From IMG/VR virus record IMGVR_UViG_2778261455_000003, positions 1 through 40,957 of that record: 40,957 nucleotides of DNA. The stretch is one strand, 5' to 3'. Under the pieces are notes generated by a model. It was not told where the DNA came from. It saw nothing but the letters and a program-made list of their open reading frames with translations, and did no database searches. This document shows, one piece after another, positions 1 to 40,957 of this stretch. Numbering within the stretch: the first letter of the stretch is position 1; every line of letters begins with the position of its first letter. Origin of the DNA: a virus. Taxonomy: Duplodnaviria; Heunggongvirae; Uroviricota; Caudoviricetes. The position numbers and the translations under genes were made by a program.

Positions 1-1284
1 TTACTTCTTCGCCTCTGCAACCACTTTACTACCCACGCCGCGGTTATTGTATTCCCACATGCGGTTGTAGTTAGTGTCATTCAGATTGCGCTGTATTTCG
101 TCGTTATCATCTACGCTGCCGGTATTACCCGCAAACGGACGATTAGAGATCACCGCATCGGCCCACGGTTTAGCCGTGTTAAAACCTTCGTTGATGGCGC
201 TATCACGGATCACCACCTGACCGTTGGTATTGGCATCAACATCCAGCGAGCGGCCCAGTTGCGCCACACCATCACCGAAAGCATTGAAACGGCTGTTTAC
301 GGCGAGGAAACCGTAGTAAATGTTGGACAGCGTAGCCGGTGCAAACACATACGCTTCTTGCTGAGTACGTGAGTTCACCACGCGGAATTCGGTGTTATCG
401 AACACCACTGCGCCGCGACCAGAAACGATATCCACATCCCCTTCAATGTAGCTGTTGGTCACCAGCGTACGCGGCTGACGGTTGGTTTCCAGACGGTTCT
501 GCACACCGCTGTTGGTGACAAAGAAGGTGTTCTGACGACCGAGAATGTTAACGTTGTTAATCTGTACCTGGTCACCATCAGTACGCAGTGCCACCGCCGG
601 ATGGTTACCTGCATCTACGCTATCGCCCAGCGTGTTTTCGATGGTCAGATTTTGCAGTTGCAGGCCATTGTTTTGTGACCAGAAGACCGCAGAGCAGAGA
701 ACACCGATACTGTCGCTGCGTTTGCTCTGGCAGCTATCGTACATATACCACGCTGGTTTACCTGGCATATATTTGCCGCGCGGGTTGACGTCGTGACGCC
801 AGTCGGCAGGGCTCATGCCCCCATCAAGGGAAAGCCCAATCTTCACATCAATCGGTTTTTCACCTGTACCGTACAGAGTAATTCCACCCGGAGCAGCAGG
901 GACATACACCGTTCCCTGATACTCACCAGGCATCACGGCAATATACTGGCGCTTGTTAGTGCGCTTGATAATTGCCGCATCTACCGCCGCCTGAATCGTG
1001 GTATGCGTTACACCTTGAGTACCCGCCGGGCCGACAACAAAGTCAGGTTGCGCAGGCAGGGTAATCGGGGAAGGATTCCACGCTGCAGCACCTGGTGTCA
1101 GGGATGCAAAATAGTGTTGAGCATCGAAATTCTGCGCTTCTTTTGCCGACAGAATCGGGCGAGAAGAGGTACCAGGCGCGGTTTGATCAGAAGGACGTTG
1201 ATCGGGTGGTGTTGAGCTACAGGCGGTCAGCGTCACGCCAAAAGCCAATGCCAGCGCCAGACGGGAAACTGAAAATGTGTTCAC
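1..1284 (-). CDS. ybhC: YbhC-like outer-membrane lipoprotein (pectinesterase-fold acyl-CoA thioesterase family); host gene flanking attB-lambda
   Basis: Complete 427-aa ORF with a lipoprotein-type N-terminus (…LTACSS); recognised from memory as E. coli YbhC, which sits next to attB-lambda. Confidence 0.85.
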   Translation of the reverse strand: MNTFSVSRLALALAFGVTLTACSSTPPDQRPSDQTAPGTSSRPILSAKEAQNFDAQHYFASLTPGAAAWNPSPITLPAQPDFVVGPAGTQGVTHTTIQAAVDAAIIKRTNKRQYIAVMPGEYQGTVYVPAAPGGITLYGTGEKPIDVKIGLSLDGGMSPADWRHDVNPRGKYMPGKPAWYMYDSCQSKRSDSIGVLCSAVFWSQNNGLQLQNLTIENTLGDSVDAGNHPAVALRTDGDQVQINNVNILGRQNTFFVTNSGVQNRLETNRQPRTLVTNSYIEGDVDIVSGRGAVVFDNTEFRVVNSRTQQEAYVFAPATLSNIYYGFLAVNSRFNAFGDGVAQLGRSLDVDANTNGQVVIRDSAINEGFNTAKPWADAVISNRPFAGNTGSVDDNDEIQRNLNDTNYNRMWEYNNRGVGSKVVAEAKK

Positions 1285-1330
1285 AGGTTGCTCCGGGCTA
1301 TGAAATAGAAAAATGAATCCGTTGAAGCCT

Positions 1331-1345
1331 GCTTTTTTATACTAA
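1331..1345. other. attL core (GCTTTTTTATACTAA), followed by P' arm with arm-type Int sites
   Basis: Core followed by GTTGGCATTATAAAAAAGCATTGCTTATCAATTTGTTGCAACGAACAGGTCATTATCAGTCAAAATAAAATCATT, matching the lambda attP P' arm with a few substitutions. Confidence 0.85.
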
Positions 1346-1418
1346 GTTGGCATTATAAAAAAGCATTGCTTATCAATTTGTTGCAACGAACAGGTCATTA
1401 TCAGTCAAAATAAAATCA

Positions 1419-2489
1419 TTATTTGATTTCAATTTTGTCCCACTCCCTGCCTCTGTCATCACGATATTGTGATGCCATGGTGTCCGACTTATGCCCGAGA
1501 AGATGTTGAGCAAACTTATCGCTTATCTGCTTCTCATAGAGTCTTGCAGACAAACTGCGCAACTCGTGAAAGGTAGGCGGATCCCCTTCGAAGGAAAGAC
1601 CTGATGCTTTTCGTGCGCGCATAAAATACCTTGATACTGTGCCGGATGAAAGCGGTTCACGACGAGTAGATGCAATTATGGTTTCTCCGCCAAGAATCTC
1701 TTTGCATTTATCAAGTGTTTCCTTCATTGATATCCCGAGAGCATCAACATGCAATGTTGTAGGGATGGCAATTTTTACGCCTGTTTTGCTTTGCTCGACA
1801 TAAAGATATCCATCTACGATATCAGACCACTTCATTTCGCATAAATCACCAACTCGCTGCCCGGTAACAACAGCCAGTTCCATTGCAAGTCTGAGCCAAC
1901 ATGGTGATGATTCTGCTGCTTGATAAATTTTCAGGTATTCGTCAGCCGTAAGTCTTGATCTCCTTACCTCTGATTTTGCTGCGCGAGTGGCAGCGACCGG
2001 GTTTGTTGTTATATGGCCTTCAGCTATTGCCTCTCGGAATGCATCGCTCAGTGTTGATCTGATTAACTTGGCTGACGCCGCCTTGCCCTCGTCTATGTAT
2101 CCATTGAGCATTGCCGCAATTTCTTTTGTGGTGATGTCTTCAAGTGGAGCATCAGGCAGACCCCTCCTTATTGCTTTAATTTTGCTCATGTAATTTATGA
2201 GTGTCTTCTGCTTGATTCCTCTGCTGGCGAGGATTTTTTCGTAGCGATCAAGCCATGAATGTAACGTAACAGAATTATCACTGTTGATTCTCGCTGTCAG
2301 AGGCTTGTGCTTGTGTCCTGAAAATAACTCAATGTTGGCCTGTATAGCTTCAGTGATTGCTATGCGTCTGTCTCGGCCTAATCCGAACTCTTTACCCGTC
2401 CTTGGGTCCCTGTAGCAGTAATATCCATTGTTTCTTATATAAAGGTTAGGGGGTAAATCCCGGCGCTCATGACTTCGCCTTCTTCCCAT
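1419..2489 (-). CDS. int: Tyrosine integrase, lambda Int type
   Basis: 356-aa ORF starting MGRRRSHERRDLPPNLYIRNNGYYCYRDPRTGKEF…, recognised as lambda Int; sits directly beside the attL P' arm. Confidence 0.95.
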   Translation of the reverse strand: MGRRRSHERRDLPPNLYIRNNGYYCYRDPRTGKEFGLGRDRRIAITEAIQANIELFSGHKHKPLTARINSDNSVTLHSWLDRYEKILASRGIKQKTLINYMSKIKAIRRGLPDAPLEDITTKEIAAMLNGYIDEGKAASAKLIRSTLSDAFREAIAEGHITTNPVAATRAAKSEVRRSRLTADEYLKIYQAAESSPCWLRLAMELAVVTGQRVGDLCEMKWSDIVDGYLYVEQSKTGVKIAIPTTLHVDALGISMKETLDKCKEILGGETIIASTRREPLSSGTVSRYFMRARKASGLSFEGDPPTFHELRSLSARLYEKQISDKFAQHLLGHKSDTMASQYRDDRGREWDKIEIK

Positions 2490-2685
2490 TTCTGATCCTC
2501 TTCAAAAGGCTACCTGTTACTGGTCGATTTAAGTCAACCTTTACCGCTGACTCGTGGAACAGATACTCTCTTCCATCCTTAACCGGAGGAGGGAATATCC
2601 TGCATTCGCGCACCCATCGACGAACTGTTTCAAGGCTTCTTGGGCGTCGCTGGCGTGCGTTCCACTCCTGAAGTGTCAAGTACAT
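2467..2685 (-). CDS. xis: Excisionase, lambda Xis type
   Basis: 72-aa ORF MYLTLQEWNARQRRPRSLETVRRWVRECRIFPP…; its end overlaps the int start, as in lambda. Confidence 0.9.
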   Translation of the reverse strand: MYLTLQEWNARQRRPRSLETVRRWVRECRIFPPPVKDGREYLFHESAVKVDLNRPVTGSLLKRIRNGKKAKS

Positions 2686-2724
2686 CGCAAAGTCTCCGCA
2701 ATTACACGCAAGAAAAAACCGCCA

Positions 2725-2892
2725 TCAGGCGGCTTGGTGTTCTTTCAGTTCTTCAATTCGAATATTGGTTACGTCTGCATGTGCTATCTGCGCCCACAGC
2801 ATCCAGTGGTCATAGCAGTCGTTGATGTCCTCTGCTTCGATAACCCTGTTGAATGGCTCTCCATTCCATTCACCTGTAACTCGGAAGTGCAT
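2725..2892 (-). CDS. Small hypothetical protein (55 aa) next to xis
   Basis: ATG preceded by GGAGATG; translation MHFRVTGEWNGEPFNRVIEAEDINDCYDHWMLWAQIAHADVTNIRIEELKEHQAA; below the 60-aa cutoff of the ORF track. Confidence 0.35.
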   Translation of the reverse strand: MHFRVTGEWNGEPFNRVIEAEDINDCYDHWMLWAQIAHADVTNIRIEELKEHQAA

Positions 2893-2964
2893 TTATCATC
2901 TCCATAAAACAAAACCCGCCGTAGCGAGTTCAGATAAAAGAAATCCCCGCGAGTGCGAGGATTG

Positions 2965-3250
2965 TTATTCAGTGCTGATATTTACCTTTATAGCGAACAC
3001 CTTTACCGGTTTATCGCCGAAGTGCGGATGTGTGATTGTCTTGATTTCATATCCGTCATACGGAACATCAATTCTGCGACTGGAGTCGTCGCGCTTCGGA
3101 TATCCCTTTGTGATAATCAGGCGGTCATACCCCCGGAACATAATTCGCTTATTCCAATAGTCATTACACAGGCGATACTCTTCCGTTTTCTCCCCGCGAA
3201 TCATGGCATCGAAGTATTCACCTTTGACGGCAAGTTGCAGGTTAGCCACG
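2965..3250 (-). CDS. Hypothetical protein (about 95 aa, GTG start)
   Basis: GTG start preceded by GGAGG; start overlaps the stop of the upstream DUF551 gene; the longer 142-aa track ORF is probably an over-extension. Confidence 0.4.
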
Positions 3251-3805
3251 GTTAACCTCCTGCGGCGGTTCTGGTAGCGGCATCCAGTGTGTGACGTTGC
3301 GGCTCTGCGTTTCGAAAAATTCATCACCATCACGGACGACATCAAAAAACTCACCGTCTCGATATTGCGCATAAAGAACGAATGCGCCATCACATAAAAT
3401 AATTACGTGCTGACCATCATCTGGCATTCGATCACTACAGCTTATCCAACCATCCGGAGTTACCGGAGAGTTGCCATTCACAAGGTCAGCTCGAACATAT
3501 AGTGTGTCATCATGGTGCTGATTGTGGCTGCACCACGTTAATTCGCTTAACTCGCCATCTTCTGGCCATACTCCAGCTGTTTGCAGCCAGATATGGGCTG
3601 GCGCATCTTGGCAAGGTGTATTAACTGGCAACTTGTAAGTTTGGCTTACAGGTTCTGCACTATCAGCTTCGCGCCGCTTCTGTAGCTCTGCTGCCATCGC
3701 TCTCACAACTTCAACTGGTGCCCTTGCAGCAAACTCTATGTTGGTGATCAGCTCATTAAGATATTGCTCGCCTGGATACTGTTTCTTATCGGTTATAGTG
3801 GTCAT
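3242..3805 (-). CDS. Hypothetical protein with DUF551-like C-terminal segment (…THWMPLPEPP)
   Basis: 187-aa ORF with RBS TAAGGTGA; C-terminal motif shared with the ORF at 20468..20683. Confidence 0.55.
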   Translation of the reverse strand: MTTITDKKQYPGEQYLNELITNIEFAARAPVEVVRAMAAELQKRREADSAEPVSQTYKLPVNTPCQDAPAHIWLQTAGVWPEDGELSELTWCSHNQHHDDTLYVRADLVNGNSPVTPDGWISCSDRMPDDGQHVIILCDGAFVLYAQYRDGEFFDVVRDGDEFFETQSRNVTHWMPLPEPPQEVNRG

Positions 3806-3807
3806 AG

Positions 3808-3999
3808 CTATTTCACCTTAATCTCAACATTTCGCAGCTTTAGCTCTACTGGCAGGTCTGACTTTCCGGTTAATGCTAATGCGAGATTTTCTGGAGTAAT
3901 GAGAGCCGTTATTGTTTTCCCCATCGACAGACGAATAATCATTCGTATCTCGCGATCGTCACATGCTCCCGGTCGAACAATTGAGATTTGTCCGTTCAT
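3808..3999 (-). CDS. Small hypothetical protein (63 aa)
   Basis: Internal ATG MNGQISIV… preceded by AGGAGAG; directly abuts the stop of the upstream gene. Confidence 0.4.
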   Translation of the reverse strand: MNGQISIVRPGACDDREIRMIIRLSMGKTITALITPENLALALTGKSDLPVELKLRNVEIKVK

Positions 4000-4000
4000 A

Positions 4001-4630
4001 TCACTCTCCTTTGATGCGAATGCCAGCGGCGCGCTCGGATTCACTTTGTTCCCAAAACCACTTGTGAAGCTCCATAAGCTTTTCGTCAATCGGTGCATAT
4101 TTGCGATTAAAGTAGGCCTGAGCATCTTTCTCAGATTCGTCCGGCAATTCGCCAGGGCCAAACAGTGTGTTATAAATCCATGCCAGTCCGCTCTTAGCGT
4201 CGCCAGTTGCCTGCCATTCGATAATCGCAGCCTGCATGACCAGAATGTTTTTCCCGATTAACAGGTCCAGTTCTTTGAACCGGTTGCGGATGTATGCATT
4301 CTCGCTTTGTAATTTTGCGTTGCGCTTCTCTGCGGCTTCCAGCTCAACACGCAGCTTCCCTACCGTTAGCGCAATTTCCTCGTTCTCCTGATCGCGGAGT
4401 TTGATGTATTGCTGGTTCCTTTCCCGTTCATCCAGTAGCGCCAAAGCAACCTTTGGATTAAAGGCAGCAATAAATTCAGCGTTGTTTTTCAGAACGTGTT
4501 GCGCAATCGCCTGACTACTTAGTCGGACCTCATAACCACGTGCGCCACGGTGTGGTTTATATGAGTCCCAGTCTCCCCACGTTGCTTTCTCTGCCGCCTC
4601 ACGCAGTGCCTGATAGTCAATCTTGCTCAT
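4001..4630 (-). CDS. Hypothetical early protein, possibly Ead/Ea22-like
   Basis: 209-aa ORF with RBS AGGGTGA; position and charged repetitive composition resemble Ea22-type proteins; family assignment is from recall only. Confidence 0.45.
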   Translation of the reverse strand: MSKIDYQALREAAEKATWGDWDSYKPHRGARGYEVRLSSQAIAQHVLKNNAEFIAAFNPKVALALLDERERNQQYIKLRDQENEEIALTVGKLRVELEAAEKRNAKLQSENAYIRNRFKELDLLIGKNILVMQAAIIEWQATGDAKSGLAWIYNTLFGPGELPDESEKDAQAYFNRKYAPIDEKLMELHKWFWEQSESERAAGIRIKGE

Positions 4631-4631
4631 G

Positions 4632-4931
4632 TCACATCACCCTGAATCCGTTGCATTTACGTAAGAAATCGCAGATGTAGCCCTTCATTTTTTCGTGCCA
4701 ATCTCGATCATTCCCATTGCACCAACCATCAGGTGGAGTCCAGTTTTCTATCAGAGCAGCCATTTTCTTTGCTTTCGCCGGAGTAGCTGTTGCGGTATCG
4801 CAGTAATGACGAGTGTCAACCAAAGCATCCATACCATCGATATCAAGTATGCAAAACCATGTGTGATTCGGCATTTCAACAGATGGTGTTTGTTGCCCAC
4901 GTCGACGTTTATCAATAAGACATACAGTCAC
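4632..4931 (-). CDS. Hypothetical protein (99 aa, GTG start)
   Basis: GTG start with strong RBS AAGGAGG 7 nt upstream; overlaps the stop of the upstream gene. Confidence 0.45.
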   Translation of the reverse strand: MTVCLIDKRRRGQQTPSVEMPNHTWFCILDIDGMDALVDTRHYCDTATATPAKAKKMAALIENWTPPDGWCNGNDRDWHEKMKGYICDFLRKCNGFRVM

Positions 4932-5470
4932 TGGTTGCCTCCTTTGCGAAGCTGGGCAGCAAAGTCAACTAACCACTCAGTCATTTCAACCTTCCCTACC
5001 AGGTCTGAACCAGGGTGCATACAGCAATCACTTTGCGCCGCTTTGAAATCCTTATACTCATATTCTTGGGCCACCAGATTTTTTGCAGCTTCTATAGCAG
5101 CATCCACCCCCTGCGCCCGAACTTCAGCCAGGAAAGCATCGGTGGCTGGGGTTTTGATTTCGTTAAGCGCATCACTGAATCCACCACGCTCCATACCTAG
5201 CTCTGCTTCGTAATCGGCATCGAATGCAGCGTCTTTGCAGAACTTCTTCATCCCCGCACTCTCCGCTGCCAGCGCCGCGCACTTGGCCTCAAGGTTATCA
5301 ATCGTGATTCCAGCAGAACGACACTCCCGCAACGCCGTTTCTAGTTTTGATTCAAGTTCACCGAACTTACGGACAAGATATTCAGCGTTTGTTTCGTTAA
5401 CCTTTAAATCTCGTGGGATGCATTTACCTTTCAGAAAACCATCCATCTCAATTAGTGACATTTGTTTCAT
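4928..5470 (-). CDS. Hypothetical protein (about 180 aa), possibly Ea22-like
   Basis: [15 protein letters not shown]… preceded by GGAG; its start overlaps (ATGA) the stop of a 54-aa upstream ORF. Confidence 0.45.
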
Positions 5471-5631
5471 TTTTTCCCACTCCGCCACATCGCATTCAGA
5501 TATTTGTTTTGATTCACTGATGGGAAAGAATTTCTCTTAAGTAATTCCTCTCTCGATGGCATTGGCTTTACGCGTTGGCGAATAATCATTTCTGCCGGAA
5601 GAATGCCGGGATTGTATGCAAGTCCTCTCAT
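5467..5631 (-). CDS. Small hypothetical protein (54 aa)
   Basis: Strong RBS AAAGAGGAA before the [41 protein letters not shown]…; found by manual translation. Confidence 0.3.
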
Positions 5632-5647
5632 GGTAAATTCCTCTTTG

Positions 5648-5962
5648 TTAATTTATTCGTATGCCTGCTCTTTCTTCATCGAGTTTTTTTAGCTTGTATC
5701 GCATAGCTCTTACTGAATAAATTGAGCGGCAGGTTGCAATTGCTATTTCTTCTGCGGAGAACTTACCGAAAAGTGATACTTCGGCTCTTGTCCAGCGTCT
5801 TCCACGAAGTCGGCTAACAATGTCAGCGCCAATCCTTGTTGCTTTCGCCATAACTGCTTTTTCAGTCCTTTCCAGTTTTTCAGCGATAACTTCAACTGGC
5901 ATTGTCGCCGCCACTTCGCGCAAGAAATCGACTTCCCATTTCTCCCATGGAGTCTTTTTCAT
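5648..5962 (-). CDS. Hypothetical protein (104 aa), two helix-turn-helix-like repeats
   Basis: Two similar segments beginning WEKWEVDFL… and WTRAEVSLF…, suggesting a tandem small DNA-binding fold; inference only. Confidence 0.4.
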
Positions 5963-5973
5963 AGTCGATACCG

Positions 5974-6462
5974 TTATTTGATAAGAAGTGAAGGTTTCCC
6001 AACCTTGAGTTGAGCGCCTGGGATATTTATTCCTGCTTTTAGTTGGTGCTTGATTGCCAACTTGTCGGCTTTAATTGTCGTTTCAAACTCAACGTATTCA
6101 GGAGGAAGGGCGCTTGAGTCGATGATTTCTACAGTTTCTGACGGTTTGCGGATTGTTACCTGGTGAATACCTGCTCGAATCTTTTTCTTGCCAACCATTT
6201 CAAGCGATGACGCTATATATGATTTGATGCTGTCAATCTTATTTTGAATTACTGTGGCTCGCTCATTCAGTGATTTTGCCTCTTCCTTGAGGCGTTCGGC
6301 ATAACCAGATTCATTTTTAATGACGGAAAGAAGTTGCTCTATTTTATCGGTAAATTCTCCTTCCATGCCTTCTATTGTGTCAGCAATCATCTCTGGTTCT
6401 AAATCTGAATCCATCAATTTTGCGTATTCATTGGCAATTTCATACAGTTTGCTCACTGGCAA
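5974..6462 (-). CDS. Gp157-like protein (siphovirus Gp157 family), RecT-associated
   Basis: 162-aa coiled-coil-rich ORF directly downstream of and overlapping recT; family assignment from recall. Confidence 0.45.
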   Translation of the reverse strand: MPVSKLYEIANEYAKLMDSDLEPEMIADTIEGMEGEFTDKIEQLLSVIKNESGYAERLKEEAKSLNERATVIQNKIDSIKSYIASSLEMVGKKKIRAGIHQVTIRKPSETVEIIDSSALPPEYVEFETTIKADKLAIKHQLKAGINIPGAQLKVGKPSLLIK

Positions 6463-7342
6463 CCTCCAGTTTCGCTTTGCATTCTGCGTAAATGGCTTGT
6501 ACGTTCTGCTGCAATTTCATTCCAGATGTCAGGCGATATGCTTCTGCAAAATACCTCTTCAAATCATCCATGTTTTCAGCCTGAGCCATTTCATCACAAA
6601 GAAGTTGTGCTTTTTCCATTATTTCCTGCTGGCGTTTCCGTTCATCTTCGCGGATATCTTCCTCTGATTTGTGCGGCATAACCGGTTCCTGATGCATACC
6701 CTCATCTTCGTTAAGCAGGTGAATGGCATTATCCAGTCGCTGGGCTTTAGGCCAGTATTTGCTGGCGCGTTTAACTATGGTTTTACGCGCCATCTCTTCC
6801 CAGAATGTCTTCCACGGTCCATTCTTTGCCTTGCTCGTTGCTTCCACAGCTTTAATTTCTGCCAGACTCATTTCTTCAGTCAGGTAGTCACCATCTGCTG
6901 TTTTAACCGTGCAATAACCTCCAACAATAGAGCCTCGCTCACCAAATGCGTTGTATTTGTGGGTTGGTGCCGAATCAAGGCCATTTGATTCATAGGTGTC
7001 GTTTGAGTACACCAGTTTGCATTGCCCCCACTTAATTGATCCTGTCGATTGCGCAAGATGAAGTAATCCCATGTAACTGATATCAAGGCACACCATGCCG
7101 TCGCGAGGAACCAGATAAGCCAGTTTGCTGGCCGGGTTTAAGGTGATGCCGATCGCCGCAACATTGATGATGGCGTTCTGTGCGCTGGTTGGATTTGCCA
7201 GTGCTGTTTTAGCCAGGTAATCATTTTTCTGGAAATACTGAATTGCAAACTGGCTTTCCTTAGCCCATGTCACCGTCTGTTCAGTCAATGCTCCGCAGAA
7301 TAACTGCTCTTGCTGTTTAACGAATTCAACGATATTGCTCAT
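6440..7342 (-). CDS. recT: RecT-family single-strand annealing recombinase
   Basis: 300-aa ORF; segment NGPWKTFWEEMARKTIVKRASKYWP matches the conserved RecT motif NGPWVTHWEEMAKKTAIRRLFKYLP. Confidence 0.8.
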   Translation of the reverse strand: MSNIVEFVKQQEQLFCGALTEQTVTWAKESQFAIQYFQKNDYLAKTALANPTSAQNAIINVAAIGITLNPASKLAYLVPRDGMVCLDISYMGLLHLAQSTGSIKWGQCKLVYSNDTYESNGLDSAPTHKYNAFGERGSIVGGYCTVKTADGDYLTEEMSLAEIKAVEATSKAKNGPWKTFWEEMARKTIVKRASKYWPKAQRLDNAIHLLNEDEGMHQEPVMPHKSEEDIREDERKRQQEIMEKAQLLCDEMAQAENMDDLKRYFAEAYRLTSGMKLQQNVQAIYAECKAKLEVASEQTV

Positions 7343-7650
7343 GCAGCTTCTCCATAAATATGTCTGCGTTTGAATATTGCGAAGGCATATTCAGCCTTAA
7401 CTCTTTCGGTTATTGCATCCCAGAACCATTCAGCGGCTTTTTCCTGATAGTTACAGTCATCATCTTCCAGCCAGTCGATAGCGTCCTTAGTATGTTCATC
7501 TGGTTTATATGAGCGAAGCATTTCGCTTATTGGGTCGCAACGTTTGCAGAGGCGATCAACTTCACTGTTGATTCGTTCGTAATCTTCATCAGTAAAACTT
7601 GCGATTATTTGCGATATTTCACGCTTATCATTCAGAGTCAGAATCATCAT
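7339..7650 (-). CDS. Hypothetical acidic protein (103 aa)
   Basis: ORF whose stop overlaps the recT start; no recognisable family. Confidence 0.4.
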   Translation of the reverse strand: MMILTLNDKREISQIIASFTDEDYERINSEVDRLCKRCDPISEMLRSYKPDEHTKDAIDWLEDDDCNYQEKAAEWFWDAITERVKAEYAFAIFKRRHIYGEAA

Positions 7651-7731
7651 CTTTCTCCTGTTCTTTGTGCTGATTGAGCATTTCTTTCATCTGACGAATG
7701 AATTCTTCGTCTAACCAGTTATCTGTAAAAC

Positions 7732-7884
7732 TCATTTCCTGCGATACCACGGAAGGTTGATAGCTGATTTCATCGCTTTATTTGCTTCAAGCCACATTTT
7801 TGAATCACCAATAAATCTGGCTATTACTGCTTTGTTCTGTGCAGCACGAAGCATCTGGTGATTAATGGCTATTTCATTGCGCAT
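7732..7884 (-). CDS. kil: Kil-like small protein (host cell-division inhibitor family)
   Basis: 50-aa ORF MRNEIAINHQMLRAAQNKAVIARFIGDSKMWLEANKAMKSAI…; resembles lambda Kil (…TIATFIGDEKMFREAVDAYKKWI…) and lies beside cIII as in lambda. Confidence 0.5.
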   Translation of the reverse strand: MRNEIAINHQMLRAAQNKAVIARFIGDSKMWLEANKAMKSAINLPWYRRK

Positions 7885-8003
7885 AACGCCTCCAGTTGTT
7901 TCTTTGCTGCTCTGATTAATTGTTTAACTCGGCGTGATAATTCAGATTCGTGCGGGTAGAAAGCGGACATGACGCCGCTACCCGCGAGCTGAAAGTGCAT
8001 CAT
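7869..8003 (-). CDS. cIII: cIII-like protein (FtsH inhibitor family)
   Basis: 44-aa ORF with RBS AAGGAG; MMHFQLAGSGVMSAFYPHESELSRRVKQLIRAAKKQL… has the lambda cIII pattern (…AIAGWPVAGCPSESLLERITRKL…). Confidence 0.55.
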   Translation of the reverse strand: MMHFQLAGSGVMSAFYPHESELSRRVKQLIRAAKKQLEALCAMK

Positions 8004-8068
8004 GGGTAACTCCTTATATTTGATTGCATAACGAAAACGCCTCAAGTGAAGCGTTATTGGTATGCATA

Positions 8069-8093
8069 TAAAAAGGCCCTCACACTGGAGGGC
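8069..8093 (-). terminator. Putative intrinsic terminator inside the pL operon
   Basis: On the minus strand GCCCTCCAGTGTGAGGGCC followed by TTTTT; a 6-bp GC stem, placed where N-mediated readthrough would be needed. Confidence 0.35.
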
Positions 8094-8188
8094 AAAGAAG
8101 ATTTCCAATAATCAGAACAAGTCGGCTCCTGTTTAGTTACGAGCGACATTGCTCCGTGTATTCACTCGTTGGAATGAATACACAGTGC

Positions 8189-8401
8189 TTATTCGCGAGC
8201 TTTGAGCATGGCATCAGCAATAAAGTAGGCATCATCTGCTAATTCTTTGTACTGTGGTGAATTCTGTCCACCACCAAAGGAATGTCCGTCCCATCTGCGC
8301 ACTATTGCTGCCATAGCCTTAGCAGCGAAGTAATCACGTAATGTCGCATCACTTGCAATTTCTGGGCGTTTGATATGTGCTTCATAAAACTCGCACATCA
8401 T
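8189..8401 (-). CDS. Hypothetical protein (70 aa)
   Basis: ORF overlapping the stop of the upstream gene (ATGA), in the cIII-to-N interval. Confidence 0.45.
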   Translation of the reverse strand: MMCEFYEAHIKRPEIASDATLRDYFAAKAMAAIVRRWDGHSFGGGQNSPQYKELADDAYFIADAMLKARE

Positions 8402-8694
8402 TCACCTCCCAGAGCCTTGCTGATTGCTGCAAGACCTTTATTAACAGCTCCATACCATTCTGGATATGTTGTCGTTGTTCTATTTTTGGATTGCTTAAGT
8501 AATAACTGAAGTGCTTCGAGAAGGTCAGGTGCTGCCGCTATTAAATTGGCATCTTCAATACATTGAACTTCCTCACAGATTGCAATATACGAACGCCAGC
8601 CTGCGCCATTTTCAAGTGAGTCTGCCTGGATTATTTTAATCTCATCGCCATCCATCATTATTTCCCACTTACCTTCAGTACCTTTAAATTCCAT
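8398..8694 (-). CDS. Hypothetical acidic protein (98 aa)
   Basis: ATG MEFKGTEGKW… preceded by AGAGG; the track's longer version begins at a TTG. Confidence 0.45.
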   Translation of the reverse strand: MEFKGTEGKWEIMMDGDEIKIIQADSLENGAGWRSYIAICEEVQCIEDANLIAAAPDLLEALQLLLKQSKNRTTTTYPEWYGAVNKGLAAISKALGGE

Positions 8695-8741
8695 GTTAGC
8701 CTCTGTTGTTAGTGCCAAAAATAAAGGCCGACTATGCGGCC

Positions 8742-8924
8742 TCAGAATGGGTTGTATCCATGTTTAAAGGCGAAATCGTATGCCTCACCCTTAGTGCTGA
8801 AGTATTCATAATCAGCAAATCCATCACGATAAAACTTGCAGCACCAATGAGGCGGAATGCCATCCTCAGGGCCATAGTTTTGATGGAAAACATCCTCGAC
8901 GATTATATTTTCATCTTTTCCCAT
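8742..8924 (-). CDS. Hypothetical protein (60 aa)
   Basis: ATG preceded by GGGGTGAG; MGKDENIIVEDVFHQNYGPEDGIPPHWCCKFYRDG…. Confidence 0.4.
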   Translation of the reverse strand: MGKDENIIVEDVFHQNYGPEDGIPPHWCCKFYRDGFADYEYFSTKGEAYDFAFKHGYNPF

Positions 8925-8978
8925 ATCTCACCCCAAATAAGTGGTTTGCTGCGAAAGTAAATACGCTTAAGTTACCTG

Positions 8979-9116
8979 TTATTTATCCCACCAAGTTCCG
9001 TATCTATCTATCCAGATACACCAATCATCGACACTCCATTTTGTTGTGTCGCATTTTGGCAACTGGCATGAATATCTACCTTCTTTGTAAAGTCGGCGTT
9101 TGACTTTCTTGAGCAT
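8979..9116 (-). CDS. Small Cys-containing hypothetical protein (45 aa)
   Basis: RBS GAGGTGA before the ATG; MLKKVKRRLYKEGRYSCQLPKCDTTKWSVDDWCIWIDRYGTWWDK; found by manual translation. Confidence 0.35.
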   Translation of the reverse strand: MLKKVKRRLYKEGRYSCQLPKCDTTKWSVDDWCIWIDRYGTWWDK

Positions 9117-9124
9117 GGCTCACC

Positions 9125-9430
9125 TCAATCGTAATAAGCTGGAATTGATTTTCCGCGTTGCTTCTGGCGGCCTGAGCAAGTCACACCCATTTCACTGCGT
9201 GGCTTGCGGTAGTAAATACGGTTCTGTTTACGCTCGACTTCTTCTGCCTTCTTGCAGCGAAGGCTTCCGAGTGATGCTGCTTTATCTGCTCTGACGCAAC
9301 CAGAGAGCTTTAGCGCAATTTTTCGCGCCAGTCGCTGCTCTTGCATTGCCTGTTCACGTTGAGCCTGTCTGCGTGCTCTGCGGCGATTTCTGGCGTTATC
9401 GTCAGCCAGATATGTAATGACTACTGTCAT
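9125..9430 (-). CDS. N: N-type transcription antiterminator
   Basis: 101-aa ORF with RBS GGAGG; arginine-rich N-terminal motif NARNRRRARRQAQ; C-terminus …YYRKPRSEMGVTCSGRQKQRGKSIP resembles lambda N …WYSKPGERGITCSGRQKIKGKSIP. Confidence 0.75.
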   Translation of the reverse strand: MTVVITYLADDNARNRRRARRQAQREQAMQEQRLARKIALKLSGCVRADKAASLGSLRCKKAEEVERKQNRIYYRKPRSEMGVTCSGRQKQRGKSIPAYYD

Positions 9431-9740
9431 GTTGACCTCCGATGAAACAACTTTGGAATTGATAGTGATTGCAAAGTGGTTTCTGGCCCCTCGAACTGAG
9501 GGGCAGAAAGAGCATCTCGCCACCTAATAGGTCAATGCTCGGATCGAGAGATTTAATTAACCTCGGTTTTGAAGTTATGCATTCACATAAATCCTCCTGT
9601 TGCATGTGCAGCATTGGCTGTGTTTGGCGGCTGCATTTCGCCTATGGAATTGACTTTGGCGGTGACGCGCCGGGTGCTTATCTTCCGGTTGCCGTCGTGC
9701 AGCTGCACTTCACGTCACCCCAAAGCCAACTACTCTTTGG

Positions 9741-9782
9741 TTCCCGCATTTCGGCGGGACAATCCCATCAATGTTAAAGAGC
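9741..9782 (-). promoter_or_regulatory. nutL-like site (boxA GCTCTTTAACA, boxB hairpin TCCCGCCGAAATGCGGGA)
   Basis: Read on the minus strand between the candidate pL and N; the same boxA and boxB recur on the plus strand downstream of cro. Confidence 0.55.
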
Positions 9783-9828
9783 CTGCCAATCTGTTCCGTT
9801 TGGCTTCCAGCGTCCTGCTGATGGCTAA

Positions 9829-9916
9829 AGAATACTGTAGGTATTTTATTGTGTAAATACCCAAGGTATTTATTTTTGGTGAAATAATGATAAGCAAATG
9901 AATACAAAGGATATTT
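9829..9916 (-). promoter_or_regulatory. Candidate OL operators and pL promoter
   Basis: Three 17-bp inverted repeats of the AATAC-N5-GTATT type at 9830..9846, 9855..9871 and 9900..9916; minus-strand -35 TTTACA and -10 TATTCT with 17-bp spacing overlap them. Confidence 0.5.
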
Positions 9917-10001
9917 ATTTTTTCGGTGTCTGCTTGTTCAGTGCTTTTTATGCGGGATATGTGAAGTGGATCCCGATAGCTATTGCTGCCGGGATTATAG
10001 G

Positions 10002-10370
10002 TTAGTCAGCGAAGGTTAAGACGAGAATTACCTTAATGATGTCTGCTACAACAGACACGGCCATAGATAAACCAAAGACGATCCAAGCCACAGTGATGTC
10101 TTCACTACCATCGTATAGAGTTCCGTAATCACTGGTGTAAGGCGTAAATGTCGCGCCTTGATACAACAGGTATAAGCTTGATCCATAGAGGATAAATGCA
10201 GATATCCCTTGTATTGCTATGACCACTAGAATCATGAAACGAGCTGATCTATGCGCCCAAGCCTGGCTTATTTTTTCTGATAGAGATTTCGCAATAAAAG
10301 CATGCGCTAAGCCGTAAATTGTTGAGATTGCCAACATCCCAAAAAAGCTTGCTATAGCGGTTCCAACCAT
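10002..10370 (-). CDS. Small multi-pass membrane protein co-transcribed downstream of cI; unknown function
   Basis: ATG preceded by AAGGGGAG, 15 nt after the cI stop; about 122 aa with three long hydrophobic segments; occupies the rexAB position relative to cI and N. Confidence 0.55.
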   Translation of the reverse strand: MVGTAIASFFGMLAISTIYGLAHAFIAKSLSEKISQAWAHRSARFMILVVIAIQGISAFILYGSSLYLLYQGATFTPYTSDYGTLYDGSEDITVAWIVFGLSMAVSVVADIIKVILVLTFAD

Positions 10371-10387
10371 AAGCTCCCCTTGCGTGA

Positions 10388-11104
10388 TCAAACCAGCCTT
10401 AGTTTTGTCTCAATTGCAACGCCTATAATCTTGCAGTTTCCATTGATTGGCACGAGAGGCCATGCAGGATTAAGTCCCTTGAGGTATTTATTTCCGCCGT
10501 CGATTATCAGCTTCTTGAATGTTGCTTCGTTAGAGTCAGAAAGTTTTGCTATGACCAAGCTGCCGTTGATCGCCTCCCTTCCGGTATCGAAAAGAACGAA
10601 TGTCCCCTCTGGGATGCTTAACCCAACCGGTGCCGTCATTGAATCACCTTCCACTTTAAGCCAGAACGCATTACCTTGAATATGCGCGTCAGACTCAAGC
10701 CAAACATCTATGTCTTTAATGGTGTATGGTTCGCATGCTTCACACCACGAGCCAGCCTGGATACTGCTTAACACCGGATACCTCTTTCCTGCTCTGTATT
10801 CCCCTGCATACCTTACGTTGGCATCGCTCTTAAGGCTTTCTGCCTGTTCTGCAACCTTGGCAGCAATTGACTGGCTAAAATCAGCAATTGAGACTTGCAA
10901 CAAACGTGCAAAACCAGATGCGACCTCAACGTTTAGCGCGTTTCTGCCATTAAGATAATGCCCTACCGCTCCTTGGGTGATACCCAGTTCATCAGCGATT
11001 GAGTATTGGGTTATTCCCAATTCTTTCTTTTTTGACTCATACAAAGCCTTAAGCCGCTTAGCGTCTTCGAGCTGTTCTGTCGTCAGTGATTTTTTATTTT
11101 CCAT
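10388..11104 (-). CDS. cI: CI-type prophage repressor (HTH plus LexA-like S24 domain)
   Basis: 238-aa ORF; N-terminus …LTTEQLEDAKRLKALYESKKKELGITQ…, similar to lambda cI …[27 protein letters not shown]…; C-terminal GDSMTAP / FKKLI motifs. Confidence 0.9.
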   Translation of the reverse strand: MENKKSLTTEQLEDAKRLKALYESKKKELGITQYSIADELGITQGAVGHYLNGRNALNVEVASGFARLLQVSIADFSQSIAAKVAEQAESLKSDANVRYAGEYRAGKRYPVLSSIQAGSWCEACEPYTIKDIDVWLESDAHIQGNAFWLKVEGDSMTAPVGLSIPEGTFVLFDTGREAINGSLVIAKLSDSNEATFKKLIIDGGNKYLKGLNPAWPLVPINGNCKIIGVAIETKLRLV

Positions 11105-11210
11105 AGCTTAATTCTAATAGCTAAGGTACTTAAATTAAAAATACCCTGAGTATTGATTGCTTTGAATACCTGTAGTATTCTTTGTTCATGGTTAATAACG
11201 GAGAGTGCAT
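11105..11210. promoter_or_regulatory. OR region: candidate operators with divergent pRM and pR
   Basis: Inverted repeats AAATACCCTGAGTATT (11139..11154) and GAATACCTGTAGTATTC (11164..11180), same family as the OL repeats; plus-strand -35 TTGATT and -10 TATTCT (17-bp spacer) overlap them ahead of cro. Confidence 0.55.
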
Positions 11211-11405
11211 ATGATTCGAATGACACTTGCCGATTACGCCAAAATCCATGGACAGGCTAAAGCAGCCAGTGACTTTGGTGTAATCCAGTGCGCTATCAGC
11301 AAGGCCATTCTGGCAGGCCGTAACATCATGGTTACGGTAAAGCCTGATGGCAGTGTGATTGGAGAGGAAGTTCGTCCTTTCCCAAGCAACAAGAAAAACA
11401 AATAG
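11211..11405 (+). CDS. cro: Cro-type repressor
   Basis: ATG after [71 protein letters not shown] resembles lambda Cro. Confidence 0.85.
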
Positions 11406-11411
11406 TAACAC

Positions 11412-11455
11412 CGCTCTTTAACAGTCATGGTCCTCATTCCCGCCGAAATGCGGGA
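11412..11455 (+). promoter_or_regulatory. nutR-like site (boxA CGCTCTTTAACA, boxB hairpin TCCCGCCGAAATGCGGGA)
   Basis: Immediately downstream of the cro stop; boxB identical to the nutL copy. Confidence 0.55.
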
Positions 11456-11513
11456 ATACAACGCGCATAAGTTGATGCGCATAACTTCTTATTAGTTAAG
11501 GAAATACTTACAT

Positions 11514-11792
11514 ATGGAACTTACAAGTGCTCGCAAGAAAGCGAATGCAATTACAAGCAACATCCTGAATCGAATTGCTGTACGTGGTCAGCGAAAGGTT
11601 GCCGACGCGTTAGGGATTAATGAATCGCAAATTTCGCGATGGAAAGACAGCTTCATCCCAAAAATGGGAATGCTTCTGGCTGTTCTTGAATGGGGTGTTG
11701 AAGACGAGGAGTTGGCGGAACTGGCTAAGAAAGTAGCCAGAATGCTGACAAAAGAAAAAGCCCCGAAGAACGGCGAATTCTTCGAGGCCTGA
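11514..11792 (+). CDS. cII: CII-type transcriptional activator
   Basis: 92-aa ORF; …QISRWKDSFIPKMGMLLAVLEWGVEDEELAELAKKVARMLT resembles lambda cII …QISRWKRDWIPKFSMLLAVLEWGVVDDDMARLARQVAAILT. Confidence 0.8.
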   Translation: MELTSARKKANAITSNILNRIAVRGQRKVADALGINESQISRWKDSFIPKMGMLLAVLEWGVEDEELAELAKKVARMLTKEKAPKNGEFFEA

Positions 11793-11826
11793 TGTAGAAA
11801 GACTGGATCAATCCACAGGAGTCATT

Positions 11827-12672
11827 ATGACAAATACAGCAAAAATACTCAACTTCGGCAGAGGTAACTTTGCCGAACAGGAGCGAAGAGTGGCTGATAT
11901 CGATGATGGTTACACCAGATTCGCTAACGAGCTGCTGGAAGCTATCGCAAGTGCCGATTTAACCGCTCGCCAGTTGAAAGTTATGCTGGCCTACGTCCGG
12001 AAAACATATGGATTCAATAAGAAAACAGATCGAATAGCCGATGAGCAAATTGCTCAGTTAACAGGACTATCAAGGCAGAATGTTAACAAGGCTAAAAAAG
12101 AACTGATTTCAATGAATTGCCTGTTTATGGATGGAAATAAAATCGGTGTAAACAGGGAGGTATCTGCGTGGCAATTCAGCAAGTGTCTCCAAGTTAGCAA
12201 CTTTGTCTCGAAGTTAGAGACAAAAAATGTCTCTAAATTAGAGACACTCAATGTCTCGAAGTTAGAGACACACAAAAGACATTCTTTAAAGACAAAAGAA
12301 AATATTAATAAACCCCCTATATCCCCCAAAAAAGTTTCTCAGAAGTTCGACCCGCTAGAAACAGAGTTGCCTGATTGGTTATCAGCAGAAACATGGTTGT
12401 CTTGGGTTACCTATCGCAAGGAGATAGGTAAGTCGATCAAGTCTAAGCAAAGTGTCACTCAGGCTATCAACGTTCTAAGCAGAAGTCTGGAGAAGGGATA
12501 TACACCTGAAGAAATTATAAACCAGAGCATCGCCAGTGGTTGGCAGGGGATTTTTGAGCCCAAGACTCCAAAGGGGAAACCTCAACCTAGGCCGCAGCAT
12601 CGAGCTATGCAGGAAAACTTTGCCGCCAAAGATTACGGACAAACTGAAATGCCTTCATGGGCGCAGGAGTGA
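11827..12672 (+). CDS. O: Replication initiator, lambda O type
   Basis: 281-aa ORF; N-terminus MTNTAKILNFGRGNFAEQERRVADIDDGY… near-identical to the lambda O N-terminus; iterons lie inside the gene. Confidence 0.85.
   Translation: MTNTAKILNFGRGNFAEQERRVADIDDGYTRFANELLEAIASADLTARQLKVMLAYVRKTYGFNKKTDRIADEQIAQLTGLSRQNVNKAKKELISMNCLFMDGNKIGVNREVSAWQFSKCLQVSNFVSKLETKNVSKLETLNVSKLETHKRHSLKTKENINKPPISPKKVSQKFDPLETELPDWLSAETWLSWVTYRKEIGKSIKSKQSVTQAINVLSRSLEKGYTPEEIINQSIASGWQGIFEPKTPKGKPQPRPQHRAMQENFAAKDYGQTEMPSWAQE
12184..12270. repeat. Replication-origin iterons inside O
   Basis: Three perfect 19-bp palindromic copies of TGTCTC(G/T)AA(G/A)TTAGAGACA at 12204, 12228 and 12252 (24-bp phasing), plus a degenerate copy at 12184, followed by an AT-rich tract. 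Confidence 0.6.
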
Positions 12673-12674
12673 AT

Positions 12675-13568
12675 ATGAATACGACAAATGGTTACAATCT
12701 GGCACTGCAAAGGCAACTTGTAGACTCAAAAATCAATGACATTTCTGATCTGAAACAGAAACTTGAGTTTAGCAAAATTGGATCAGCATCAGATGGAATG
12801 TCAGTTACCAGCACGGTGGAAGAGTGCGAGAAACACGGTAAATATACTTCCTATGAGAAATATCTGACCATCTCAGGAAAAAGAATTACTTCAAGTAAAT
12901 CTGAGTGCCCACAGTGCCTTGAGGAGAAAATTCGTAAGAAAGAGATTGAACGTGAGCAGGCAGAACAAAGAGCAAGACAATCAAAAATTGAATATTTGTT
13001 GAATTCTCTCAATATTCCAGAGAGGTTCAAAAATTGCACTCTTCAGAATTATGAGCCTGTTAACGATGATGCAAAGCGAGTTCTTAAGGTATGCCAGGCA
13101 TATGCCAGTAAGTGGCCTGAACGCCTTCAAAAAGGTGGCGGACTGGTCATGTGTGGTAAGCCTGGAACTGGAAAGAACCACCTTGCACTGGCTATCGCTA
13201 GGCACGCCATTATCGAGCATCAAAGCTCTGTGATATTTACCACTGCGTTGAAAATTGCCAGAGAGTACAAATCAACATGGTCTAAGGCCGCAACCAGAAC
13301 TGAAGAAGAAGTCATTAGGCAATTTACGCATCCTGACTTGTTAATAATCGATGAGGTTGGCGTGCAGTTCGGCAGTGATGCTGAAAAGCTAATCATGTTC
13401 GAAATTATCAACACCAGATATGAATACATGAAGCCAACAATCCTGATTAGCAACCAGAGCAAAGATGAACTGTCTGCATTCATTGGTGAGCGTGTTATTG
13501 ACAGGATGAATGATGGCGGCGGGTGCACTCTTGCGTTTACATGGGATAGTTACAGGAGCAGATCGTGA
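12675..13568 (+). CDS. DnaC/IstB-like AAA+ helicase loader
   Basis: Walker A motif GKPGTGKNHLA and Walker B LLIIDEVG; N-terminal Cys/His cluster; ATG after GGAGTGA overlapping the O stop; takes the place of lambda P. Confidence 0.8.
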   Translation: MNTTNGYNLALQRQLVDSKINDISDLKQKLEFSKIGSASDGMSVTSTVEECEKHGKYTSYEKYLTISGKRITSSKSECPQCLEEKIRKKEIEREQAEQRARQSKIEYLLNSLNIPERFKNCTLQNYEPVNDDAKRVLKVCQAYASKWPERLQKGGGLVMCGKPGTGKNHLALAIARHAIIEHQSSVIFTTALKIAREYKSTWSKAATRTEEEVIRQFTHPDLLIIDEVGVQFGSDAEKLIMFEIINTRYEYMKPTILISNQSKDELSAFIGERVIDRMNDGGGCTLAFTWDSYRSRS

Positions 13569-13855
13569 CTGGAAAAGAAATCATCCTGGAATATCTGAAA
13601 ACTCATGAACAATTCTCCCCACATGAATTAGCACTGATCACAGGAATACCAAATAACAGAATCGCTCAAGCAGCAAGGCATATGGTGAAACAAGGGCATT
13701 TGAGTGTTGTTGAGCGTAAGTGGAAGACGGTTATTTATGCAAAGCGCAAAGTGAAGAAGGAGCCAATTAAAAGAAATCCAGATGGTACGGGGTGGGGATG
13801 TGCAAATCCAATGACTGCATTTATCAACAAGGCATTAAGAGAGGTTAGGGCATGA
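13565..13855 (+). CDS. Hypothetical protein (96 aa), possible winged-helix
   Basis: ORF translationally coupled to the loader gene; no family recognised. Confidence 0.4.
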   Translation: MTGKEIILEYLKTHEQFSPHELALITGIPNNRIAQAARHMVKQGHLSVVERKWKTVIYAKRKVKKEPIKRNPDGTGWGCANPMTAFINKALREVRA

Positions 13856-14151
13856 GCAAGATGAAGAAAAAACTGAACTGGCTTAAGAATGCAATATTAA
13901 ACCGCAAAGAATACCGATCACTTTCTTGGTGGGAAAATTTCATGAGTGGCCATGTGAGCTTTGGTCCTGTCACTATATTCGGAGAAAACGCCATGCATTG
14001 GGCAGTGAATATCAAAACCAAACGGTGGGGATATATCTGTTTCCGACTGCCATTGCGTTGCTTTGGTCAATGGTGGCCAGTTTATTTCTATTGCTCACCA
14101 AATGGAACTCCTTGGGCTGCAACATTCAAGCTACCGAAACATATTGACTAA
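13852..14151 (+). CDS. Hypothetical protein (99 aa)
   Basis: ORF overlapping the stop of the upstream gene. Confidence 0.4.
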   Translation: MSKMKKKLNWLKNAILNRKEYRSLSWWENFMSGHVSFGPVTIFGENAMHWAVNIKTKRWGYICFRLPLRCFGQWWPVYFYCSPNGTPWAATFKLPKHID

Positions 14152-14176
14152 CATCCCTGCACGCTGATGGAGAGGA

Positions 14177-14428
14177 ATGATGACATATCCGCACATTTTA
14201 GAAATTCACGAAAAGGCGGCAGCGATTAACGCAGGACGAAAGCCTCAGTTTGGGGACAAAATGCGAAACCTTGTGGCCGGTGAAGACAACCCGCGCCGCG
14301 ATGCCTACTTCGTGAAACAGAAAAGAGTGACAGGACGAATGAATCCCGGGCTCTGGTACACGATGACAGACCGCAAAGGTAACTTCTGGGACTCCTGTCC
14401 GAAAGGCCTGATTTTCATTGACGAGTGA
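14177..14428 (+). CDS. Hypothetical protein (83 aa)
   Basis: ORF in the ren/nin-equivalent region. Confidence 0.4.
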   Translation: MMTYPHILEIHEKAAAINAGRKPQFGDKMRNLVAGEDNPRRDAYFVKQKRVTGRMNPGLWYTMTDRKGNFWDSCPKGLIFIDE

Positions 14429-14706
14429 TGGAGAGTGATATGGACGAATCAAGAAAGCAGTTTGAAGAATGGTTTGAAAACAAATATCACGTTTCAAGTG
14501 ACGTGATGAAGATTATGCACATCAAGGTCGAGATTGCATGGGAAGCGTGGCAGGCATCGCGAGCAGCTATTGAAATTGAGTTGCAAAAGCCAAAGAAAGG
14601 CCCACTTCCCGGTGATTATCACATTGGCTATGACTCAGGTGCAGAATCACAATACGAAAGCGATGTAGAGGCCATCCGCGCTGCTGGAGTTAAAGTGAAG
14701 GAGTGA
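14425..14706 (+). CDS. Hypothetical acidic protein (93 aa)
   Basis: ORF overlapping the stop of the upstream gene. Confidence 0.4.
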   Translation: MMESDMDESRKQFEEWFENKYHVSSDVMKIMHIKVEIAWEAWQASRAAIEIELQKPKKGPLPGDYHIGYDSGAESQYESDVEAIRAAGVKVKE

Positions 14707-14708
14707 GT

Positions 14709-14846
14709 ATGAGACTGAAGATACTAGGCTGGCACATCTCGATATCATGGCAGCCGAAAACCAAGTGGGGGTATTTCTCGTTTTGGCATGATGGACCCAT
14801 GAGAGCATTCTGGATAGGCCACATCGTAATAGAGTGGTGGTGGTGA
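14709..14846 (+). CDS. Small Trp-rich hypothetical peptide (45 aa)
   Basis: Strong RBS GAAGGAG 6 nt before the ATG; stop overlaps the ninB start; not in the ORF track because it is under 60 aa. Confidence 0.25.
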   Translation: MRLKILGWHISISWQPKTKWGYFSFWHDGPMRAFWIGHIVIEWWW

Positions 14847-15256
14847 TGAAGCAGACAATCTTCCTTCGAAGTAAGCAGCAACAGCAAGCCGCAATCAACG
14901 CCATCCTCGCAACACCACTCGATAAAGACAAGCCAGTCACCATCCGCATTACTGACTACAAGCGCAACATTGACCAGAACGCAAAATTTCACGCGATGCT
15001 GGCGGATATCGCACGTCAGGTTCAATGGTGCGGCAAATGGTTAAAACCGGAACAATGGAAGGTTTTGTTGATCAGCGGTCATGCAGTGGCAACAAAACAG
15101 GAAGCTGATGTTTTGCCCGGCCTTGAAGGTGAATACGTCAACATTCGCGAAAGCAGCGCGCAGATGAGTGTGAAGCGTATGGCAAGTCTGATTGAGTACA
15201 CGACAGCATGGGCTATTGGTCAGGGTGTCAGATTTACCGACAGGAGGTACGAATGA
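14846..15256 (+). CDS. ninB: NinB-family recombination protein
   Basis: 136-aa [30 protein letters not shown] resembles lambda NinB RSLDQNRKLWACLGDVSRQVEWHGRWL. Confidence 0.8.
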
Positions 15257-15429
15257 GACGACAGCGACGAAGTATCACCGACATCATCTGCGAAAACTGC
15301 AAATACCTTCCAACGAAACGCTCCAGAAATAAACGCAAGCCAATCCCAAAAGAATCTGACGTAAAAACCTTCAACTACACGGCTCACCTGTGGGATATCC
15401 GGTGGCTAAGACATCGTGCGAGGAAATGA
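15253..15429 (+). CDS. ninE: NinE-like small protein
   Basis: 58-aa ORF after [67 protein letters not shown]; identity from recall. Confidence 0.5.
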
Positions 15430-16376
15430 CGATGACTGCGTATTACAACGAAATAGATCCGTATGCAGCGCAATGGCTGCGTAACTTAATTGACGCTGGA
15501 GAAATTGCCCCCGGTTATGTAGATGAAAGGAGTATTGAAGATGTCACACCAGGTGATTTGCGAGGATTTACCCAGCACCACTTTTTTGCAGGAATCGGAG
15601 TTTGGAGCTATGCACTTAGAAAAGCAGGATGGCCAGACAACAAGAGTATCTGGACAGGAAGTTGCCCATGCCAACCTTTCAGCTCGGCAGGCAAAGGAAA
15701 AGGGGTTGATGACGAGCGGCACTTATGGCCGGCATTCTTCTGGCTTATTGAAAAATGCAATCCTGGCATCGTTATTGGCGAACAGGTTGCAAGCGCAGAC
15801 GGCCTCGCTTGGCTCGACCTTGTACAAACTGACTTGGAAGGTGCGAACTACACCTCTGCAGGTACCGATATTTGCGCTGCGGGCTTCGGTTCTCCGCACA
15901 TCAGGCAGCGATTGTATTGGGTGGCCTACTCCAACGACAAATATCAACTTTCAGCCAGAGACGCGCAGGGGAATTCAGAACCTATCTGGATGCGTGAGAC
16001 TAGCGGGATGGCAAACTCCTTTAGCGAACGATGCAACAGGTTCAACGCATTGCTACAGCGGAAAAGACAAGAGCGGAACCCCAAGAATCTGCTTGAAACT
16101 TCCCGGGACGGTGAAGCTATGTACCCATTACCGGTTAACGGCTTCTGGAGAGATGCAGACTGGCTTTACTGTAGAGATGAAAAATATCGTCCAGTTAGAC
16201 CCGGCTCATTCCCGATGGTTAATGGCATTGCCAAAAGCTTGGGACGAGGCAAGTCCACACTGGGAAGAATGGCAAAGCGCAATCAAGATCAGCGAATTAT
16301 TGGATATGGAAACGCAATCAATGCAGAAGTAGCAACGGCATTCGTGAAAGTTTGTATGGAGGTTGTTAATGCTTAG
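15426..16376 (+). CDS. DNA (cytosine-5) methyltransferase, orphan
   Basis: Motif I-like FFAGIG, catalytic PCQPFS, and an ENV-like EQV segment; no restriction-endonuclease-like ORF adjacent. Confidence 0.75.
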
Positions 16377-16548
16377 CCCATCCCAATCCATTCAATACCA
16401 GAAAGAAAGCGTCGAGCGGGCTTTAACGTGCGCTAACTGCGGTCAGAAGCTGCATGTGCTGGAAGTTCACGTGTGTGAGCACTGCTGCGCAGAGCTGATG
16501 AGCGATCCGAATAGCTCAATGTACGAGGAAGAAGACGATGGTGATTAG
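16369..16548 (+). CDS. ninF: NinF-like small protein
   Basis: [50 protein letters not shown]… after RBS GGAGG; matches lambda NinF from recall. Confidence 0.7.
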   Translation: MLSPSQSIQYQKESVERALTCANCGQKLHVLEVHVCEHCCAELMSDPNSSMYEEEDDGD

Positions 16549-16930
16549 CCGATATGGACAAATAACGTTTAAACATTTTCAAGACAATCCAACATGGGCT
16601 GCTGCGGCTGGATATGACTTTAATTATTTTGATTGTCTGTCAGTCGCATGTATTGCAACTACCAATGTTGCTAACAACATAATCGATGAATTCTTGGATT
16701 TTCCAGAATATCAGGTCAGAGAGTTGCCTGCATTTTTTGTGAAAGTATCTGTTGCTACAGCTCTGTTATTTATTTTGTTATTCGCATATCCATTGCTTGC
16801 CGTATTTGTTTATGTGAGATGCAAGCACTCACAAAAGGAATACAGCGGAGAGCATACCGATATTACCAGCACAAATATGCGAGTGTGGTTGAGGAGATGC
16901 CAAGAGAATTGGGGGAGACGTCATGGCTAA
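16538..16930 (+). CDS. Hypothetical protein with one hydrophobic segment (130 aa)
   Basis: ORF overlapping the ninF stop; putative transmembrane helix ATALLFILLFAYPLLAVFVYV. Confidence 0.4.
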   Translation: MVISRYGQITFKHFQDNPTWAAAAGYDFNYFDCLSVACIATTNVANNIIDEFLDFPEYQVRELPAFFVKVSVATALLFILLFAYPLLAVFVYVRCKHSQKEYSGEHTDITSTNMRVWLRRCQENWGRRHG

Positions 16931-17213
16931 CCTACGCAAAGAAGCGCGCGGCAGAGAATGCCAGGTACGTATTTACGGCGTATGCAATGGCAACCCTGAA
17001 ACTACAGTTCTGGCACATTACCGGATGGCTGGAATTTGCGGAACGGGAATGAAGCCTGACGACCTGATCGGTGCATGGGCTTGTAGTGCGTGTCACGATG
17101 AAATCGACCGACGCACCCATAATCTCGACAACAAAGACGCCAGACTTTACCACCTCGAAGGCGTGATCAGAACGCAGGCGATACTGCTGAGGGAGGGGAA
17201 GATTAAGTCATGA
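16923..17213 (+). CDS. DUF1364 / YbcO-like putative nuclease
   Basis: MANLRKEARGRECQVRIYGVCNGNPETTVLAHYR… resembles DLP12 YbcO (MADLRKAARGRECQVRIPGVCNGNPETSVLAH…); followed by rusA as in DLP12. Confidence 0.65.
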   Translation: MANLRKEARGRECQVRIYGVCNGNPETTVLAHYRMAGICGTGMKPDDLIGAWACSACHDEIDRRTHNLDNKDARLYHLEGVIRTQAILLREGKIKS

Positions 17214-17572
17214 ACGAATATCAGTTTGTGCTTCCATACCCGCCGTCGGTGAATACCTACTGGCGAAGACGGGGAAGCCAATATTACATAAGCGATAAAG
17301 GCCAGAAATACCGAAAAGACGTTCAGCAAATCATCCGCCAACTCAAGTTAGACATTTTCACCAAATCACGACTCCGTATCAAAGTCATCGCAGACGTTCC
17401 AGACTCCCGCCGCCGCGACCTCGACAACATCCTGAAAGGTTTACTCGACTCCCTTATCCACGCCGGATTTGCGGAAGACGACGAGCAATTCGATGACATT
17501 CGCGTAATTCGTGGTGTGAAAGTACCAGGCGGACGGCTTGGAATAAAAATCACCGAACTGGAGAACGCATGA
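17210..17572 (+). CDS. rusA: RusA-type Holliday junction resolvase
   Basis: 120-aa ORF containing the conserved RRRDLDN motif; overall resemblance to E. coli RusA. Confidence 0.85.
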   Translation: MNEYQFVLPYPPSVNTYWRRRGSQYYISDKGQKYRKDVQQIIRQLKLDIFTKSRLRIKVIADVPDSRRRDLDNILKGLLDSLIHAGFAEDDEQFDDIRVIRGVKVPGGRLGIKITELENA

Positions 17573-17757
17573 ACGCCACAATTCAAACGATACCAGAGCT
17601 TCTTATCCAGACACGAGGCAATCAGACCGAAGTGGCAAGGATGCTTTCCTGCGCAAGAGGAACAGTGCTCAAGTACAACCGAGACAGCAAAGGCGAGCGT
17701 CACGTAATAGTTAACGGCGTCCTGATGGTCAAACAGGGCAAGAGGGGAAGACGATGA
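17569..17757 (+). CDS. ninH: NinH-like small DNA-binding protein
   Basis: …NQTEVARMLSCARGTVLKYNRDSKGERHVIVNGVLMV… resembles lambda NinH. Confidence 0.6.
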   Translation: MNATIQTIPELLIQTRGNQTEVARMLSCARGTVLKYNRDSKGERHVIVNGVLMVKQGKRGRR

Positions 17758-18377
17758 GACTCGAAAGCGTAGCTAAATTTCATTCGCCAAAAAGCCCGAT
17801 GATGAGTGACTCACCACGGGCCACGGCTTCTGACTCTCTTTCCGGTACTGATGTGATGGCTGCTATGGGGATGGTGCAATCACAAGCCGGATTCGGAATG
17901 GCTGCATTCTGTGGTAAGCACGAACTCAGCCAGAACGACAAACAAAAGGCTATCAACTATCTGATGCAATTTGCACACAAGGTATCGGGGAAATACCGTG
18001 GTGTGGCAAAGCTTGAAGGAAATACTAAGGCAAAGGTACTGCAAGTGCTCGCAACATTCGCTTATGCGGATTATTGCCGTAGTGCTGCGACGCCGGGCGC
18101 AAGATGCAGAGATTGCCACGGTACAGGCCGTGCGGTTGATATAGCCAAAACAGAGCTGTGGGGGAGAGTTGTTGAGAAAGAGTGCGGAAGATGCAAAGGC
18201 GTCGGTTATTCAAGGATGCCAGCAAGCGCCGCATATCGCGCTGTAACGATGCTAATCCCCAACCTTACCCAACCCACCTGGTCACGCACTGTTAAGCCGC
18301 TGTATGACGCTCTGGTGGTGCAATGCCACAAGGAAGAGTCAATCGCAGACAATATTTTGAATGCGGTCACACGTTAG
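17754..18377 (+). CDS. Q: Late-gene antiterminator Q, lambda type
   Basis: 207-aa ORF MRLESVAKFHSPKSPMMSDSPRATASDSLSGTDVMAAMGM… recognised as lambda Q, followed by a pR'-like promoter. Confidence 0.9.
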   Translation: MRLESVAKFHSPKSPMMSDSPRATASDSLSGTDVMAAMGMVQSQAGFGMAAFCGKHELSQNDKQKAINYLMQFAHKVSGKYRGVAKLEGNTKAKVLQVLATFAYADYCRSAATPGARCRDCHGTGRAVDIAKTELWGRVVEKECGRCKGVGYSRMPASAAYRAVTMLIPNLTQPTWSRTVKPLYDALVVQCHKEESIADNILNAVTR

Positions 18378-18419
18378 CAGCATGATTGCCACGGATGGCA
18401 ACATATTAACGGCATAATA

Positions 18420-18448
18420 TTGACTTTTTGAATAAAGTTGGGTAAATT
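18420..18448 (+). promoter_or_regulatory. pR'-like late promoter (with qut region downstream)
   Basis: -35 TTGACT, 17-bp spacer, -10 TAAATT directly after Q, matching the lambda pR' arrangement. Confidence 0.6.
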
Positions 18449-18482
18449 TGACTCAACGATGGATAAATGCACTCGTTAAATA

Positions 18483-18520
18483 AAGCCCTGAGTTAATAGC
18501 TCGGGGCTTTTTGCGTTTTA
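18483..18520 (+). terminator. Putative tR'-like intrinsic terminator of the short late leader RNA
   Basis: Imperfect hairpin AGCCCTGAG…CTCGGGGCT followed by TTTTTGCGTTTT, roughly 30 to 60 nt downstream of the predicted start. Confidence 0.45.
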
Positions 18521-18810
18521 AGCACGGCCTTTCTGAAAGCACATCAAACCAAATACCAGACAGACAAAAATAATCACCTTATCCGCTGTGGCTACGGTGT
18601 GGTGTGCTTTGCATAAAAGAAAACCAGCGCAATGGCTGGCTTCGTGAAAGCGGGTGGCAAGAGGTTGCGCTAACAACCTCCTGCCGTTTTGCCCGTGCAT
18701 ATCGGTCACGAACAAATCTGATTACTAAACACAGTAGCCTGGATTTGTTCTATCAGTAATCGACCTTATTCCTAATTAAATAGAGCAAATCCCCTTATTG
18801 GGGGTAAGAC

Positions 18811-19134
18811 ATGAAGATGCCAGAAAAACATGACCTGTTAGCCGCCATTCTCGCGGCAAAGGAACAAGGCATCGGGGCAATCCTTGCGTTTGCAATGGCG
18901 TACCTTCGCGGCAGATATAATGGCGGTGCGTTTACAAAAACAGTAATCGACGCAACGATGTGCGCCATTATCGCCTGGTTCATTCGTGACCTTCTCGACT
19001 TCGCCGGACTAAGTAGCAATCTCGCTTATATTACGAGCGTGTTCATCGGCTACATCGGTACTGACTCGATTGGTTCGCTTATCAAACGCTTCGCTGCTAA
19101 AAAAGCCGGAGTAGAAGATGGTGGAAATCAATAA
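18811..19134 (+). CDS. S: Holin, lambda S type (dual-start MKM)
   Basis: 107-aa [51 protein letters not shown]… recognised as lambda S. Confidence 0.9.
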
Positions 19135-19594
19135 TCAACGTAAGGCGTTCCTCGATATGCTGGCGTGGTCAGAGGGAACTGATAACGGACGGCAGAAAAC
19201 CAGAAATCATGGTTATGACGTCATTGTTGGCGGAGAGCTATTCACTGATTACTCAGATCACCCTCGCAAACTTGTCACGCTAAACCCAAAACTAAAATCA
19301 ACAGCTGCCGGACGTTACCAGCTTCTTTCCCGTTGGTGGGATGCCTACCGTAAGCAGCTTGGCCTGAAAGACTTCTCTCCAAAAAGCCAGGACGCTGTGG
19401 CATTGCAGCAGATTAAGGAGCGTGGCGCTTTACCGATGATTGATCGCGGTGATATTCGTCAGGCTATCGACCGTTGCAGCAATATCTGGGCTTCACTGCC
19501 GGGGGCTGGTTATGGTCAGTTCGAGCATAAGGCTGACAGCCTGATTGCAAAATTCAAAGAAGCAGGCGGAACGGTCAGAGAGATTGAGGTATGA
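19118..19594 (+). CDS. R: Endolysin, lambda R type (lytic transglycosylase)
   Basis: 158-aa [52 protein letters not shown]… recognised as lambda R. Confidence 0.9.
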
Positions 19595-20028
19595 GCAGAG
19601 TCACCGCGATTATCTCCGCTCTGGTTATCTGCATCATCGTCTGTCTGTCATGGGCTGTTAATCATTACCGTGATAACGCCATGACCTACAAAGCCCAGCG
19701 CGACAAAGCCACATCCATCATCGCTGACATGCAGAAGCGTCAACGTGATGCAGCAGAACTCGACGCCAGATACACAAAGGAGCTTGCTGATGCTAACGCG
19801 ACTATCGAAAGTCTCCGTGCTGATGTTTCTGCTGGGCGTAAGCGCCTGCAAGTCGCCGCCACCTGTGCAAAGTCAACGACCGGAGCCAGCAGCATGGGCG
19901 ATGGAGAAAGCCCAAGACTTACAGCAGATGCTGAACTCAATTATTACCGTCTCAGAAGTGGAATCGACAGGATAACCGCGCAGGTTAACTACCTGCAGGA
20001 GTACATCAGGACGCAATGCCTTCGATGA
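19591..20028 (+). CDS. Rz: i-spanin Rz
   Basis: N-terminus [30 protein letters not shown]… matches lambda Rz; central and C-terminal part diverges. Confidence 0.85.
19790..19975 (+). CDS. Rz1: o-spanin Rz1 (lipoprotein), embedded in the +1 frame of Rz
   Basis: 61-aa [36 protein letters not shown]… with lipobox-like VSAC and a Pro-rich mature region, nested inside Rz. Confidence 0.65.
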
Positions 20029-20467
20029 TAGCGATAATTTTACTCATCATCCTTCACATCTGGCTCTGTAGACAGGGTGGTGATCACTTCTGGAGTGAAT
20101 CCAGATTAAACATCTCATTGCTGATGCTTGATATTGAGCATCTTGCGCGCGGTAAGGGGCTGCGTTGAGATAAGAGCCAGTTCATTACAAAGCCTATCTA
20201 CGGGTGGGCTTGATAATGAAACCAAAATTTATTCTGGGTAACCAGTTACGGCAGTACAGCGAAACAACCCAAGCCAGAAAGTGGGGAAATAACACTGGCA
20301 GCCACTGAAAGATGAACCTCCAGCCTTATGGCTAAAAAGATTCTTTGTGGTGGCGGACTGATGGAAAGACATCGGATAGAATCAAGCAGTGGCTAGGGTA
20401 GCTCCCGAAAAGCGGACTCGTCACCGCCTGCCACTGAATCTATGGCGAACAACTAGACGAGGTTGTG

Positions 20468-20683
20468 ATGGATGATAACGGAAACCAATGGATCAATGTT
20501 GAACACCGGCTACCAGAAAGCAAAGAAGGGATGTGGTCTAAAGAGGTTATAGCTCTTACTGATACTGGTGACGTGTTCAAACTATCATGTATGGGCTCTT
20601 ACTGGCAGAGAACCAAGGCATTCATCGATTCAGGAGCAAGCAAGGTTACACACTGGATGCCGCTTAATTACCCAGATGATTAA
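20468..20683 (+). CDS. Hypothetical protein with DUF551-like C-terminus (…THWMPLNYPDD)
   Basis: 71-aa ORF after RBS GAGG; shares the HWMPL motif with the ORF at 3242..3805; followed by a terminator-like hairpin. Confidence 0.5.
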   Translation: MDDNGNQWINVEHRLPESKEGMWSKEVIALTDTGDVFKLSCMGSYWQRTKAFIDSGASKVTHWMPLNYPDD

Positions 20684-20700
20684 AACGGATGAAAAATGAA

Positions 20701-20726
20701 AGGTCGCTCAGGCGGCCTTTTTTATT
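20701..20726 (+). terminator. Putative intrinsic terminator
   Basis: AGGTCGC-TCAG-GCGGCCT stem-loop (one G·U pair) followed by TTTTTT. Confidence 0.45.
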
Positions 20727-20830
20727 ACCATCACAAAAGCCATTCCTTACTGAGTGGCTTTGATAATGGCTTATACCCTACACGGGATAACTTAACTGAT
20801 ATCCCTTTTAACGGATAAACGGAGCCAACA

Positions 20831-21073
20831 ATGGCAGAGATTATTCCCATGACTGAAGAACAGAAATTCCAGTTAGAGATTTACAAGCTGGTCATGAACC
20901 AGAACGCAGCCGCAGAAGAAGCATTTCAATTCATTGGCACTGACGAACTGAAGCTTGAGCTATTCAAAATTCACTTCCAGTCAGGTGGCGCTAATTCAGA
21001 TATCACGACCCGCACTATCGAAGCGGTGCGTAAATCGAAGGAAGCGTTAGACCTGTTCACTACCGGAGCGTAA
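20831..21073 (+). CDS. Hypothetical protein (80 aa) upstream of terminase
   Basis: ORF after RBS ACGGAG; no family recognised. Confidence 0.4.
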   Translation: MAEIIPMTEEQKFQLEIYKLVMNQNAAAEEAFQFIGTDELKLELFKIHFQSGGANSDITTRTIEAVRKSKEALDLFTTGA

Positions 21074-21152
21074 ACATGGCAACTCAAGGTTTCGACAACC
21101 CATACAAATTCCGCGATGAATGGGATAAGCAAGCAGAAGGGAAATAATCAAT

Positions 21153-21641
21153 ATGGCAGCACCAAAGGGCAACCGATTTTGGGAGGCCCGCAGTAGTCAT
21201 GGGCGAAACCCGAAATTCGAATCGCCTGAGGCGCTGTGGGCTGCTTGTTGTGAATACTTCGAGTGGGTGGAAGCTAACCCGCTATGGGAGATGAAGGCGT
21301 TCTCGTATCAGGGTGAAGTGATACAAGAGCCTATCGCCAAGATGCGAGCGATGACCATTACCGGCCTCACTCTGTTCATTGATGTGACGCTTGAAACATG
21401 GCGCACATATCGCCTGCGAGAAGATTTATCTGAAGTCGTTACGCGAGCAGAACAGGTCATCTACGACCAGAAATTCTCTGGCGCAGCCGCTGACCTTCTC
21501 AACGCTAATATCATCGCCCGTGATTTGGGCCTCAAAGAGCAGTCGCAAGTTGAAGACGTGACACCTGATAAGGGAGATCGCGATAAGCGGCGCTCTCGTA
21601 TCAAGGAGCTATTCAACCGTGGAACTGGACGCGATTCTTGA
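21153..21641 (+). CDS. Terminase small subunit, P22 gp3 type
   Basis: 162-aa [47 protein letters not shown]… recognised as P22 gene 3 product; contains the pac-like sequence. Confidence 0.8.
21421..21446 (+). other. pac-like packaging initiation site inside the small terminase gene
   Basis: GAAGATTTATCTGAAGTCGTTACGCG, about 268 nt into the gene; resembles the P22 pac site as recalled (GAAGACTTATCTGAAGTCGTTACGCG). Confidence 0.45.
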
Positions 21642-23118
21642 TAACCTGAACGACGAAGAGCAAATCGAATTGCTCGAGCTACTCGAAGAAGAAGAGAACT
21701 ACCGTAACACACACCTGCTATATGAATTTACGCCATACAGCAAACAGCGTGAGTTCATCGACGCCGGACATGACTACCCAGAGCGATGTTTTATGGCTGG
21801 TAACCAGCTTGGTAAGTCATTTACTGGTGCTGCTGAAGTCGCGTTTCACCTTACAGGGCGTTATCCTGGCACAAAAGGCTATCCTGCTGATGGTAAATAT
21901 GGCGGTGAGTGGAAAGGTAAGCGTTTCTATGAGCCTGTTGTTTTCTGGATTGGTGGCGAGACAAACGAGACTGTAACCAAAACGACTCAACGCATCCTGT
22001 GCGGTCGTATCGAAGAGAATGATGAGCCTGGCTACGGTTCCATACCGAAAGAAGACATCATTAGCTGGAAGAAGTCTCCTTTCTTTCCGAACCTTGTTGA
22101 TCATCTTCTGGTTAAGCATCACACGGCTGATGGCGTTGAAGATGGCATTTCAATCTGCTACTTCAAACCATACTCGCAAGGCCGTGCTCGCTGGCAGGGT
22201 GACACAATCCACGGCGTGTGGTTTGACGAAGAGCCACCATACAGCATTTATGGTGAAGGCCTTACCCGTACCAACAAATACGGGCAATTCTCAATTCTGA
22301 CGTTTACCCCGCTGATGGGGATGTCTGACGTTGTTACCAAGTTCCTGAAGAATCCCAGCAAGTCGCAGAAAGTGGTCAACATGACCATCTATGACGCTGA
22401 GCACTACACAGACGAACAGAAAGAGCAAATCATCGCATCCTATCCCGAGCATGAGAGAGAGGCGCGTGCTCGCGGTATTCCTACGATGGGTAGTGGTCGA
22501 ATCTTCCAGATACCGGAAGAGACGATTAAGTGTCAGCCGTTCGAGTGTCCTGATCACTTCTACGTAATTGGCGGGATGGATTTCGGATGGGATCACCCAC
22601 AGGCGCAGGTTCAGCTTTGGTGGGATAAGGACGCAGACACAATCTACGTTTCACGCGTGTGGAAGGCGAAAGAAAAAACAGCCGTTCAGGCGTGGGGAGC
22701 CGTTAAATCATGGGCGCATAAAGTGCCAACCGCATGGCCTCATGACGGAAACCAGCACGAGAAGGGCGGCGGTGAGCAGCTCAAAGGGCAGTATGCAGAC
22801 GCTGGTTTTATGATGTTGCAGGAGCATGCGACATGGCCTGATGGCGGTAATGCCGTGGAGCCTGGCATCACTGAATTGCGCGACATGATGCTCGATGGTC
22901 GCTTCAAAGTATTCAACACCTGTGAGCCATTCTTTGAGGAGTTCCGCCTCTATCACCGTGATGAAAACGGGAAGATCGTCAAGCTTAACGACGACGTGCT
23001 ATCCGCCGTTCGCTATGCATACATGATGCGCCGCTTCGCCAAAATGATGCGCGACATCAAAAAACCAAAAGAGAAAAAGATACCAGCCCCAATCAGGCCC
23101 ATCGCACGGAGAACTTAA
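21619..23118 (+). CDS. Terminase large subunit, P22 gp2 type
   Basis: 499-aa [40 protein letters not shown]…; start overlaps the small-subunit gene. Confidence 0.9.
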
Positions 23119-25284
23119 ATGGCCGACGAAAACAGACTCAATTCCATTCTGTGTAAGTTTGACGCAGACTGGATGGCGAGCGATGAAGCCAGAACCGAGG
23201 CGACAAATGACCTGTATTTTAGCCGAGTGTCGCAATGGGATGACTGGCTATCAAACTACACCACCCTGCAATATCGCGGACAATTCGATGTTGTTCGCCC
23301 GGTGGTCAGGAAACTGGTCGCAGAGATGCGCCGGAACCCTATCGACGTTCTATTCAGACCAAAAGACGGCGCTAATCCTGATGCTGCCGATGTGTTGATG
23401 GGAATGTATCGTACTGATATGCGCCATAACACGGCAAAGATTGCTGTTAACGTTGGCGTTCGTGAGCAGATAGAGTCTGGCGTTGGTGCATGGCGTCTGG
23501 TCACGCAGTACGAAGACAACGATCCAACAAGCAACAATCAGGTAATCCGACGCCTTCCAATCCATGAAGCCTGCTCACACGTCATATGGGACGCAAACAG
23601 CAAGCAGATGGATAAGAGCGACGCTAAGCATTGCACGGTGATTAACGCCTTGTCGCGCAATGGCTGGAAAGAGTTCGCAGAGGATTACGGTATTGATCCG
23701 GATGCCTTGCCATCTTTCCAGAATCCGAACGATACATGGCTGTTTCCGTGGGTATCGAATGATGTCGTCTACGTCGCTGAGTATTACGAGGTAGAAGAGA
23801 AGAAGGAGAAAGTCTTCATCTACCGCGACCCGCTGACAGGTGAGCCGGTCAGCTATTACCAGCAGGATATCAAAGACGTCATCGACGACCTGGCTAATCG
23901 TGGATTCATTAAGGTAGCAGAGCGTAAGGTCAAGCGTCGGCGTGTGTATAAGTCGATCATCACCTGCACGCAGATACTGAAAGACCGCGAGAAGATAGCT
24001 GGAGAGCATATCCCAATCGTTCCTGTGTACGGCGAATGGTCATTCGCTGGTGACAAGGAGTGCTACGAGGGCGTGGTAAGGCTGACGAAAGACGGTCAAC
24101 GCCTTCGTAACATGATCATGTCGTTCAACGCCGATATTGTTGCTCGTTCACCGAAGAAGAAACCTACCTTCTTCCCTGAGCAAATCGAAGGCTACGAATA
24201 CATGTACGGTGGAAATGATGACTATCCGTACTATCTGCAGAACAGGACCGATGAAAACGGTAACGACCTGCCGATTGGTCCAATCTCCTACATGGAAAAC
24301 CCTGAAGTGCCGCAAGCCAACGCTTACATGCTTGAGGCTGCCACCAACGCAGTGAAAGAGGTGGCTAGTCTTGGTGTGGATGCGCAGGCAGCAAACTCTC
24401 AGGTCGCTTTCGATACCGTCAATCAACTGAACATGCGGGCAGACCTTGAGACATACGTGTTTCAGGATAACCTGGCTACCGCAATGCGACGTGATGGCGA
24501 GATTTATGCCTCAATGGTCAATGATATTTATGACGTTCCTCGTCATGTAACGCTGACACTTGAAGATGGAAGCGAGAAAGACGTTCAACTCTATGCGCAA
24601 GTTGTCGATTACCAGTCCGGCAATGTGGTCACACTCAACGACATTCGCGGTCGCTATGAGTGCTATACAGACGTAGGACCATCCTTCCAGAGTATGAAGG
24701 AACAGAACCGCGCAGAGATTCAGGAGTTGCTCACCAAGGTTCCGCAAGGTACTCCAGAGTTCCAGATGCTGATGCTGCAATACTTCACGCTGCTTGACGG
24801 TAAAGGCGTCGAGATGATGCGAGAGTACGCGAACAAGCAACTGGTGATGATGGGGCTGAAGAAGCCAGAAACACCTGAAGAGATGGAGATGGTACAGCAG
24901 GCACAACAACAGCCGCAGCAGCCATCAGCAGAGCAAATTCAGGCGCAGGGTATCCTTCTGCAAGGTCAGGCTGAATTGCTCAAGGCAGAGAACCAACAGG
25001 CGCAGATTCAGGTTGAAGCTGCCAAGGTTGAAGCCCAAAACCAACTCAACGCCGCGAAGATTGCAGAAATCTTCAACAATATGGACCTCGACAAGCAGGC
25101 AGAACTGCGTGAGTACCTCAAGCTCGTAGGTCAATTCCAGCAACAGCGCAGCAAAGATGCTCGTGCTAACGCGGAGCTGCTTCTTAAAGATGCAGACCAG
25201 ACTCATTCACAACGCATGGATTTCGCGAATCTTATGCGTCAAGTTCAAATCCCCTCCGGCGGAGTAGCCGAGACACCTCAATAA
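23119..25284 (+). CDS. Portal protein, P22 gp1 type
   Basis: 721-aa ORF; …[12 protein letters not shown]…[18 protein letters not shown]…[19 protein letters not shown]… matches the P22 portal. Confidence 0.9.
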
Positions 25285-25297
25285 GAGAGAGTTAATC

Positions 25298-26209
25298 ATG
25301 GACCAAACCACCGACATTCAGGCTTCTGAAGAATTAACCCTGCCCGGCAATCATGCAGCGGCATCTGCTGATGGCTTAGTTGTCGATAATGCCAACGACA
25401 ACGCAGGTCAGGAAGAAGGCTTCGAGATTGTCCTGAAAGACGATGAGAAACCAAAACAAGACCCGGCAACTAATGCTGAATTTGCCCGTCGCCGCATCGA
25501 ACGCAAACGCCAGCGTGAGCTTGAGCAACAGATGGAAGCGGTTAAGCGTGGAGAGTTGCCGGAGCACCTGCGGGTGAACCCTGAGTTACCAAAACAACCA
25601 GACCCTAACGATTATCTTTCCGAAGATGCACTGGCTAAGTACGACTATGACCAGAGCCGCGCACTGGCTGCCTTCCAGCAGGCAAATAGTGAATGGCAGA
25701 TCAAGGCTATGGACGCACGAAGCCAGGCTGTCGCCGAGCAGGGTCGCAAAACTCAGGAGTTCACCCAGCAATCAGCGCAATACGTCGAGGCAGCCCGTAA
25801 GCACTACGACGCAGCGGAAAAGCTCAATATCCCTGACTATCAGGAGAAAGAGGATGCATTCATGCAACTGGTGCCGCCAGCAGTCGGTGCCGACATCATG
25901 CGCCTCTTCCCGGAGAAATCCGCTGCTCTCATGTATCACCTTGGTGCTAATCCTGAGAAAACACGCCAGTTGCTGGCGATGGACGGGCAATCCGCGCTGA
26001 TTGAACTCACTCGACTGTCAGAACGTTTAACTCTCAAGCCTCGAGCCAAACCTGTTTCAGAAGCCCCGCTACCTGATGAACCCATTCAGGGACACGCTGT
26101 TGCTGCAAATATATCTGCGATTGAAAAGCAGATGGAAGCGGCAGCAAACAAAGGGGATGTAGAGAGATACCGCAAGCTCAAGGCGCAACTGAATAAAGGA
26201 ATTCGATAA
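25298..26209 (+). CDS. Scaffolding protein, P22 gp8 type
   Basis: 303-aa acidic helical ORF between portal and coat; same length and position as P22 gp8. Confidence 0.8.
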
Positions 26210-27504
26210 TGGCATTAAATGAAGGTCAACTGGTCACGTATGCTCTGGATGAAATCATCGAAACCGTCCAGAACCTGACGCCAATGGCGTCCAAAGTGAC
26301 AAAATACACCCCTCCGGCAGAATCCATGCAGCGTTCAAGCAACACCGTGTGGATGCCTGTTGAGCAGGAAGCGCCAACCCAGACTGGCTGGGATTTAACT
26401 GGCAACGCAACCGGGATTCTGGAACTCTCCGTGAAATGCAACATGGGCGATCCGGATAACGATTTCTTCGAGCTTCGTGCAGATGACCTGCGTGATGAGC
26501 GTTCTTACCGTCGTCGCATCCAGGCATCCGCCAAAAAACTGGCGAATAACATTGAGTCAGCAATTGCAAAACAGGCAACTGAAATGGGCTCGCTTGTTGT
26601 TCACGATACCCGCGCAATTGGTCCATCTACTGGCCTGTCTGGCTGGGATTTTGTGTCTGATGCAGAGCGCCTGATGTTCTCCCGTGAGCTAAACCGCGAT
26701 ATGGGCATCAGTTACTTCCTGAACCCTGACGATTACCGCAAAGCAGGCCGCAACCTGGTAGATGGTGACATCTTCGGGCGCGTTACTGAAGACGCGTATC
26801 ACAACGGTACTATTCAGCGTCAGATTGCTGGCTTTGATGAAATTCTTCGCTCACCGAAACTTCCCGCAGTTACCAAGTCAACCGCTACTGGTGTAACTGT
26901 TTCTGGTGCGCAGAAGTTTAAGCCGCAGGCATACACCCTTGATACCGATGGTAACAAAGAGAACGTCGATAACCGTGTTGCAACGGTGACCGTATCCTCC
27001 ACCACCGGATTTAAGCGCGGCGACAAAATCAGCTTCACTGGTGTGAAATTCCTGTCTCAGATGGCGAAGAACGTGCTGACTGATGATGCGACTTTCTCAA
27101 TCACCCGTGTGATCGATGGTACTCACATCGAAATCACGCCGAAGCCGATTGCGCTGGATGACGCATCACTGACAAAAGAAGAGAAGGCTTACGCTAACGT
27201 AAACACCTCTCTTGCTGATACCACTCCGGTAAACGTTCTGAACGTGGCAACAACCACCGCTAACGTGTTCTGGGCTGATGACTCAATCCGCCTGCTGTCT
27301 CAGCCGATCCCGGTAACCCATGAACTGTTTGCTGGCATGAAAACGTCTTCCTTCAGCATTCCTGGTATTGGTGTTAACGGCATCTTCGCAACGCAGGGCG
27401 ATATCAACACTCTGTCTGGTAAGTGCCGTATTGCTGTGTGGTATTCAGCATGTGCTGTACGACCAGAGGCAATTGGTGTTGGTCTGCCTAACCAGACTGC
27501 GTGA
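26209..27504 (+). CDS. Major coat protein, P22 gp5 type
   Basis: 431-aa [32 protein letters not shown]…[13 protein letters not shown]…GVGLPNQTA resembles P22 coat protein. Confidence 0.9.
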
Positions 27505-27548
27505 TAACCAGAGGGAGCTTCGGCTCCCTTTTTTATCTGGAGACAAGC

Positions 27549-27792
<244 letters not shown>

Positions 27793-27815
<23 letters not shown>

Positions 27816-28293
27816 TTTAGTTCTTGCGGCATTACGTAAGCTCGGTGTGGCATCAAATGCCACGTTAACCGATATCGAACCGCAGTCTATGGAAGACGGC
27901 GTCAACGACCTTGAAATGATGATGGCTGAATGGCTTGGTGGTGATGTGTCACCTGGCATCAACGTTGGCTACATTTTTGCTGATGCAGATATCGCTCCGG
28001 ATCCGGGAGATGAGCACGGCTTATCAAATAACGCTATCAATGCCGTCATTTTCAACCTTGCCTGCCGCATTGCTCCAGATTATGCGCTGGAAGCGTCTGC
28101 AAAACTTATAACCACTGCCAGATACGGGAAAGAGCGACTCGTCAAACTGTCTGCAATGGACAGAGCAAAAGCCGCTAAATGTAAGTCCGGTTATCCAAAC
28201 CGTATGCCTGTTGGTAGCGGTAACCAGTTGGCGAAGTGGAACGGTTGGAGTTACTTCCACCGGAAGGAACCTTGCGATAACGGGAGCGAATAA
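27793..28293 (+). CDS. Head completion / tail accessory protein, P22 gp4 type
   Basis: Internal [36 protein letters not shown]… resembles P22 gp4 ([33 protein letters not shown]…); the longer track ORF starts in the repeat. Confidence 0.8.
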
Positions 28294-29712
28294 ATGCCGA
28301 TTCAGCAACTTCCGCTCATGAAAGGCGTCGGCAAAGACTTTCGAAACGCCGACTATATCGACTATCTGCCAGTGAATATGTTGGCTACACCCAAAGAAAT
28401 CCTCAACAGCAGCGGATATCTTCGCTCATTCCCGGGCATTGCCAAACGTTCTGATGTGAACGGCGTATCGCGAGGCGTCGAGTACAACATGGCGCAGAAT
28501 GCTGTTTATCGCGTGTGTGGTGGCAAATTGTATAAGGGCGAAAGTGAGGTCGGTGACGTCGCCGGAAGTGGTCGCGTATCAATGGCGCATGGTCGGACAT
28601 CACAGGCGGTAGGCGTTAATGGTCAACTGGTCGAGTATCGTTATGATGGCGCGGTCAAAACCGTCTCAAACTGGCCTACAGACAGCGGATTCACGCAGTA
28701 TGAGTTAGGCTCGGTCCGCGACATTACGCGCTTACGTGGGCGTTATGCGTGGTCAAAAGACGGAACTGATTCATGGTTTATCACTGACCTTGAAGACGAA
28801 TCGCATCCTGACCGCTACAGCGCACAATATCGCGCAGAATCGCAGCCGGACGGCATCATCGGCATAGGTACATGGCGAGACTTTATCGTCTGCTTTGGTT
28901 CATCGACGATTGAATATTTTTCCCTGACAGGTGCAACCACCGTTGGTGCTGCTTTGTATGTCGCACAGCCATCACTGATGGTGCAAAAAGGCATCGCCGG
29001 GACTTACTGCAAAACGCCATTCGCTGATTCTTATGCGTTCATCAGCAATCCGGCAACAGGTGCGCCGTCTGTGTATATCATCGGCTCCGGTCAGGTATCA
29101 CCAATCGCCAGCGCGAGCATTGAGAAAATACTACGCTCCTACACTGCTGATGAACTGGCTGATGGCGTGATGGAATCGTTGCGGTTTGATGCTCATGAGT
29201 TGCTGATTATCCACCTGCCGCGCCACGTCCTAGTATATGACGCATCTTCAAGTGCCAATGGTCCGCAATGGTGTGTACTGAAAACAGGCCTGTATGACGA
29301 TGTGTACCGCGCTATCGACTTCATTTACGAAGGCAATCAGATAACGTGCGGCGATAAGCTGGAATCGGTTACTGGCAAATTGCAGTTCGATATCAGCAGC
29401 CAGTATGGGCTTCAACAGGAACACCTGCTGTTTACCCCACTGTTCAAAGCGGATAGCGCCAGATGCTTCGATCTGGAGGTGGAATCATCCACTGGCGTAG
29501 CTCAGTACGCCGACCGCCTGTTCCTCTCTGCAACCACTGACGGCATAAATTACGGTCGTGAGCAGATGATTGAGCAGAATGAACCGTTCGTTTACGACAA
29601 ACGCGTTTTGTGGAAGAAAGTAGGGCGCATCAGGAAAAACATTGGCTTCAAATTGCGCGTTATCACGAAGTCACCTGTCACTCTGTCTGGCTGCCAGATA
29701 AGGATTGAGTAA
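28294..29712 (+). CDS. Tail accessory protein, P22 gp10 type
   Basis: 472-aa ORF in the gp10 position and of gp10 length. Confidence 0.75.
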
Positions 29713-30560
29713 TGGCGGATTCGAATCTCAATGTGCCGGTAATCATCCAGGCTACGCGGCTCGACACATCAGTCCTTCCACGCAATATCTTCTCGCAGTC
29801 ATATCTGCTGTACGTTATCGCACAGGGTACTGATGTTGGTAACGTGGCGAACAAGGCCAACGAGGCCGGACAGGGCGCTTATGACGCACAAGTCAGGAAC
29901 GATGAGCAGGATGTGATTCTGGTCGATCACGAAATTCGACTGGCATCAGCTGAAGCGAAGATTCAGGACCACGAAACAAGGATCACTAACGCAGAATCGG
30001 CGATAGTCGGCCTTGATTCCCGATTAACGACAGCAGAAAACGATATTGATTATCTGACTGATGAAGTTATCGCCATTCAAAACACGCTTTCAGACCATGA
30101 AACGCGCATTGATGCTCTGGAGTATGCCACTACTCGCAAAAAGTCAGAGGTTGTTTACTCTGGCGTATCTGTAACCATCCCGACAGCGCCGACCAACCTT
30201 GTTAGCCTGCTGAAAACGCTCACGCCGTCATCCGGCACGTTGGCACCATTCTTCGACACCGTTAACAACAAGATGGTTGTGTTCAACGAGAACAAAACCT
30301 TGTTCTTCAAGCTGTCGATCGTCGGGACGTGGCCCAGCGGAACCGCCAACAGGTCAATGCAGCTAACCTTTTCCGGCTCTGTTCCTGACACACTGGTAAG
30401 CAGTCGCAACTCGGCGACAACGACCGATAACATCCTGTTAGCTACGTTCTTCAGCGTGGATAAAGACGGCTTTCTTGCCACAAATGGCAGCACGTTAACC
30501 ATTCAGTCGAATGGTGCGTCGTTTACTGCCACAACCATCAAGATAATCGCGGAGCAGTAG
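29712..30560 (+). CDS. Tail needle protein, gp26 type with an alternative C-terminal domain
   Basis: N-terminus [43 protein letters not shown]… resembles P22 gp26; 282 aa versus about 233 aa, with an unrelated C-terminal third. Confidence 0.75.
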
Positions 30561-31015
30561 TGATTCAGTTCAAACCAACGCGAAACATCGACCTGATAGA
30601 AGCCGTGGGAAATCACCCCGACATTATCACCGGGAGCAACAACGGTGATGGATACGACTACAAACCTGAATGCCGTTACTTTGAGGTGAACGTGCACGGG
30701 CAGTTCGGCGGCATTGTTTACTATCAGGAGATTCAGCCGCTGACATTCGATTGCCACGCCATGTACCTGCCAGAGATTCGCGGCTTCAGCAAGGAAATCG
30801 GGCTGGCGTTCTGGCGATACATTCTGACTAACACCACCGTTCAGTGCGTCACATCGTTCGCCGCACGCAAATTCCGCCACGGGCAGATTTACTGCGCAAT
30901 GATTGGCCTTAAGCGTGTAGGAACCATCAAGAAATACTTCAAAGGCGTGGATGACGTGACATTTTACAGTGCTACACGCGAAGAACTAATCGAATTCCTG
31001 AATCACGGGAGATAG
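30560..31015 (+). CDS. gp14-like head/ejection-associated protein (by position)
   Basis: 151-aa ORF between the needle and ejection-protein genes, as in P22; assignment by synteny only. Confidence 0.45.
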   Translation: MIQFKPTRNIDLIEAVGNHPDIITGSNNGDGYDYKPECRYFEVNVHGQFGGIVYYQEIQPLTFDCHAMYLPEIRGFSKEIGLAFWRYILTNTTVQCVTSFAARKFRHGQIYCAMIGLKRVGTIKKYFKGVDDVTFYSATREELIEFLNHGR

Positions 31016-31017
31016 CC

Positions 31018-31710
31018 ATGTTATATGCATTTAAGCTGGGCAGAAAACTGCGCGGCGAGGAACCTTATTGCCCTGAAAAAGGCGGGAAAGGTGGCAGTTC
31101 TGATAAAAGCGCAAAGTATGCCGCAGAAGCTCAGAAGTATGCAGCAGACCTGCAAAATCAGCAGTGGCAGACGATCATGAAAAACCTTGCTCCGTTCACG
31201 CCTCTTGCGGAGCAGTATGTTAACCAGCTTCAGAACCTTTCCAGTTTAGAAGGTCAGGGGCAGGCACTTAATCAGTATTACAACTCTCAGCAGTATAAAG
31301 ACCTTGCAGGTCAGGCTCGTTACCAGAGTCTTGCTGCTGCGGAGGCTACGGGAGGACTTGGTTCGACAGCCACAAGCAATCAACTGGCTACGATCGCGCC
31401 GACTCTCGGTCAGTCTTGGTTATCAAACCAGATGAGCAATTACAACAATCTGGCAAACGTTGGGCTTGGTGCTCTGCAAGGTCAGGCAAACGCCGGGCAG
31501 ACGTACGCCAACAACATGAGCAGCATTGCACAGCAAAGCGCAGCTCTTGCCGCTGCTAATGCCAACAAACCATCAAGTCTTCAGACAGCAATTAGTGGCG
31601 GAACGTCTGGTGCGATTGCCGGTGCAGGTCTTGCCAGCCTTTTGGGAACATCAACACCTTGGGGCGCTGGCATTGGTGCTGGTATCGGATTGCTTGGTTC
31701 GTTGTTTTAA
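31018..31710 (+). CDS. Ejection protein, P22 gp7 type
   Basis: 230-aa Gln/Ala/Gly-rich ORF of the expected size and position. Confidence 0.65.
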   Translation: MLYAFKLGRKLRGEEPYCPEKGGKGGSSDKSAKYAAEAQKYAADLQNQQWQTIMKNLAPFTPLAEQYVNQLQNLSSLEGQGQALNQYYNSQQYKDLAGQARYQSLAAAEATGGLGSTATSNQLATIAPTLGQSWLSNQMSNYNNLANVGLGALQGQANAGQTYANNMSSIAQQSAALAAANANKPSSLQTAISGGTSGAIAGAGLASLLGTSTPWGAGIGAGIGLLGSLF

Positions 31711-31719
31711 GGGGTAATC

Positions 31720-33108
31720 ATGGCTACTTGGCAAGGATCAAATGGCGGATTGTTGGCTGGTATCGGCGGCGTCAACTCAAACGCTCCGAGCGTAAATGAC
31801 ATCGGCAATACGCTTCAGCTTATCAGGCAGAACAATGATATTGAGCGTTCAGGCGCTAACAATGTTGGGCTGACTGCTTTGCAAGGCCTTTCAGGTATTG
31901 CGGGGGTGTTTCAGCAGGAAAAGCAGGCTCAGCGGCAGAAAGAATTTCAGCAGGCATACGCTAATGCTTATGCGTCTGGTGATCGCGGTGCTTTGCGTCA
32001 GTTGGCTACTCAATATCCAGACCAGATTGAATCCGTTCGTAAAGGCATGGGATTCATTGATGAAGACCAGCGCAATTCTATCGGCACCTTAGCGGCTGGC
32101 GCACGCCTTGCGGCCTCGTCTCCAGAAGCAATGCAATCATGGCTGCAAAACAACGCCAATGAGCTGGCGCGCGTCGGTGTTGACCCTAATAACGTTGCTC
32201 AGATGTATCAGCAGAATCCTTCAGGATTTGGTGAGTTTGTTGATCACCTTGGGATGGCTGCTCTTGGTCCGATTGATTACTTCAATGTTCAGGACAAGAT
32301 GGCTGGTCGTGAAATTGACCGAGGCAGGCTGGCAGAGACAATCCGCAGCAATCAGGCTGGAGAGGCACTAACAGCACGAGGTCAGAACATCACGATGCGC
32401 GGTCAGGACTTATCTGCTTCTACTGCGCGACGAGGTCAGGATTTGGCAATGCAGCGAGCGTCAACAAGAGGAATCGCTGGGAATGATGAGCGTACAGTTC
32501 AGTTATCAGATGGCAGAACTGTAACGGTAGGCGGGAAGCTTCACGGCGCTGGGGCTAATGCGTTCTACGAAGGCATCGACAACGAGGGGAATATGGTTCG
32601 CGTTCCTGCCAGTTCAATCGCAGCGCCTGCAACATCGTCTGCATCAGCACAAAACTATGCCATGAAGAAGGATATCGACGCGATCGCAAATGCAGACGCT
32701 TCTGCTCTCGATTTCATGACAGGAATGACAGGCGGTGCAGGTAATCCAGCAATTGGTGCTGATGTTCGCAGCCGATTAACAGGAAAAGAGCAGCGCCAGT
32801 TATATAACTCAGCACAACGTATTCAGGGCAGAATGCAGAATCAGGGTGTGGCGGCAGCAAGGGACATGGGTGCCAGTGGTATTAACACCGTTGCAGAAGC
32901 GAAGATGTATTTTCAGGGGATGCCGCAGGTTGACTATTCAAGCCCGGAGGCTATGCAGCAGTCGATTCGTGAGATTCAGGAATACACCAACAATTACAAC
33001 CAACAATATAACGTTAATGTTGGTAAATCTCAGCGGCAGCAATCTCAACCTGCACAGGTATCACAGCCAGCAGCCAGCAGTAATTTTTCTTCACTATGGG
33101 GTGATTAA
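31720..33108 (+). CDS. Ejection protein, P22 gp20 type
   Basis: 462-aa ORF of the expected position and composition. Confidence 0.65.
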
Positions 33109-35105
33109 TGGCTAAAGCATGGAAAGATGTTATCGCCTCTCCACAGTATCAGGCGTTAGCACCAGAACAAAAAGCGCAGGCTCAGGAGCAATACTTCAAT
33201 GAAGTCGTGGCCCCGCAAGCCGGAGAAAATGCAGAGCAGGCTAAGCAAGCTTTCTATGCTGCCTATCCATTGCCATCTGTGCAGCCAGTGGAGACACAAC
33301 AACCAGTAGCACAGCAACAACCACAGCAAAGTGGATTTATGTCTGATCTTGGCGAAGCAGTAAAAGAGACTGGTCGCGGACTGGTGCAGGCTGGCGTGAA
33401 CGTGGCAAACATACCTGCATCAGTTGCCGATGCTGTAACAAGTGCGGCTGCATGGGCTGGCGGTAAACTCGGCATTGGCGATGGTACATATCAACCAGCG
33501 CCACGAGTAACAACGCAGGGATTAGAGCAGGACTTTGGCCTTCAGCAAGGCGCGCTGACTCCACAAACGACAGAGGGCAGGGTGTTTGCTGAATCATTGC
33601 CTTACCTCACTCCTGCTGGCGTTGAGAGAGCGGCAACACAGGCACCAACACTTGCTGGTCGAATTGCTCAGGGGGCAACTCGCCTTCTCGCAGAAAACGC
33701 AGTTGGATCACTTGCTGCAAACAGTGCGAAAGATGATGCGGAAGCACTCGCCACCGATTTAGGCGTTGGTGTGCTGGCTGGCGGTGCTATTAACGCTGCC
33801 GGACGTGGATTAGGTGCTGCTTATCGTGGCGTTCGTGGTGCTATTGCGCCAGAAGCGCAGCAGGCTATCAGATTTGCAGAGCGTGAAGGAGTTCCTCTGC
33901 ACACCACAGACCTGTTACAGCCCACTTCCCGCGTCGGAAAAATGGCGCAGACTACAGCAGAAAATATCCCCCTGGCTGGCACAAGCGGAATGAGAGCAAC
34001 GCAACAGGAAGCGAGAAGCCAGTTGGTGCAGAGATTTGCTGATAAATTCGGTGAGTATGATCCAGCTGTTGTTATTGACAGCCTTAAAGCGAAAACATCA
34101 GGAATTCGTCGTGCTGCAGGGAACCGTCTTGAGCAGGTTCAGAATGCTATGGCTGGAGTAAACATTCAGCCTGCGCGAGCAATTCAGCAGATTGATACAG
34201 AAATATCTAACCTGCAGAAGCTTGGTAAGGTCGCCGATAACGAGACTATTTCAAAACTTCAGTCCTATCGTGATGAGCTTGTTCGCAATGCTGGCCCTGA
34301 TGGTCCGGTTAATCTGGATTTGAAGCAATTAAGCGATCTGCGCAGCCAGTTCAGAATGGACGTGAAGGGTGAGCGACCAGTGTTACCAAACCGTTCCGAT
34401 GCTGCCATTCAGCGCGTTTACAAGGCAATGACCGACGATATCAATGGTGCCATTGGTCAGAATCTTGGCAACGATACTCTCCGTAAATATCAGCAGGCCA
34501 ATGCCGTCTACGCTGACGAAGCAGCGAAACTAAAGAATACCAGGCTGAAGAATGTTCTCATGAAAGGCGATCTGACGCCGGAAGTTGTCAACAACATGCT
34601 ATTCAGCAAGAACAAATCTGAAATTAAGACGCTGTATAACTCAGTTGGTCGTGTTGGCAGGGCGCAAATGCGCAATGGCATCATTGGAAAGGCGATGGAG
34701 AAATCTGGCGGATCCCCTGACCAGTTCCTTCGGCAGCTTAACATCCTGCAAAACCAGACTGGCATCACATTTAAGGGGCAGGACGCTGCTTATCTGAAGG
34801 GATTAAAAAACTACCTGCAATCCACGCAGCAGGCTGCAAAAGCGGCAGTAACAACACCCACAGGGCAGCAAACTATCCCGTTCATTATTGGGTATGGGAC
34901 GGCAATGAACCCGGCGACAACTGGCGCAGCAGTAAGCTACGGACTTCTTACTCGCGCCTATGAGAGCGAGCCATTCAGAAATGCAATGCTCCGAATGGCA
35001 AACACCCCGCGCGGATCAACAGCGTTTGAGAAAGCCATGCAGCAGGCGCAAAAGGCCATTAACGCCCTGACTCAAGGTGCCAAGTCTGATGCGTTGTCAG
35101 AATAG
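33108..35105 (+). CDS. Ejection protein, P22 gp16 type
   Basis: 665-aa ORF, last of the three-gene ejection block. Confidence 0.65.
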   Translation: MAKAWKDVIASPQYQALAPEQKAQAQEQYFNEVVAPQAGENAEQAKQAFYAAYPLPSVQPVETQQPVAQQQPQQSGFMSDLGEAVKETGRGLVQAGVNVANIPASVADAVTSAAAWAGGKLGIGDGTYQPAPRVTTQGLEQDFGLQQGALTPQTTEGRVFAESLPYLTPAGVERAATQAPTLAGRIAQGATRLLAENAVGSLAANSAKDDAEALATDLGVGVLAGGAINAAGRGLGAAYRGVRGAIAPEAQQAIRFAEREGVPLHTTDLLQPTSRVGKMAQTTAENIPLAGTSGMRATQQEARSQLVQRFADKFGEYDPAVVIDSLKAKTSGIRRAAGNRLEQVQNAMAGVNIQPARAIQQIDTEISNLQKLGKVADNETISKLQSYRDELVRNAGPDGPVNLDLKQLSDLRSQFRMDVKGERPVLPNRSDAAIQRVYKAMTDDINGAIGQNLGNDTLRKYQQANAVYADEAAKLKNTRLKNVLMKGDLTPEVVNNMLFSKNKSEIKTLYNSVGRVGRAQMRNGIIGKAMEKSGGSPDQFLRQLNILQNQTGITFKGQDAAYLKGLKNYLQSTQQAAKAAVTTPTGQQTIPFIIGYGTAMNPATTGAAVSYGLLTRAYESEPFRNAMLRMANTPRGSTAFEKAMQQAQKAINALTQGAKSDALSE

Positions 35106-35174
35106 CTTCGCAAACACCAGGAACGTGCAAAAACCAAATATGTAGAACGCAATATTCAGCATATCTCTTTGCAT
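35097..35174 (-). CDS. Candidate 25-aa hydrophobic peptide
   Basis: Strong RBS ACGGAGGA before the ATG; MQRDMLNIAFYIFGFCTFLVFAKLF; directly downstream of mnt on the same strand; found by manual translation. Confidence 0.25.
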   Translation of the reverse strand: MQRDMLNIAFYIFGFCTFLVFAKLF

Positions 35175-35194
35175 AAATCCTCCGTAACTGATAG

Positions 35195-35455
35195 TTAGCT
35201 GCTGTCTTTTTTATATAGCTCTTTGAGCGTATCAAAGACAATTTTCTTAACCATATCGGATTGTTGTTCTGCCATACGCTCTGCATCGTCAATGTAAACT
35301 GATGCAGAGCTTTGTTTATCCAGTGATTCTTCAATCGCTGCAATTATCTCTGAGTTCAGAGACCTGTTATTCATCTTCGCGCGCTGCTTAATTTTCGCGT
35401 GGAGTTCATGCGGAAGTCTCAAGTGAAACTGCGCCTCGTCGTATTTGCTGTACAT
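35195..35455 (-). CDS. mnt: Mnt-type ribbon-helix-helix repressor
   Basis: 86-aa ORF; …FHLRLPHELHAKIKQRAKMNNRSLNSEIIAAIEESL…DDAERMAEQQSDMVKKIVFDTLKELYKK resembles P22 Mnt. Confidence 0.75.
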   Translation of the reverse strand: MYSKYDEAQFHLRLPHELHAKIKQRAKMNNRSLNSEIIAAIEESLDKQSSASVYIDDAERMAEQQSDMVKKIVFDTLKELYKKDSS

Positions 35456-35576
35456 CCTTGATGCCTCACCAATTGGGTGGAATGGCATCGTAACTTACTG
35501 GATAAATACTCAATAGTACCATTTCGGTATGCAATCACATCATGGTTGCATCATATCATTCGTCTGGAGCAATGAA

Positions 35577-37958
35577 ATGTCAGATATCACCGCAAATGTT
35601 GTGGTAAGCATGCCTTCGCAACTCTTCACTATGGCTCGTTCTTTTAAAGCGGTTGCCAATGGCAAAATTTATATCGGAAAAATTGACACTGACCCGGTAA
35701 ATCCTGAAAACCAGATTCAGGTTTATGTGGAGAACGAAGACGGCTCTCACGTTCCTGTTTCGCAACCAATCATCATTAACGCTGCTGGATATCCGGTATA
35801 TAACGGACAGATTGCAAAATTCGTTACCGTGCAAGGCCATTCTATGGCTGTGTACGATGCGTACGGTGCGCAGCAGTTTTATTTTCCAAATGTGCTGAAG
35901 TATGACCCTGATCAATTCCGTATATACTTTGACAGAGTTATGCATGATATGGCAAAGCCTATAACATATTTTGGGGCCGTACCTGGTGAAGACTGCTCTG
36001 AAGCATTGGAGTCGGCTTTGCATACTGGATTACCATTCTTTTTCCCGGACGGTGAATGGGTTGTAAACAAGAAGATAATATATACAGGAAGTTTCCAGAT
36101 GTTTGGGGTTGGGAATGCGGTTATTAAATCAGACAAGATGTTTGAATTTACTGACGCCAATAATTCAGTTATTGCCGATCTCACCTTCCAGACAATCAGT
36201 GTTCCGTACGTTATTAAGCGTGACACTACTGCATGGGATGCAACAGTATCAGATGTTAAGCAGTCACGAGATGGGTATCAACCAACATCATTGGATACTG
36301 ATATATGGGATGCGCTTCCGCAAATTATTAAAGACCAAGCAATAAATAGAACGATTGAATGTGGAGCAAAATTTTTCTCATCTACATCTTCAGGAGTAGA
36401 CAATGTCAACATTCTGCGAGTTTCCGGGCTTGGTGTTGCATTTGAAATTTATGGTTCTAAAAATTCAGTTGCTAGTGATTGCAGCATAACCGGAAACAGT
36501 AGAGATGCTATAACATTTATAAACGATACTGTCTTCAACGGAATTTCATTGCCGCGAGGCACAGGAAATAGGGCGGTAAATAACAACGTAACCTACGCTT
36601 CGCAGTGCGGTATATCATGGTGGGGGCAGGATGAATTTTTATGTGATGGCAATAATACACAATATTGTGGCGAATCAGGAATAAAAATTTATCAATACGA
36701 TACCAACCATCCAGTATCAATTGTCAGCAAAGGAAGTCGCATAGTTAACAACTATTCAGCATACAATTACTACGATGGCATTGATGCTCAGGTATGGTAT
36801 CCGCCAGCAACAGATCCGGGTGTGGTAGCTAGAAACGTTATAAAAAACAATATATCAATAGGTAGCAGACATACAGGAATAACTTCTAACGGCGGTCAGG
36901 AATTAGTTTCAGGGAACCATTGCCGAAGTACTGGTGGGTCTGGTATTAGAATTGTCTCAAACAGAAGTGTTATTGAAACGAATATTGCAACTGATTGTGC
37001 CAATGCATCATCACAGCACTCATTCCAGATTTTTGGTATGAGCATCCAAGGTGATGGTATTATTTCTATAGGTAACAGGGTTAATAATTCATCATCTCCT
37101 GCGAGCACCTATGATTATTTGCATACTGGAATAAATGGAAACGATCCAGCATCCGGGGATCCCGGGCTTGATTTTGGTAATACCTGTAGCGCAGGACCGG
37201 ATGTGATGTTTATTTCTAATAATATCACATCGTCAATGTCTGAGTTTCTTGTTGGAGCTTCCTCTAAAACAAATACATTTAACGCTTCGTTAATAGCCAG
37301 AAAAAACGGCTATGGCGTTGATCTTTGCGGTGGTAACGGGGAGGGTTCGGTAAACATACGTGGAGATGCTACATTTGGGGCGAGTATTAATTTTCAGCCT
37401 GTTTCCGAAGATCCTTCAACAACCACCCCTAAAGGTGGTCTGAGATACAGCTTTTCAGCAAAAAAACTTATCATCTCAACTGAGAGAGAAGCAAAAGTCG
37501 AAATTGGCGAGACTGCCGGAGTATATCCAACAGCGGACAATAGCATCGGACTTGGCCTGCCATCAAATCGATGGACAGCAGTTTATGCTGCAAATGGAAC
37601 AATTGTCACATCAGATGGGAGACTAAAATGTAATGAAAGAAGTTTGAGTGAAGCAGAATTAGCAACAGCTAACGCATTAAAGAATATGATTAAAGCATAT
37701 AAGTTTACCGAATCCGTTGAAGGTAAAGGTGAAAATGCAAGGATTCATTTTGGCGTTATCGCTCAAGAGGTTATTAAGGCATTTAACGCAAATGGTCTTG
37801 ATGCTTTTAAATATGGAATAGTCTGCTATGACGAGTGGGATTCTCAATCAGATCTAAAAGATTCCTCAGGAAATATAATCACTCCAGAAATAAAAGGCGG
37901 TAATAGATACGGCATTAGATATGATGAATTATTGTGCTTCATCATTGCTGCACTATAA
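35577..37958 (+). CDS. Tailspike protein: P22-type head-binding N-terminus, divergent central domain, C-terminal auto-chaperone-like segment
   Basis: N-terminus [47 protein letters not shown]… matches the P22 tailspike head-binding domain; the rest is unrelated to P22, Ser/Asn/Gly-rich, and ends with a segment (…[23 protein letters not shown]…) resembling intramolecular chaperone domains. Confidence 0.85.
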
Positions 37959-37984
37959 AAAAAGGGGCATTAGCCCCTTTTTTT
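37957..37984. terminator. Bidirectional intrinsic terminator between convergent tailspike and acyltransferase genes
   Basis: AAAAAAAGGGGC-ATTA-GCCCCTTTTTTT: a perfect GC stem flanked by an A-run and a T-run. Confidence 0.6.
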
Positions 37985-39899
37985 ATTCGAATATTTCCTT
38001 TCTGTATTTATCTACTATGTAAGTAGATCCTGCCTCTGTAAGATGCCCCCAATCAACAGCAGTTATACCTTTTGGTCCTTCTGATGTTCTTGTAAGACAA
38101 CCACCATCTCCACACATAGCCGAATATGGTGAAACGTAATCCACTCCAAGCGTTGGAATATTCTTTTTGAGAAAATCATCCCATTCCTTAATCTGAGGCT
38201 TTAATCCATCCTTCATGTAGCGTGGAGGTTCATTATGATTATTTGTATAGTACAAGACTATTTGTTTTATAAGGCTTTCATCCCACTCAGGCACAGGACC
38301 AACAACAATGATTTTTGATTCAGGAGAAGCAAACTTAATCTTTTTAATTGTTTCATTAAGAGATAAGATGGCCTGATTCTTATCAAATATAGCATTCTGA
38401 CCTTCAACCATCCATGATATTATAATTTTCTTCGGCTTATACATTTCAACGAAATTTAATCTCTCATTATTTGCATCTGTGAGAGTTTTTAGTGTATCTG
38501 TCTTTCTGTTGTCAAAATAGAAAGGAGGCCCATTCCCATCGGTCATCTGGCTAATGAAAACATCTTTGTAATACTTGTCGCTAACATTTTTCAATCCGCT
38601 ATATAAAGCGGCAGCGTATGAATCACCCCATATAAATATTTGATTATCGCTCTTAGCTACGCAACCACTACTTACTGCAACCTCTGGTGTTACAGAGTGG
38701 CATTTATTGCTTCTCATTAAATTTGGGTAATCGAAAAAATCATAAACGTTAATTATTGAGCTATATTCCTTGGCTATTTCGTTAATCTTTCTATCTTGTA
38801 TTCCATTATGCTTATATACGTACAGTCCAGCCTGGCCAACTATGAAAAGAATGATGGCGGAAACAGCAGCATTATAACCCCTATGCTTTCCAAACCTTAC
38901 TTTACGCTCAACTAAGTAAAACGATAGGAACGCTAAAATCATTGAGGCGAAAATTATAAAAATACCGTTCAGTAAGTCTATATCGCTTGCCGTTTTCAAC
39001 TTGTAGAAAACTATTAAAGGCCAGTGCCACAGGTAAAGCGGGTAGCTAATTAATCCAATGAATACAAATAACTTATTAGACAGCAGACGCCCAACACAAC
39101 TATCATTGCCATAACACACTATCATAGCAGTACCAGCAACAGGAACCATTGCAATGTATCCCGGGAAATTCATTTTGCTGTTTATAAAAAACATTGAAAA
39201 AACAATCAAAATAAAACCAATTACCGGCACGATAATATTAAGCGTGGATTTTCTATTACCCCCATCTCTGAATGTTAGAGATATGGCAGCCCCTGTCATT
39301 AATTCCCATAATCTCGTTAAAGGAGAGTAATAGCTTACACTTTGGTTATGTATTGTTTCATATATACAATATAGCAGGCTTGCTATAAATAATAACATTA
39401 TGTAAATTCTTGCAGAATTCTTTCTTTTGACAATAAGAAGTATTAATGCAGGCCATATTATATAGAATTGCTCCTCAACACCCAAAGACCATAGGTGTAG
39501 CAATGGTTTCAATTCAGACGCTGTATCAAAGTATCCTGACTCAAGAATATATCCTATATTAGCAACGAAGAATGCGCCTGTAAAAACGTTCTTTCCTAGC
39601 GAGGCGTATTCACTCTGAAGAAGGAAGAACCAACCATAAATTAATGAAGCTGCCAGAACAGCAATCAGAGATGGGAATATTCTTAGCGCTCTTCTTTTAT
39701 AAAATTCAGTGTAACTGAATTTATTAGTAAGTGCTTCACTATAAATAATGTTTGTTATAAGGTATCCAGATATAACAAAGAATATATCAACACCAACGAA
39801 TCCACCTGGTAGAGTGCTTGGGAAAATGTGATAAACAATTACTGACAATACAGCAATTGCTCGTAGCCCATCGATATCAGGTCTGTATTTTATAGACAT
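37983..39899 (-). CDS. Membrane acyltransferase (AT3 domain plus C-terminal SGNH-like domain); probable O-antigen acetyltransferase
   Basis: 638-aa ORF with about ten hydrophobic segments in the N-terminal two-thirds and a soluble C-terminal domain; markedly AT-rich compared with neighbouring phage genes. Confidence 0.8.
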   Translation of the reverse strand: MSIKYRPDIDGLRAIAVLSVIVYHIFPSTLPGGFVGVDIFFVISGYLITNIIYSEALTNKFSYTEFYKRRALRIFPSLIAVLAASLIYGWFFLLQSEYASLGKNVFTGAFFVANIGYILESGYFDTASELKPLLHLWSLGVEEQFYIIWPALILLIVKRKNSARIYIMLLFIASLLYCIYETIHNQSVSYYSPLTRLWELMTGAAISLTFRDGGNRKSTLNIIVPVIGFILIVFSMFFINSKMNFPGYIAMVPVAGTAMIVCYGNDSCVGRLLSNKLFVFIGLISYPLYLWHWPLIVFYKLKTASDIDLLNGIFIIFASMILAFLSFYLVERKVRFGKHRGYNAAVSAIILFIVGQAGLYVYKHNGIQDRKINEIAKEYSSIINVYDFFDYPNLMRSNKCHSVTPEVAVSSGCVAKSDNQIFIWGDSYAAALYSGLKNVSDKYYKDVFISQMTDGNGPPFYFDNRKTDTLKTLTDANNERLNFVEMYKPKKIIISWMVEGQNAIFDKNQAILSLNETIKKIKFASPESKIIVVGPVPEWDESLIKQIVLYYTNNHNEPPRYMKDGLKPQIKEWDDFLKKNIPTLGVDYVSPYSAMCGDGGCLTRTSEGPKGITAVDWGHLTEAGSTYIVDKYRKEIFE

Positions 39900-40375
39900 A
39901 TCATAAATTCATCGAGTTAAACAGGTGCAAAATTCTAGCATTAATGCATAGTGCGTTCAGCAATTATCTTATTCATAACCTTATTCTGGCTTCTTCGATG
40001 TGGTGATGAGACAAAACTGAGACACACAAAGCTTTGCACTGGGTTGCAAGGCTTTGTGCTATTCGATAATGGTTAGGGTGGATCACTCTGGCTTTTCATC
40101 AAGCCAGTCCGCCCACCATTGCATCATTTCTCTGCGCTTATCGAGATACTGAGCATGGTTGTAAATTCAACTAACCCAGTGCGTTGACAAAAAATTAGCG
40201 CAAGAGGACAAAAAATCACCTTGCGCTAATGCTCTGTCTCAGGTCACTAATACTATCTAAGTAGTTGATTCATAGTGACTGGATATGTTGTGTTTTGTAG
40301 CATTATGCAGTCTATTTTTTAGACTGAATTAGGTGTAACACATTGATATTATTGTCTTTTGATGTTTCGCGTTCA

Positions 40376-40390
40376 GCTTTTTTATACTAA
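40376..40390. other. attR core (GCTTTTTTATACTAA), preceded by the P arm with arm-type Int sites
   Basis: Upstream …CAGGTCACTAATACTATCTAAGTAGTTGATTCATAGTGACTGGATATGTTG… resembles the lambda attP P arm; downstream CTTGAGCGAAACGGGAAGG is the bacterial B' side. Confidence 0.85.
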
Positions 40391-40480
40391 CTTGAGCGAA
40401 ACGGGAAGGTAAAAAGACAAAAAGTTGTTTTTAATACCTTTAAGTGATACCAGATGGCATTGCGCCATCTGGCAGAGTGA

Positions 40481-40957
40481 TTAACTAAACATCGCAGTAA
40501 TCGAGGCGCTTGCCAGAGAGTGGAAATGAACGTTAAACCCGACCATCGCGCCGCTGGCACCTTCATCGACATCAATACGTTCTATATCCAGCGCGTGAAC
40601 GGTAAAAATGTAGCGATGAGTTTCGCCTTTCGGCGGTGCTGCGCCATCGTACCCGGTTTTACCAAAGTCGGTACGCGTCTGCAAAACGCCGTCTGGCATT
40701 GCTACCAGACCAGAGCCAAACCCTTGCGGTAATACGCGGGTATCAGCGGGTAAGTTAACAACTACCCAGTGCCACCAGCCGGAGCCGGTTGGCGCATCCG
40801 GGTCGTAGCAGGTGACAACAAAACTTTTCGTTCCCGCAGGAACATCATCCCACGCCAGATGCGGTGAAATATTATCGCCATCGTAACCCATGCCGTTAAA
40901 GACATGACGATGCGGCAATTTATCGCCATCGCGCAGATCGTTACTGATGAGTTTCAT
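40481..40957 (-). CDS. ybhB: YbhB-like PEBP-family protein; host gene flanking attB-lambda
   Basis: Complete 158-aa ORF MKLISNDLRDGDKLPHRHVFNGMGYDGDNISPHLAWDDVPAGTKSF…, recognised as E. coli YbhB. Confidence 0.85.
   Translation of the reverse strand: MKLISNDLRDGDKLPHRHVFNGMGYDGDNISPHLAWDDVPAGTKSFVVTCYDPDAPTGSGWWHWVVVNLPADTRVLPQGFGSGLVAMPDGVLQTRTDFGKTGYDGAAPPKGETHRYIFTVHALDIERIDVDEGASGAMVGFNVHFHSLASASITAMFS

What the first reader, a model, noticed from the sequence alone, without database searches (positions are those of the whole stretch)
1331..40390. Lambda/P22-type mosaic prophage at attB-lambda
Lambda-type att arms, int/xis, Q, pR' and S-R-Rz frame a non-lambda immunity region and a P22-type pac-headful packaging, head, ejection and tailspike module. 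The lambda b-region and tail genes (J, stf, lom) are absent and bor is missing after Rz. The module joints are candidate recombination points.
Basis: partly seen in the sequence, partly recalled or inferred. Interest (0 to 1): 0.55.

Follow-up and report, generated by a model that had tools for sequence, protein, structure and literature searches.

The report
P22-like prophage at lambda's attachment site
This is an apparently intact but ordinary E. coli prophage of the P22-like group that uses phage lambda's integration cassette; its one unusual feature is a DNA-methylase gene that appears to encode a second conserved protein in a shifted reading frame.

Summary
A 39-kb prophage lies between ybhC and ybhB, bounded by two exact copies of lambda's 15-bp att core (1331-1345 and 40376-40390).

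Lambda-like parts:
- P' arm, int, xis and orf55: 98% nt.
- Q and pR': 97%.
- S, R and the 5' end of Rz: 93%.
- P arm: 86%.

Non-lambda parts:
- Immunity (N, cI, cro, cII) is phage HK620's, at 98-100%.
- The virion module has P22 gene order. The small terminase is 162/162 aa identical to P22's, and the 22-bp P22 pac site is exact.
- The rest of the virion module is about 95% nt identical to E. coli phage IME10 and 72-93% aa identical to P22.
- Lambda head, tail, lom, stf, b-region and bor genes are absent.

- Rz/Rz1 are P22-type.
- Q, pR' and S are also nearly identical in P22.
- Only the head-binding domain of the tailspike is P22-like.
- An O-antigen-type acyltransferase and a 27-codon relic of an HK620-type integrase were missed.

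Sister prophages and an inducible P22-like phage at this site are already known, so this is an ordinary new member of a known kind.

Side finding: the nin-region C5-methyltransferase carries a nested +1-frame ORF. It is open in all 77 homologues examined and is under purifying selection.

The parts
1..1284 (-). Host gene ybhC (left flank)
   Evidence: 99.9% identical to ybhC in E. coli chromosomes.
1331..1345 (+). attL core (B-O-P'), the 15-bp lambda overlap/core sequence
   Evidence: Exact match. It is followed by the lambda P' arm, which has 2 mismatches, one of them in P'1.
1419..2489 (-). int, lambda-type tyrosine integrase (356 aa)
   Evidence: 99.2% aa identity to lambda Int over the full length.
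2467..2685 (-). xis, lambda excisionase (72 aa)
   Evidence: 98.6% aa identity to lambda Xis.
2725..2892 (-). Homologue of lambda orf55 (lambdap35). Lambda homology ends at 2968.
   Evidence: 96.4% aa identity. The blastn block 1331-2968 ends at lambda 29361.
2965..5631 (-). ea-type accessory genes: phrog_625, DUF551, Ead/Ea22, DUF7739, phrog_614 and DUF2737-like
   Evidence: Pfam and PHROG hits. Patchy 91-97% matches to HK620, IME10 and P22 ea genes.
5648..7650 (-). Recombination module: D5-like regulator, Gp157-family protein, RecT (6440-7342) and phrog_3486. It replaces lambda exo/bet/gam.
   Evidence: PF03837 at 2.5e-33 and PF05565 at 1.2e-38. 90.8% nt to mEpX1 and 97.4% to the 88-3493 prophage.
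7732..8108 (-). kil (7732-7884) and cIII (7869-8108)
   Evidence: phrog_2055 at 1.2e-35 and phrog_550 at 1.4e-12.
9125..9523 (-). N antiterminator, itself a mosaic: HK620 N-terminal part and IME10/lambda-like C-terminal part
   Evidence: tblastn: residues 27-95 are 98.6% identical to HK620 N, and residues 96-128 are 64% identical to lambda N.
9649..11834 (.). Immunity region of HK620: OL, hkaS (10002-10391, -), cI (10388-11104, -), OR, cro (11205-11405, +) and cII (11514-11792, +)
   Evidence: 98.3% nt to HK620 7660-9845. cI 99.6%, Cro 100% and cII 96.7% aa.
11827..13855 (+). Replication genes: O-type initiator (281 aa), DnaC/IstB-type helicase loader (303 aa) and ren-like gene
   Evidence: PF04492 at 4.6e-36 and PF01695 at 1.3e-18. 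98.5% nt to mEpX1.
14834..15429 (+). ninB and ninE
   Evidence: 95% nt to HK620 and mEpX1.
15426..16376 (+). C5 cytosine DNA methyltransferase cassette inserted between ninE and ninF, where ninX sits in sister phages
   Evidence: PF00145 at 6.6e-14 and phrog_363 at 2e-92. The ATG overlaps the ninE stop codon.
15541..16332 (+). Nested +1-frame ORF ('ALT', 263 aa) inside the methyltransferase gene, with AAGGAG 8 nt upstream of its ATG
   Evidence: Open in 77 of 77 unique homologues. ALT dN/dS is 0.23, against about 1 in controls and 1.36 upstream of the ORF. The Shine-Dalgarno sequence and ATG are conserved.
16363..17757 (+). ninF, a phrog_2638 ORF, DUF1364/HkbD, rusA and ninH
   Evidence: 96.9% nt to HK620 14063-15652 from 16923 onward. 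PHROG hit.
17754..18377 (+). Q late antiterminator (207 aa)
   Evidence: 99.5% aa to lambda Q and 96.6% to P22 gp23.
18420..18510 (+). pR' promoter (TTGACT-17-TAAATT) with qut and a short P22-type tR' hairpin (18482-18510)
   Evidence: Promoter and terminator scan. Lambda homology stops at 18477, whereas P22 homology is continuous from 17754 to 19120.
18811..19594 (+). S holin (18811-19134) and R endolysin (19118-19594), both lambda-type
   Evidence: 99.1% and 98.7% aa to lambda. R has no P22 gp19 match.
19591..20028 (+). Rz (145 aa) with embedded Rz1 (19790-19972): P22 gene 15/Rz1-type spanins, not lambda Rz
   Evidence: Rz is 89% identical to P22 gp15 and 58.6% to lambda Rz. Rz1 is 96.7% identical to P22 Rz1.
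20386..20448 (+). int-alpA RNA motif (Rfam RF02996)
   Evidence: 45.1 bits against a gathering score of 35.8.
21153..21641 (+). Gene 3, small terminase, containing the P22 pac site (21420-21441)
   Evidence: 162/162 aa identical to P22 gp3. The 22-bp pac sequence is exact. PF16677.
21619..23118 (+). Gene 2, large terminase, with an internal joint at about 22519
   Evidence: 90-99% nt to P22 up to 22519 and 71-78% after it. 99.6% aa to IME10.
23119..29712 (+). Portal (gp1), scaffold (gp8), coat (gp5), gp4 and gp10
   Evidence: 98-99.6% aa to IME10 and 61-93% to P22, all aligned over the full length.
29712..30560 (+). gp26 tail needle with an Sf6-type C-terminal knob (282 aa)
   Evidence: PF16532 at 7.4e-110. 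Homology to P22, IME10 and HK620 stops at about residue 148.
30560..35105 (+). gp14 and the ejection proteins gp7, gp20 and gp16
   Evidence: 97-100% aa to IME10, except the gp20 C-terminus and the gp16 N-terminus (32256-33324), which differ.
35195..35488 (-). mnt, the only immI gene present (no arc, ant or sieA)
   Evidence: PF03869 and PF11423. No tblastn hit for P22 arc, ant or sieA.
35577..37958 (+). Tailspike: P22 head-binding domain, a distinct beta-helix receptor-binding domain, and a C-terminal S74 intramolecular chaperone
   Evidence: PF09008 at 2.3e-67 and PF13884 at 2e-10. PDB matches. Beyond residue 130 only about 20% identical to P22 gp9.
37983..39899 (-). AT3-SGNH acyltransferase (638 aa, GC 0.35): an OafB-like candidate O-antigen acetylase and lysogenic-conversion gene
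   Evidence: PF01757 at 7.5e-34 and PF19040 at 1.4e-19. Its SGNH domain matches PDB 6SE1 at 1.1e-78. GC content.
40086..40166 (-). Relic of the last 27 codons of an HK620/IntS-type integrase gene
   Evidence: tblastn 96.3% to HK620 Int residues 359-385. 91.7% nt to HK620 1-133. PGAP annotates the same fragment as a partial pseudogene in strain 88-3493.
40185..40390 (+). Lambda-type P arm (sib/tI hairpin, P1, H1, P2, X1) and the attR core (40376-40390)
   Evidence: 85.7% nt to lambda 27534-27742. Site-by-site alignment. Exact core.
40481..40957 (-). Host gene ybhB (right flank)

Best explanation
The window holds an apparently complete temperate phage genome of the P22-like podovirus group (genus Lederbergvirus, the E. 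coli HK620/IME10/Sf6 lineage). It is integrated at the lambda attB site between ybhC and ybhB.

Shown by sequence:
- It integrated through lambda-type Int acting on a lambda-type attP. Both junctions carry the identical 15-bp core in B-O-P' and P-O-B' order.
- It carries HK620 immunity and an O plus DnaC-type replication module.
- Late control is lambda/P22-type Q-pR'. Holin and endolysin are lambda-type, and the spanins are P22-type.
- The virion module is a full P22-order set. Its small terminase and pac site are identical to those of P22.

Inferred:
- On SOS induction the HK620-type cI is cleaved. Int and Xis excise the genome at the core, and replication starts from the O-type origin.
- Q antiterminates at pR'. 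DNA is then packaged by the headful mechanism starting at pac, into T=7 P22-like heads with a short tail, an Sf6-type needle knob and six tailspikes.
- In the lysogen, the divergently transcribed low-GC AT3-SGNH acyltransferase acetylates the O-antigen or another surface glycan. This would block superinfection by phages that use the same receptor.

History, inferred from the 27-codon relic of an HK620-type int next to the P arm: an HK620-like ancestor had its own int-attP-xis region replaced by a 1.8-kb lambda cassette (lambda 27534-29361). Further exchanges brought in:
- the P22 terminase segment (joint in gene 2 at about 22519);
- the Sf6-type needle knob;
- a new tailspike receptor domain together with the acyltransferase (joint at 35918);
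- a C5-methyltransferase cassette in place of ninX.
For: - Exact duplicated att core with ybhC and ybhB flanks.
- Identity blocks and breakpoints against lambda, P22, IME10, HK620, mEpX1 and the 88-3493 prophage.
- Every essential virion protein aligns over its full length at 97-100% to functional phage IME10.
- Exact pac site, and gp3 is 162/162 aa identical to P22.
- pR' and a terminator found by scan.
- Pfam and PDB assignments for the tailspike, needle knob, Mnt and acyltransferase.
- Integrase relic, also present in the sister prophage of strain 88-3493.
- 688 of 5,426 complete E. coli genomes match at least 80% of window 39900-40957, which spans the relic, the P arm, the core and ybhB.
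- An experimentally inducible P22-like phage, phiHS3, integrates upstream of ybhC (bioRxiv 10.64898/2026.05.19.726188).
Against: - No experiment shows that this prophage is inducible.
- The P arm is only 86% identical to lambda. The X2/Fis/H2 region is diverged and P'1 has one mismatch, so excision efficiency is unknown.
- arc, ant and sieA are absent, so immI is reduced to mnt.
- The acyltransferase substrate and the tailspike receptor are not identified.
- No complete E. coli genome or phage record holds 80% or more of either half of the element. This exact mosaic has therefore not been seen as a working phage.
Confidence: 0.85

Rival explanations
1. It is a defective (cryptic) prophage. The genes look complete, but it can no longer excise or form plaques, for example because of the diverged P arm and the P'1 mismatch.
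For: The P arm is 85.7% identical to lambda, with changes in the X2/Fis/H2 region and one change in P'1. The immI region is reduced to mnt.
Against: - All 14 virion proteins, Int, Xis, Q, S, R, cI and Cro align over their full length at 97-100% to proteins of plaque-forming phages.
- The P1, H1, P2 and X1 sites, the core and the sib hairpin are conserved.
- At least 80% of window 39900-40957, which includes the P arm, is matched in 688 genomes. That argues the arm is a functional variant rather than decay.
- A P22-like phage at this site is inducible.
Confidence: 0.12
2. The backbone is a lambda-type phage that acquired a P22 virion module. This is the direction implied by calling it a lambda/P22 hybrid.
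For: Int, Xis, Q, S and R are 98-99.5% identical to lambda.
Against: - Only about 4.8 kb aligns with lambda.
- Q, pR' and S are also P22-like, and the region between them is continuous only with P22.
- Immunity, the nin genes, the virion genes and the gene order around the conversion locus are those of HK620 and IME10.
- A relic of an HK620-type int sits directly next to the lambda P arm. This shows that the lambda cassette was the incoming piece.
Confidence: 0.05
3. The mosaic is an assembly chimera or a laboratory lambda-P22 hybrid construct.
For: Lambda-P22 hybrids have been made in laboratories (from general knowledge). This exact combination is not in the phage or complete-genome collections.
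Against: - An independent complete genome (strain 88-3493, CP027457) carries a sister prophage with the same attL, attR, int relic, immunity and virion genes. It covers 28.4 kb of the window at 95-99%.
- The tailspike-acyltransferase cassette occurs at 99.8% identity in strain 81EVA.
- No vector or marker sequence is present.
- The joints fall at the gene and domain boundaries typical of natural lambdoid mosaicism.
Confidence: 0.02

Closest known systems
Prophage between ybhB and ybhC of E. coli strain 88-3493 (NZ_CP027457.1, 239.4-278.1 kb)
   Same: Same insertion site and the same lambda-type int and xis. It also shares the HK620 int relic, the HK620-type cI and cro, the RecT module, the lysis genes and the P22-order virion genes, including the 282-aa knobbed needle. 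It matches 28.4 kb of the window at 95-99%.
   Different: It has a different tailspike (674 aa), a different acyltransferase (354 aa) and a DnaB-type helicase replication module. It has ninX where this element has the methyltransferase cassette, plus Rha and extra immI-region genes.
Enterobacteria phage IME10 (NC_019501, Lederbergvirus)
   Same: Virion genes 2 to 16, mnt and the tailspike head-binding domain are about 95% nt and 97-100% aa identical. Q, S, R and Rz are 96-100% aa identical.
   Different: IME10 has an IntS-type integrase and a different immunity region. Its gene 3 is only 82% aa identical, and its needle C-terminus, tailspike receptor domain and conversion locus all differ.
Enterobacteria phage HK620 (NC_002730, Lederbergvirus HK620)
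   Same: The immunity region, the N-terminal part of N, ninB/E, HkbD-rusA-ninH-Q-pR', and gp10, gp14 and gp7 are shared. The relic at 40086-40166 corresponds to the 3' end of HK620 int.
   Different: HK620 has unrelated terminase, portal, scaffold and coat types (0-33% aa identity). It also has an IntS integrase with attP between int and xis, a different tailspike and an O-antigen polymerase-like conversion gene.
Salmonella phage P22 (NC_002371)
   Same: Same gene order. gp3 and the pac site are identical, and the 5' 900 nt of gene 2 are 90-99% identical. Gene 15/Rz1, Q/gene 23, the short late leader and the tailspike head-binding domain are shared.
   Different: The other virion genes are only 72-93% aa identical. 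P22 integrates at thrW with its own Int. It also has c2 immunity, a full immI (arc, ant, sieA), gtrABC conversion, a gp19 lysozyme, erf/abc recombination genes and an endorhamnosidase tailspike.
Phage lambda (NC_001416)
   Same: attP core, P' arm, int, xis and orf55 (98%), a diverged P arm (86%), Q/pR' (97%), S and R (98-100% in S), the ninE and ninF pieces, and the chromosomal site.
   Different: The element has no cos terminase and no lambda head, tail, lom, stf, b-region, bor, red/gam, rex or P genes, and no lambda cI/cro specificity. Lambda has a long 6S leader and orf-64, which are absent here.
Phage phiHS3 of E. coli HS (bioRxiv 10.64898/2026.05.19.726188)
   Same: It is a P22-like temperate phage shown experimentally to integrate upstream of ybhC. 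It is induced by mitomycin C and carries a single conversion gene at the gtrABC position.
   Different: Its conversion gene is annotated as an O-antigen ligase, not an acyltransferase.

Membership tests
P22-like phages (genus Lederbergvirus) | Virion gene order 3-2-1-8-5-4-10-26-14-7-20-16-(immI)-9 with homologous proteins | tested here: met
   All 14 genes are present in this order at 21153-37958. They are 61-100% aa identical to P22 and 97-100% to IME10.
P22-like phages (genus Lederbergvirus) | gp3-type small terminase with a pac site inside gene 3 (headful packaging) | tested here: met
   gp3 is 162/162 aa identical to P22 and the 22-bp pac sequence is exact at 21420-21441. Packaging itself was not testable.
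P22-like phages (genus Lederbergvirus) | Tailspike with the P22 gp9 N-terminal head-binding domain | tested here: met
   PF09008 at 2.3e-67. About 80% identity to P22 gp9 residues 1-115.
P22-like phages (genus Lederbergvirus) | Genus-level nucleotide similarity (about 70% across the genome) to a classified member | tested here: inconclusive
   18.2 kb of the roughly 39-kb element aligns to IME10 at about 95%, 14.5 kb to P22 and 11.6 kb to HK620. No formal intergenomic similarity was computed.
Lambdavirus (lambda-like siphoviruses) | cos-type terminase (nu1/A) with lambda head and long-tail genes (B-E, V, H, J) | tested here: not met
   No tblastn hit at E <= 1e-3 for nu1, A, B, E, V, H, J, lom, stf or tfa.
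Lambda site-specific recombination system (Int/Xis/attP x attB) | Identical 15-bp core at both prophage junctions in the gal-bio (ybhC-ybhB) interval | tested here: met
Lambda site-specific recombination system (Int/Xis/attP x attB) | Lambda Int and Xis proteins | tested here: met
   99.2% and 98.6% aa identity over the full length.
Lambda site-specific recombination system (Int/Xis/attP x attB) | The full set of arm sites: P1, H1, P2, X1, X2/F, H2, H' and P'1-3 | tested here: inconclusive
   P1, H1, P2, X1, the H2 core, H', P'2 and P'3 are conserved. X2/F and the H2 flanks are diverged, and P'1 has one C-to-T change. The functional effect is not testable here.
AT3-SGNH (OafA/OafB-type) surface-glycan O-acetyltransferases | N-terminal 10-TM acyltransferase-3 domain fused to a periplasmic SGNH domain | tested here: met
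   PF01757 at residues 8-325 and PF19040 at residues 409-633. The SGNH domain matches PDB 6SE1 at 1.1e-78.
AT3-SGNH (OafA/OafB-type) surface-glycan O-acetyltransferases | O-antigen acetylation activity | not testable with these tools
   Inferred only from the domains and from the position between the tailspike and att, where P22-like phages carry conversion genes.
Functional same-strand overlapping gene pair (methyltransferase frame and +1 'ALT' frame) | The alternative frame stays open across diverged homologues more than chance allows | tested here: met
   - 77 of 77 unique homologues (47-100% aa identity) have the +1 frame open over 78-95% of the gene, while the +2 frame reaches at most 103 codons.
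- In most homologues, synonymous shuffles reach the observed length in 0-8 of 400 trials.
Functional same-strand overlapping gene pair (methyltransferase frame and +1 'ALT' frame) | Purifying selection on the alternative frame, independent of the main frame | tested here: met
   - On 20 independent pairs, dNN/dNS is 0.227 for ALT and dNN/dSN is 0.235 for the methyltransferase.
- The same +1-frame measure on six ordinary genes gives 0.84-1.28.
- Upstream of the ALT start, within the same gene, it is 1.36.
- Differences fall mostly at methyltransferase codon position 1 (46-56%), whereas in controls 67-87% fall at position 3.
Functional same-strand overlapping gene pair (methyltransferase frame and +1 'ALT' frame) | Own translation start signals | tested here: met
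   AAGGAG lies 8 nt upstream of the ATG at 15541. GGAG is kept in 40 of 54 unique variants, through the rare AGG (28) or CGG (12) arginine codon.
Functional same-strand overlapping gene pair (methyltransferase frame and +1 'ALT' frame) | Evidence that the protein is made (ribosome profiling, mass spectrometry) and has a phenotype | not testable with these tools
   None available. The AF2 model is only partly confident (pLDDT 66). There is no structural or family match.

The most novel reading that the evidence does not exclude
The most novel reading concerns cargo inside the prophage, not the mosaic itself. The C5-cytosine methyltransferase cassette at 15426-16376 encodes a second functional protein of about 263 aa in the +1 frame (15541-16332).

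This nested same-strand gene pair is conserved in temperate and virulent phages of gamma- and beta-proteobacteria. About 15,600 clusters at 50% identity match its profile. Both frames are under equally strong purifying selection. The pair appears to be undescribed: it is absent from Pfam and NCBIfam, and gene callers and RefSeq sometimes annotate the shifted frame as the 'DNA methyltransferase'.

The protein would be made either from its own Shine-Dalgarno/ATG or, alternatively, as a +1 frameshift fusion to the methyltransferase N-terminal half. It would act with or alongside the methylase.
Probability: 0.5. Interest if true: 0.7.

Novelty: new member of a known kind. Interest (0 to 1): 0.25.

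Why it matters
As a prophage, this is a clean textbook example of lambdoid modular exchange.
- The joints are mapped to within a few bases to about 100 bases.
- A molecular fossil, the 27 codons of the displaced integrase, gives the direction of the integration-module swap.
- P22-like phages carrying lambda's integration cassette appear to be common at attB-lambda. In 688 of 5,426 complete E. coli genomes, at least 80% of the 1,058-bp right-end query is matched. That query runs from the relic and P arm into ybhB.
- An element that looks 'lambda-like' at this site is therefore often not a lambda-type virus. This matters for prophage typing, for transduction (P22-type pac packaging supports generalized and lateral transduction) and for serotype conversion.

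None of this is surprising to a specialist.

The methyltransferase cassette could matter more. Same-strand, fully nested overlapping genes of about 800 nt that are conserved over such divergence are rare in dsDNA phages and bacteria. Annotation pipelines handle this one inconsistently, and it offers a directly testable case of dual coding.

Tried and rejected
- tRNA scan: none found, so this is not a tRNA-targeting integration.
- PADLOC scan of ten accessory ORFs: only generic methyltransferase hits and no defence system.
- The idea that the tailspike is a P22-type endorhamnosidase, suggested by a 36% BLAST and PDB match over residues 17-519, was rejected. Nearly all of the identity lies in the head-binding domain. 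The rest is about 20% identical with many gaps.
- Lambda bor, lom, stf and b-region genes were looked for by tblastn and are absent.
- Laboratory construct or assembly chimera was rejected because sister prophages exist in independent complete genomes.
- For the nested ORF:
  - The first AF2 run with 35 sequences gave pLDDT 45.6.
  - The second, with 150 sequences, gave pLDDT 66 with two confident segments.
  - Foldseek against PDB gave nothing (best E 0.07, TM 0.12).
  - A PDB sequence-profile search gave nothing.
  - Pfam and NCBIfam gave nothing.
  - Three literature searches found no description.
- The PHROG label 'DNA methyltransferase' for the shifted-frame families phrog_1008 and phrog_31772 is best explained by annotation of the wrong frame. 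This is seen in the Xanthomonas phage FoX4 and Burkholderia phage vB_E228 records.
- I did not run large protein searches on the tailspike or the acyltransferase, because Pfam, PDB and genome searches already settled what they are.

Full report
**1. Observation**

The window is E. coli chromosome. ybhC lies at 1-1284 (minus strand) and ybhB from 40481 (minus strand), both matching about 5,400 complete genomes. The 15-bp lambda att core GCTTTTTTATACTAA occurs exactly twice, at 1331-1345 and 40376-40390 (0.02 expected by chance). The left copy reads B-O-P' and the right copy reads P-O-B'. The finding's coordinates are therefore exactly the prophage ends. There are no tRNA genes.

**2. Identity map**

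Lambda-like segments:
- Lambda 27724-29361 (core, P' arm, int, xis, orf55) matches window 1331-2968 at 98.0%. Int is 99.2% and Xis 98.6% aa identical.
- The P arm (40185-40394) is only 85.7% identical.
  - The sib/tI hairpin, P1, H1, P2, X1 and the H2 core are kept.
  - The X2/Fis region is diverged.
  - P'1 has one mismatch.
- Q and pR' (17744-18477) are 96.6% identical to lambda.
- S, R and the 5' end of Rz (18640-19839) are 93.5% identical to lambda. Q is 99.5%, S 99.1% and R 98.7% aa identical.
- In total only about 4.8 kb aligns with lambda.
- Q, pR' and S are also 89-98% identical in P22, and only P22 is collinear through the short leader.
- pR' (TTGACT-17-TAAATT) lies at 18420-18448, followed by a hairpin terminator at 18482-18510. 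Lambda's long 6S leader and orf-64 are absent.

Corrections and other modules:
- Rz is not lambda's. It is 58.6% aa identical to lambda Rz and 89% to P22 gp15. Rz1 is 96.7% identical to P22 Rz1.
- The immunity region (9239-11834: N 5' part, OL, hkaS, cI, OR, cro, cII) is HK620's at 98-99.5% nt. cI is 99.6% and Cro 100% aa identical.
- Replication (11802-13858) is the O plus DnaC-loader plus ren type of phage mEpX1, at 98.5%.
- Recombination is RecT-type, not red.
- kil and cIII are present.

**3. Virion module**

Genes 3, 2, 1, 8, 5, 4, 10, 26, 14, 7, 20, 16, mnt and 9 are all present, in P22 order, and full length.
- gp3 is 162/162 aa identical to P22 gp3, and the 22-bp P22 pac site is exact at 21420-21441.
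- Gene 2 is 90-99% nt identical to P22 up to about 22519 and 71-78% after it, so a joint lies inside the gene.
- From there to 35917 the closest relative is E. coli phage IME10, at about 95% nt and 97-100% aa. Two replaced patches interrupt this:
  - the tail-needle C-terminus (29932-30560), which is an Sf6-type knob (PF16532 at 7e-110);
  - the gp20 C-terminus and gp16 N-terminus (32256-33324).
- immI is reduced to mnt. There is no arc, ant or sieA.
- The tailspike (real start at M17, nt 35577) has the P22 head-binding domain. Beyond residue 130 it is only about 20% identical to P22 gp9. It ends in an S74 intramolecular-chaperone domain like those of endosialidase and T5 fibres.

**4.

(a) ORF 37983-39899 (minus strand, 638 aa, GC 0.35) is an AT3-SGNH acyltransferase.
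- Its SGNH domain matches the solved Salmonella lipopolysaccharide-modification acyltransferase domain 6SE1 at 1e-78.
- It sits where P22 has gtrABC and HK620 has its polymerase-like gene. I infer it is the lysogenic-conversion gene.
- The tailspike receptor domain plus this gene (35900-40030) occurs in only one of 5,426 complete genomes (strain 81EVA, 99.8%). There it lies in a P22-like prophage with a different integrase. It therefore behaves as a mobile receptor/conversion cassette.

(b) Window 40086-40166 (minus strand) encodes the last 27 residues of an HK620/IntS-type integrase at 96% identity. It lies directly beside the lambda P arm.
- The same fragment is present in the sister prophage of strain 88-3493, where PGAP annotates it as a partial pseudogene.
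- This relic shows the direction of the exchange. An HK620-like genome lost its own int-attP-xis region to a 1.8-kb lambda cassette (lambda 27534-29361). The other joint is at 2968.

(c) An int-alpA RNA motif lies at 20386-20448.

**5. How ordinary is it?**

- No phage record or complete E. coli genome holds 80% or more of either half, so this precise mosaic is new.
- Strain 88-3493 carries a sister prophage at the same site with the same int/xis, relic, immunity and virion genes. It covers 28.4 kb of the window at 95-99%.
- 688 of 5,426 genomes match at least 80% of the 1,058-bp right-end query (39900-40957), which spans the relic, the P arm, the core and ybhB.
- A 2026 preprint shows experimentally that a P22-like phage (phiHS3) integrates upstream of ybhC, is induced by mitomycin C and packages neighbouring host DNA.
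- Mosaicism of P22-like phages with other lambdoid phages, including lambda-like gene 23/Q, is long established (PMC2629481).
- A laboratory construct or an assembly chimera is excluded by these independent natural relatives.
It is a new member of a known kind, of low interest.

**6. Mechanism**

Shown:
- The integration junctions.
- The complete gene set.
- The P22-identical small terminase and pac site.
- The lambda-type Int and Xis.
- The HK620 repressor and operators.

Inferred:
- SOS cleavage of cI.
- Int/Xis excision at the core.
- O/DnaC-dependent replication.
- Q antitermination at pR'.
- Headful packaging from pac.
- Assembly of a short-tailed virion with a knobbed needle and six tailspikes.
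- Holin, transglycosylase and spanin lysis.
- Surface-glycan acetylation by the prophage-expressed acyltransferase.

The main rival is a defective prophage (confidence about 0.12), because the P arm has diverged.

**7. Side finding inside the prophage**

*The cassette and its second frame.* Between ninE and ninF, where sister phages have ninX, there is a C5-cytosine methyltransferase gene at 15426-16376. It matches PF00145 and phrog_363 at 2e-92, and motifs I, IV, VI, VIII and X are present. Fully nested in it, in the +1 frame, is a 263-269-codon ORF ('ALT'; conserved start at 15541).

*The frame stays open in homologues.*
- The +1 frame is open over 78-95% of the gene in all 77 unique homologues fetched from IMG/VR (47-100% aa identity, GC 0.49-0.64). 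The +2 frame never exceeds 103 codons. In most homologues, synonymous-codon shuffles reach the observed length in 0-8 of 400 trials.
- The same holds in phages of Erwinia, Salmonella, Bordetella, Burkholderia, Edwardsiella and Xanthomonas, and in a virulent E. coli Kagunavirus.
- In two of those records the annotated CDS is actually the ALT frame.
- In the E. coli-like contigs examined, the gene caller chose ALT and left the methyltransferase uncalled.

*Start signals.* The ALT start is preceded at 8 nt by AAGGAG, built from methyltransferase codons GAA-AGG-AGT. The rare AGG arginine codon is used in 28 of 54 unique variants and CGG in 12.

*Substitution pattern.* Among close relatives, differences fall mainly at methyltransferase codon position 1 (46-56%), with 37% at position 3. 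In ordinary genes of this prophage, 67-87% fall at position 3.

*Selection test.* I applied an OLGenie-type test to 20 phylogenetically independent pairs.
- dNN/dNS (ALT) is 0.227 and dNN/dSN (methyltransferase) is 0.235.
- The +1-frame measure on six control genes is 0.84-1.28.
- Within the same gene it is 1.36 upstream of the ALT start, then 0.51, 0.18 and 0.19 in the three thirds of ALT.

*What ALT looks like.*
- ALT homologues are numerous: 2,784 hits in the word-index search, and 15,599 clusters at 50% identity match the ALT profile.
- None of the 120 best word-search hits nor the ten cluster representatives I scanned matches a Pfam or NCBIfam family.
- Conserved motifs include [37 protein letters not shown], repeated GW(P/Q)TP.A.D units of variable copy number, and [17 protein letters not shown].
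- AF2 with 150 sequences gives pLDDT 66. A helix plus hairpin (residues 69-117) and the C-terminal helices (221-261) are confident, and the linkers are disordered.
- No structural match was found, and three literature searches found no description.

*Interpretation.* I conclude that the shifted frame is very probably a real coding sequence under selection. Two things remain open. One is whether it is translated from its own start or reached by a +1 frameshift from the methyltransferase frame. The selection pattern, with the methyltransferase strongest in its N-terminal half and ALT strongest in its C-terminal two-thirds, is compatible with both. The other is what the protein does.

Noticed in passing
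window 15426-16376 (methyltransferase) and 15541-16332 (+1 frame); related loci L005-L011, L012-L091 and L095-L097: - The nin-region C5-methyltransferase gene contains a fully nested +1-frame ORF of about 263 codons.
- It is open in all 77 unique homologues examined and has its own conserved Shine-Dalgarno sequence and ATG.
- It is under purifying selection (dN/dS about 0.2, against about 1 in controls).
- It belongs to a very large unannotated protein family, and is sometimes annotated in place of the methyltransferase.
   Followed up: yes
window 40086-40166 (minus strand): A 27-codon relic of the 3' end of an HK620/IntS-type integrase gene lies directly next to the lambda P arm. It is also present in the sister prophage of strain 88-3493. 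It marks the displaced integration module.
   Followed up: yes
window 37983-39899 (minus strand): A low-GC (0.35) AT3-SGNH acyltransferase of 638 aa, resembling the Salmonella OafB-type O-antigen acetyltransferase (PDB 6SE1). It is a likely serotype-conversion gene. Together with the tailspike receptor domain, it is found in only one of 5,426 complete E. coli genomes (strain 81EVA).
   Followed up: partly
window 35577-37958: The tailspike is a three-part chimera: a P22 head-binding domain, an unrelated beta-helix receptor domain, and a C-terminal S74 self-cleaving chaperone domain like those of endosialidases and T5 fibres. The receptor specificity is unknown.
   Followed up: partly
window 20386-20448 (+): An Rfam int-alpA RNA motif (RF02996; 45.1 bits against a gathering score of 35.8) lies between Rz and a small DUF551 ORF, far from the integrase gene.
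   Followed up: no
window 21619-23118: There is a recombination joint inside the large terminase gene at about 22519. Upstream it is 90-99% nt identical to Salmonella phage P22, and downstream only 71-78%. The E. coli prophage therefore carries a near-identical copy of P22's pac-recognition unit.
   Followed up: yes
window 9125-9523 (minus strand): The N antiterminator gene is itself a mosaic. Residues 27-95 match HK620 N at 98.6%, and the C-terminal 33 residues match lambda/IME10-type N.
   Followed up: partly
L096 (Xanthomonas phage FoX4, NC_055839) 984-1709; L008 (Burkholderia phage vB_E228) 263-1480: In these public records the CDS annotated at the methyltransferase locus ('DNA methyltransferase' or 'putative metabolic enzyme') is in the shifted ALT frame, while the true methyltransferase frame is unannotated. 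The PHROG families phrog_1008 and phrog_31772, labelled 'DNA methyltransferase', match the ALT frame.
   Followed up: partly
window 13856-14830 and 16542-16922: Small nin-region ORFs (99, 83, 93 and 130 aa) have no match in any reference phage used here, and match only PHROGs of unknown function or none.
   Followed up: no

What the first reader, a model, noticed from the sequence alone, without database searches (positions are those of the whole stretch)
5974..7342. RecT/Gp157 pair with no recognisable exonuclease partner
RecT-family annealing proteins usually sit beside a 5'-3' exonuclease (RecE, lambda Exo or YqaJ type). Here recT is flanked only by a Gp157-like protein and small unknown ORFs, so the exonuclease is either supplied by the host or one of the unknown neighbours is a cryptic nuclease or recombination modulator.
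Basis: inference. Interest (0 to 1): 0.4.

Follow-up and report, generated by a model that had tools for sequence, protein, structure and literature searches.

The report
Exonuclease-less RecT recombination module of prophage
This is the recombination gene cluster of a complete P22/lambda-like E. coli prophage, in which the RecT strand-annealing protein is paired with a Mu-Gam-like DNA-end-binding protein instead of an exonuclease; this arrangement is already catalogued and fairly common, but its mechanism has not been tested.

Summary
RecT (6440-7342, minus strand) and a Sipho_Gp157 protein (5974-6456, minus strand) overlap, and no lambda-Exo/YqaJ or RecE-type exonuclease, or remnant of one, exists in the 39-kb prophage (att cores at 1331 and 40376).

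This is not an anomaly. The same module, about 93% identical in DNA, occurs in phages HK140, mEpX1, Kapi1 and Gally and in 265 of 5426 complete E. coli genomes. A 2025 survey already lists HK140 as "SAP-4 + MuGam, no nuclease" and reports that 84 of 246 enterobacterial lambdoid Rec modules lack a nuclease.

The neighbours look like recombination modulators, not nucleases:
- **Gp157** is a remote Mu Gam homologue.
- **The 104-aa downstream protein** belongs to the P22 Abc1 / Mu gp9 family.

Two further points come from this analysis:
- In 80 related loci the gene after recT is either YqaJ (58) or Gp157 (15), never both.
- The Redbeta-type Exo-binding C-terminal domain of RecT is replaced by a different domain exactly where Gp157 replaces Exo.

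Most likely the phage encodes end protection and annealing, and the host supplies resection. That mechanism is inferred, not shown.

The parts
7339..7647 (-). 102-aa acidic protein (pI 4.65) with a lambda-Gam-like fold; candidate RecBCD inhibitor. Annotated 'hypothetical' everywhere (phrog_3486, no Pfam).
6710..7342 (-). RecT annealing core (residues 1-211)
   Evidence: It matches PF03837 at E=2.5e-33 and the solved RecT 7UB2 over residues 34-204 at E=7e-5. It is 77-84% identical to the cores of YqaJ-partnered RecTs L032-L035 and 48% identical to those of ENT47670 and Midgardsormr38.
6440..6709 (-). RecT C-terminal domain 'CTD-B' (residues 212-300) plus stop codon. It replaces the Redbeta-type Exo/SSB-binding domain.
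   Evidence: It has no PDB match. The Exo-partnered relative ENT47670 has a CTD that matches the Redbeta CTD of PDB 8TFU and 6M9K at E=3e-30. CTD-B is present in 15 of 15 RecTs followed by Gp157 and in 0 of 58 followed by YqaJ. The breakpoint lies just after the RLDxAI motif.
5974..6456 (-). Sipho_Gp157 protein (160 aa, GTG start), a remote homologue of Mu Gam; predicted dsDNA-end-binding dimer sitting in the slot normally held by Exo.
   Evidence: It matches PF05565 at 1.2e-38 and phrog_253 'Mu Gam-like end protection' at 6.4e-55. Two family members hit Pfam Phage_Mu_Gam over the full length: the Listeria member at E=3.2e-6 and the Pantoea PA-1 member (59% identical to this one) at E=0.088. 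hhalign against Mu Gam gives E=9e-4, colinear over 40-155 versus 46-161. The AF2 model (pLDDT 81) has a long helix 21-87 followed by a small beta domain. GGAGG precedes the GTG, and the gene overlaps recT by 17 nt.
5648..5962 (-). 104-aa basic (pI 10) protein with two helix-turn-helix repeats, of the P22 Abc1 / Mu gp9 family. Accessory recombination protein of unknown molecular function.
   Evidence: It matches phrog_323 at 2.8e-20. P22 Abc1 matches the same family at 1.3e-23 and Mu gp9 at 5.2e-29. Phage Gally annotates the identical protein 'similar to P22 Abc1'. An Abc1-like gene follows Gp157 in 6 of 15 loci and follows YqaJ in 4 of 58. BLASTP against P22 Abc1 finds nothing.
7628..7750 (-). 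40-aa acidic ORF between kil and the Gam-like gene, in the position of P22 arf. Membership of the module is uncertain.
   Evidence: It matches phrog_17766 at 1.5e-14. Its N-terminal 21 aa match phrog_2123, which is labelled 'recombinase'. It shows no similarity to P22 Arf.
5467..5631 (-). 54-aa homologue of P22 orf56 (DUF2737). It marks the downstream edge of the module, as in P22.
   Evidence: It is 75% identical to P22 orf56 and matches phrog_1117 at 4e-38.
1331..1345 (+). Lambda att core (attL); left boundary of the prophage.
   Evidence: Exact copy of GCTTTTTTATACTAA, repeated at 40376-40390. None of 100 shuffles gave two matches.
40376..40390 (+). Lambda att core (attR); right boundary of the prophage.

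Best explanation
The finding is the Rec (homologous recombination) module of a complete, apparently intact P22-like lambdoid prophage of the HK140/mEpX1/Kapi1 type.

It holds four adjacent genes of the leftward early operon; the first three overlap. In order of transcription they are:
- a lambda-Gam-fold protein;
- RecT;
- a Mu-Gam-like Gp157 protein;
- an Abc1-family protein.

The phage encodes no exonuclease.

Proposed mechanism:
- The Gam-fold protein blocks host RecBCD (inferred from fold and gene position).
- A Gp157 dimer binds the double-stranded ends of the linear, terminally redundant phage DNA, as Mu Gam does. It protects them, and the Gp157-specific C-terminal domain of RecT brings RecT to them (inferred).
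- RecT anneals complementary single strands to circularise and repair the genome (family function).
- The single-stranded DNA is produced by host functions such as RecJ with a helicase, or by replication, as in P22, whose Erf/Abc module also lacks a nuclease (inferred).

Shown here: the gene identities, the absence of an exonuclease, the either/or relation between Gp157 and YqaJ after recT, and the domain swap in RecT. Inferred: all biochemical activities and the RecT-Gp157 contact.
For: The whole prophage is in view and has no YqaJ or RecE homologue or remnant. It carries a P22 gp3-type small terminase, which implies headful packaging. It has no Chi site, as published for lambdoid phages that encode anti-RecBCD functions (PMC12315714).

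The module is conserved in infectious phages and in 265 complete E. coli genomes.

In 80 species-level loci with related RecTs, the next gene is YqaJ in 58 and Gp157 in 15, never both. Exo-partnered RecTs carry the structurally characterised Exo/SSB-binding Redbeta CTD (26 of 58). Gp157-partnered RecTs all carry a different CTD (15 of 15), with the breakpoint inside recT.

Gp157 genes lie next to annealing proteins of four families (RecT, Erf, Sak4, Rad52-like) in 10 of 10 sampled phages, as also noted in PMC8093625.

An upstream Gam-type gene coexists with Gp157 in 11 of 15 loci, so Gp157 is probably not just a second RecBCD blocker.

Precedent: the published HK140 module type and the P22 functional type.
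Against: - No experiment exists on this RecT, on Gp157 or on the Gam-fold protein.
- The window's own Gp157 does not reach Pfam Phage_Mu_Gam (no hit at E<=0.1), and the Mu Gam link is remote.
- Fold searches with the Gp157 model were dominated by its long helix and showed no Ku or Mu-Gam fold.
- The Gp157-partnered RecT cores form roughly one clade. The 15/15 covariation may therefore reflect a single ancestral exchange plus physical linkage, and the Fisher p-value overstates independence.
- An end-capping protein could hinder resection rather than help it, so its cooperation with RecT is not self-evident.
- The host nuclease is unidentified.
Confidence: 0.55

Rival explanations
1. Gp157 is only an anti-RecBCD end protector, as classified in the published survey. 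It would have no specific partnership with RecT. The link between the RecT C-terminal domain and Gp157 would then be plain physical linkage from one ancestral mosaic junction.
For: Gp157 is homologous to Mu Gam, whose known role is to block nucleases at DNA ends. PMC12315714 lists the HK140 protein as MuGam anti-RecBCD. The Gp157-partnered RecT cores are roughly monophyletic.
Against: - 11 of 15 Gp157 loci already carry a Gam-type gene upstream, which would make Gp157 redundant.
- The junction lies inside recT, exactly at the boundary of the domain that binds Exo in relatives.
- Gp157 and YqaJ never co-occur after recT in these 73 loci.
- Gp157 is adjacent to annealing proteins of unrelated folds across phyla.
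Confidence: 0.25
2. Gp157 is a non-canonical exonuclease or resection factor that functionally replaces lambda Exo/YqaJ.
For: Gp157 occupies the Exo slot and is mutually exclusive with YqaJ. The partner-binding domain of RecT is swapped along with it. There are weak Foldseek matches to phage PD-(D/E)XK and RecB-like proteins (E=0.043 and 2.6).
Against: - Across ten diverse members, the conserved polar residues are D26, K38, E59, K78, D131/K132 and G142/G147.
- These form no recognisable nuclease motif, and no histidine is conserved.
- The architecture is a long helix plus a small beta domain, like Mu Gam, which is not an enzyme.
- The Foldseek matches are not significant.
- Vibrio phage D53 has a Gp157-like gene with an annotated recombination exonuclease 1.7 kb away.
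Confidence: 0.1
3. The module works without any end resection. RecT would act only on single-stranded DNA exposed at replication forks. The Gam-fold protein, Gp157 and the Abc1-like protein would merely keep linear and rolling-circle DNA intact.
For: RecT/Redbeta-family proteins alone support oligonucleotide recombination at replication forks (established knowledge; context in PMC8093625). The phage carries two predicted end- or nuclease-blocking proteins.
Against: A headful-packaging, terminally redundant genome must be circularised from its double-stranded ends. This needs exposed complementary strands. P22 Erf is needed for exactly this step (established knowledge).
Confidence: 0.07
4. The module is a decayed Red/RecET system that has lost its exonuclease and is no longer functional.
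For: No exonuclease is present.
Against: - All ORFs are intact, with overlapping start and stop codons and a good Shine-Dalgarno sequence.
- No exonuclease remnant is present.
- The module is carried by plaque-forming phages (HK140, mEpX1, Kapi1, Louie, Dewey) and by 265 complete E. coli genomes.
- The arrangement persists across at least ten enterobacterial genera, with protein divergence down to about 50-60%.
Confidence: 0.03

Closest known systems
HK140/mEpX1-type Rec module ('SAP-4 + MuGam, no nuclease, no SSB') in the lambdoid Rec-module survey of 2025 (Genome Res, PMC12315714)
   Same: It holds the same genes. The window is 92-93% identical in DNA to HK140, mEpX1, Kapi1 and Gally over 5600-7900, and the 102-aa and 104-aa proteins are 99-100% identical. 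The survey already states that SAP type 4 occurs with no nuclease and with MuGam in HK140.
   Different: The main text of the survey names only MuGam as the anti-RecBCD function of HK140. It scores SEN22, which carries the same 102-aa protein, as having none. The Gam-fold protein therefore appears not to have been recognised there. That is an inference, because the supplementary tables were not available. The survey explicitly left partner-domain shuffling unanalysed.
Phage P22 recombination module (arf-erf-abc1-abc2)
   Same: It occupies the same genomic slot (kil ... orf56, eaE) in a P22-like genome. It has an annealing protein plus anti-RecBCD accessories and no phage exonuclease. It shares an Abc1-family gene and the flanking orf56/EaE homologues.
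   Different: RecT replaces Erf. There is no Abc2 (phrog_656) and no Arf homologue. The window has a Gam-fold protein and a Mu-Gam-like protein instead, which predict blocking of RecBCD rather than the Abc2-type hijacking of it.
Lambda Red (gam-bet-exo) and phi80 gamL-recT-exo
   Same: Gene order is the same: Gam-type gene, annealing protein, partner gene. The phi80, Cronobacter ENT47670 and Erwinia Midgardsormr38 versions use a RecT core of the same subfamily (48% identity for the latter two). ENT47670 and Midgardsormr38 also carry a homologue of the same 102-aa protein.
   Different: The third gene here is Gp157, not a YqaJ/lambda-Exo nuclease. RecT also lacks the Redbeta-type C-terminal domain that binds Exo and SSB (PDB 6M9K, 8TFU).
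Phage Mu Gam (Ku-like DNA-end-binding protein, Pfam PF07352)
   Same: Length is similar. The long N-terminal helix is seen in the Gp157 model, and a leucine zipper is reported for Mu Gam (PMC12407980). Sequence similarity is colinear but remote. An Abc1-family gene is adjacent in both: Mu gp9 lies next to gam.
   Different: Gp157 belongs to a separate Pfam and PHROG family (PF05565, phrog_253, versus PF07352, phrog_491). The window protein does not reach the PF07352 threshold. End binding is untested. Mu Gam is not coupled to an annealing protein.
orf157-Sak4 and Gp157-Erf modules of Firmicutes phages (Sfi11, Listeria, Staphylococcus)
   Same: The same Gp157 family lies directly beside the annealing protein, usually with no exonuclease in the module (noted in PMC8093625).
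   Different: Those annealing proteins are Sak4 (RecA-like) or Erf. Gp157 usually precedes them, and an SSB gene is usually present. Here Gp157 follows RecT and no phage SSB is seen.

Membership tests
RecT family (Pfam PF03837) | Profile match above the curated threshold over the annealing core | tested here: met
   115.7 bits against a cutoff of 24, E=2.5e-33, residues 31-214. Matches the solved RecT 7UB2 at E=7e-5.
RecT family (Pfam PF03837) | Single-strand annealing activity | not testable with these tools
   The ORF is intact, and 90 columns are invariant in the full-length alignment with four relatives down to 41% identity.
Two-component SSAP + 5'-3' exonuclease recombinase (lambda Red / RecET / YqaJK type) | A YqaJ/lambda-Exo or RecE (PD-(D/E)XK) exonuclease gene next to the annealing protein | tested here: not met
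   No Pfam or PHROG nuclease lies in the operon. The six-frame HMM scan of the whole prophage gave at best 8.8 bits.
Two-component SSAP + 5'-3' exonuclease recombinase (lambda Red / RecET / YqaJK type) | An exonuclease-binding C-terminal domain on the annealing protein (Redbeta-CTD type, PDB 6M9K) | tested here: not met
   The Exo-partnered relative ENT47670 matches the Redbeta CTD at E=3e-30. The window RecT has no such match.
Sipho_Gp157 (Pfam PF05565) | Full-length profile match above threshold | tested here: met
   133.1 bits against a cutoff of 28.6, profile positions 1-162 of 162.
Mu Gam / Ku-like end-binding proteins (Pfam PF07352) | Profile match above threshold | tested here: not met
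   The window protein has no hit at E<=0.1. The Listeria family member scores 27.6 bits against a cutoff of 28.3 (E=3.2e-6), and PA-1 scores E=0.088. hhalign gives E=9e-4. The relationship is remote homology, not membership.
Mu Gam / Ku-like end-binding proteins (Pfam PF07352) | Dimer that binds dsDNA ends and blocks exonucleases | not testable with these tools
   Only a monomer model is available: long helix plus beta domain. Fold searches were uninformative.
Lambda Gam host-nuclease inhibitor (Pfam PF06064), tested for ORF 7339-7647 | Profile match above threshold | tested here: not met
   No Pfam hit. hhalign gives only a local match, E=4.5e-4 to 1.5e-3.
Lambda Gam host-nuclease inhibitor (Pfam PF06064), tested for ORF 7339-7647 | GamS fold | tested here: met
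Lambda Gam host-nuclease inhibitor (Pfam PF06064), tested for ORF 7339-7647 | Gene located between kil and the annealing-protein gene, interchangeable with gam | tested here: met
   Lambda Gam or phi80 GamL replaces it in phage Dewey and in 10 of the 80 loci.
Lambda Gam host-nuclease inhibitor (Pfam PF06064), tested for ORF 7339-7647 | Conserved N-terminal helix motif (M-x-A-Y...DRIE-x-Q-x-W) shared by lambda Gam and GamL | tested here: inconclusive
   Lambda Gam and GamL share this motif (E=3e-8). The window protein aligns there with GamL only weakly and lacks the Y and W.
Lambda Gam host-nuclease inhibitor (Pfam PF06064), tested for ORF 7339-7647 | Binds and inhibits RecBCD | not testable with these tools
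   No assay is possible. The absence of Chi in the prophage is consistent with inhibition.
P22 Abc1 family (phrog_323), tested for ORF 5648-5962 | Profile match shared with P22 Abc1 | tested here: met
   The window protein scores 2.8e-20, P22 Abc1 1.3e-23 and Mu gp9 5.2e-29, all to phrog_323. The matched profile ranges only partly overlap, and BLASTP finds nothing.
P22-type nuclease-less Rec module (annealing protein + anti-RecBCD) | Abc2 RecBCD hijacker | tested here: not met
   No ORF resembles Abc2. No window ORF scanned against PHROGs hits phrog_656, the Abc2 family.
P22-type nuclease-less Rec module (annealing protein + anti-RecBCD) | Annealing protein plus at least one anti-RecBCD candidate, no nuclease, in a headful-packaging lambdoid phage | tested here: met
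   This matches class C 'P22' of PMC12315714.

The most novel reading that the evidence does not exclude
Gp157-family proteins are not just nuclease blockers. They would be dedicated cofactors of phage annealing proteins. A Ku-like end binder would dock on a purpose-built C-terminal domain of RecT and form an 'end binder + annealase' machine. This machine would replace the classical exonuclease + annealase pair and would hand ends to host resection, or join terminally redundant ends directly. In addition, the unannotated 102-aa protein would be a third sequence type of lambda-Gam-fold RecBCD inhibitor, missed by current catalogues.
Probability: 0.3. Interest if true: 0.6.

Novelty: already known. 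Interest (0 to 1): 0.3.

Why it matters
For the question as posed, the answer is ordinary. Nuclease-less Rec modules are common in lambdoid phages, and this exact module has been catalogued.

Three residual points have practical value:
- **Annotation of the 102-aa protein.** It is annotated 'hypothetical' in every phage record examined. If it is a Gam-type RecBCD inhibitor, modules currently scored as lacking anti-RecBCD (for example SEN22) would need re-scoring.
- **The RecT domain swap.** The Exo-binding domain of RecT is swapped together with the partner gene. This gives a concrete, testable handle on how annealing proteins choose partners, which matters for porting recombineering systems between hosts.
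- **Defence systems.** End-binding proteins such as Mu Gam were recently proposed to license the Gabija defence system (preprint PMC12407980). Prophages of this type may therefore be predicted Gabija targets.

Tried and rejected
- **PDB sequence-profile searches.** Searches with Gp157 and with the RecT C-terminal domain gave nothing significant. The best hit for the latter was GapR/UPF0335 at E=0.19.
- **Mu Gam homologue search.** The large-database search listed only close relatives (at least 72% identity), so the Mu Gam profile stayed shallow.
- **Wider locus scan for Gp157.** The survey of Gp157 contexts therefore rests on the ten sampled phages.
- **Abc1 by BLASTP.** The 104-aa protein shows no hit to P22 Abc1. 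The link rests on the shared PHROG profile.
- **Arf.** The 40-aa ORF shows no similarity to P22 Arf.
- **RecT core tree.** The first neighbour-joining tree contained three artefactual entries (L037, L046, L061, truncated by my own parsing). I identified and disregarded them.
- **YbcO-like nin gene (16923-17213) as the missing nuclease.** Rejected. It lies in the nin region next to Q and not in the Rec module, and PHROGs labels its family as HNH endonucleases (phrog_131), not 5'-3' exonucleases.
- **Supplementary tables of PMC12315714.** They are not held.
Full report
**Context**

The window holds a complete prophage. Exact copies of the lambda att core GCTTTTTTATACTAA lie at 1331-1345 and 40376-40390. 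They are flanked by host genes: a pectinesterase-like gene, which I take to be ybhC, and a PBP-family gene, which I take to be ybhB.

The prophage has lambda-like int and xis (judged by eye from the translations), a cI-like repressor (also judged by eye), and N, cIII and kil. It also has an O/DnaC-type replication pair and a P22-type packaging module: the gp3 small terminase and a P22-type tailspike head-binding domain. The rest of the virion block was recognised by gene order and size only. It is therefore a mosaic P22-like lambdoid phage that packages DNA by the headful mechanism.

The finding lies in the leftward early operon, on the minus strand.

**Checking the observation**

- ORF 6440-7342 is a RecT-family protein (PF03837 E=2.5e-33; phrog_148 7.7e-92). 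Its core also matches the solved RecT 7UB2.
- ORF 5974-6462 is a Sipho_Gp157 protein (PF05565 E=1.2e-38 over the full profile).
- The true Gp157 start is the GTG at 6456. It follows a GGAGG, matches the 160-aa length of homologues, and overlaps the end of recT by 17 nt.
- The recT ATG overlaps the stop codon of the upstream gene (ATGA).

No exonuclease is present:
- Every ORF of the left and right early operons was scanned against Pfam, PHROGs or both.
- A six-frame stop-to-stop scan used a 57-sequence YqaJ model and a DUF3799 (RecE-like) model. The best score was 8.8 bits, so there is not even a pseudogene remnant.
- The only nuclease-like genes are a YbcO-like gene in the nin region (16923-17213) and the large terminase.

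**The neighbours**

*Upstream, 7339-7647 (102 aa, pI 4.65).*
- It has no Pfam match and belongs to a PHROG of unknown function.
- Its family is small. There are 27 clusters in the word-indexed search and 48 clusters at 50% identity in the exhaustive search. Most of the latter are stand-alone proteins of about 100 aa.
- The family has no invariant residue, which argues against an enzyme.
- An AlphaFold2 model from 33 sequences is confident (pLDDT 90.6, pTM 0.77) and consists of five helices.
- Profile comparison finds a local match to lambda Gam in the motif DDDxx(F/Y)QExAAE (E=1.5e-3 and 4.5e-4). It finds a weak, near-full-length match to phi80 GamL (E=0.003).
- The gene sits where lambda has gam. 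In phage Dewey and in several genomes a bona fide lambda Gam (PF06064, phrog_259) or GamL (phrog_1050) takes its place.
- I conclude that it is a divergent Gam-fold protein and probably a RecBCD inhibitor. The activity itself is inferred.

*Gp157.*
- PHROGs labels its family 'Mu Gam-like end protection'. I tested that label.
- The window protein itself does not hit Pfam Phage_Mu_Gam.
- A Listeria member of the Gp157 family does hit it, over the full length, at E=3.2e-6 (27.6 bits against a cutoff of 28.3). The Pantoea PA-1 protein, 59% identical to ours, hits it at E=0.088.
- hhalign of a diverse Gp157 alignment against Mu Gam gives E=9e-4, colinear over 105 columns.
- The model (pLDDT 81) has a helix of about 65 residues followed by a small beta domain.
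- Fold searches were dominated by that helix and gave nothing useful.
- Across ten diverse members there is no conserved set of acidic or histidine residues that would suggest a nuclease.
- Gp157 is therefore best read as a remote Mu Gam relative, not a member of PF07352.

*Downstream, 5648-5962 (104 aa, pI 10).* It matches phrog_323 at 2.8e-20. P22 Abc1 (1.3e-23) and Mu gp9 (5.2e-29) match the same family. Mu gp9 lies immediately upstream of Mu gam. The next gene, 5467-5631, is the homologue of P22 orf56, which marks the end of the module as in P22.

**Comparison with related loci**

The module is 92-93% identical in DNA to phages Kapi1, mEpX1, HK140 and Gally. It occurs in 265 of 5426 complete E. 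coli genomes.

Informative variants share the same flanking genes:

| Phage | Genes in the slot |
|---|---|
| This window, HK140, mEpX1, Kapi1, Gally, PA-1 | 102-aa protein, RecT, Gp157 |
| Dewey | lambda Gam, RecT, Gp157 |
| SEN22 | 102-aa protein, DUF3799 nuclease, 189-aa protein |
| Cronobacter ENT47670, Erwinia Midgardsormr38 | 102-aa protein, RecT, YqaJ exonuclease |
| phi80 | GamL, RecT, Exo |

A scan of one genome per species returned 80 loci with related RecTs. I annotated them with HMMs built here:
- The gene after recT is YqaJ in 58 loci and Gp157 in 15. It could not be assessed in 7. No locus has both.
- A Gam-type gene (any of the three kinds) precedes recT in 11 of the 15 Gp157 loci.

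**The RecT domain swap**

- RecT cores (residues 1 to about 211) are 77-84% identical between our RecT and the nearest YqaJ-partnered ones, L032-L035. Similarity stops just after the RLDxAI motif.
- The C-terminal 73 residues of the Exo-partnered ENT47670 RecT match the Redbeta C-terminal domain at E=3e-30. That domain was crystallised with lambda Exo (6M9K) and with the SSB tail (8TFU); this description of the two entries rests on my knowledge of the literature.
- 26 of the 58 YqaJ-partnered RecTs have this domain. None of the 15 Gp157-partnered ones does.
- All 15 Gp157-partnered RecTs share the C-terminal domain of our protein at 50-80% identity; one of these, L052, has a frameshifted recT and keeps only a partial, weak match. 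None of the 58 YqaJ-partnered RecTs has it.
- That domain has no PDB relative.

Caveat: the Gp157-partnered cores form roughly one clade. The pattern may therefore derive from one ancestral exchange, and the Fisher p-value should not be read as 15 independent events. The stronger points are qualitative:
- The junction lies inside recT, at the edge of the domain known to bind the exonuclease.
- The arrangement has persisted across at least ten enterobacterial genera.

**Gp157 elsewhere**

In ten sampled phages from six bacterial orders, the Gp157 gene sits at or within one gene of an annealing protein:
- Sak4 in Sfi11, Listeria LP-HM00113468, Klebsiella VLCpiS13c and Roseburia Jekyll.
- Erf in Staphylococcus SN8 and Bacillus 055SW001.
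- RecT in Pantoea PA-1.
- A probable Rad52-like protein in Vibrio D53.
- In Pseudomonas Orisa03 the neighbour is annotated only 'putative DNA repair protein' and has no Pfam hit, so its family is unknown.

A module exonuclease is usually absent. A 2021 survey of Firmicutes phages made the same observation for erf and sak4 (PMC8093625).

**What is already published**

A 2025 Genome Research paper (PMC12315714) classified the Rec modules of 325 lambdoid phages. [quoted passage not shown] It reports that 84 of 246 enterobacterial modules lack a nuclease, and that phages encoding anti-RecBCD functions have few Chi sites. It left partner-domain shuffling 'beyond the scope'.

The present prophage fits that picture: it has no Chi site inside the att sites.

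The survey's main text appears not to recognise the 102-aa protein. It names only MuGam for HK140 and scores SEN22 as lacking anti-RecBCD, although both phages encode this protein. I could not check the supplementary tables.

**Mechanism and verdict**

Shown:
- the gene identities;
- the absence of an exonuclease;
- the alternation of Gp157 and YqaJ after recT;
- the exchange of the Exo-binding domain of RecT.

Inferred:
- The Gam-fold protein blocks RecBCD.
- Gp157 binds DNA ends like Mu Gam and works with RecT through the new C-terminal domain.
- Host functions expose the single strands that RecT anneals to circularise the terminally redundant genome. This parallels P22, whose Erf/Abc module also has no nuclease and whose erf mutants need host RecJ (as summarised in PMC5499656).

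Rivals are that Gp157 is only an end protector, that it is a cryptic nuclease, that no resection is needed, or that the module has decayed. I weigh these in the rival-explanations section. The cryptic-nuclease and decay readings have little support.

The finding is real, but it is an already catalogued module type. Two modest additions come from this work: the Gam-fold assignment of the 102-aa protein, and the coupled swap of the RecT C-terminal domain with its partner gene. Both are worth a bench test.

Noticed in passing
L006:1483-1782 and 1802-2326 (phage Mu); window 5648-5962 and 5974-6456: An Abc1-family gene (phrog_323: Mu gp9, P22 Abc1, window 104-aa protein) lies directly beside a Mu-Gam-type gene both in Mu and in this prophage. 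In the 80 RecT loci an Abc1-like gene follows Gp157 in 6 of 15 and follows YqaJ in 4 of 58. This may be a conserved functional pair, and the function of Abc1 is still unknown.
   Followed up: partly
L003:2863-3432 and 3432-4253 (Salmonella phage SEN22): In SEN22 the same flanking genes enclose a DUF3799 PD-(D/E)XK nuclease plus a 189-aa protein with no Pfam match (phrog_11517), with no recognisable annealing protein. SEN22 also carries the Gam-fold 102-aa protein at 96% identity, although the published survey scores it as lacking anti-RecBCD.
   Followed up: partly
L013:2597-3367 (Vibrio phage D53): The gene annotated 'exonuclease' next to a Gp157-like gene has only a weak Rad52_Rad22 match (E=1.2e-3) and no nuclease domain. 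It is probably a misannotated annealing protein.
   Followed up: partly
window 1331-40390: There is no Chi site (GCTGGTGG) on either strand within the 39-kb prophage. The only Chi site in the window lies in the flanking host gene, at 40772. This is consistent with the published link between anti-RecBCD genes and lack of Chi.
   Followed up: yes
window 15390-16376, 16923-17213, 14834-15256: The nin region carries a C5 cytosine DNA methylase, a YbcO-like putative nuclease (labelled HNH in PHROGs) and NinB, the Orf recombination mediator.
   Followed up: partly
window 37983-39899 (-) and 35529-37958 (+): An AT3 + SGNH acyltransferase gene, transcribed convergently, lies just downstream of the tailspike gene and just inside attR. 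I suspect an O-antigen modification gene, but this was not tested. The tailspike has a P22 head-binding domain and a Peptidase_S74 chaperone domain.
   Followed up: no
window 10002-10391 (-): A 129-aa predicted membrane protein (phrog_6534, unknown function) is encoded between the cI-like repressor and N. I recall that lambdoid phages often carry exclusion genes at this position.
   Followed up: no
window 14198-14497 (-) and 17323-17703 (-): Two minus-strand ORFs inside the rightward early operon have no Pfam or PHROG match. They may be moron genes or chance ORFs.
   Followed up: no
window 5974-6456, residues 4-7 of Gp157: The extreme N-terminus L-(Y/F)-x-(I/L) is conserved in all ten diverse Gp157 proteins, from Firmicutes to Proteobacteria phages, whichever annealing protein is adjacent. 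It may be a contact motif for something common to all, such as DNA or a host protein.
   Followed up: no
L002 985-1524; L007 1400-1939; Louie record: HNH homing-endonuclease genes are inserted at different points in or near this early-left region in phages Dewey, PA-1 and Louie.
   Followed up: no

What the first reader, a model, noticed from the sequence alone, without database searches (positions are those of the whole stretch)
8189..9116. Run of four small unknown ORFs between cIII and N (early-left moron / anti-defence position)
Four tightly packed small ORFs (70, 98, 60 and 45 aa), each with a plausible RBS and two overlapping stop/start, lie just downstream of N in the pL operon. In lambda this interval holds ral, sieB and ea10, and the equivalent region of lambdoid phages is a known hotspot for anti-restriction and other host-takeover genes. 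None matches a family I recognise; the 98-aa product is acidic and the 45-aa product carries a Cys cluster (CQLPKC…WC).
Basis: partly seen in the sequence, partly recalled or inferred. Interest (0 to 1): 0.6.

Follow-up and report, generated by a model that had tools for sequence, protein, structure and literature searches.

The report
Four small early-left phage accessory genes
The four small genes are real and sit between N and cIII of a lambda-like phage, in a cassette-swapping region, but all belong to already catalogued families of unknown function and nothing yet shows they block host defences.

Summary
The four minus-strand ORFs exist as described: A 8189-8401 (70 aa), B 8398-8694 (98 aa), C 8742-8924 (60 aa), D 8979-9116 (45 aa), all between N and cIII, each with an RBS. 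All four are conserved protein-coding genes, but they are not orphans.

- D is Pfam DUF5484 and a 52%-identical homologue of T4 gp55.4. Its Cys residues are absent from the T4 copies.
- B is Pfam PF27050 (Phage_P22_Y8K6; PGAP "XkdD/Y8K6 family"), with about 13,000 clusters at 50% identity.
- A is a two-helix "LRDYFAAKAM…ADAMLKARE" family with no Pfam model.
- C is a rare family (PHROG 37822) under purifying selection.

None matches a Ral, PADLOC, PDB or other named family. Structure models are generic helical hairpins.

The region is a cassette mosaic joined by conserved linkers that carry intrinsic terminators. mEpX1 has D and C but lacks B and A. One prophage carries Ral exactly where C sits. 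The full D-C-B-A block recurs at about 99% identity in several draft E. coli prophages.

D and C lie upstream of the first terminator after N, so they are probably immediate-early. B and A probably need antitermination.

Only one stop/start overlap exists (B/A), not two.

An anti-defence role is plausible from position only. The finding is ordinary and of modest interest.

The parts
8979..9116 (-). ORF D, 45 aa, basic (pI 9.4), Trp-rich. Member of Pfam DUF5484 and homologue of T4 gp55.4, Sf6 gene 36 and mEpX1_038.
   Evidence: Pfam PF17583 at 45.7 bits (cut-off 27) and PHROG 1871. 52% identity over nearly its full length to T4 and SP18 gp55.4. tblastn finds it in 944 phage records, mostly T-even-like. 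Present in 145 of 5426 complete E. coli genomes, where it is unannotated.
8742..8924 (-). ORF C, 60 aa, acidic (pI 4.7). A rare family restricted to enterobacterial lambdoid phages (PHROG 37822; mEpX1_037).
   Evidence: PHROG 37822, E 4e-45. Only 4 clusters at 90% identity in 5.8 billion proteins. pN/pS 0.24 in this frame against 1.17 for the open antisense frame. Present in 16 of 5426 complete E. coli genomes.
8714..8743 (-). Intrinsic-terminator-like hairpin plus U-tract, overlapping the stop codon of ORF C. It is the first terminator downstream of N (tL1-like) and forms part of a conserved 41-bp linker (8702-8742).
   Evidence: Terminator scan. Fold dG -12.8 kcal/mol, z -2.5. The linker is conserved at 94-98% in mEpX1, mEpX2, CUS-3 and others, whatever gene lies upstream.
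8398..8694 (-). ORF B, 98 aa, acidic (pI 4.5). Pfam PF27050 (Phage_P22_Y8K6), PGAP 'XkdD/Y8K6 family phage-associated protein', PHROG 1273. Weakly predicted N-terminal beta domain followed by a confident helical hairpin carrying the motif LIAAAPDLLEAL.
   Evidence: PHROG 1273, E 8e-32. All close homologues carry PF27050. PGAP name seen. 13,321 representative clusters at E<=1e-3. AlphaFold2 model with pLDDT 73 overall and 86-93 in the helices. Invariant residues listed.
8189..8401 (-). ORF A, 70 aa. Its start overlaps the stop of B (ATGA). Two-helix hairpin family with conserved ends LRDYFAAKAM and ADAMLKARE and an exchangeable middle. No Pfam model.
   Evidence: PHROG 2201 (C-terminal part, E 2e-19), 37111 and 20565. 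443 homologues, none with a Pfam domain except one fused to Lambda_CIII. Alignment. AlphaFold2 helices 21-36 and 49-69. Middle-segment swaps.
8066..8188 (-). Conserved 123-bp linker downstream of ORF A. It contains a 13-bp perfect hairpin (8184-8155) and a terminator-like hairpin (8093-8076 plus U-tract).
   Evidence: 96-98% identical in mEpX1, mEpX2, phi458, CUS-3 and several prophages, with different flanking genes. Hairpin dG -21.7, z -5.9; terminator dG -10.7. The corresponding mEpX1 site is annotated as a rho-independent terminator in JQ182727.
8026..8055 (-). Second terminator-like hairpin, upstream of cIII.
   Evidence: dG -9.9 kcal/mol; weak T-tract.
9125..9430 (-). N-type antiterminator gene, immediately upstream of ORF D (context).
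   Evidence: PHROG 271, E 2e-36; Pfam N_peptide weak and below its cut-off.
9742..9782 (-). Putative nutL: boxA GCTCTTTAACA (9782-9772) and a boxB-like hairpin (9759-9742). Context for N-dependent read-through.
   Evidence: Read from the sequence. The homologous stretch of mEpX1 is annotated 'putative Nut boxA site'.
7869..8003 (-). cIII gene, the downstream boundary of the interval (context).
   Evidence: Pfam cIII PF08134, E 2e-30.

Best explanation
The interval holds four separate, horizontally exchanged accessory genes of the early-left (pL) operon of a lambdoid phage. It is not one system.

Shown here:
- All four are conserved protein-coding genes with their own RBS.
- They lie on the pL-N-cIII-kil strand.
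- They are separated by conserved linker sequences that carry intrinsic-terminator hairpins, and gene cassettes are swapped between phages at these linkers. The units are D, C plus its terminator, and B plus A.

Inferred:
- D and C lie between N and the first intrinsic terminator, so they are made together with N as immediate-early products.
- B and A lie beyond that terminator and need N-mediated read-through (delayed-early).
- All four are repressed in the lysogen.
- Each product is a small soluble protein, 45-98 aa, with no enzyme-like fold. It most likely acts by binding and modulating a host protein, or a protein of a competing element. This is how the characterised small early proteins of this slot (Ral, Nun) and of the T4 55.x cluster (55.1, 55.2) act.

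Inhibition of a host defence system is one plausible subclass of such a role, but it is not demonstrated for any of the four.
For: Coding status:
- Exact or near-exact copies occur in many genomes.
- Family hits: DUF5484, PF27050 and PHROGs 1273, 2201, 37822 and 1871.
- pN/pS is 0.24 for C.
- D is 52% identical to T4 gp55.4.

Operon and order:
- pL-like promoter, nutL, N, D, C, terminator, B, A, hairpin and terminators, cIII, kil, all on the minus strand.
- No promoter signal above chance: 7 sites found against 8.6 expected.

Cassette mosaic:
- mEpX1 joins window 8702 directly to 8189, so it lacks B and A.
- Prophage SC407 is 100% identical over 7500-8742 but has another gene in place of C.
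- Prophage BUCT2930 has Ral in the slot of C.
- Linkers 8066-8188, 8702-8742 and 8914-8956 are conserved throughout.
- The whole block recurs with different N and immunity modules.

Independence of the genes:
- The gene after B is A-like in only about 12 of 80 viral loci.
- A-family genes are stand-alone in 59 of 71 loci.
- Prevalence in complete E. coli genomes differs widely: A 48, B 160, C 16, D 145.

Protein nature:
- Models show only helical hairpins.
- No domain fusions appear among the best 150 of about 13,000 B-family clusters.

Precedent: T4 55.1 and 55.2, neighbours of 55.4, modulate FolD/UvrA and topoisomerase I (PMC4396842).
Against: - No expression, interaction or phenotype data exist for any of the four. 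Literature searches found none.
- The terminator assignments rest on sequence and folding alone. The temporal classes are inferred by analogy with lambda tL1.
- The 4-nt B/A overlap, and the fact that 11 of the 12 A genes of this lambdoid subtype follow a B gene, leave room for functional coupling of B and A.
- 'Binds a host protein' is a generic prediction for small phage proteins and is weakly constrained by the data.
Confidence: 0.7

Rival explanations
1. One reading: one or more of the four proteins is an anti-restriction or other anti-defence factor, made early to neutralise a host immune system before phage DNA is attacked.
For: - The slot is shared with known counter-defence and exclusion genes. 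Ral sits exactly in the position of ORF C in prophage BUCT2930. Ral, SieB-type proteins and Nun occupy the interval in N7, ECP1, HK140, CUS-3, mEpX1 and mEp235.
- D and C lie before the first terminator, so they would be among the first proteins made.
- D, and the N-terminal half of B, also occur in virulent T-even-like and roughly 145-kb myoviruses. That fits a host-directed rather than a lysogeny-specific role.
- B and C are acidic, and the B family has a median pI of 4.9.
- Both A and B show conserved scaffold ends with hypervariable middles, a pattern expected under an arms race.
Against: - No similarity to any named anti-defence family or solved structure.
- The conserved residues of B are hydrophobic or Ala-rich rather than acidic, so DNA mimicry of the Ocr/ArdA type is not indicated.
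- The same slot also holds genes with unrelated roles, such as Ea10 and a TolA-like gene.
- The characterised T4 neighbours of the D homologue act on host metabolism and DNA topology, not on immunity.
Confidence: 0.3
2. B and A form an obligate two-protein unit, translationally coupled and acting as a heterodimer or as a toxin/antidote-like pair, rather than two independent genes.
For: - The stop of B and the start of A overlap by 4 nt (ATGA).
- B and A are inserted or deleted together relative to mEpX1.
- 11 of the 12 A genes of this lambdoid subtype directly follow a B gene.
- An A-like gene also follows distant B relatives in L036, L041, L044 and L050.
- Both are predicted helical hairpins.
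Against: - B is followed, usually with the same ATGA overlap, by at least six unrelated small genes in other phages, including 62-aa, 52-aa and 42-aa genes and a TraR/DksA-like gene.
- 59 of 71 A-family genes have no B nearby.
- B-like sequence occurs in 160 complete E. coli genomes but A-like sequence in only 48.
Confidence: 0.15
3. They are morons or lysogenic-conversion genes expressed from the prophage, for example superinfection exclusion in the manner of SieB or Nun.
For: Exclusion genes (sieB-type, nun) occupy the same interval in relatives. ORF C is followed by its own terminator.
Against: - All four lie in the sense orientation of the repressor-controlled pL operon.
- No promoter signal rises above the shuffled expectation. 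The single 10/12 match lies inside ORF C.
- There are no hydrophobic segments of the kind found in SieB-type membrane proteins.
- Homologues of D, and of part of B, occur in strictly virulent phages.
Confidence: 0.1
4. Some of the ORFs, especially the 45-aa and 60-aa ones, are chance ORFs or cover a non-coding RNA or regulatory element.
For: - D is not annotated in RefSeq genomes or in phi458.
- Two GenBank re-annotations call the antisense ORF opposite C.
- A frameshifted copy of C exists.
Against: - D is conserved at 52% protein identity between lambdoid and T4-like phages and passes the Pfam cut-off.
- C shows a third-position excess and pN/pS 0.24 in its own frame, against 1.17 antisense.
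- No Rfam family matches in 7800-10000.
Confidence: 0.03

Closest known systems
T4 gp55.4 / Pfam DUF5484 (PF17583); also Sf6 gene 36 and mEpX1_038
   Same: ORF D aligns over nearly its full length with T4 and SP18 gp55.4 at 52% identity. 22 positions are invariant, including KR.L.K.G.Y, PK.DTTKWSV.DW, ID and G.W. It passes the Pfam gathering score. Like 55.4, it is a tiny gene in an early, non-structural cluster.
   Different: The host phage is temperate and lambdoid rather than a virulent T-even. The three Cys residues of the lambdoid subtype are Leu/Asn, Gly and Ile in the T4 type. Neither protein has a known function.
Pfam PF27050 Phage_P22_Y8K6 / NCBI 'XkdD/Y8K6 family phage-associated protein' / PHROG 1273
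   Same: ORF B has the family hallmarks: N-terminal G-T-x-G-x-W, the central LIAAAPDLLEAL helix and the C-terminal A-I-x-K-A-x-G. It is a stand-alone protein of about 100 aa, like nearly all of the best 150 of the 13,321 clusters matched.
   Different: Nothing separates it from the family. The family itself is uncharacterised. The local Pfam and NCBIfam copies lack the model, so membership rests on precomputed annotation of proteins 90-100% identical to it, and on the PGAP name.
Lambda Ral (restriction alleviation) and the ral/sieB/ea10 interval of lambda
   Same: Same operon and interval, downstream of N and upstream of cIII. Ral occupies the exact slot of ORF C in one prophage. All are small, non-essential early genes.
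   Different: No sequence similarity between C and Ral, and no Ral or Lar model hit for any of the four ORFs. No evidence of restriction alleviation.
T4 ORFans 55.1 and 55.2 (host-protein modulators)
   Same: Small early proteins from the same T4 gene cluster as the homologue of D. They act by binding host proteins: FolD/UvrA for 55.1 and topoisomerase I for 55.2 (PMC4396842). This is the working model adopted here.
   Different: They have no sequence relationship to any of the four ORFs. The analogy is by gene class and neighbourhood only.
Boundary sequences (bsq) of lambdoid and P22-like phages
   Same: Short conserved stretches flank exchangeable gene modules. CUS-3 is annotated with 'bsq5; boundary sequence' next to N. 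The linkers at 8066-8188, 8702-8742 and 8914-8956 behave the same way.
   Different: Here the linkers coincide with intrinsic terminators and one RBS region. Similar conserved-end, variable-middle exchange also occurs inside ORFs A and B.

Membership tests
Pfam DUF5484 (PF17583) / T4 gp55.4 family (ORF D) | Score above the Pfam gathering threshold over the whole domain | tested here: met
   45.7 bits against a cut-off of 27; residues 5-42 match profile positions 3-41 of 43.
Pfam DUF5484 (PF17583) / T4 gp55.4 family (ORF D) | Full-length alignment to T4 gp55.4 with a conserved core | tested here: met
   52% identity to T4 and SP18 gp55.4, with 22 invariant columns.
   C17, C22 and C33 are replaced by L/N, G and I in the T4-type members. 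There are only three Cys and no His.
Pfam PF27050 Phage_P22_Y8K6 / XkdD-Y8K6 family (ORF B) | Match to the family model | tested here: met
   The model is absent from the local Pfam and NCBIfam copies, so the test is indirect. PF27050 is precomputed on the representative of the exact-sequence cluster and on nearly all of the 120 listed homologues, and on the 98-aa gene in contigs 99% identical to the window. PGAP names a 99%-identical copy 'XkdD/Y8K6 family'.
Pfam PF27050 Phage_P22_Y8K6 / XkdD-Y8K6 family (ORF B) | Conserved motifs: GTxGxW at the N-terminus, LIAAAP[DE]LLEAL, and the C-terminal AIxKAxG | tested here: met
   Invariant G5, T6, G8, W10, L51, I52, A54, A55, P56, L58, L59 and L62. 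The central motif is present in 101 of 140 distant representatives and the N-terminal motif in 130 of 140.
Ral / Lar restriction-alleviation proteins | Sequence similarity to the Ral or Lar families | tested here: not met
   No Pfam, NCBIfam or PHROG hit to such families for any of A-D at permissive E-values. ORF C against a Ral protein gives no alignment at E<=100.
Ral / Lar restriction-alleviation proteins | Alleviation of type I restriction in vivo | not testable with these tools
   Needs plating assays on EcoKI or EcoBI hosts.
DNA-mimic anti-restriction proteins (Ocr / ArdA type), considered for acidic ORF B | Very high, conserved negative surface charge that mimics DNA | tested here: not met
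   Net charge is only -7 over 98 aa. The invariant positions are hydrophobic, Ala or Gly, not acidic. No structural match to the PDB.
Moron (autonomous promoter-gene-terminator unit expressed from the prophage) | Own promoter upstream of the gene | tested here: not met
   7 promoter-like sites found against 8.6 +/- 2.8 expected in shuffles. None is placed upstream of an ORF start; the best match lies inside ORF C. A consensus scan only, so a weak test.
Moron (autonomous promoter-gene-terminator unit expressed from the prophage) | Own terminator downstream | tested here: met
   True for ORF C only (hairpin 8743-8724 plus U-tract), and for the B-A pair (8093-8076).
Known anti-phage defence system components (PADLOC) | Match to a defence-system protein model | tested here: not met
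   No hit at E<=1 for any of the four.
Curated anti-defence families (anti-CRISPR, anti-CBASS, anti-Thoeris and others) | Match to a dedicated anti-defence profile library | not testable with these tools
   No such library is available here. Only Pfam, PHROGs, the PDB and BFVD were searched, all negative.

The most novel reading that the evidence does not exclude
At least one of the four is a new type of inhibitor of a host defence system. The best candidates are ORF C, which occupies the exact Ral slot, and ORF D, the immediate-early homologue of T4 gp55.4. A third is the very large, uncharacterised Y8K6/XkdD family represented by ORF B, whose conserved helical scaffold could present hypervariable target-binding inserts. 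If B were the one, a functional label would extend to about 13,000 protein clusters across phages of many hosts.
Probability: 0.25. Interest if true: 0.6.

Novelty: already known. Interest (0 to 1): 0.3.

Why it matters
The finding adds little as it stands. These are catalogued hypothetical proteins in a textbook mosaic region of lambdoid phages.

Its value is as a set of experimental targets:
1. The Y8K6/XkdD family (ORF B) is one of the larger uncharacterised phage protein families, at about 13,000 clusters at 50% identity.
2. DUF5484 (ORF D) is shared between temperate lambdoid and virulent T4-like phages. That points to a target common to enterobacterial hosts.
3. ORF C is allelic in position to Ral.

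The placement of D and C upstream of the first terminator after N gives a testable prediction: they should be immediate-early products.

Tried and rejected
- **Rac YdaG as a DUF5484 member.** I guessed from memory that E. coli Rac YdaG belongs to DUF5484. Translating ydaG and ydaF showed unrelated sequences, so I dropped the idea.
- **PDB sequence searches.** Searches with the four single proteins and with profiles of the A and B families found nothing below E 0.1.
- **Fold searches.** The AlphaFold2 models of B and A against the PDB gave no match at E<=0.001, only generic helical hairpins. B against BFVD matched only uncharacterised viral proteins. The afdb50 library was not available.
- **Family libraries.** NCBIfam and PADLOC gave nothing. 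Pfam scans of ten distant B-family proteins found only sub-threshold noise.
- **Domain fusions.** I looked for informative fusions of the B family among the best 150 representatives. The only long hits are spurious repeat proteins, and two others are tandem duplications.
- **Obligate B-A pairing.** Tested across 80 + 71 viral loci and not supported.
- **RNA families.** Rfam found none in the interval.
- **Literature.** Searches for DUF5484, PF27050, gp55.4, XkdD, mEpX1 and pL-operon anti-defence found no functional data.
- **Rac kilS comparison.** An attempted comparison with the Rac kilS region failed on a file-name error and was not repeated.
- **ORF C versus Ral.** No similarity.
Full report
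**Observation**

The window is a lambdoid phage or prophage whose early region most resembles mEpX1, HK140 and HZ41. Reading the minus strand from right to left gives this order:

| Feature | Coordinates | Note |
|---|---|---|
| cI-like repressor | 10388-11104 | |
| pL-like promoter | 9857-9829 | |
| nutL, boxA | 9782-9772 | GCTCTTTAACA |
| nutL, boxB-like hairpin | 9759-9742 | |
| N-type antiterminator | 9125-9430 | PHROG 271 |
| ORF D | 8979-9116 | 45 aa |
| ORF C | 8742-8924 | 60 aa |
| ORF B | 8398-8694 | 98 aa |
| ORF A | 8189-8401 | 70 aa |
| cIII | 7869-8003 | |
| kil | 7732-7884 | |

There is one correction: only B and A overlap stop to start (ATGA). The other junctions have gaps of 8, 54 and 47 nt.

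**Are they genes?**

Yes, all four.
- Exact copies of A, B and C are in public collections. The 90% cluster of B has 653 members and that of C has 68.
- D passes the Pfam gathering threshold for DUF5484. It is 52% identical over nearly its whole length to T4 and SP18 gp55.4.
- C has only one truly divergent relative, about 67-70% identical. Against it, differences concentrate at third codon positions (9, 15 and 31 by position). pN/pS is 0.24 in the ORF C frame. The antisense frame is also open, and two GenBank re-annotations call it, but its pN/pS is 1.17.
- No Rfam family matches the interval.

**What the proteins are**

*ORF D* is DUF5484, the T4 gp55.4 family. tblastn finds it in 944 phage records, mostly T-even-like, and in a few lambdoid phages (phi458, mEpX1_038, 'Sf6 gene 36') directly after N or Nun.

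*ORF B* belongs to PF27050, Phage_P22_Y8K6. I saw the name. PGAP calls a 99%-identical copy 'XkdD/Y8K6 family phage-associated protein'.
- A profile search finds 13,321 clusters at 50% identity. Nearly all of the best 150 listed are stand-alone proteins of about 90-120 aa, with no informative fusions.
- The hallmarks are GTxGxW, LIAAAPDLLEAL and a C-terminal AIxKAxG.
- AlphaFold2 gives a weak N-terminal beta region and a confident helical hairpin.
- The segments between the conserved motifs vary in sequence and length. They are shuffled even among E. coli prophages.

*ORF A* belongs to a family with no Pfam model: 443 homologues, and the C-terminal part of PHROG 2201.
- The model is a two-helix hairpin with conserved ends (LRDYFAAKAM and ADAMLKARE) and at least four alternative middles.
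- Most members start with GGPAFP and stand alone.
- One sampled locus (L130) again places the gene between a cI-like repressor and RecT.

*ORF C* belongs to PHROG 37822, a very small family with only 4 clusters at 90% identity.

None of the four matches a Ral or Lar model, any other named Pfam, PHROG or NCBIfam family, PADLOC, or the PDB by sequence. A and B, the two that could be modelled, also have no PDB match by fold. Literature searches found no functional data for any of these families.

**Architecture and mosaicism**

Pairwise DNA comparison shows sharp junctions.
- mEpX1 matches 8010-8189 and then continues at 8702-9228. It therefore has D, C and the terminator but lacks the 512-bp B-A cassette.
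- Prophage SC407 is 100% identical over 7500-8742 (kil to the terminator, including A and B) but has a different gene in place of C.
- Prophage BUCT2930 has N, D, the conserved linker, then Ral where C sits, then B and a middle-swapped A.
- The conserved linkers are 8066-8188, 8702-8742 and 8914-8956.

The first two linkers carry intrinsic-terminator-like hairpins. One is at 8743-8724 with a U-tract (dG -12.8). The other is at 8093-8076 (dG -10.7), and its mEpX1 counterpart is annotated as a rho-independent terminator. The first linker also holds a strong 13-bp hairpin at 8184-8155 (dG -21.7, z -5.9). This behaviour matches the 'boundary sequences' annotated in CUS-3.

No record in the phage collection, and no complete E. 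coli genome, carries all four ORFs together. The contiguous D-C-B-A block does recur at about 99% identity in several draft E. coli assemblies and one metagenome scaffold, combined with different N and immunity modules. Among 5426 complete E. coli genomes, A-like sequence is found in 48 (8 full-length), B in 160, C in 16 and D in 145.

**Are B and A a pair?**

The ATGA overlap and the joint insertion or deletion suggest coupling. Across 80 viral loci with a B relative, however, the next gene is A-like in only about 12. In the rest, at least six unrelated small genes take that position, often with the same overlap. Of 71 loci with an A relative, 59 have no B nearby. Obligate pairing is therefore unlikely, although the lambdoid subtype of A nearly always follows B.

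**Most likely working**

What is shown: four independent, conserved, small cytoplasmic-type proteins are encoded in the sense direction of the pL operon. They sit in exchangeable cassettes bounded by terminator-bearing linkers.

What is inferred:
- D and C lie between N and the first intrinsic terminator, with no terminator-like site between 9125 and 8743. They should therefore be co-expressed with N as immediate-early products.
- B and A should require N-dependent read-through.
- All four should be silent in the lysogen, since promoter-like matches do not exceed chance.
- Given their size, the lack of enzyme folds and the lack of fusions, each most likely acts by binding a host or competitor protein.

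There is precedent on both sides. Ral, Nun and SieB-type proteins are the alternative occupants of the interval. In the T4 55.x cluster, 55.1 acts on FolD and UvrA, and 55.2 inhibits topoisomerase I (PMC4396842). As noted for phage L, most early-left genes of these phages still have no known function (PMC8022706).

The 'hotspot' argument is sound and is now documented at base-pair resolution. It is still guilt by position. Anti-defence activity is plausible; I put it at about 0.25-0.3 for at least one ORF. Host-physiology modulation is at least as likely. 'Moron' is not supported. B is mildly acidic, and so is its family (median pI 4.9), but its conserved residues are hydrophobic, so DNA mimicry is not indicated.

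**Verdict**

The ORFs are real and correctly located. The finding is ordinary: already catalogued hypothetical-protein families in a well-known mosaic interval. Its interest is modest (0.3). It rests on the size of the uncharacterised Y8K6/XkdD family, on the sharing of DUF5484 between temperate and virulent phages, and on the positional equivalence of ORF C with Ral. Each of these gives a clear experiment.

Noticed in passing
window 20386-20448 (+): Match to the Rfam int-alpA sRNA family (RF02996): 45.1 bits against a gathering score of 35.8. It is the only Rfam hit in the window.
   Followed up: no
window 10002-10391 (-): A hydrophobic 122-129-aa ORF overlaps the stop codon of the cI-like repressor gene (10388-11104). 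It matches PHROG 6534 (unknown function, E 5e-79). Its position, co-transcribed with the repressor, is that of rex or sie-type lysogen-expressed genes.
   Followed up: partly
window 8155-8184 (-), within linker 8066-8188: A perfect 13-bp hairpin (dG -21.7 kcal/mol, z -5.9) lies just after the stop of ORF A. It sits in a 123-bp stretch that is 96-98% conserved in many lambdoid phages whatever the flanking genes. It may be an RNA processing or regulatory element upstream of cIII, or a recombination linker.
   Followed up: partly
window ~9482-9514 (-): A second boxA/boxB-like element, TGCTCTTTC followed by the hairpin GCCCCT-cagttcg-AGGGGC, lies about 50-80 nt upstream of the N start codon. It is additional to the nutL-like site at 9742-9782.
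   Followed up: no
window 8979-9116; RefSeq E. coli genomes; phage phi458 OP434518: The 45-aa DUF5484 gene is left unannotated in all five listed RefSeq E. coli genomes that carry it (145 carry it in total), and in phi458.
   Followed up: yes
L002 1699-1947 (+) and L003 2291-2560 (+) (mEpX1/mEpX2 re-annotations PV340543 and PV340544); window 8706-8960 (+): These records annotate the ORF antisense to ORF C. Codon-position bias and pN/pS (0.24 sense, 1.17 antisense) indicate that the minus-strand ORF C is the real gene.
   Followed up: yes
L008 3701-3892 and L009 2485-2676: The ORF C relative P0273 is a frameshifted copy. After HWCCKF it continues in the alternative frame. This is either an assembly error or a pseudogene.
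   Followed up: partly
window 8539-8685 (aa 4-52 of ORF B); e.g. Klebsiella phage KpS8 MT178275 19656-19802: The N-terminal half of ORF B alone is 45-55% identical to part of a gene in roughly 135-170-kb virulent myoviruses of Klebsiella, Salmonella, Proteus and Cronobacter. The Y8K6 protein therefore appears to be built from two separable modules.
   Followed up: no
window 8221-8303 (inside ORF A); L164 and L166: An in-frame 83-bp segment in the middle of ORF A is replaced by unrelated sequence in other prophages, while both flanks stay 95-97% identical. This is mosaic exchange below the level of a gene.
   Followed up: partly
L166 ~2027-2090 (-): In prophage BUCT2930, a short and very acidic ORF (MEEEFEEFEEHPQDV…, PHROG 16060) starts at the conserved RBS linker just upstream of ral.
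   Followed up: no

Follow-up and report, generated by a model that had tools for sequence, protein, structure and literature searches.

Nut-type sites flanking the immunity region of a P22-like coliphage with an HK620-type early-regulation module

Among described systems, phage HK620 and phage 21 stand nearest to the locus analysed here. The HK620 genome was reportedly published by Clark et al. in 2001 (J Mol Biol 311:657), and the NMR structure of the phage 21 N–boxB complex, PDB 1NYB, is said to be the work of Cilley and Williamson (2003). The GenBank record of HK620 (AF335538) annotates nutL, nutR, pL, pR and the operators, and each of these features recurs with 100% identity in the window, by which we mean the whole 40,957-nt stretch of DNA that was analysed (IMG/VR record IMGVR_UViG_2778261455_000003, a virus of the Caudoviricetes). 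The annotated nutL maps over 42 of 42 positions to 9742-9783 and the annotated nutR over 46 of 46 to 11412-11457. Since identical sites have been annotated in HK620 since 2001, nutL and nutR were already known, and the finding of nut sites in the window is correct but not new. For phage 21, PMC12550061 describes the CUAACC loop (PDB 1NYB) as adopting a UMAC fold, which is GNRA-like and flanked by a C-C pair. The boxA–spacer sequence of rrn is given as ugcucuuuaacaauuua and the boxA of lambda as cgcucuua (PMC2724277).

In our reading, the sites in the window are very probably nutL and nutR of a P22-like coliphage carrying an HK620-type early-regulation module; the phage is called P22-like because of the P22-like structural genes in the window. 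Built on sequence, position, fold, homology and the co-inheritance of motif and loop, this reading predicts binding of N to boxB, use of Nus factors, the loop geometry and antitermination. The two sites are composed as follows.

9772 to 9783, minus strand: nutL boxA of the rrn-consensus type, GGCUCUUUAACA in the pL transcript, containing the exact 11-mer and lying within the HK620-annotated nutL.
9760 to 9771, minus strand: nutL spacer UUGAUGGGAUUG, 12 nt, conserved among the nutL-type copies of IMG/VR contigs.
9742 to 9759, minus strand: nutL boxB hairpin, stem UCCCGC/GCGGGA, hexaloop CGAAAU.
11412 to 11423, plus strand: nutR boxA CGCUCUUUAACA, 7 nt past the cro stop codon.
11424 to 11437, plus strand: nutR spacer GUCAUGGUCCUCAU, 14 nt.
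11436 to 11457, plus strand: nutR boxB hairpin, its core (11438-11455) equal to the nutL boxB and lengthened by an AU/AU extension to an 8-bp stem.

A preliminary description of this DNA had proposed that identical boxB hairpins, one in each early transcript and each preceded by a near-identical boxA, lie on either side of the immunity region, and this was borne out throughout. The 18-mer TCCCGCCGAAATGCGGGA has two exact copies only, at 9742-9759 (minus strand) and 11438-11455 (plus strand); no further copy was found in the window even with two mismatches, and 100 shuffles gave an expectation of 0. The boxA 11-mer GCTCTTTAACA is exact at 9772-9782 (minus strand) and 11413-11423 (plus strand), against an exact-match expectation of 0.07 and with two or more copies in 1 of 100 shuffles; taken alone with one mismatch permitted, it is not significant. 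The copies are preceded by different bases, C on the right (CGCTCTTTAACA) and G on the left. boxB is always 3′ of boxA, at a gap of 12 nt in nutL and 14 nt in nutR, and both hairpins are in the transcript sense of the leftward and rightward early RNAs, with the same loop strand CGAAAU. In the fold of TCCCGCCGAAATGCGGGA (−9.7 kcal/mol, z −2.9), six base pairs form the stem and six nucleotides the loop, and the boxB hairpin is kept in the fold of the entire 366-nt N leader. An Rfam search over 8500-12500 at E <= 1 returned no boxB or nut family, its sole match being a spurious one to SCARNA7. A pairing of boxA with AAAGAG 3′ of the nutL boxB, present in the MFE fold, was considered and rejected, because a natural variant disrupts it and has no compensating change, and it is the competing leader stem, CCAAAG/CTTTGG, that is conserved.

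Between the two sites lie pL/OL, a small membrane-protein gene, cI, OR/pR and cro. The ORFs, Pfam and the mapping of HK620 features together give the divergent lambdoid layout pL-nutL-N and pR-cro-nutR-cII, with the following features.

9822 to 9857, minus strand: pL, start of the nutL transcript, overlapping OL1 (9830-9846) and OL2 (9855-9871); HK620 features map at 100%.
11153 to 11188, plus strand: pR with OR1-OR3 (11115-11180), start of the transcript of cro and nutR; HK620 features map at 100%.
10388 to 11104, minus strand: cI repressor (Pfam HTH_3 and Peptidase_S24), between the nut sites.
11211 to 11405, plus strand: cro (Pfam Cro, E 3.6e-26).
9125 to 9430, minus strand: N gene, 101 aa, an ORF 3′ of nutL with its ATG at 9430 and a Shine-Dalgarno GGAGG upstream.
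9350 to 9400, minus strand: codons of the arginine-rich motif, residues 11-27, DNARNRRRARRQAQREQ.
8724 to 8743, minus strand: terminator-like hairpin with a T-run in the leftward operon, 3′ of N, a candidate N target (tL1-like) called by consensus scan only.

In a consensus scan pL is promoter-like (TTTACA-17-TATTCT). The same kind of scan detected no intrinsic terminator between nutR and cII, where the tR1 of the HK620 record is merely a 7-nt putative feature, so that a tR1 there would depend on Rho, as it does in lambda. A second conserved hairpin was seen 3′ of the nutR boxB. Of 5426 complete E. coli genomes, 501 contain the nutR of the window; among the matches listed, it coincides with no annotated RefSeq feature.

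The preliminary description had also posited an N homologue with an arginine-rich N-terminal motif, and the ORF at 9430..9125 (minus strand) does begin with the arginine-rich MTVVITYLADDNARNRRRARRQAQREQ. Its product matches PHROG 271, 'anti-termination protein N-like' (E 2.4e-36), aligns without gaps to phage 21 N at 65% identity (BLASTP E 1e-41) and, over residues 62-98, matches residues 74-109 of lambda N in PDB 6GOV (E 2.6e-6). Pfam N_peptide (PF25694) scores 19.1 bits on it, below the cut-off of 27.9, and an NCBIfam search gave no match, so that its membership of the N antiterminator family, to which we assign it, rests on the homology to PHROG 271, phage 21 and lambda.

The evidence that ties this protein to the hairpins is their co-inheritance. 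Among about 180 viral contigs of IMG/VR, which are closely related and non-independent, boxB type matches the type of the arginine-rich motif without exception, and 101 of 103 nutL-type copies, a set chosen by exact boxB match, are followed by an ORF with the same motif (NRRRxRR). Of 80 N-homologue loci, all of the about 67 whose motif is of HK620 type have a CGAAAU boxB at nutL as well as at nutR, and all 10 whose motif is that of phage 21 have a CUAAYN boxB; the two-by-two table of motif against boxB contains no off-diagonal combination, at nutL or nutR, among the 80 loci. The link spans at least three N C-terminal modules (in VT1-Sakai and PA28, motif and boxB are those of phage 21 but the C-termini are others) as well as at least nine classes of boxB-to-boxB distance, from 1152 to 2990 bp, and boxB type depends neither on the N C-terminal module nor on the immunity cassette. 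The earlier claim that boxB reflects the specificity of N is upheld in that boxB type tracks the motif with no exceptions, but the informative comparison turned out to be phage 21 rather than lambda.

Variation within the stem is of the kind expected of RNA. Across 14 distinct versions the loop never varies, the stem changes from G-C to A-U and from U-A to U.G, and the stem extension covaries from A-U/U-A to G-C/C-G; paired cells make up 87.5%, against 31-60% with the partners slid, in what is a small sample. Three natural nutR variants have one internal stem mismatch each (C.A or C.C). Rare single-base variants apart, boxA hardly varies at either site in any of the contigs examined, and this near-invariance together with its perfect match to rrn argues for selection on boxA.

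On these grounds one may picture the following course of events. RNA polymerase from pL would transcribe nutL about 40 nt past the start, and RNA polymerase from pR would transcribe nutR directly after cro. In either RNA, boxA (GCUCUUUAACA, the rrn-consensus form) would be the site for NusB/NusE(S10), and the boxB hairpin, with its 6-bp stem and CGAAAU loop, would be bound by the N-terminal arginine-rich helix of N, A13-R-N-R-R-R-A-R-R21. N has its middle part in common with phage 21 N, and its C-terminus is a homologue of the end of lambda N that binds RNAP. The body of N would contact NusA and RNA polymerase, links through which the elongation complex would stay modified and read through terminators into the delayed-early genes.

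The alternative that survives best also takes the sites as real nut sites, working in a reduced, H-19B-like mode in which boxB and NusA are enough and boxA with NusB/S10 is dispensable. Neely and Friedman (2000) reportedly found boxA to be dispensable in H-19B, which leaves its role in the present phage less than certain. In addition, the HK620 record calls HK620 N similar to the N proteins of H-19B and phage 21, and H-19B N functions with NusA and NusG in vitro (PMC3526286). We nevertheless consider such a mode unlikely here, as boxA is a perfect rrn consensus and nearly invariant at both sites in the contigs examined, the H-19B motif (RSRRRER) is unlike that of the window, and no spacer dyad resembling the H-19B 'reducer' is evident in the window. 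Far less credible is the notion that the 18-mers are DNA inverted repeats, serving as recombination joints or 'boundary sequences' for the exchange of immunity cassettes, without an RNA function of their own. It is true that the boxA–boxB modules flank at least nine length classes of intervening DNA and several different cro 3′ ends, and that similarity stops directly 5′ of boxA, but a mosaic joint at nut is what one would expect from conserved functional sequence and hence offers no alternative. Both copies, moreover, present the loop strand CGAAAU in the transcript sense, their stem changes (U-A to U.G and G-C to A-U) are of RNA type, boxA stands at a fixed distance 5′ of each, and boxB type perfectly tracks the arginine-rich motif of N. 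Just as improbable is that the hairpins, instead of binding N, act as terminators, Rho-loading elements or RNase processing elements, since, even though the rut sites of tR1 overlap with nutR in lambda (J02459 annotation), the HK620 record puts a putative tR1 directly 3′ of nutR and the second conserved hairpin also lies 3′ of the nutR boxB, a U-tract is absent 3′ of both hairpins (downstream letters AAUACAACG and ACCAAAGAG), the terminator scan calls neither of them as a GC-rich hairpin with a U-run, the same loop in two differing contexts and its co-variation with the motif would be unexpected of terminators, and overlap with a Rho site would add to nut function, as in lambda, and not exclude it.

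With the sites read as nutL and nutR, the HK620-type pair (ARNRRRARRQAQREQ with UCCCGC-CGAAAU-GCGGGA) might form a distinct, biochemically uncharacterised specificity class beside those of lambda, P22, phage 21 and H-19B, a proposal that we put forward tentatively and with slightly less than even confidence. It would combine a phage-21-style hexaloop frame (with a non-canonical C.U flank), a genuine GNRA tetraloop and an RRRxRR core without the stacking Trp. Our literature search found no paper with the motif or boxB sequence string and no biochemical study of the pair, and what it returned on HK620 with boxB or antitermination were passing mentions only. Given the GAAA in the loop and the lambda-like core RRRxRR, orthogonality to lambda N may be less than full. 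If the pair is orthogonal to the N proteins of lambda, P22 and phage 21, it would illustrate how a small cassette swap can re-specify one helix/loop scaffold, and would supply an additional pair for orthogonal RNA tethering. The practical value of the sites themselves is small, these being textbook regulatory elements with identical copies annotated in HK620.

Set against known systems, the module agrees with that of HK620 also in N, with 98% identity over residues 1-64 (63/64). The C-terminus of N differs, however, reading ...CSGSICLPNVAIYAAGYRKSKQLTAR in HK620 versus the phage-21/lambda-like ...VERKQNRIYYRKPRSEMGVTCSGRQK... in the window, the window's N leader carries a 204-bp insertion, and the replication genes are unlike. 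That the insertion is a mobile element was considered and discarded, as the 75 of 5426 genomes that have it contain a single copy or at most two.

With lambda the window shares the early layout described above, the motif core AxxRRRxRR (AQTRRRERR in lambda, ARNRRRARR in the window), a GNRA-type GAAA in the loop and an N C-terminus homologous to lambda N 74-109. Lambda boxB, in contrast, is GCCCUGAAAAAGGGC at nutR and has a GAAGA loop at nutL, with a 5-bp stem and a pentaloop on a U-A closing pair, whereas in the window a 6-bp stem carries a hexaloop in which C and U enclose GAAA; Trp18 of lambda is replaced by Ala at the aligned position, so that the window falls outside the lambda class (GAARA pentaloop, Trp18 motif). 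In lambda, boxA reads CGCUCUUA and the spacer is 8-9 nt long, while the window's GCUCUUUAACA is of rrn type, equal to the E. coli rrn UGCUCUUUAACAA across 11 nt and matching also the boxA of phage 21. Antitermination at rrn does without an N–boxB interaction, whereas boxA in the window is coupled to a phage-specific boxB. By analogy with P22, where the arginine-rich motif recognises a GNRA-like loop (GACAA pentaloop, PDB 1A4T), the same kind of recognition may be expected here, though loop length and sequence differ and P22-type N (gene 24) has only its C-terminal part in common, at about 54%. H-19B was considered as the closest relative and rejected, its motif being RSRRRER and the Stx phages VT1-Sakai and PA28 carrying the phage 21 motif and boxB.

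Phage 21, rather than lambda, is the closest relative. The two N proteins have only 6 of the first 33 residues in common but about 57 of 64 thereafter, and the motif, AKSRYKARRAELIAERR in phage 21 versus ARNRRRARRQAQREQ in the window, is in the same register, with A13, R16, A19, R20 and R21 conserved. At nutL the window and phage 21 share an identical boxA and upstream flank, and their N leaders are homologous past boxB, with a sharp replacement limited to the end of the spacer and the boxB hairpin. Both hairpins have a 6-nt loop with C as its first base and a central AA; the loops differ (CUAACC versus CGAAAU), the stems are unrelated, and the nutL and nutR stems of phage 21 differ from each other whereas both hairpin cores of the window are identical. 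The window loop is best taken for a hexaloop in the style of phage 21: C[UAAC]C of phage 21 forms a GNRA-like turn with a C.C flank, and C[GAAA]U of the window would form a true GNRA tetraloop flanked by C.U. The hexaloop architecture is the same as in the phage 21 class (CUAACC hexaloop, motif GTAKSRYKARRAELIAERR), but the specificity class is different. Phage 21 and HK620 present a natural swap, in which motif and boxB have been replaced together within a near-identical N and nutL, and which may serve studies of peptide–RNA recognition or of orthogonal N/boxB tethering pairs.

The preliminary description reported identical boxB hairpins, each with a boxA, and this proved true as written: the 18-mer TCCCGCCGAAATGCGGGA occurs at 9742-9759 (-) and 11438-11455 (+), and a scan of the window allowing up to two mismatches found no third copy (0 in 100 shuffles). 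The predicted fold of the 18-mer is a 6-bp stem capped by a 6-nt loop (-9.7 kcal/mol, z -2.9), the nutR stem being longer by two A-U pairs, and the hairpin is retained when the entire 366-nt N leader is folded (z -4.16 for the leader). Each transcript is shown the same strand of the loop, CGAAAU, by its own boxB copy. The boxA 11-mer GCTCTTTAACA has two exact matches, at 9772-9782 (-) and 11413-11423 (+), against an expectation of 0.07; on its own it is not significant once one mismatch is permitted. Its context is CGCTCTTTAACA on the right and GGCTCTTTAACA on the left, with spacers to boxB of 14 and 12 nt, respectively, and boxA is near-invariant across the contigs examined, single-base variants being rare.

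nutL is followed by the N ORF and nutR by cII, and the region that they delimit is organized as follows.

Features of the immunity region, with identity to the HK620 annotation where one exists
9742-9783, HK620 nutL, 42/42 identity
9822-9857, HK620 pL, 36/36 identity
9830-9871 and 11115-11180, HK620 OL1-2 and OR1-3, 17/17 each
9877-9893, HK620 OL3, one mismatch
10002-10391 (-), hkaS-like gene for a small hydrophobic (membrane) protein, between cI and pL
10388-11104 (-), cI-type repressor with HTH_3 and Peptidase_S24, between the nut sites
11153-11188, HK620 pR, 36/36 identity
11211-11405 (+), Cro, between the nut sites
11412-11457, HK620 nutR, 46/46 identity

The hkaS-like gene, which occupies the rexAB position of lambda, gave no convincing match to any family. 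Across its 2.7 kb the region matches its counterparts in HK140, HK620, HK630, mEpX2 and others at 97-99% identity, while the structural genes are P22-like, with IME10 closest. Since the HK620 GenBank record (AF335538) annotates nutL, nutR, pL, pR, OL1-3, OR1-3 and tR1, and these features map onto the window, the finding re-discovers features annotated in 2001; the nutL/nutR feature is already known, and the earlier assignment of the sites as nutL and nutR is supported. The mEpX2 and HK140 records annotate boxA elements and no other nut parts. The window-type nutR is common in E. coli: an 86-nt nutR segment is present in 501 of 5426 complete RefSeq genomes (at least 99% identity in 310), with no annotated feature under it among the matches listed.

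The N homologue does possess the arginine-rich N-terminus ascribed to it, the ORF at 9125-9430 (-), which follows nutL and has its ATG at 9430, reading MTVVITYLADDNARNRRRARRQAQREQ... It matches PHROG 271 'anti-termination protein N-like' (E 2.4e-36) and is 65% identical, gapless, to phage 21 N (E 1e-41), and its residues 62-98 can be aligned to lambda N residues 74-109 from the 6GOV cryo-EM complex (E 2.6e-6); the Pfam N_peptide match was under threshold and NCBIfam gave none. By tblastn the protein is a three-part mosaic, in which residues 1-36 are found only in phages with the window's nut type, residues 37-64 are common to phage 21 and VT1-Sakai N, and residues 63-101 are common to phage 21 and SfI and, more distantly, lambda N. 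The C-terminus of HK620 N is unrelated.

A first scan of IMG/VR used the exact 18-mer, and is thus boxB-selected, and yielded at least 120 contigs, most of those listed having two divergent boxB copies 1152 to 2990 bp apart. As these distances form at least nine length classes and several different cro 3' ends adjoin boxA, the nut pair brackets many different immunity cassettes. Among the contigs listed, 103 nutL-type copies extend far enough downstream to be judged; in 101 of these, an ORF encoding the YLADDNARNRRRARR motif or a slightly altered form of it lies within 125-633 nt downstream, and the divergent N bodies of contigs L014, L049 and L051 retain the core LA(D/S)D(N/T)A(R/K)NRRR(A/E)RR. 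Only one listed contig (L008, IMGVR_UViG_3300025875_000047) has the exact 18-mer without boxA, at 4691-4708 in an unrelated context. In contig L095 the nutR boxB is broken after TCCCGCCG and continues as TGAACCGCCCCGGGTTT, which we take to resemble the terminus of an IS3-family element; this would make it a disrupted nutR.

In a second scan, loci were chosen by N homology and not by boxB. All of about 67 loci with the window motif had a CGAAAU boxB at both nutL and nutR, 10/10 loci with the phage 21 motif had CUAA(C/U)(C/A/U), and no mixed pairing was found in either set. VT1-Sakai combines the phage 21 motif and boxB with an HK620-type C-terminus, PA28 combines them with a third C-terminus type, and the window matches HK620 in motif and boxB but differs from it in C-terminus; boxB therefore tracks the motif, whatever the remainder of N. 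Because the scanned contigs are related, the counts do not represent independent events, although the differing mosaic contexts provide partial independence. The proposed link between boxB sequence and the arginine-rich motif thus appears to hold, as judged from co-inheritance.

The boxB hairpin exists in 14 distinct versions, none of which alters the loop CGAAAU or the two stem pairs adjoining it. The second stem pair changes from G-C to A-U in contigs L049 and L085, the sixth from U-A to U.G in L051, L052 and L088, and the nutR extension pairs from A-U/U-A to G-C/C-G; a third-pair mismatch (C.A or C.C) occurs in three variants, each with the G-C extension. Three stem pairs show changes on both sides, and 87.5% of cells are paired, as against 31-60% with partners slid by 1 to 3 columns. 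In this small sample, the variation points to an RNA hairpin read via its loop.

The best explanation is standard lambdoid nut/N antitermination, for which we infer binding, Nus dependence and antitermination; no published test of a window-type N/boxB pair was found in the literature. boxA would recruit NusB/NusE, and the cognate N would bind boxB through its arginine-rich helix; by connecting in turn with NusA and RNA polymerase, N would leave a modified polymerase able to pass terminators downstream of the N gene and of nutR. The terminator scan found no intrinsic terminator between nutR and cII, and tR1 there would therefore be Rho-dependent, as in lambda. Nut sites working in a reduced-requirement mode like that of H-19B are possible, though the perfect conservation of boxA gives no hint of it. 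It is very improbable that the 18-mers are DNA-level boundary repeats: mosaic joints at boxA are compatible with this, but the strand orientation of the loop, the wobble and compensatory stem changes and the boxB-motif co-variation all point to RNA function. That they are terminator or processing hairpins is just as hard to credit, as no U-tract follows them and one identical loop in two differing contexts would be unexpected.

Other elements lie close to the antitermination sites. Eight nt 3' of the nutR boxB, a second hairpin, GCGCAU-AAGUUG-AUGCGC (11463-11480, +), is followed by AUAACUUCUUAUU; it is conserved across IMG/VR contigs, its variants preserving the pairing (e.g. GCGCAU...GUGCGU), received no intrinsic-terminator call, and may be part of tR1. 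Phage 21 has a different hairpin there, likewise followed by AUAAC. Downstream of N in the leftward operon, the terminator-like hairpin GAGGCCGCAUAGUCGGCCUU followed by UAUUUUU (8743..8724, -) is a candidate tL1, and the GTCTC(T/G)AA(G/A)TTAGAGACA repeats inside the O-like replication gene (about 12180-12290, +) are probably ori iterons. Directly 3' of the nutL boxB, the N leader (about 9649-9733, -) forms a conserved stem of ~23 bp, kept among the types of HK620, phage 21, PA28 and VT1-Sakai, between which three of its pairs differ in both bases. The lambda N leader has an RNase III-processed hairpin in an analogous position. Between this stem and the N Shine-Dalgarno lies a 204-bp insertion (9445-9648, -) holding AGGAGG-ATG-TGA, a 9-codon ORF and the hairpin GCCCCUCAGUUCGAGGGGC; HK140 also has it, HK620 and phage 21 lack it, and of 5426 E. 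coli genomes 75 carry it, with one copy per genome and two at most. Other contigs have insertions of different length at the same spot, giving boxB-motif distances of 125, about 330, 349, 376 and 462 nt.

Among known systems, phage 21 is the informative relative. The window boxA GCUCUUUAACA equals that of phage 21 and, over 11 nt, the rrn boxA-spacer UGCUCUUUAACAA, unlike lambda boxA CGCUCUUA (PMC2724277). Lambda imm21 and VT1-Sakai are identical to the window in the nutL upstream flank and boxA (...ggaagccaaacggaacagattggcaggctctttaaca) and homologous in the N leader 3' of boxB, the sharp difference being limited to the spacer end and boxB hairpin; the spacer start ATTGATGG is common even to some phage-21-type contigs. 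N has only 6 identities to phage 21 N in the first 33 residues, against about 57 in the next 64. The two arginine-rich motifs align in register (phage 21, GTAKSRYKARRAELIAERR; window, DNARNRRRARRQAQREQAM), the window core AxxRRRxRR being nearer lambda AQTRRRERR, with Ala at the position of lambda Trp18. Both phages have a hexaloop boxB, that of phage 21 being UCUCAAC-CUAACC-GUUGAGA at nutL and UCACCU-CUAACC-GGGUGA at nutR. CUAACC (PDB 1NYB) forms a GNRA-like UMAC turn with a flanking non-canonical C-C pair (PMC12550061); the window loop C[GAAA]U would by analogy be a true GNRA tetraloop with a flanking C.U. The new content is modest, consisting of this reading of the loop and the explicit phage 21/HK620 cassette-swap comparison, which together make it reasonable to put the window pair forward as a candidate for a so far uncharacterised class of N/boxB specificity.

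What the first reader, a model, noticed from the sequence alone, without database searches (positions are those of the whole stretch)
9829..9916. Operator family suggesting a distinct immunity specificity
OL and OR (11139..11181) share 17-bp inverted repeats of the form (A)AATAC-N5-GTATT(T), different from the lambda, 434 and P22 operators as I recall them. The pL and pR candidates use the same -10 (TATTCT), each overlapped by an operator. The cI is lambda-like but diverged, consistent with a heteroimmune region.
Basis: seen in the sequence. Interest (0 to 1): 0.45.

Follow-up and report, generated by a model that had tools for sequence, protein, structure and literature searches.

The report
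Known HK620-type phage immunity operators
The repeated AATAC-N5-GTATT palindromes are real and are most likely the repressor binding sites of a prophage's lysis/lysogeny switch, but this switch is the already sequenced and annotated HK620/mEpX2 immunity type, so the finding is correct and ordinary.

Summary
AATAC-N5-GTATT (up to 1 mismatch) occurs five times in 41 kb, against 1.06 expected. All five sites lie in two clusters that flank a cI gene (10388-11104, minus strand) and overlap pL and pR, which share the -10 hexamer TATTCT.

The interpretation of a non-lambda, non-434, non-P22 immunity is supported, but it is not new.
- **Identity:** the region is 98.6-99.3% identical to phages HK620, mEpX2 and HK140. 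cI and Cro are identical to those of mEpX2.
- **Prior annotation:** the HK620 GenBank record (2001) already marks OL1, OL2, OR1, OR2, OR3, pL and pR at these positions.
- **Immunity group:** mEpX2 is reported as a separate immunity group from lambda.

My own evidence agrees. In 25 diverged cI homologues (43-76% identity) that keep the helix QGAVGHY, all 114 motif matches lie in OR and OL clusters. The Cro helix (Q-C-A-I-S-K) predicts A2, A5 and C6 of the half-site, as observed.

No repressor binding experiment was found, so binding remains inferred.

The parts
9830..9846 (-). OL1, 17-bp operator GAATACTGTAGGTATTT. It overlaps the -10 hexamer and spacer of pL.
   Evidence: Perfect core match. 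PWM rank 3. Annotated as OL1 in HK620 AF335538 (locus coordinate + 8103 = window coordinate, from the alignment).
9855..9871 (-). OL2, 17-bp perfect palindrome AAATACCCAAGGTATTT. It overlaps the -35 hexamer of pL. Its centre is 25 bp from the OL1 centre.
   Evidence: PWM rank 1. Annotated as OL2 in HK620.
9900..9916 (-). Probable OL3, GAATACAAAGGATATTT (one core mismatch). Its centre is 45 bp from the OL2 centre.
   Evidence: PWM rank 5 of about 40,900 positions. Relatives L027 (perfect site) and L008 (one mismatch) have a third site at the same 45-bp spacing. The HK620 record instead calls 9890-9920 'tIMM' and places OL3 at 9877-9893, which scores -26 (rank 26,760).
9829..9857 (-). pL: TTTACA, 17-nt spacer, TATTCT.
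   Evidence: Promoter scan. HK620 annotates pL at the equivalent position.
10388..11104 (-). cI repressor, 238 aa, with an HTH domain and an S24 self-cleaving domain.
   Evidence: Pfam HTH_3 and Peptidase_S24. 43% identical to lambda cI over the full length; the QAG cleavage site and the GDSM and FKK motifs align with lambda. Identical to mEpX2 cI and one residue different from HK620 cI.
11104..11139 (-). Candidate pRM. The -10 hexamer TAGAAT (11116-11111) lies 6 nt before the cI ATG, which predicts a leaderless cI mRNA. The weak -35 hexamer TTTAAT (11139-11134) abuts OR2.
   Evidence: Read from the sequence. The TAnnAT pattern is conserved at this position in 19 diverged relatives. Inferred only; not annotated in HK620.
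11115..11131 (+). OR3, weak site TAATAGCTAAGGTACTT (two core mismatches). It overlaps the candidate pRM.
   Evidence: PWM rank 8. Annotated as OR3 in HK620. Relatives have a stronger site (TAATACC...) at the same offset from the cI ATG.
11139..11155 (+). OR2, AAATACCCTGAGTATTG. It overlaps the -35 hexamer of pR. Its centre is 43 bp upstream of the cI ATG.
   Evidence: PWM rank 2. Annotated as OR2 in HK620.
11164..11180 (+). OR1, perfect palindrome GAATACCTGTAGTATTC. It overlaps the -10 hexamer and spacer of pR.
   Evidence: PWM rank 4. Annotated as OR1 in HK620.
11153..11181 (+). pR: TTGATT, 17-nt spacer, TATTCT.
   Evidence: Read from the sequence. HK620 annotates pR at the equivalent position.
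11211..11405 (+). cro, 64 aa, lambda Cro family, recognition helix Q-C-A-I-S-K.
   Evidence: Pfam Cro PF09048, E = 3.6e-26. 63% identical to lambda Cro. Identical to the Cro of HK620, mEpX2 and HK140.

Best explanation
The dyads are the OL and OR operators of a lambda-type lysis/lysogeny switch with the HK620/mEpX2 immunity specificity. The switch sits in a P22-like prophage.

Proposed mechanism, by analogy with lambda:
- Dimers of cI (HTH domain plus S24 self-cleaving domain) bind the 17-bp sites, whose consensus is N-AATACY-N3-RGTATT-N.
- Binding at OL1/OL2 and OR1/OR2 occludes the -10 and -35 hexamers of pL and pR, which silences the lytic genes.
- cI at OR2, centred about -43 from the cI start, probably activates a weak, leaderless pRM.
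- The weak OR3 (and probably a distal OL3) allows negative autoregulation of cI. OR3 is also the likely first target of Cro, which reads the same sites.
- RecA-stimulated self-cleavage of cI at the conserved Ala-Gly bond induces the prophage.

Shown here: the sites, their enrichment, their positions on the promoters, their conservation across relatives, and the homology of cI and Cro. Inferred, not shown: binding itself, the order of affinities, cooperativity, and pRM activation.
For: - **Enrichment:** 5 sites against 1.06 expected, all in two clusters on pL and pR.
- **Identity to known phages:** the region is 98.6-99.3% identical to HK620, mEpX2 and HK140. The operators are base-for-base identical to HK620's annotated OL1, OL2, OR1, OR2 and OR3.
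- **Proteins:** cI is a full-length lambda cI homologue and Cro is a lambda Cro homologue.
- **Phylogenetic footprint:** in 25 loci from other genera whose cI is only 43-76% identical but keeps the helix Q-G-A-V-G-H-Y, there are 114 sites with up to 1 mismatch in 138 kb, about 30 times the window's shuffle rate. Every one lies in an OR cluster (offsets about 14, 38 and 62 from the cI ATG) or in a single downstream OL cluster. The spacers and the central N5 vary freely.
- **Negative control:** three loci whose repressor has an unrelated N-terminal domain (L044, L046, L054) have no such site upstream of the repressor gene. Across all 55 loci that lack this helix, matches are about eight times rarer (29 in 295 kb).
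- **Cro code:** the published Cro recognition code pairs Gln H1 with A+2, Ala H3 with A+5 and Lys H6 with C+6 (PMC6649833). For helix Q-C-A-I-S-K it predicts exactly the observed half-site: A2 in 173/176, A5 in 176/176 and C6 in 153/176 half-sites.
- **Specificity change:** lambda Cro Ser H2 contacts base pairs 4 and 5. Here H2 is Cys, the aligned cI residue Ser45 is Gly, and base pair 4 differs from lambda (T instead of C).
- **Reported immunity group:** mEpX2 is listed as a separate immunity group from lambda and can be combined with lambda in multiple lysogens (PMC3442831).
Against: - I found no footprint, EMSA or operator-mutant data for this repressor in the searchable literature. The primary HK620 paper could not be read.
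- The HK620 operator annotation is itself computational as far as I can tell.
- The weight matrix is built from the same four sites it ranks highest, so only ranks 5 and 8 are independent.
- OL3 is uncertain. It lies 45 bp from OL2, unlike lambda (20 bp by my recollection), and the HK620 record calls that palindrome a terminator.
Confidence: 0.93

Rival explanations
1. The palindrome at 9900-9916 is not an operator. It would be part of the transcription terminator of the cI-hkaS transcript ('tIMM', as in the HK620 record), and OL would have only two functional sites or an OL3 elsewhere.
For: - The HK620 GenBank record annotates 9890-9920 (window coordinates) as tIMM and puts OL3 at 9877-9893.
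- An AAAAATAAAT... element at this position is conserved even in relatives that have a separate third site 21 or 30 bp from OL2 and whose 45-bp-position sequence has decayed away from the motif (L007, L012, L014, L004). Something other than repressor binding may therefore be conserved there.
Against: - No terminator-like hairpin is found there on either strand.
- The RNA fold of the cI-sense strand shows only a weak A/T pairing there.
- The site is the fifth best match to the operator matrix in 41 kb.
- L027 has a perfect operator and L008 a one-mismatch operator at the same 45-bp spacing.
- The annotated OL3 has no resemblance to the motif (rank 26,760).
Confidence: 0.3
2. The dyads are chance products of AT-rich promoter sequence, or are bound by some other protein (for example the Mnt-like repressor at 35195-35488 or a host factor), and not by cI or Cro.
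For: The region is AT-rich. The motif overlaps promoter hexamers, which are themselves conserved. No binding experiment is available.
Against: - 0 of 100 shuffles reach the observed count.
- The sites track the cI recognition helix across genera and are absent upstream of the repressor gene in the three loci checked whose N-terminal domain is unrelated.
- The half-site agrees with the recognition code for this Cro helix.
- The layout copies the lambda OR and OL architecture site for site.
Confidence: 0.03
3. The specificity is not distinct from every classical lambdoid immunity: it could be the same as phage 21, whose N protein resembles the N here.
For: The HK620 record describes N as similar to the N proteins of H-19B and phage 21. 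I could not retrieve the phage 21 immunity sequence (AJ237660, named in PMC3349717) to compare.
Against: - The HK620 record likens cI to the repressors of 434 and L, not to that of phage 21.
- No record named phage 21 appears among the 16 phage records that cover this region.
- No source name in the cI protein cluster refers to phage 21.
- In lambdoid phages, N and cI modules recombine independently (established knowledge).
Confidence: 0.05

Closest known systems
Immunity region of coliphage HK620 (GenBank AF335538; Clark et al. 2001), also found in mEpX2, HK140, HK630, HF4s and several Stx2c phages
   Same: 98.6-99.3% nucleotide identity across N-leader, OL, hkaS, cI, OR and cro. cI differs by 0-1 residue and Cro is identical. 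OL1, OL2, OR1, OR2, OR3, pL and pR coincide with the HK620 annotation.
   Different: - Single-base differences at 9879, 9894 and 11135, all outside the motif sites.
- A segment of about 204 bp in the N leader, shared with HK140 but absent from HK620 and mEpX2.
- The rest of the prophage is a different mosaic: Sf6/IME10-like virion genes and a lambda-type integrase.
- My third OL site (9900-9916) differs from the annotated OL3.
Bacteriophage lambda cI/Cro/OR/OL genetic switch
   Same: - Divergent cI and cro genes, with three 17-bp odd-symmetric operators in OR at 24-25 bp centre spacing.
- OL on pL upstream of N.
- A repressor with an N-terminal arm, an HTH domain and an S24 domain; a Cro of the same fold family.
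- OR2 near -43 of a probably leaderless pRM.
- Half-site positions 2, 5, 6 and 7 are shared (A, A, C, C).
   Different: - The half-site is NAATACY, against TATCACC in lambda (positions 1, 3 and 4 differ).
- The recognition helices differ: cI has QGAVGHY against QSGVGAL, and Cro has QCAISK against QSAINK.
- No lambda-type operator occurs in the region.
- The probable OL3 is 45 bp from OL2, against 20 bp in lambda by my recollection.
- A 122-aa membrane ORF (hkaS) follows cI in place of rexA/rexB.
Cro recognition 'evolutionary code' (Hall, Lefevre and Cordes 2005; summarised in PMC6649833)
   Same: Gln H1, Ala H3 and Lys H6 of this Cro predict A+2, A+5 and C+6, which are all observed.
   Different: The code says nothing about positions 3 and 4, which are the ones that distinguish this specificity from lambda. 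I did not find this phage's Cro/OR pair mentioned in the texts I could read.

Membership tests
Lambdoid cI/Cro bistable switch with tripartite OR and OL | Divergently transcribed repressor and cro genes separated by a short region that holds three dyad-symmetric sites overlapping pR and pRM | tested here: met
   cI is at 10388-11104 (minus strand) and cro at 11211-11405 (plus strand). OR3, OR2 and OR1 are at 11115-11180 with 24-25 bp spacing. pR is overlapped by OR1 and OR2.
Lambdoid cI/Cro bistable switch with tripartite OR and OL | A second cluster of the same sites overlapping pL, upstream of an N-type antiterminator and nutL | tested here: met
   OL1 and OL2 lie on TTTACA-17-TATTCT. nutL and N lie downstream by the HK620 annotation and the Pfam N_peptide hint. 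The third OL site is probable only.
Lambdoid cI/Cro bistable switch with tripartite OR and OL | Repressor made of an HTH DNA-binding domain plus a LexA-like S24 self-cleavage domain, with an Ala-Gly site and a Ser/Lys dyad | tested here: met
   Pfam HTH_3 (E = 8e-10) and Peptidase_S24 (E = 5e-24). QAG, GDSMTAP and TFKKLI align with lambda A111-G112, S149 and K192 (residue roles are from established knowledge of lambda cI).
Lambdoid cI/Cro bistable switch with tripartite OR and OL | cI and Cro physically bind the sites, with opposite affinity orders and cooperative cI binding | not testable with these tools
   No binding data were found. Support comes only from co-conservation of helix and site and the recognition code.
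HK620/mEpX2 immunity group | Repressor and Cro identical or nearly identical to the type phages | tested here: met
   cI has 0 differences from mEpX2, 1 from HK620 and 1 from HK140. Cro has 0 differences from all three.
HK620/mEpX2 immunity group | Identical operator sequences | tested here: met
   All six motif sites are identical in HK620 and mEpX2. The differences at 9879, 9894 and 11135 lie between sites.
HK620/mEpX2 immunity group | Reciprocal superinfection immunity with the type phages, and none with lambda | not testable with these tools
   From the literature only: mEpX2 is reported as a separate immunity group from lambda, HK022, phi80 and others, and lambda/mEpX2 lysogens were built (PMC3442831).
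Lambda, 434 or P22 immunity specificity | Operators matching the lambda (TATCACCG-N-CGGTGATA), 434 (ACAA-N6-TTGT) or P22 (ATTTAAG-N4-CTTAAAT) consensus at OL and OR | tested here: not met
   The only matches in the window are at 21509, 38252 and 37277. They are far from the immunity region and occur at chance frequency. The consensus sequences themselves are from my own knowledge.
Phage 21 immunity specificity | cI, cro and operators the same as phage 21 | not tested
   The phage 21 immunity sequence (AJ237660) is not in the collections I could search. There are only indirect hints against it.

The most novel reading that the evidence does not exclude
The OL of this immunity type may differ in architecture from the annotated one and from lambda. 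The third operator would be the palindrome 45 bp from OL2 (9900-9916, currently labelled as a terminator in HK620), not a lambda-like site about 20 bp away. Its distance from OL2 varies (21, 30 or 45 bp) among relatives that share the same specificity, which would imply flexible geometry for any OL3-OR3 loop.

In addition, the AATAC-N5-GTATT specificity class spans Enterobacterales to Microbulbifer. In Microbulbifer it is paired with a Cro that is not of the lambda type.
Probability: 0.55. Interest if true: 0.2.

Novelty: already known. Interest (0 to 1): 0.1.

Why it matters
It matters little beyond correct annotation. The window carries a common immunity module: it is present in 146 of 5,426 complete E. 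coli genomes, and the exact cI protein is seen on at least 1,000 contigs. That module determines which lambdoid phages, including some Stx2c phages, can superinfect or coexist with this prophage.

The comparative set assembled here gives a clean natural example of repressor-helix and operator co-conservation. It also suggests a correction to the OL3 and tIMM annotation in the HK620 reference record. Neither point changes the understanding of lambdoid switches.

Tried and rejected
- **Primary paper:** the HK620 paper (PMID 11518522) is not held. I therefore could not see whether its operators rest on experiment.
- **Literature on binding:** five full-text searches for binding or immunity data on HK620 cI or imm21, plus a name search for mEpX2, returned no footprinting. 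The mEpX2 search led to the only immunity-group statement (PMC3442831).
- **Terminator at OL3:** I tested whether 9890-9920 is a terminator, as annotated in HK620. The consensus scan finds none, and the RNA fold shows only weak A/T pairing there.
- **Annotated OL3:** 9877-9893 scored as a non-site.
- **Covariation in a sister subfamily:** I looked for clean helix-operator covariation in the cI subfamily with helix TKGAVSHW. Its sites are hybrids (TATAC-N5-GTATT), so the result is suggestive but not a clean switch.
- **Other classical operators:** searches for lambda, 434 and P22 operator consensus found nothing relevant.
- **Phage 21:** the comparison was not possible with the available collections.
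- **Protein cluster names:** these gave only generic labels.

Full report
**1. The observation**

The pattern AATAC-N5-GTATT with up to one mismatch occurs five times in the 40,957-base window, at 9831, 9856, 9901 (one mismatch), 11140 and 11165. Dinucleotide-preserving shuffles give a mean of 1.06 matches, and none of 100 shuffles reaches five.

As 17-mers the sites are:

| Site | Coordinates | Sequence |
|---|---|---|
| OL1 | 9830-9846 | GAATACTGTAGGTATTT |
| OL2 | 9855-9871 | AAATACCCAAGGTATTT |
| third OL site | 9900-9916 | GAATACAAAGGATATTT |
| OR2 | 11139-11155 | AAATACCCTGAGTATTG |
| OR1 | 11164-11180 | GAATACCTGTAGTATTC |

A half-site matrix built from the four perfect sites ranks 9900-9916 fifth in the whole window.

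pL is TTTACA-17-TATTCT on the minus strand, 9857-9829. pR is TTGATT-17-TATTCT at 11153-11181. At each promoter one site covers the -10 hexamer and spacer, and the next overlaps the -35 hexamer.

**2. What surrounds it**

Between the two clusters lie two genes on the minus strand:
- cI (10388-11104, 238 aa). It has Pfam HTH_3 plus Peptidase_S24 and is 43% identical to lambda cI over its full length, with the QAG cleavage site and the Ser and Lys motifs aligned.
- A 122-aa membrane ORF (10002-10370).

To the right is cro (11211-11405). It matches Pfam Cro with E = 3.6e-26 and is 63% identical to lambda Cro. After it come nutR, cII and the O and P-like replication genes. To the left of OL are nutL and an N gene.

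The window as a whole is a P22-like prophage, with Sf6/IME10-like virion genes. It has a lambda-type integrase and is flanked by a pectinesterase-like gene and a PEBP-family gene. From my own knowledge, that matches the ybhC/ybhB neighbourhood of the lambda attachment site.

**3. It is the HK620 immunity region**

Window 9400-11500 is 98.9% identical to HK620, 99.3% to mEpX2 and 98.6% to HK140. It recurs in HK630, HF4s and several Stx2c phages.

The HK620 GenBank record AF335538 annotates pL, OL1, OL2, OL3, tIMM, hkaS, cI, OR3, OR2, pR, OR1, cro, nutL and nutR.

cI and Cro here are identical to those of mEpX2. cI differs from HK620 cI by one residue. The only base differences in OL and OR (9879, 9894, 11135) fall between sites.

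The module is common. It is present in 146 of 5,426 complete E. coli genomes, and the exact cI sequence is seen on at least 1,000 contigs.

**4. Independent evidence that these are the operators**

*Comparative scan.* A genome-collection scan with cI returned 80 loci from other genera.
- In the 25 loci whose repressor keeps the recognition helix Q-G-A-V-G-H-Y (43-76% identity; Lelliottia, Tatumella, Serratia, Pantoea, Proteus, Yersinia, Microbulbifer and others), there are 114 sites with up to one mismatch in 138 kb.
- Every one lies either in an OR cluster, at offsets of about 14, 38 and 62 from the cI start codon, or in one downstream OL cluster.
- In an alignment of 20 OR regions, the half-sites and the promoter hexamers are conserved, while the spacers and the central five bases vary freely.
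- Three loci whose repressor has an unrelated N-terminal domain have no such site upstream of the repressor gene. Across all 55 loci that lack the helix, matches are about eight times rarer (29 in 295 kb). Most of those 29 belong to a sister subfamily with helix TKGAVSHW and hybrid TATAC-N5-GTATT sites.

*Recognition code.* The half-site consensus from 88 distinct sites is N-A-A-T-A-C-Y. The published Cro recognition code pairs Gln H1 with A+2, Ala H3 with A+5 and Lys H6 with C+6 (PMC6649833). For this Cro helix, Q-C-A-I-S-K, it predicts exactly these bases in the lambda-like 17-bp register.

*Where the specificity differs from lambda.* The positions that differ from lambda include base pairs 3 and 4. 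This fits the change of Cro H2 from Ser to Cys, since Ser H2 contacts base pairs 4 and 5 in lambda. It also fits the change of the aligned cI residue Ser45 to Gly. The contact role of Ser45 is from established knowledge of the lambda repressor-operator structure.

**5. How it most likely works**

By homology and geometry:
- cI dimers at OL1/OL2 and OR1/OR2 block pL and pR.
- OR2 is centred about 43 bp upstream of the cI ATG. It abuts a weak -35 hexamer (TTTAAT) of a candidate pRM. The -10 hexamer of that promoter, TAGAAT, ends six bases before the ATG, so cI mRNA would be leaderless, as in lambda.
- The TAnnAT hexamer is conserved in the relatives.
- The weak OR3 overlaps this promoter and would give negative autoregulation and Cro control.
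- Induction would follow RecA-stimulated self-cleavage of cI.

Binding, affinity order, cooperativity and activation are all inferred. I found no footprint or EMSA for this repressor, and I could not read the HK620 paper.

**6. Immunity specificity**

No lambda, 434 or P22 operator consensus occurs in the region. [quoted passage not shown] That study also built lambda/HK022/mEpX2 and lambda/mEpX1/mEpX2 triple lysogens. Its mEpX2-specific cI primers match this window exactly.

Identity with phage 21 immunity could not be excluded directly. Nothing points to it except a related N protein.

**7. One refinement: OL3**

The HK620 record places OL3 at window 9877-9893 (TGGTGAAATAATGATAA). That sequence has no resemblance to the motif (matrix rank 26,760). 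The record labels 9890-9920 as the terminator tIMM.

No terminator-like hairpin is detected there. Relatives L027 (a perfect site) and L008 have a third OL site at the same 45-bp distance from OL2. Others have it at 21 or 30 bp.

An AAAAATAAAT element at this position is conserved even where the dyad has decayed. A second function there cannot be excluded, and I put the operator reading at roughly two in three.

**8. Verdict**

Interest is low. The only additions are the comparative footprint, the fit to the Cro code, the leaderless pRM candidate, and the probable mis-annotation of OL3 and tIMM in the reference record.

Noticed in passing
window 1-1284, 1419-2489, 40481-40957: The window is a whole prophage. 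A pectinesterase-like gene and a PEBP-family gene flank it, and the integrase has the lambda Int arm-binding domain. From my own knowledge this looks like the ybhC/ybhB neighbourhood of the lambda attachment site, here occupied by a P22-like phage.
   Followed up: partly
window 35195-35488 (minus strand): A 97-aa Arc/Mnt-type repressor ORF lies between the last injection gene and the tailspike (35529-37958), with no antirepressor-sized ORF beside it. It looks like a remnant of the immI region, as described for HK620 in PMC2629481.
   Followed up: partly
window about 9446-9649: A segment of about 204 bp lies in the N leader, between the N start (9430) and nutL (9742-9783). It is present here and in HK140 but absent from HK620 and mEpX2. 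It contains a GC-rich hairpin (GGCCCCTCGAACTGAGGGGC, about 9485-9504) and only short ORFs. Its function is unknown.
   Followed up: no
window 9877-9920; L001 1774-1817: The OL3 feature in the HK620 GenBank record has no operator motif. Its tIMM feature coincides with the best third OL site and shows no terminator-like hairpin.
   Followed up: yes
window 11104-11139 (minus strand): Candidate pRM. TAGAAT ends 6 nt before the cI ATG, which predicts a leaderless cI mRNA as in lambda. The TAnnAT pattern is conserved in 19 diverged relatives. It is not annotated in HK620.
   Followed up: partly
window 10002-10370 (minus strand): A 122-aa predicted membrane protein (the hkaS homologue) lies immediately downstream of cI, in the position of lambda rexA/rexB. 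It has no significant Pfam family. It may be a prophage-expressed exclusion or accessory function.
   Followed up: no
L020, L021, L023, L024, L029, L031 (OR near 2390-2460; OL further downstream, 3277-5184): A sister cI subfamily with helix T-K-G-A-V-S-H-W (Lys instead of Gln at helix position 1) has hybrid sites, TATAC-N5-GTATT, in its OR and OL clusters. This is a possible natural specificity shift at operator position 2.
   Followed up: partly
L061 and L063 (Microbulbifer): These loci keep the cI helix QGAVGHY and the AATAC-N5-GTATT operators. The gene in the cro position encodes a different, non-lambda-type HTH protein (…GITQGMVSAW…).
   Followed up: no
window 9741-9759 and 11437-11456: nutL and nutR carry the same boxB hairpin (TTCCCGC-CGAAAT-GCGGGAA) next to boxA (CGCTCTTTAACA). 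The N protein (9125-9430, minus strand) has an Arg-rich N-terminus, NARNRRRARRQ.
   Followed up: no
window 37983-39899 (minus strand): A 638-aa acyltransferase-3 plus SGNH fusion protein lies next to the tailspike. It is probably an O-antigen acetylase used for lysogenic conversion.
   Followed up: no

What the first reader, a model, noticed from the sequence alone, without database searches (positions are those of the whole stretch)
10002..10391. Unknown small membrane protein co-transcribed with the cI repressor, in the rexAB position
A roughly 122-aa protein with three hydrophobic helices starts 15 nt after the cI stop with its own RBS, so it should be expressed from pRM in the lysogen. In lambda this slot holds the rexA/rexB exclusion system, and genes co-expressed with the repressor are classic superinfection-exclusion or abortive-infection cargo. 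It resembles neither RexB nor SieB as far as I recall, so it is a candidate single-gene membrane defence or exclusion factor.
Basis: partly seen in the sequence, partly recalled or inferred. Interest (0 to 1): 0.7.

Follow-up and report, generated by a model that had tools for sequence, protein, structure and literature searches.

The report
Orphan membrane gene behind prophage repressor
The gene is real: a small three-helix membrane protein that sits directly behind the prophage repressor gene and is already annotated as hkaS ("unknown") in coliphage HK620; it is a sound but untested candidate for a factor that keeps other phages out.

Summary
Window 10002-10370 (minus strand) encodes a 122-aa protein. 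It starts 17 nt, not 15, after the cI stop codon and has its own Shine-Dalgarno sequence. No promoter or terminator match lies between the two genes. The gene is not new: it is hkaS of phage HK620, annotated "unknown" in AF335538, and matches PHROG 6534 (function unknown). It is a real gene. dN/dS is 0.14-0.2, all 80 viral-contig copies are intact, and every copy whose upstream sequence is available sits 17-20 nt behind the same cI lineage in E. coli, Salmonella and Hafnia-type prophages. Its synonymous divergence equals that of cI, but its protein changes 4-6 times faster. The model (pLDDT 92) and hydropathy give three transmembrane helices, N terminus out and C terminus in. I found no sequence or fold relation to RexB, SieB, SieA, 434 Hex, any Pfam, PADLOC or NCBIfam family, or any solved structure. 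The slot behind cI varies between phages: rexAB in lambda, hex in 434, empty in P22. My best guess is a prophage-expressed inner-membrane exclusion factor that blocks genome entry, as SieA does. No experiment supports this. Rival functions, such as Hex-like stabilisation of lysogeny, abortive infection or a host-fitness role, remain open. Interest is moderate.

The parts
10002..10370 (-). hkaS coding sequence, 122 aa plus stop codon TAA at 10004-10002. Predicted three-pass inner-membrane protein: TM1 about 1-27, cytoplasmic loop 28-44, TM2 45-70, periplasmic loop 71-92, TM3 93-121.
10374..10381 (-). Shine-Dalgarno sequence AAGGGGAG for hkaS, inside the 17-nt cI-hkaS spacer (10371-10387).
   Evidence: sequence; a purine-rich SD and a 17-20 nt spacer are kept in all five lineages; spacers of 17-19 nt in 79 of 79 viral contigs.
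10388..11104 (-). cI repressor (HTH_3 + Peptidase_S24, 238 aa), first cistron of the operon.
11111..11116 (-). Putative pRM -10 hexamer TAGAAT. It ends 6 nt before the cI ATG, which would make the maintenance transcript leaderless or nearly so, as in lambda. This is an inference from the sequence.
   Evidence: sequence. By offset from the HK620 annotation, OR3, OR2 and OR1 map to 11115-11131, 11139-11155 and 11164-11180. The consensus scan did not report it, as expected for a weak, activator-dependent promoter.
9970..9995 (-). Stem-loop AUCCCGG...CCGGGAU beginning 7 nt after the hkaS stop, with no U tract. Possible 3' end or stabiliser of the immunity transcript.
   Evidence: MFE and centroid structures. 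E. coli and Hafnia-type loci keep it, and L007 has a different GC-rich hairpin at the same place.
9900..9916 (-). Operator-like 17-mer AAATATCCTTTGTATTC, nearly invariant in five diverged lineages. It overlaps the stretch that HK620 annotates as the terminator tIMM (maps to 9890-9920).
9829..9871 (-). pL (-35 TTTACA, -10 TATTCT) with OL1 (9830-9846) and OL2 (9855-9871). This is the downstream boundary of the cI-hkaS unit.

Best explanation
hkaS is the second cistron of the immunity (pRM/pRE) operon of the HK620-type immunity region. In the lysogen, cI bound at OR2 would activate pRM. The transcript would run through cI and, 17 nt later, through hkaS, which has its own Shine-Dalgarno sequence, and would end before OL/pL. 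The product is predicted to insert into the cytoplasmic membrane as a three-helix bundle. The N terminus and an acidic, Tyr-rich 22-residue hairpin would face the periplasm. A conserved basic amphipathic loop (KISQAWAHRxARF) and the invariant C-terminal ILVLTFAD would face the cytoplasm. The function I think most likely is this: a prophage-expressed accessory protein that excludes heteroimmune superinfecting phages at the inner membrane by interfering with genome delivery. In that case the host cell would survive. It would work like P22 SieA or HK97 gp15 without being related to them. What is shown: gene reality, conservation, strict linkage to cI, operon architecture and the predicted fold. 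What is inferred from sequence: membrane topology and pRM-driven expression. What is inferred from position and analogy only: the exclusion function and its mechanism.
For: Real, selected gene:
- Full-length PHROG 6534 match.
- dN/dS 0.14-0.2, with synonymous sites saturated in the distant pairs and the length fixed at 122 codons.
- 80 of 80 viral-contig copies intact.

Operon:
- 17-20 nt spacer with SD in all lineages.
- No promoter- or terminator-like site between cI and hkaS.
- pL/OL lie immediately downstream.
- hkaS is always found with cI: all 146 E. coli genomes that match hold both genes, out of 5426 complete genomes searched; the same 16 phage records hold both; all 8 diverged loci with the upstream sequence available; and 79 of 79 viral contigs.
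- dS is equal for cI and hkaS (0.74 and 0.69), so they diverged as one unit.

Membrane protein:
- Three hydrophobic spans. Loop 1 has net charge about +3 and loop 2 has net charge -4, which by the positive-inside rule gives N-out, C-in.
- AlphaFold2 pLDDT 92, with helices at 2-29, 41-73 and 89-121.

Slot logic:
- Lambda has rexAB here and 434/Sf101 have hex.
- The Hex paper names RexAB, 933W Stk and Hex as pRM-transcribed accessory proteins, each reported to exclude other phages (PMC3564112).
- Phage epsilon34 has two orphan genes 'like rexA and rexB' behind its repressor (PMC2629481).

Architectural analogy:
- P22 SieA is a 162-164 aa inner-membrane protein with three predicted TM helices. 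It is sufficient on its own to block DNA injection, and its best-conserved motif is cytoplasmic (PMC10883804). HkaS likewise has its best-conserved segments on the predicted cytoplasmic side.
- HkaS changes 4-5.6 times faster than cI at the protein level. This fits an accessory protein at a conflict interface, although membrane proteins often evolve fast anyway.
- Among the ten ORFs of this prophage that I scanned, none matched SieA or SieB.
Against: - I found no experiment of any kind on this protein.
- hkaS travels with the immunity region through phages with different virion types: P22-like HK620, HK140 and mEpX2, HK630, and Stx-converting phages. It is therefore not matched to any one injection apparatus.
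- The periplasmic loop is short and the least conserved part (4 of 22 positions invariant). The cytoplasmic loop is the most conserved (9 of 17). This would fit a cytoplasmic partner just as well.
- Stable retention with one cI lineage through saturating synonymous divergence is unusual for a freely swapped moron and could point to a role tied to the repressor.
- No intrinsic terminator with a U tract follows the gene, so the transcript's 3' end is undefined.
Confidence: 0.33

Rival explanations
1. Host-fitness lysogenic conversion unrelated to phages. HkaS would be an inner-membrane protein that protects or adapts the lysogen. One example would be immunity to a membrane-targeting toxin; pore-forming colicin and microcin immunity proteins are, from my own knowledge, also small inner-membrane proteins of about 80-180 aa with 2-4 TM helices. 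Another would be a modulator of a host membrane transporter or stress response.
For: The size and three-TM topology fit this class as well as they fit exclusion proteins. The gene is retained under purifying selection in prophages of at least three genera. The invariant D110/K113 pair inside TM3 and Q54 in TM2 suggest specific contacts within the membrane. The same prophage carries another conversion gene, an O-antigen acetylase.
Against: No similarity to any Pfam family, colicin immunity families included. No cognate toxin gene is evident nearby. The characterised occupants of this slot named are all reported to act on phages, and Hex also acts on repressor stability.
Confidence: 0.18
2. Abortive infection. 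HkaS would be a latent membrane-permeabilising or depolarising protein, working like RexB or SieB or a holin. A membrane-inserting protein of the superinfecting phage would trigger it, killing the cell before progeny are made.
For: It occupies the rexB position in the operon. It has charged residues buried in TM3 (D110, K113) and Q54 in TM2, as an oligomeric pore might have. From my own knowledge, class I holins share the N-out, C-in three-TM topology.
Against: There is no partner sensor gene like rexA; the operon holds only cI and hkaS. The loops of 17 and 22 residues leave little room for sensing. hhalign probability is 0.7% against RexB and 0.05% against SieB. The charged C-terminal tail typical of holins is absent. 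No PADLOC hit.
Confidence: 0.13
3. Modulator of the lysis-lysogeny switch, working like 434 Hex. HkaS would stabilise lysogeny or tune induction, for example by limiting RecA-stimulated cleavage of its cognate cI or by linking the state of the envelope to induction.
For: 434 cI is 52% identical to this cI. The gene in the same slot, hex, is co-transcribed from pRM. Deleting hex raised spontaneous phage release 30-fold in a RecA-dependent way, and a Hex fragment blocked RecA-stimulated cleavage of the 434 and P22 repressors (PMC3564112). hkaS is never separated from this cI lineage, even after synonymous sites have saturated. Its best-conserved segments are the predicted cytoplasmic loop and C terminus.
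Against: HkaS and the 434 slot protein share no similarity, and the 434 ORF as annotated starts with a signal-peptide-like sequence. HkaS is almost entirely membrane-embedded, with only about 17 + 10 cytoplasmic residues. The tight linkage is also explained trivially by the 17-nt spacing inside the imm region, between OL and OR.
Confidence: 0.12
4. Non-functional or mis-called ORF. Under this reading the sequence is conserved for a non-coding reason, such as a 3' UTR of the cI transcript.
For: No function is known. The family is extremely narrow: one full-length cluster among 1.84 billion representative proteins.
Against: dN/dS is 0.14-0.2 with saturated synonymous sites. The 122-codon length is exact in proteins only 50-60% identical. 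80 of 80 copies are intact. The SD and ATG are conserved. The AlphaFold2 model is confident.
Confidence: 0.03

Closest known systems
hkaS of coliphage HK620 (AAK28867.1), HK630 'HkaS protein', HK140_049; PHROG 6534
   Same: It is the same gene. Protein identity is 97-99% and the position between cI and OL/pL is the same.
   Different: Nothing substantive differs. The window is a different P22-like prophage backbone (closest overall are HZ41, mEpX1 and HK140) that carries the same immunity region. All records annotate the gene as unknown or hypothetical.
Lambda RexB, with RexA (Pfam PF15968)
   Same: Both are transcribed with cI from pRM, lie between cI and OL, and are small multi-pass inner-membrane proteins.
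   Different: No sequence relation: the Pfam RexB model does not hit HkaS, and hhalign probability is 0.7%. There is no RexA-like partner. HkaS has three predicted TM helices and 122 aa, against 144 aa for RexB.
P22 SieA
   Same: Both are prophage-expressed proteins with three predicted TM helices. [quoted passage not shown] Its best-conserved motif lies on the cytoplasmic face (PMC10883804), as do the best-conserved segments of HkaS.
   Different: No sequence relation (hhalign probability 0.3%). SieA sits in the immI/ant moron with its own promoter, not in the cI operon. SieA is 162-164 aa. HkaS has not been tested for function.
Phage 434 Hex (also in Sf101)
   Same: Both are the cistron directly behind a homologous cI (52% identity), on the pRM transcript.
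   Different: The sequences are unrelated. The 434 ORF begins with a signal-peptide-like N terminus and has no multi-pass membrane region. Hex has documented exclusion and repressor-protection phenotypes. HkaS has none.
P22 SieB / HK620 hkaP (Pfam PF14163)
   Same: Both are encoded near the immunity region of lambdoid prophages, and SieB is an exclusion protein.
   Different: No Pfam SieB hit, and hhalign probability is 0.05%. sieB lies beyond N, on the opposite strand, with its own promoter. HK620 and HK140 carry both a SieB-like gene and hkaS.

Membership tests
HkaS family (PHROG 6534) | Full-length sequence match to the family profile | tested here: met
   E = 4.8e-79 over residues 1-122 of a 122-position profile. 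97-99% identical to HK620 hkaS.
HkaS family (PHROG 6534) | Position directly downstream of an HK620-type cI, upstream of OL/pL | tested here: met
   79 of 79 viral contigs, all 146 matching E. coli genomes, and all 8 diverged loci with the upstream sequence available.
RexB (Pfam PF15968; lambda RexAB abortive infection) | Sequence match to the RexB profile | tested here: not met
   No hit at E <= 1. The control, lambda RexB, hits at 8.5e-92. hhalign probability 0.7%.
RexB (Pfam PF15968; lambda RexAB abortive infection) | Adjacent RexA-like sensor gene | tested here: not met
   Only cI and hkaS lie between OR and OL.
RexB (Pfam PF15968; lambda RexAB abortive infection) | Co-transcription with cI from pRM | tested here: inconclusive
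   The architecture supports it: a 17-nt spacer with no promoter or terminator match. No transcript data were available.
SieB (Pfam PF14163) | Sequence match to the SieB profile | tested here: not met
   No hit. The control, P22 SieB, hits at 4.3e-29. hhalign probability 0.05%.
SieA (P22-type inner-membrane injection blocker) | Sequence similarity, including the FxRYPxEAxxFNK motif | tested here: not met
   hhalign probability 0.3%. The motif is absent from HkaS (motif taken from PMC10883804).
SieA (P22-type inner-membrane injection blocker) | Blocks DNA injection of superinfecting phage when expressed alone | not testable with these tools
   This needs plating, K+ efflux and DNA-entry assays.
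434 Hex | Sequence similarity to the 434 ORF behind cI | tested here: not met
   BLASTP E = 4.1 over 8 residues.
434 Hex | Lowers RecA-dependent spontaneous induction or repressor autocleavage | not testable with these tools
   This needs induction assays in delta-hkaS lysogens, as described in PMC3564112.
Known anti-phage defence systems (PADLOC-DB v2) | Match to any defence-protein model | tested here: not met
   No families at E <= 1.
Integral inner-membrane protein (generic) | At least two hydrophobic spans of TM length, with loop charges that follow the positive-inside rule | tested here: met
   Three spans with 19-residue Kyte-Doolittle means above 1.6. Loop 28-44 holds K28, K33, R41 and R44 against E32. 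Loop 71-92 holds D81, D87, E90 and D91. The model has helices of 28-33 residues. No dedicated topology predictor was available.

The most novel reading that the evidence does not exclude
HkaS is functionally tied to its repressor and is not a free-standing moron. It would be a membrane-embedded partner that couples the state of the envelope or membrane to repressor stability or prophage induction. That would be a Hex-like activity carried out from the membrane. It would explain why hkaS has stayed with this one cI lineage through saturating synonymous divergence, and why its predicted cytoplasmic loop and C-terminal ILVLTFAD are its most conserved parts. A second, less exotic novel reading is that HkaS founds a new family of single-protein inner-membrane phage-exclusion factors. 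I put that second reading at about 0.45.
Probability: 0.1. Interest if true: 0.75.

Novelty: new member of a known kind. Interest (0 to 1): 0.4.

Why it matters
Genes transcribed with the prophage repressor are among the few phage genes that are on in every lysogen. The characterised examples named in the Hex paper are RexAB, 933W Stk and 434 Hex. Each is reported to exclude other phages, and Hex also stabilises lysogeny. HkaS is an uncharacterised, sequence-orphan occupant of that slot. It is present in 146 of 5426 complete E. coli genomes (about 2.7%), and some Stx-converting phages carry it. If it excludes phages, it adds a new, very small single-gene membrane defence. That would matter for phage-therapy host range and for competition between prophages in STEC. 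If it instead tunes induction, it would bear on Stx-phage stability. The test is cheap: one 369-bp gene and standard plating and induction assays. Specialists already expect variable accessory genes in this slot, so the finding is a good candidate and not a surprise.

Tried and rejected
**Family searches**
- Pfam, NCBIfam and PADLOC scans of HkaS, and Pfam on all seven aligned members, gave only sub-threshold transmembrane-composition hits (Cation_ATPase_C, TssN).
- A profile search of 1.84 billion representative proteins found one full-length cluster and one fragment, so no distant relatives could be used.
- A profile search against PDB sequences found nothing at E <= 10.
- The AFDB library was unavailable.
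- A scan of one genome per species (GTDB) found no relative.

**Fold searches**
- Foldseek against PDB and BFVD found nothing at E below 0.1.

**Direct comparisons**
- HkaS against lambda RexB, P22 SieB, P22 SieA and the 434 Hex-slot ORF: all negative.

**Literature**
- Searches for hkaS, its accessions, the PHROG id, the carrier phages and HK620 lysogen transcriptomics found no functional study.

**Other leads**
- A 35-aa hydrophobic ORF convergent with hkaS (9898-10005, plus strand) was considered as a hidden partner or toxin. I rejected it: it is absent from the Salmonella and L007 lineages, and its start lies in a conserved operator-like site.
- Short Logan contigs (1080 and 1173 nt) covering cI-hkaS were considered as possible transcript assemblies. 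They begin inside cI, and I could not determine the type of sequencing run, so they are not used as evidence.
- GC content does not mark hkaS as foreign: about 0.42, against about 0.47 for cI.
Full report
**1. What is there**

The minus strand of the window holds an ORF at 10002..10391, 129 aa from a TTG that overlaps the cI stop codon. The start used by every annotation and kept in every homologue is the ATG at 10370. This gives a 122-aa protein, MVGTAIASFF...ILVLTFAD.

Directly upstream on the same strand lies a 238-aa cI repressor at 10388-11104, with HTH_3 and Peptidase_S24 domains. The cI stop (TGA, 10390-10388) and the ATG are 17 nt apart. The spacer contains AAGGGGAG.

Downstream come these features, in order:
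- a stem-loop at 9970-9995;
- an operator-like 17-mer at 9900-9916;
- OL2 and OL1 with pL at 9829-9871;
- nutL (by offset from the HK620 annotation) and an N-like antiterminator.

On the other side of cI lie the OR operators, cro (11211-11405) and cII.

**2. It is a known gene with unknown function**

The region 9650-11500 is 98.6-99.3% identical to the immunity regions of HK140, HK620, HK630, mEpX2, HZ41, HF4s, phi296/phi367 and two Stx2c-converting phages.

In the HK620 record (AF335538) the gene is named hkaS, product "unknown". It lies between cI and features annotated tIMM, OL3-OL1 and pL. HK630 calls it "HkaS protein", and the other records say "hypothetical". It matches PHROG 6534 (function unknown) over its full length at E = 4.8e-79. 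RefSeq annotates it as a hypothetical protein in E. coli genomes. I found no paper that studies it.

The window as a whole is a P22-like prophage. It has an integrase, terminase, portal, large ORFs where P22-like phages have their ejection-protein and tailspike genes, and an O-antigen acetylase. Its closest relatives overall are HZ41, mEpX1 and HK140.

**3. It is a real gene under selection, locked to one cI lineage**

The family is tiny:
- 12 clusters at 90% identity in a 5.8-billion-protein collection;
- one full-length cluster plus one fragment among 1.84 billion 50%-identity representatives when searched with a profile;
- none in the one-genome-per-species set.

Diverged members keep exactly 122 residues. 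These are a Hafnia-type protein at 82% identity, a Salmonella protein at 60%, and two others at 56% and 52%.

Position is constant. In every diverged locus where the upstream sequence is available, the gene sits 17-20 nt behind a cI that is 86-96% identical to the window's cI, with cro divergent on the other side and an N-type antiterminator gene (80-107 aa) next downstream in almost every locus. The SD and ATG are kept in all five lineages aligned.

Co-occurrence with cI is complete in every data set:
- all 146 E. coli genomes with a match, out of 5426 complete genomes, hold both genes;
- in the phage collection, the 16 records whose cI is at least 99% identical are the same 16 that hold hkaS, and no other record has hkaS at E <= 1;
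- of 80 IMG/VR contigs, all 80 have an intact 122-codon ORF, and all 79 with upstream flank have cI 17-19 nt away.

Codon analysis supports selection. dN/dS is 0.14 for window against the Hafnia-type locus and about 0.2 for the Salmonella locus against the Hafnia-type locus. Synonymous sites are saturated (pS about 0.8) in the more distant pairs. Synonymous divergence is the same in cI and hkaS (0.74 and 0.69), so the two genes have diverged together as one unit. hkaS accumulates amino-acid changes 3.7-5.6 times faster than cI, whose dN/dS is about 0.03.

**4. The protein**

Kyte-Doolittle analysis gives three hydrophobic spans, at about 1-27, 45-70 and 93-121. The 28-44 loop is basic (K28, K33, R41 and R44 against E32). 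The 71-92 loop is acidic (D81, D87, E90, D91). By the positive-inside rule, the N terminus and loop 2 are periplasmic, and loop 1 and the C terminus are cytoplasmic. This is an inference; no dedicated topology predictor was available.

AlphaFold2 on the 7-sequence alignment gives mean pLDDT 92 and pTM 0.79. The model has helices at 2-29, 31-38 (short), 41-73 and 89-121, and a small beta-hairpin in loop 2.

Invariant residues include Q54 in TM2, D110 and K113 inside TM3, the motif K-I-x-Q-x-W-x-H-x-x-A-R-F in loop 1, YLLY at the end of TM2, and the C-terminal ILVLT-A. By region, the cytoplasmic loop is the best conserved (9 of 17 positions invariant) and the periplasmic loop the least (4 of 22).

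**5. No recognisable relatives**

Sequence searches found nothing:
- Pfam gives only sub-threshold hits that reflect transmembrane composition.
- NCBIfam and PADLOC give nothing.
- A profile search against PDB sequences gives nothing.

Direct tests were all negative:

| Compared with | Result |
|---|---|
| Lambda RexB | hhalign probability 0.7% |
| P22 SieB | hhalign probability 0.05% |
| P22 SieA | hhalign probability 0.3% |
| 434 Hex-slot ORF | BLASTP E = 4.1 |

The Pfam RexB and SieB models do hit their own proteins strongly, so the negative results are meaningful.

**6. The slot**

The position behind cI varies between lambdoid phages:
- Lambda has rexA and rexB.
- 434 and Sf101 (cI 51-52% identical to this one) have a 134-aa ORF, hex, that overlaps the cI stop.
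- P22 has nothing, only 39 nt between c2 and OL.
- Cronobacter phage ENT39118 (cI 65% identical) has no hkaS and no annotated gene abutting cI.
- Phage epsilon34 has two orphan genes "like rexA and rexB" (PMC2629481).

The Hex paper states that many lambdoid phages encode accessory proteins on the pRM transcript. It cites RexAB (excludes T4 rII), 933W Stk (aborts HK97 infection) and Hex (heterologous exclusion of P22). It then shows that Hex also lowers RecA-dependent spontaneous induction and blocks RecA-stimulated cleavage of the 434 and P22 repressors (PMC3564112).

**7. How it most likely works**

Shown here: the architecture, the conservation and the linkage to cI.

Inferred from sequence: pRM has a TAGAAT -10 hexamer at 11111-11116, which overlaps the mapped OR3 position and ends 6 nt before the cI ATG. 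This would give a leaderless or near-leaderless cI message, as in lambda (the lambda comparison is from my own knowledge). hkaS, which has a normal SD, would be translated independently from the same transcript. The pRE transcript should also cover it.

Inferred by analogy: the function. I rank the options as follows.
- **(a) Inner-membrane block of genome entry by heteroimmune phages: 0.33.** The closest working analogue is P22 SieA. SieA is a 162-164 aa inner-membrane protein with three predicted TM helices. It is sufficient alone, and its best-conserved motif is cytoplasmic.
- **(b) Host-fitness conversion, such as immunity to a membrane toxin: 0.18.**
- **(c) Abortive infection by membrane permeabilisation: 0.13.** The lack of a sensor partner and the very short loops argue against it.
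- **(d) Hex-like modulation of repressor stability or induction: 0.12.** The unbroken linkage to one cI lineage and the conserved cytoplasmic face favour it. The near-total membrane embedding and the trivial physical linkage argue against it.
- **(e) Not a gene: 0.03.** The selection data effectively exclude this.

One point counts against (a). hkaS travels with the immunity region through phages of different virion types. Any target must therefore be general, or must belong to other phages.

**8. Verdict**

The gene is already in the databases as hkaS, function unknown. What this work adds is evidence:
- that the gene is real and under selection;
- that it has co-diverged with one cI lineage while evolving 4-6 times faster;
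- that its predicted topology places the conserved surfaces on the cytoplasmic side;
- that it is unrelated to RexB, SieA, SieB, Hex or any known defence family.

I class it as a new, uncharacterised member of a known kind, the accessory genes of the prophage immunity operon. Interest is moderate, and the gene can be tested directly with simple genetics.

Noticed in passing
window 9898-10005 (+): A 35-aa very hydrophobic ORF (MNTKDIYFFGVCLFSAFYAGYVKWIPIAIAAGIIG) runs convergent to hkaS and ends at the hkaS stop codon. It is absent from the Salmonella (L003) and L007 lineages. The Hafnia-type locus has only a loosely similar TTG-started ORF. Its ATG lies inside the conserved operator-like 17-mer. 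It is probably spurious.
   Followed up: yes
window 9900-9916 (-), compared with HK620 annotation mapped to 9877-9920: The 17-mer AAATATCCTTTGTATTC has the same half-sites as OL1 and OL2 (AAATAC...GTATT) and is nearly invariant in five diverged lineages. In HK620 this stretch is annotated as the terminator tIMM. The annotated OL3 (maps to 9877-9893) looks little like an operator and is poorly conserved. The real third left operator may be this site, about 45 bp from OL2.
   Followed up: partly
window 9970-9995 (-); L007 about 5375-5400: A stem-loop with no U tract directly follows the hkaS stop. The L007 lineage has a different GC-rich hairpin (CCCGGGCATCCCGGG) at the same place. This suggests that a 3'-end structure is maintained while its sequence is not.
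   Followed up: partly
window 11105-11116 (-): A TAGAAT hexamer ends 6 nt before the cI ATG, and there is no Shine-Dalgarno sequence for cI. This suggests a leaderless cI mRNA from pRM, as in lambda. The downstream hkaS has a strong SD and might therefore be translated more efficiently than cI from the maintenance transcript.
   Followed up: partly
window 37983-39899 (-) and 35195-35488 (-): The prophage encodes an O-antigen acetylase (PHROG 6705, E about 1e-179), which is a lysogenic-conversion gene, and an Mnt/Arc-like repressor next to the likely tailspike gene. None of the ten ORFs I scanned matched SieA or SieB.
   Followed up: partly
window 9500-9650; 9583-9708 (-): A segment of about 150 bp between N and nutL is shared only with HK140 among the phage records. 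HK140 annotates a 41-aa hypothetical ORF there, which has no PHROG match.
   Followed up: no
L012 2109-2513 (phage 434) and L013 2109-2513 (Sf101): The ORF behind 434 cI, annotated 'repressor protection protein' (Hex), begins with a signal-peptide-like sequence (MIRIAALLSILLTTSANSEC...). That is odd for a protein proposed to act on RecA-stimulated repressor cleavage in the cytoplasm. The published work used a longer 158-aa reading and a fragment of the protein.
   Followed up: no
L016 (Logan SRR31598818, 1080 nt) and L017 (SRR23529891, 1173 nt): Two short assembled contigs consist of part of cI plus hkaS. L016 ends 85 nt past the hkaS stop, close to the tIMM/operator-like site. They could be transcript assemblies or repeat-induced assembly breaks. 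I could not determine the type of sequencing run.
   Followed up: no
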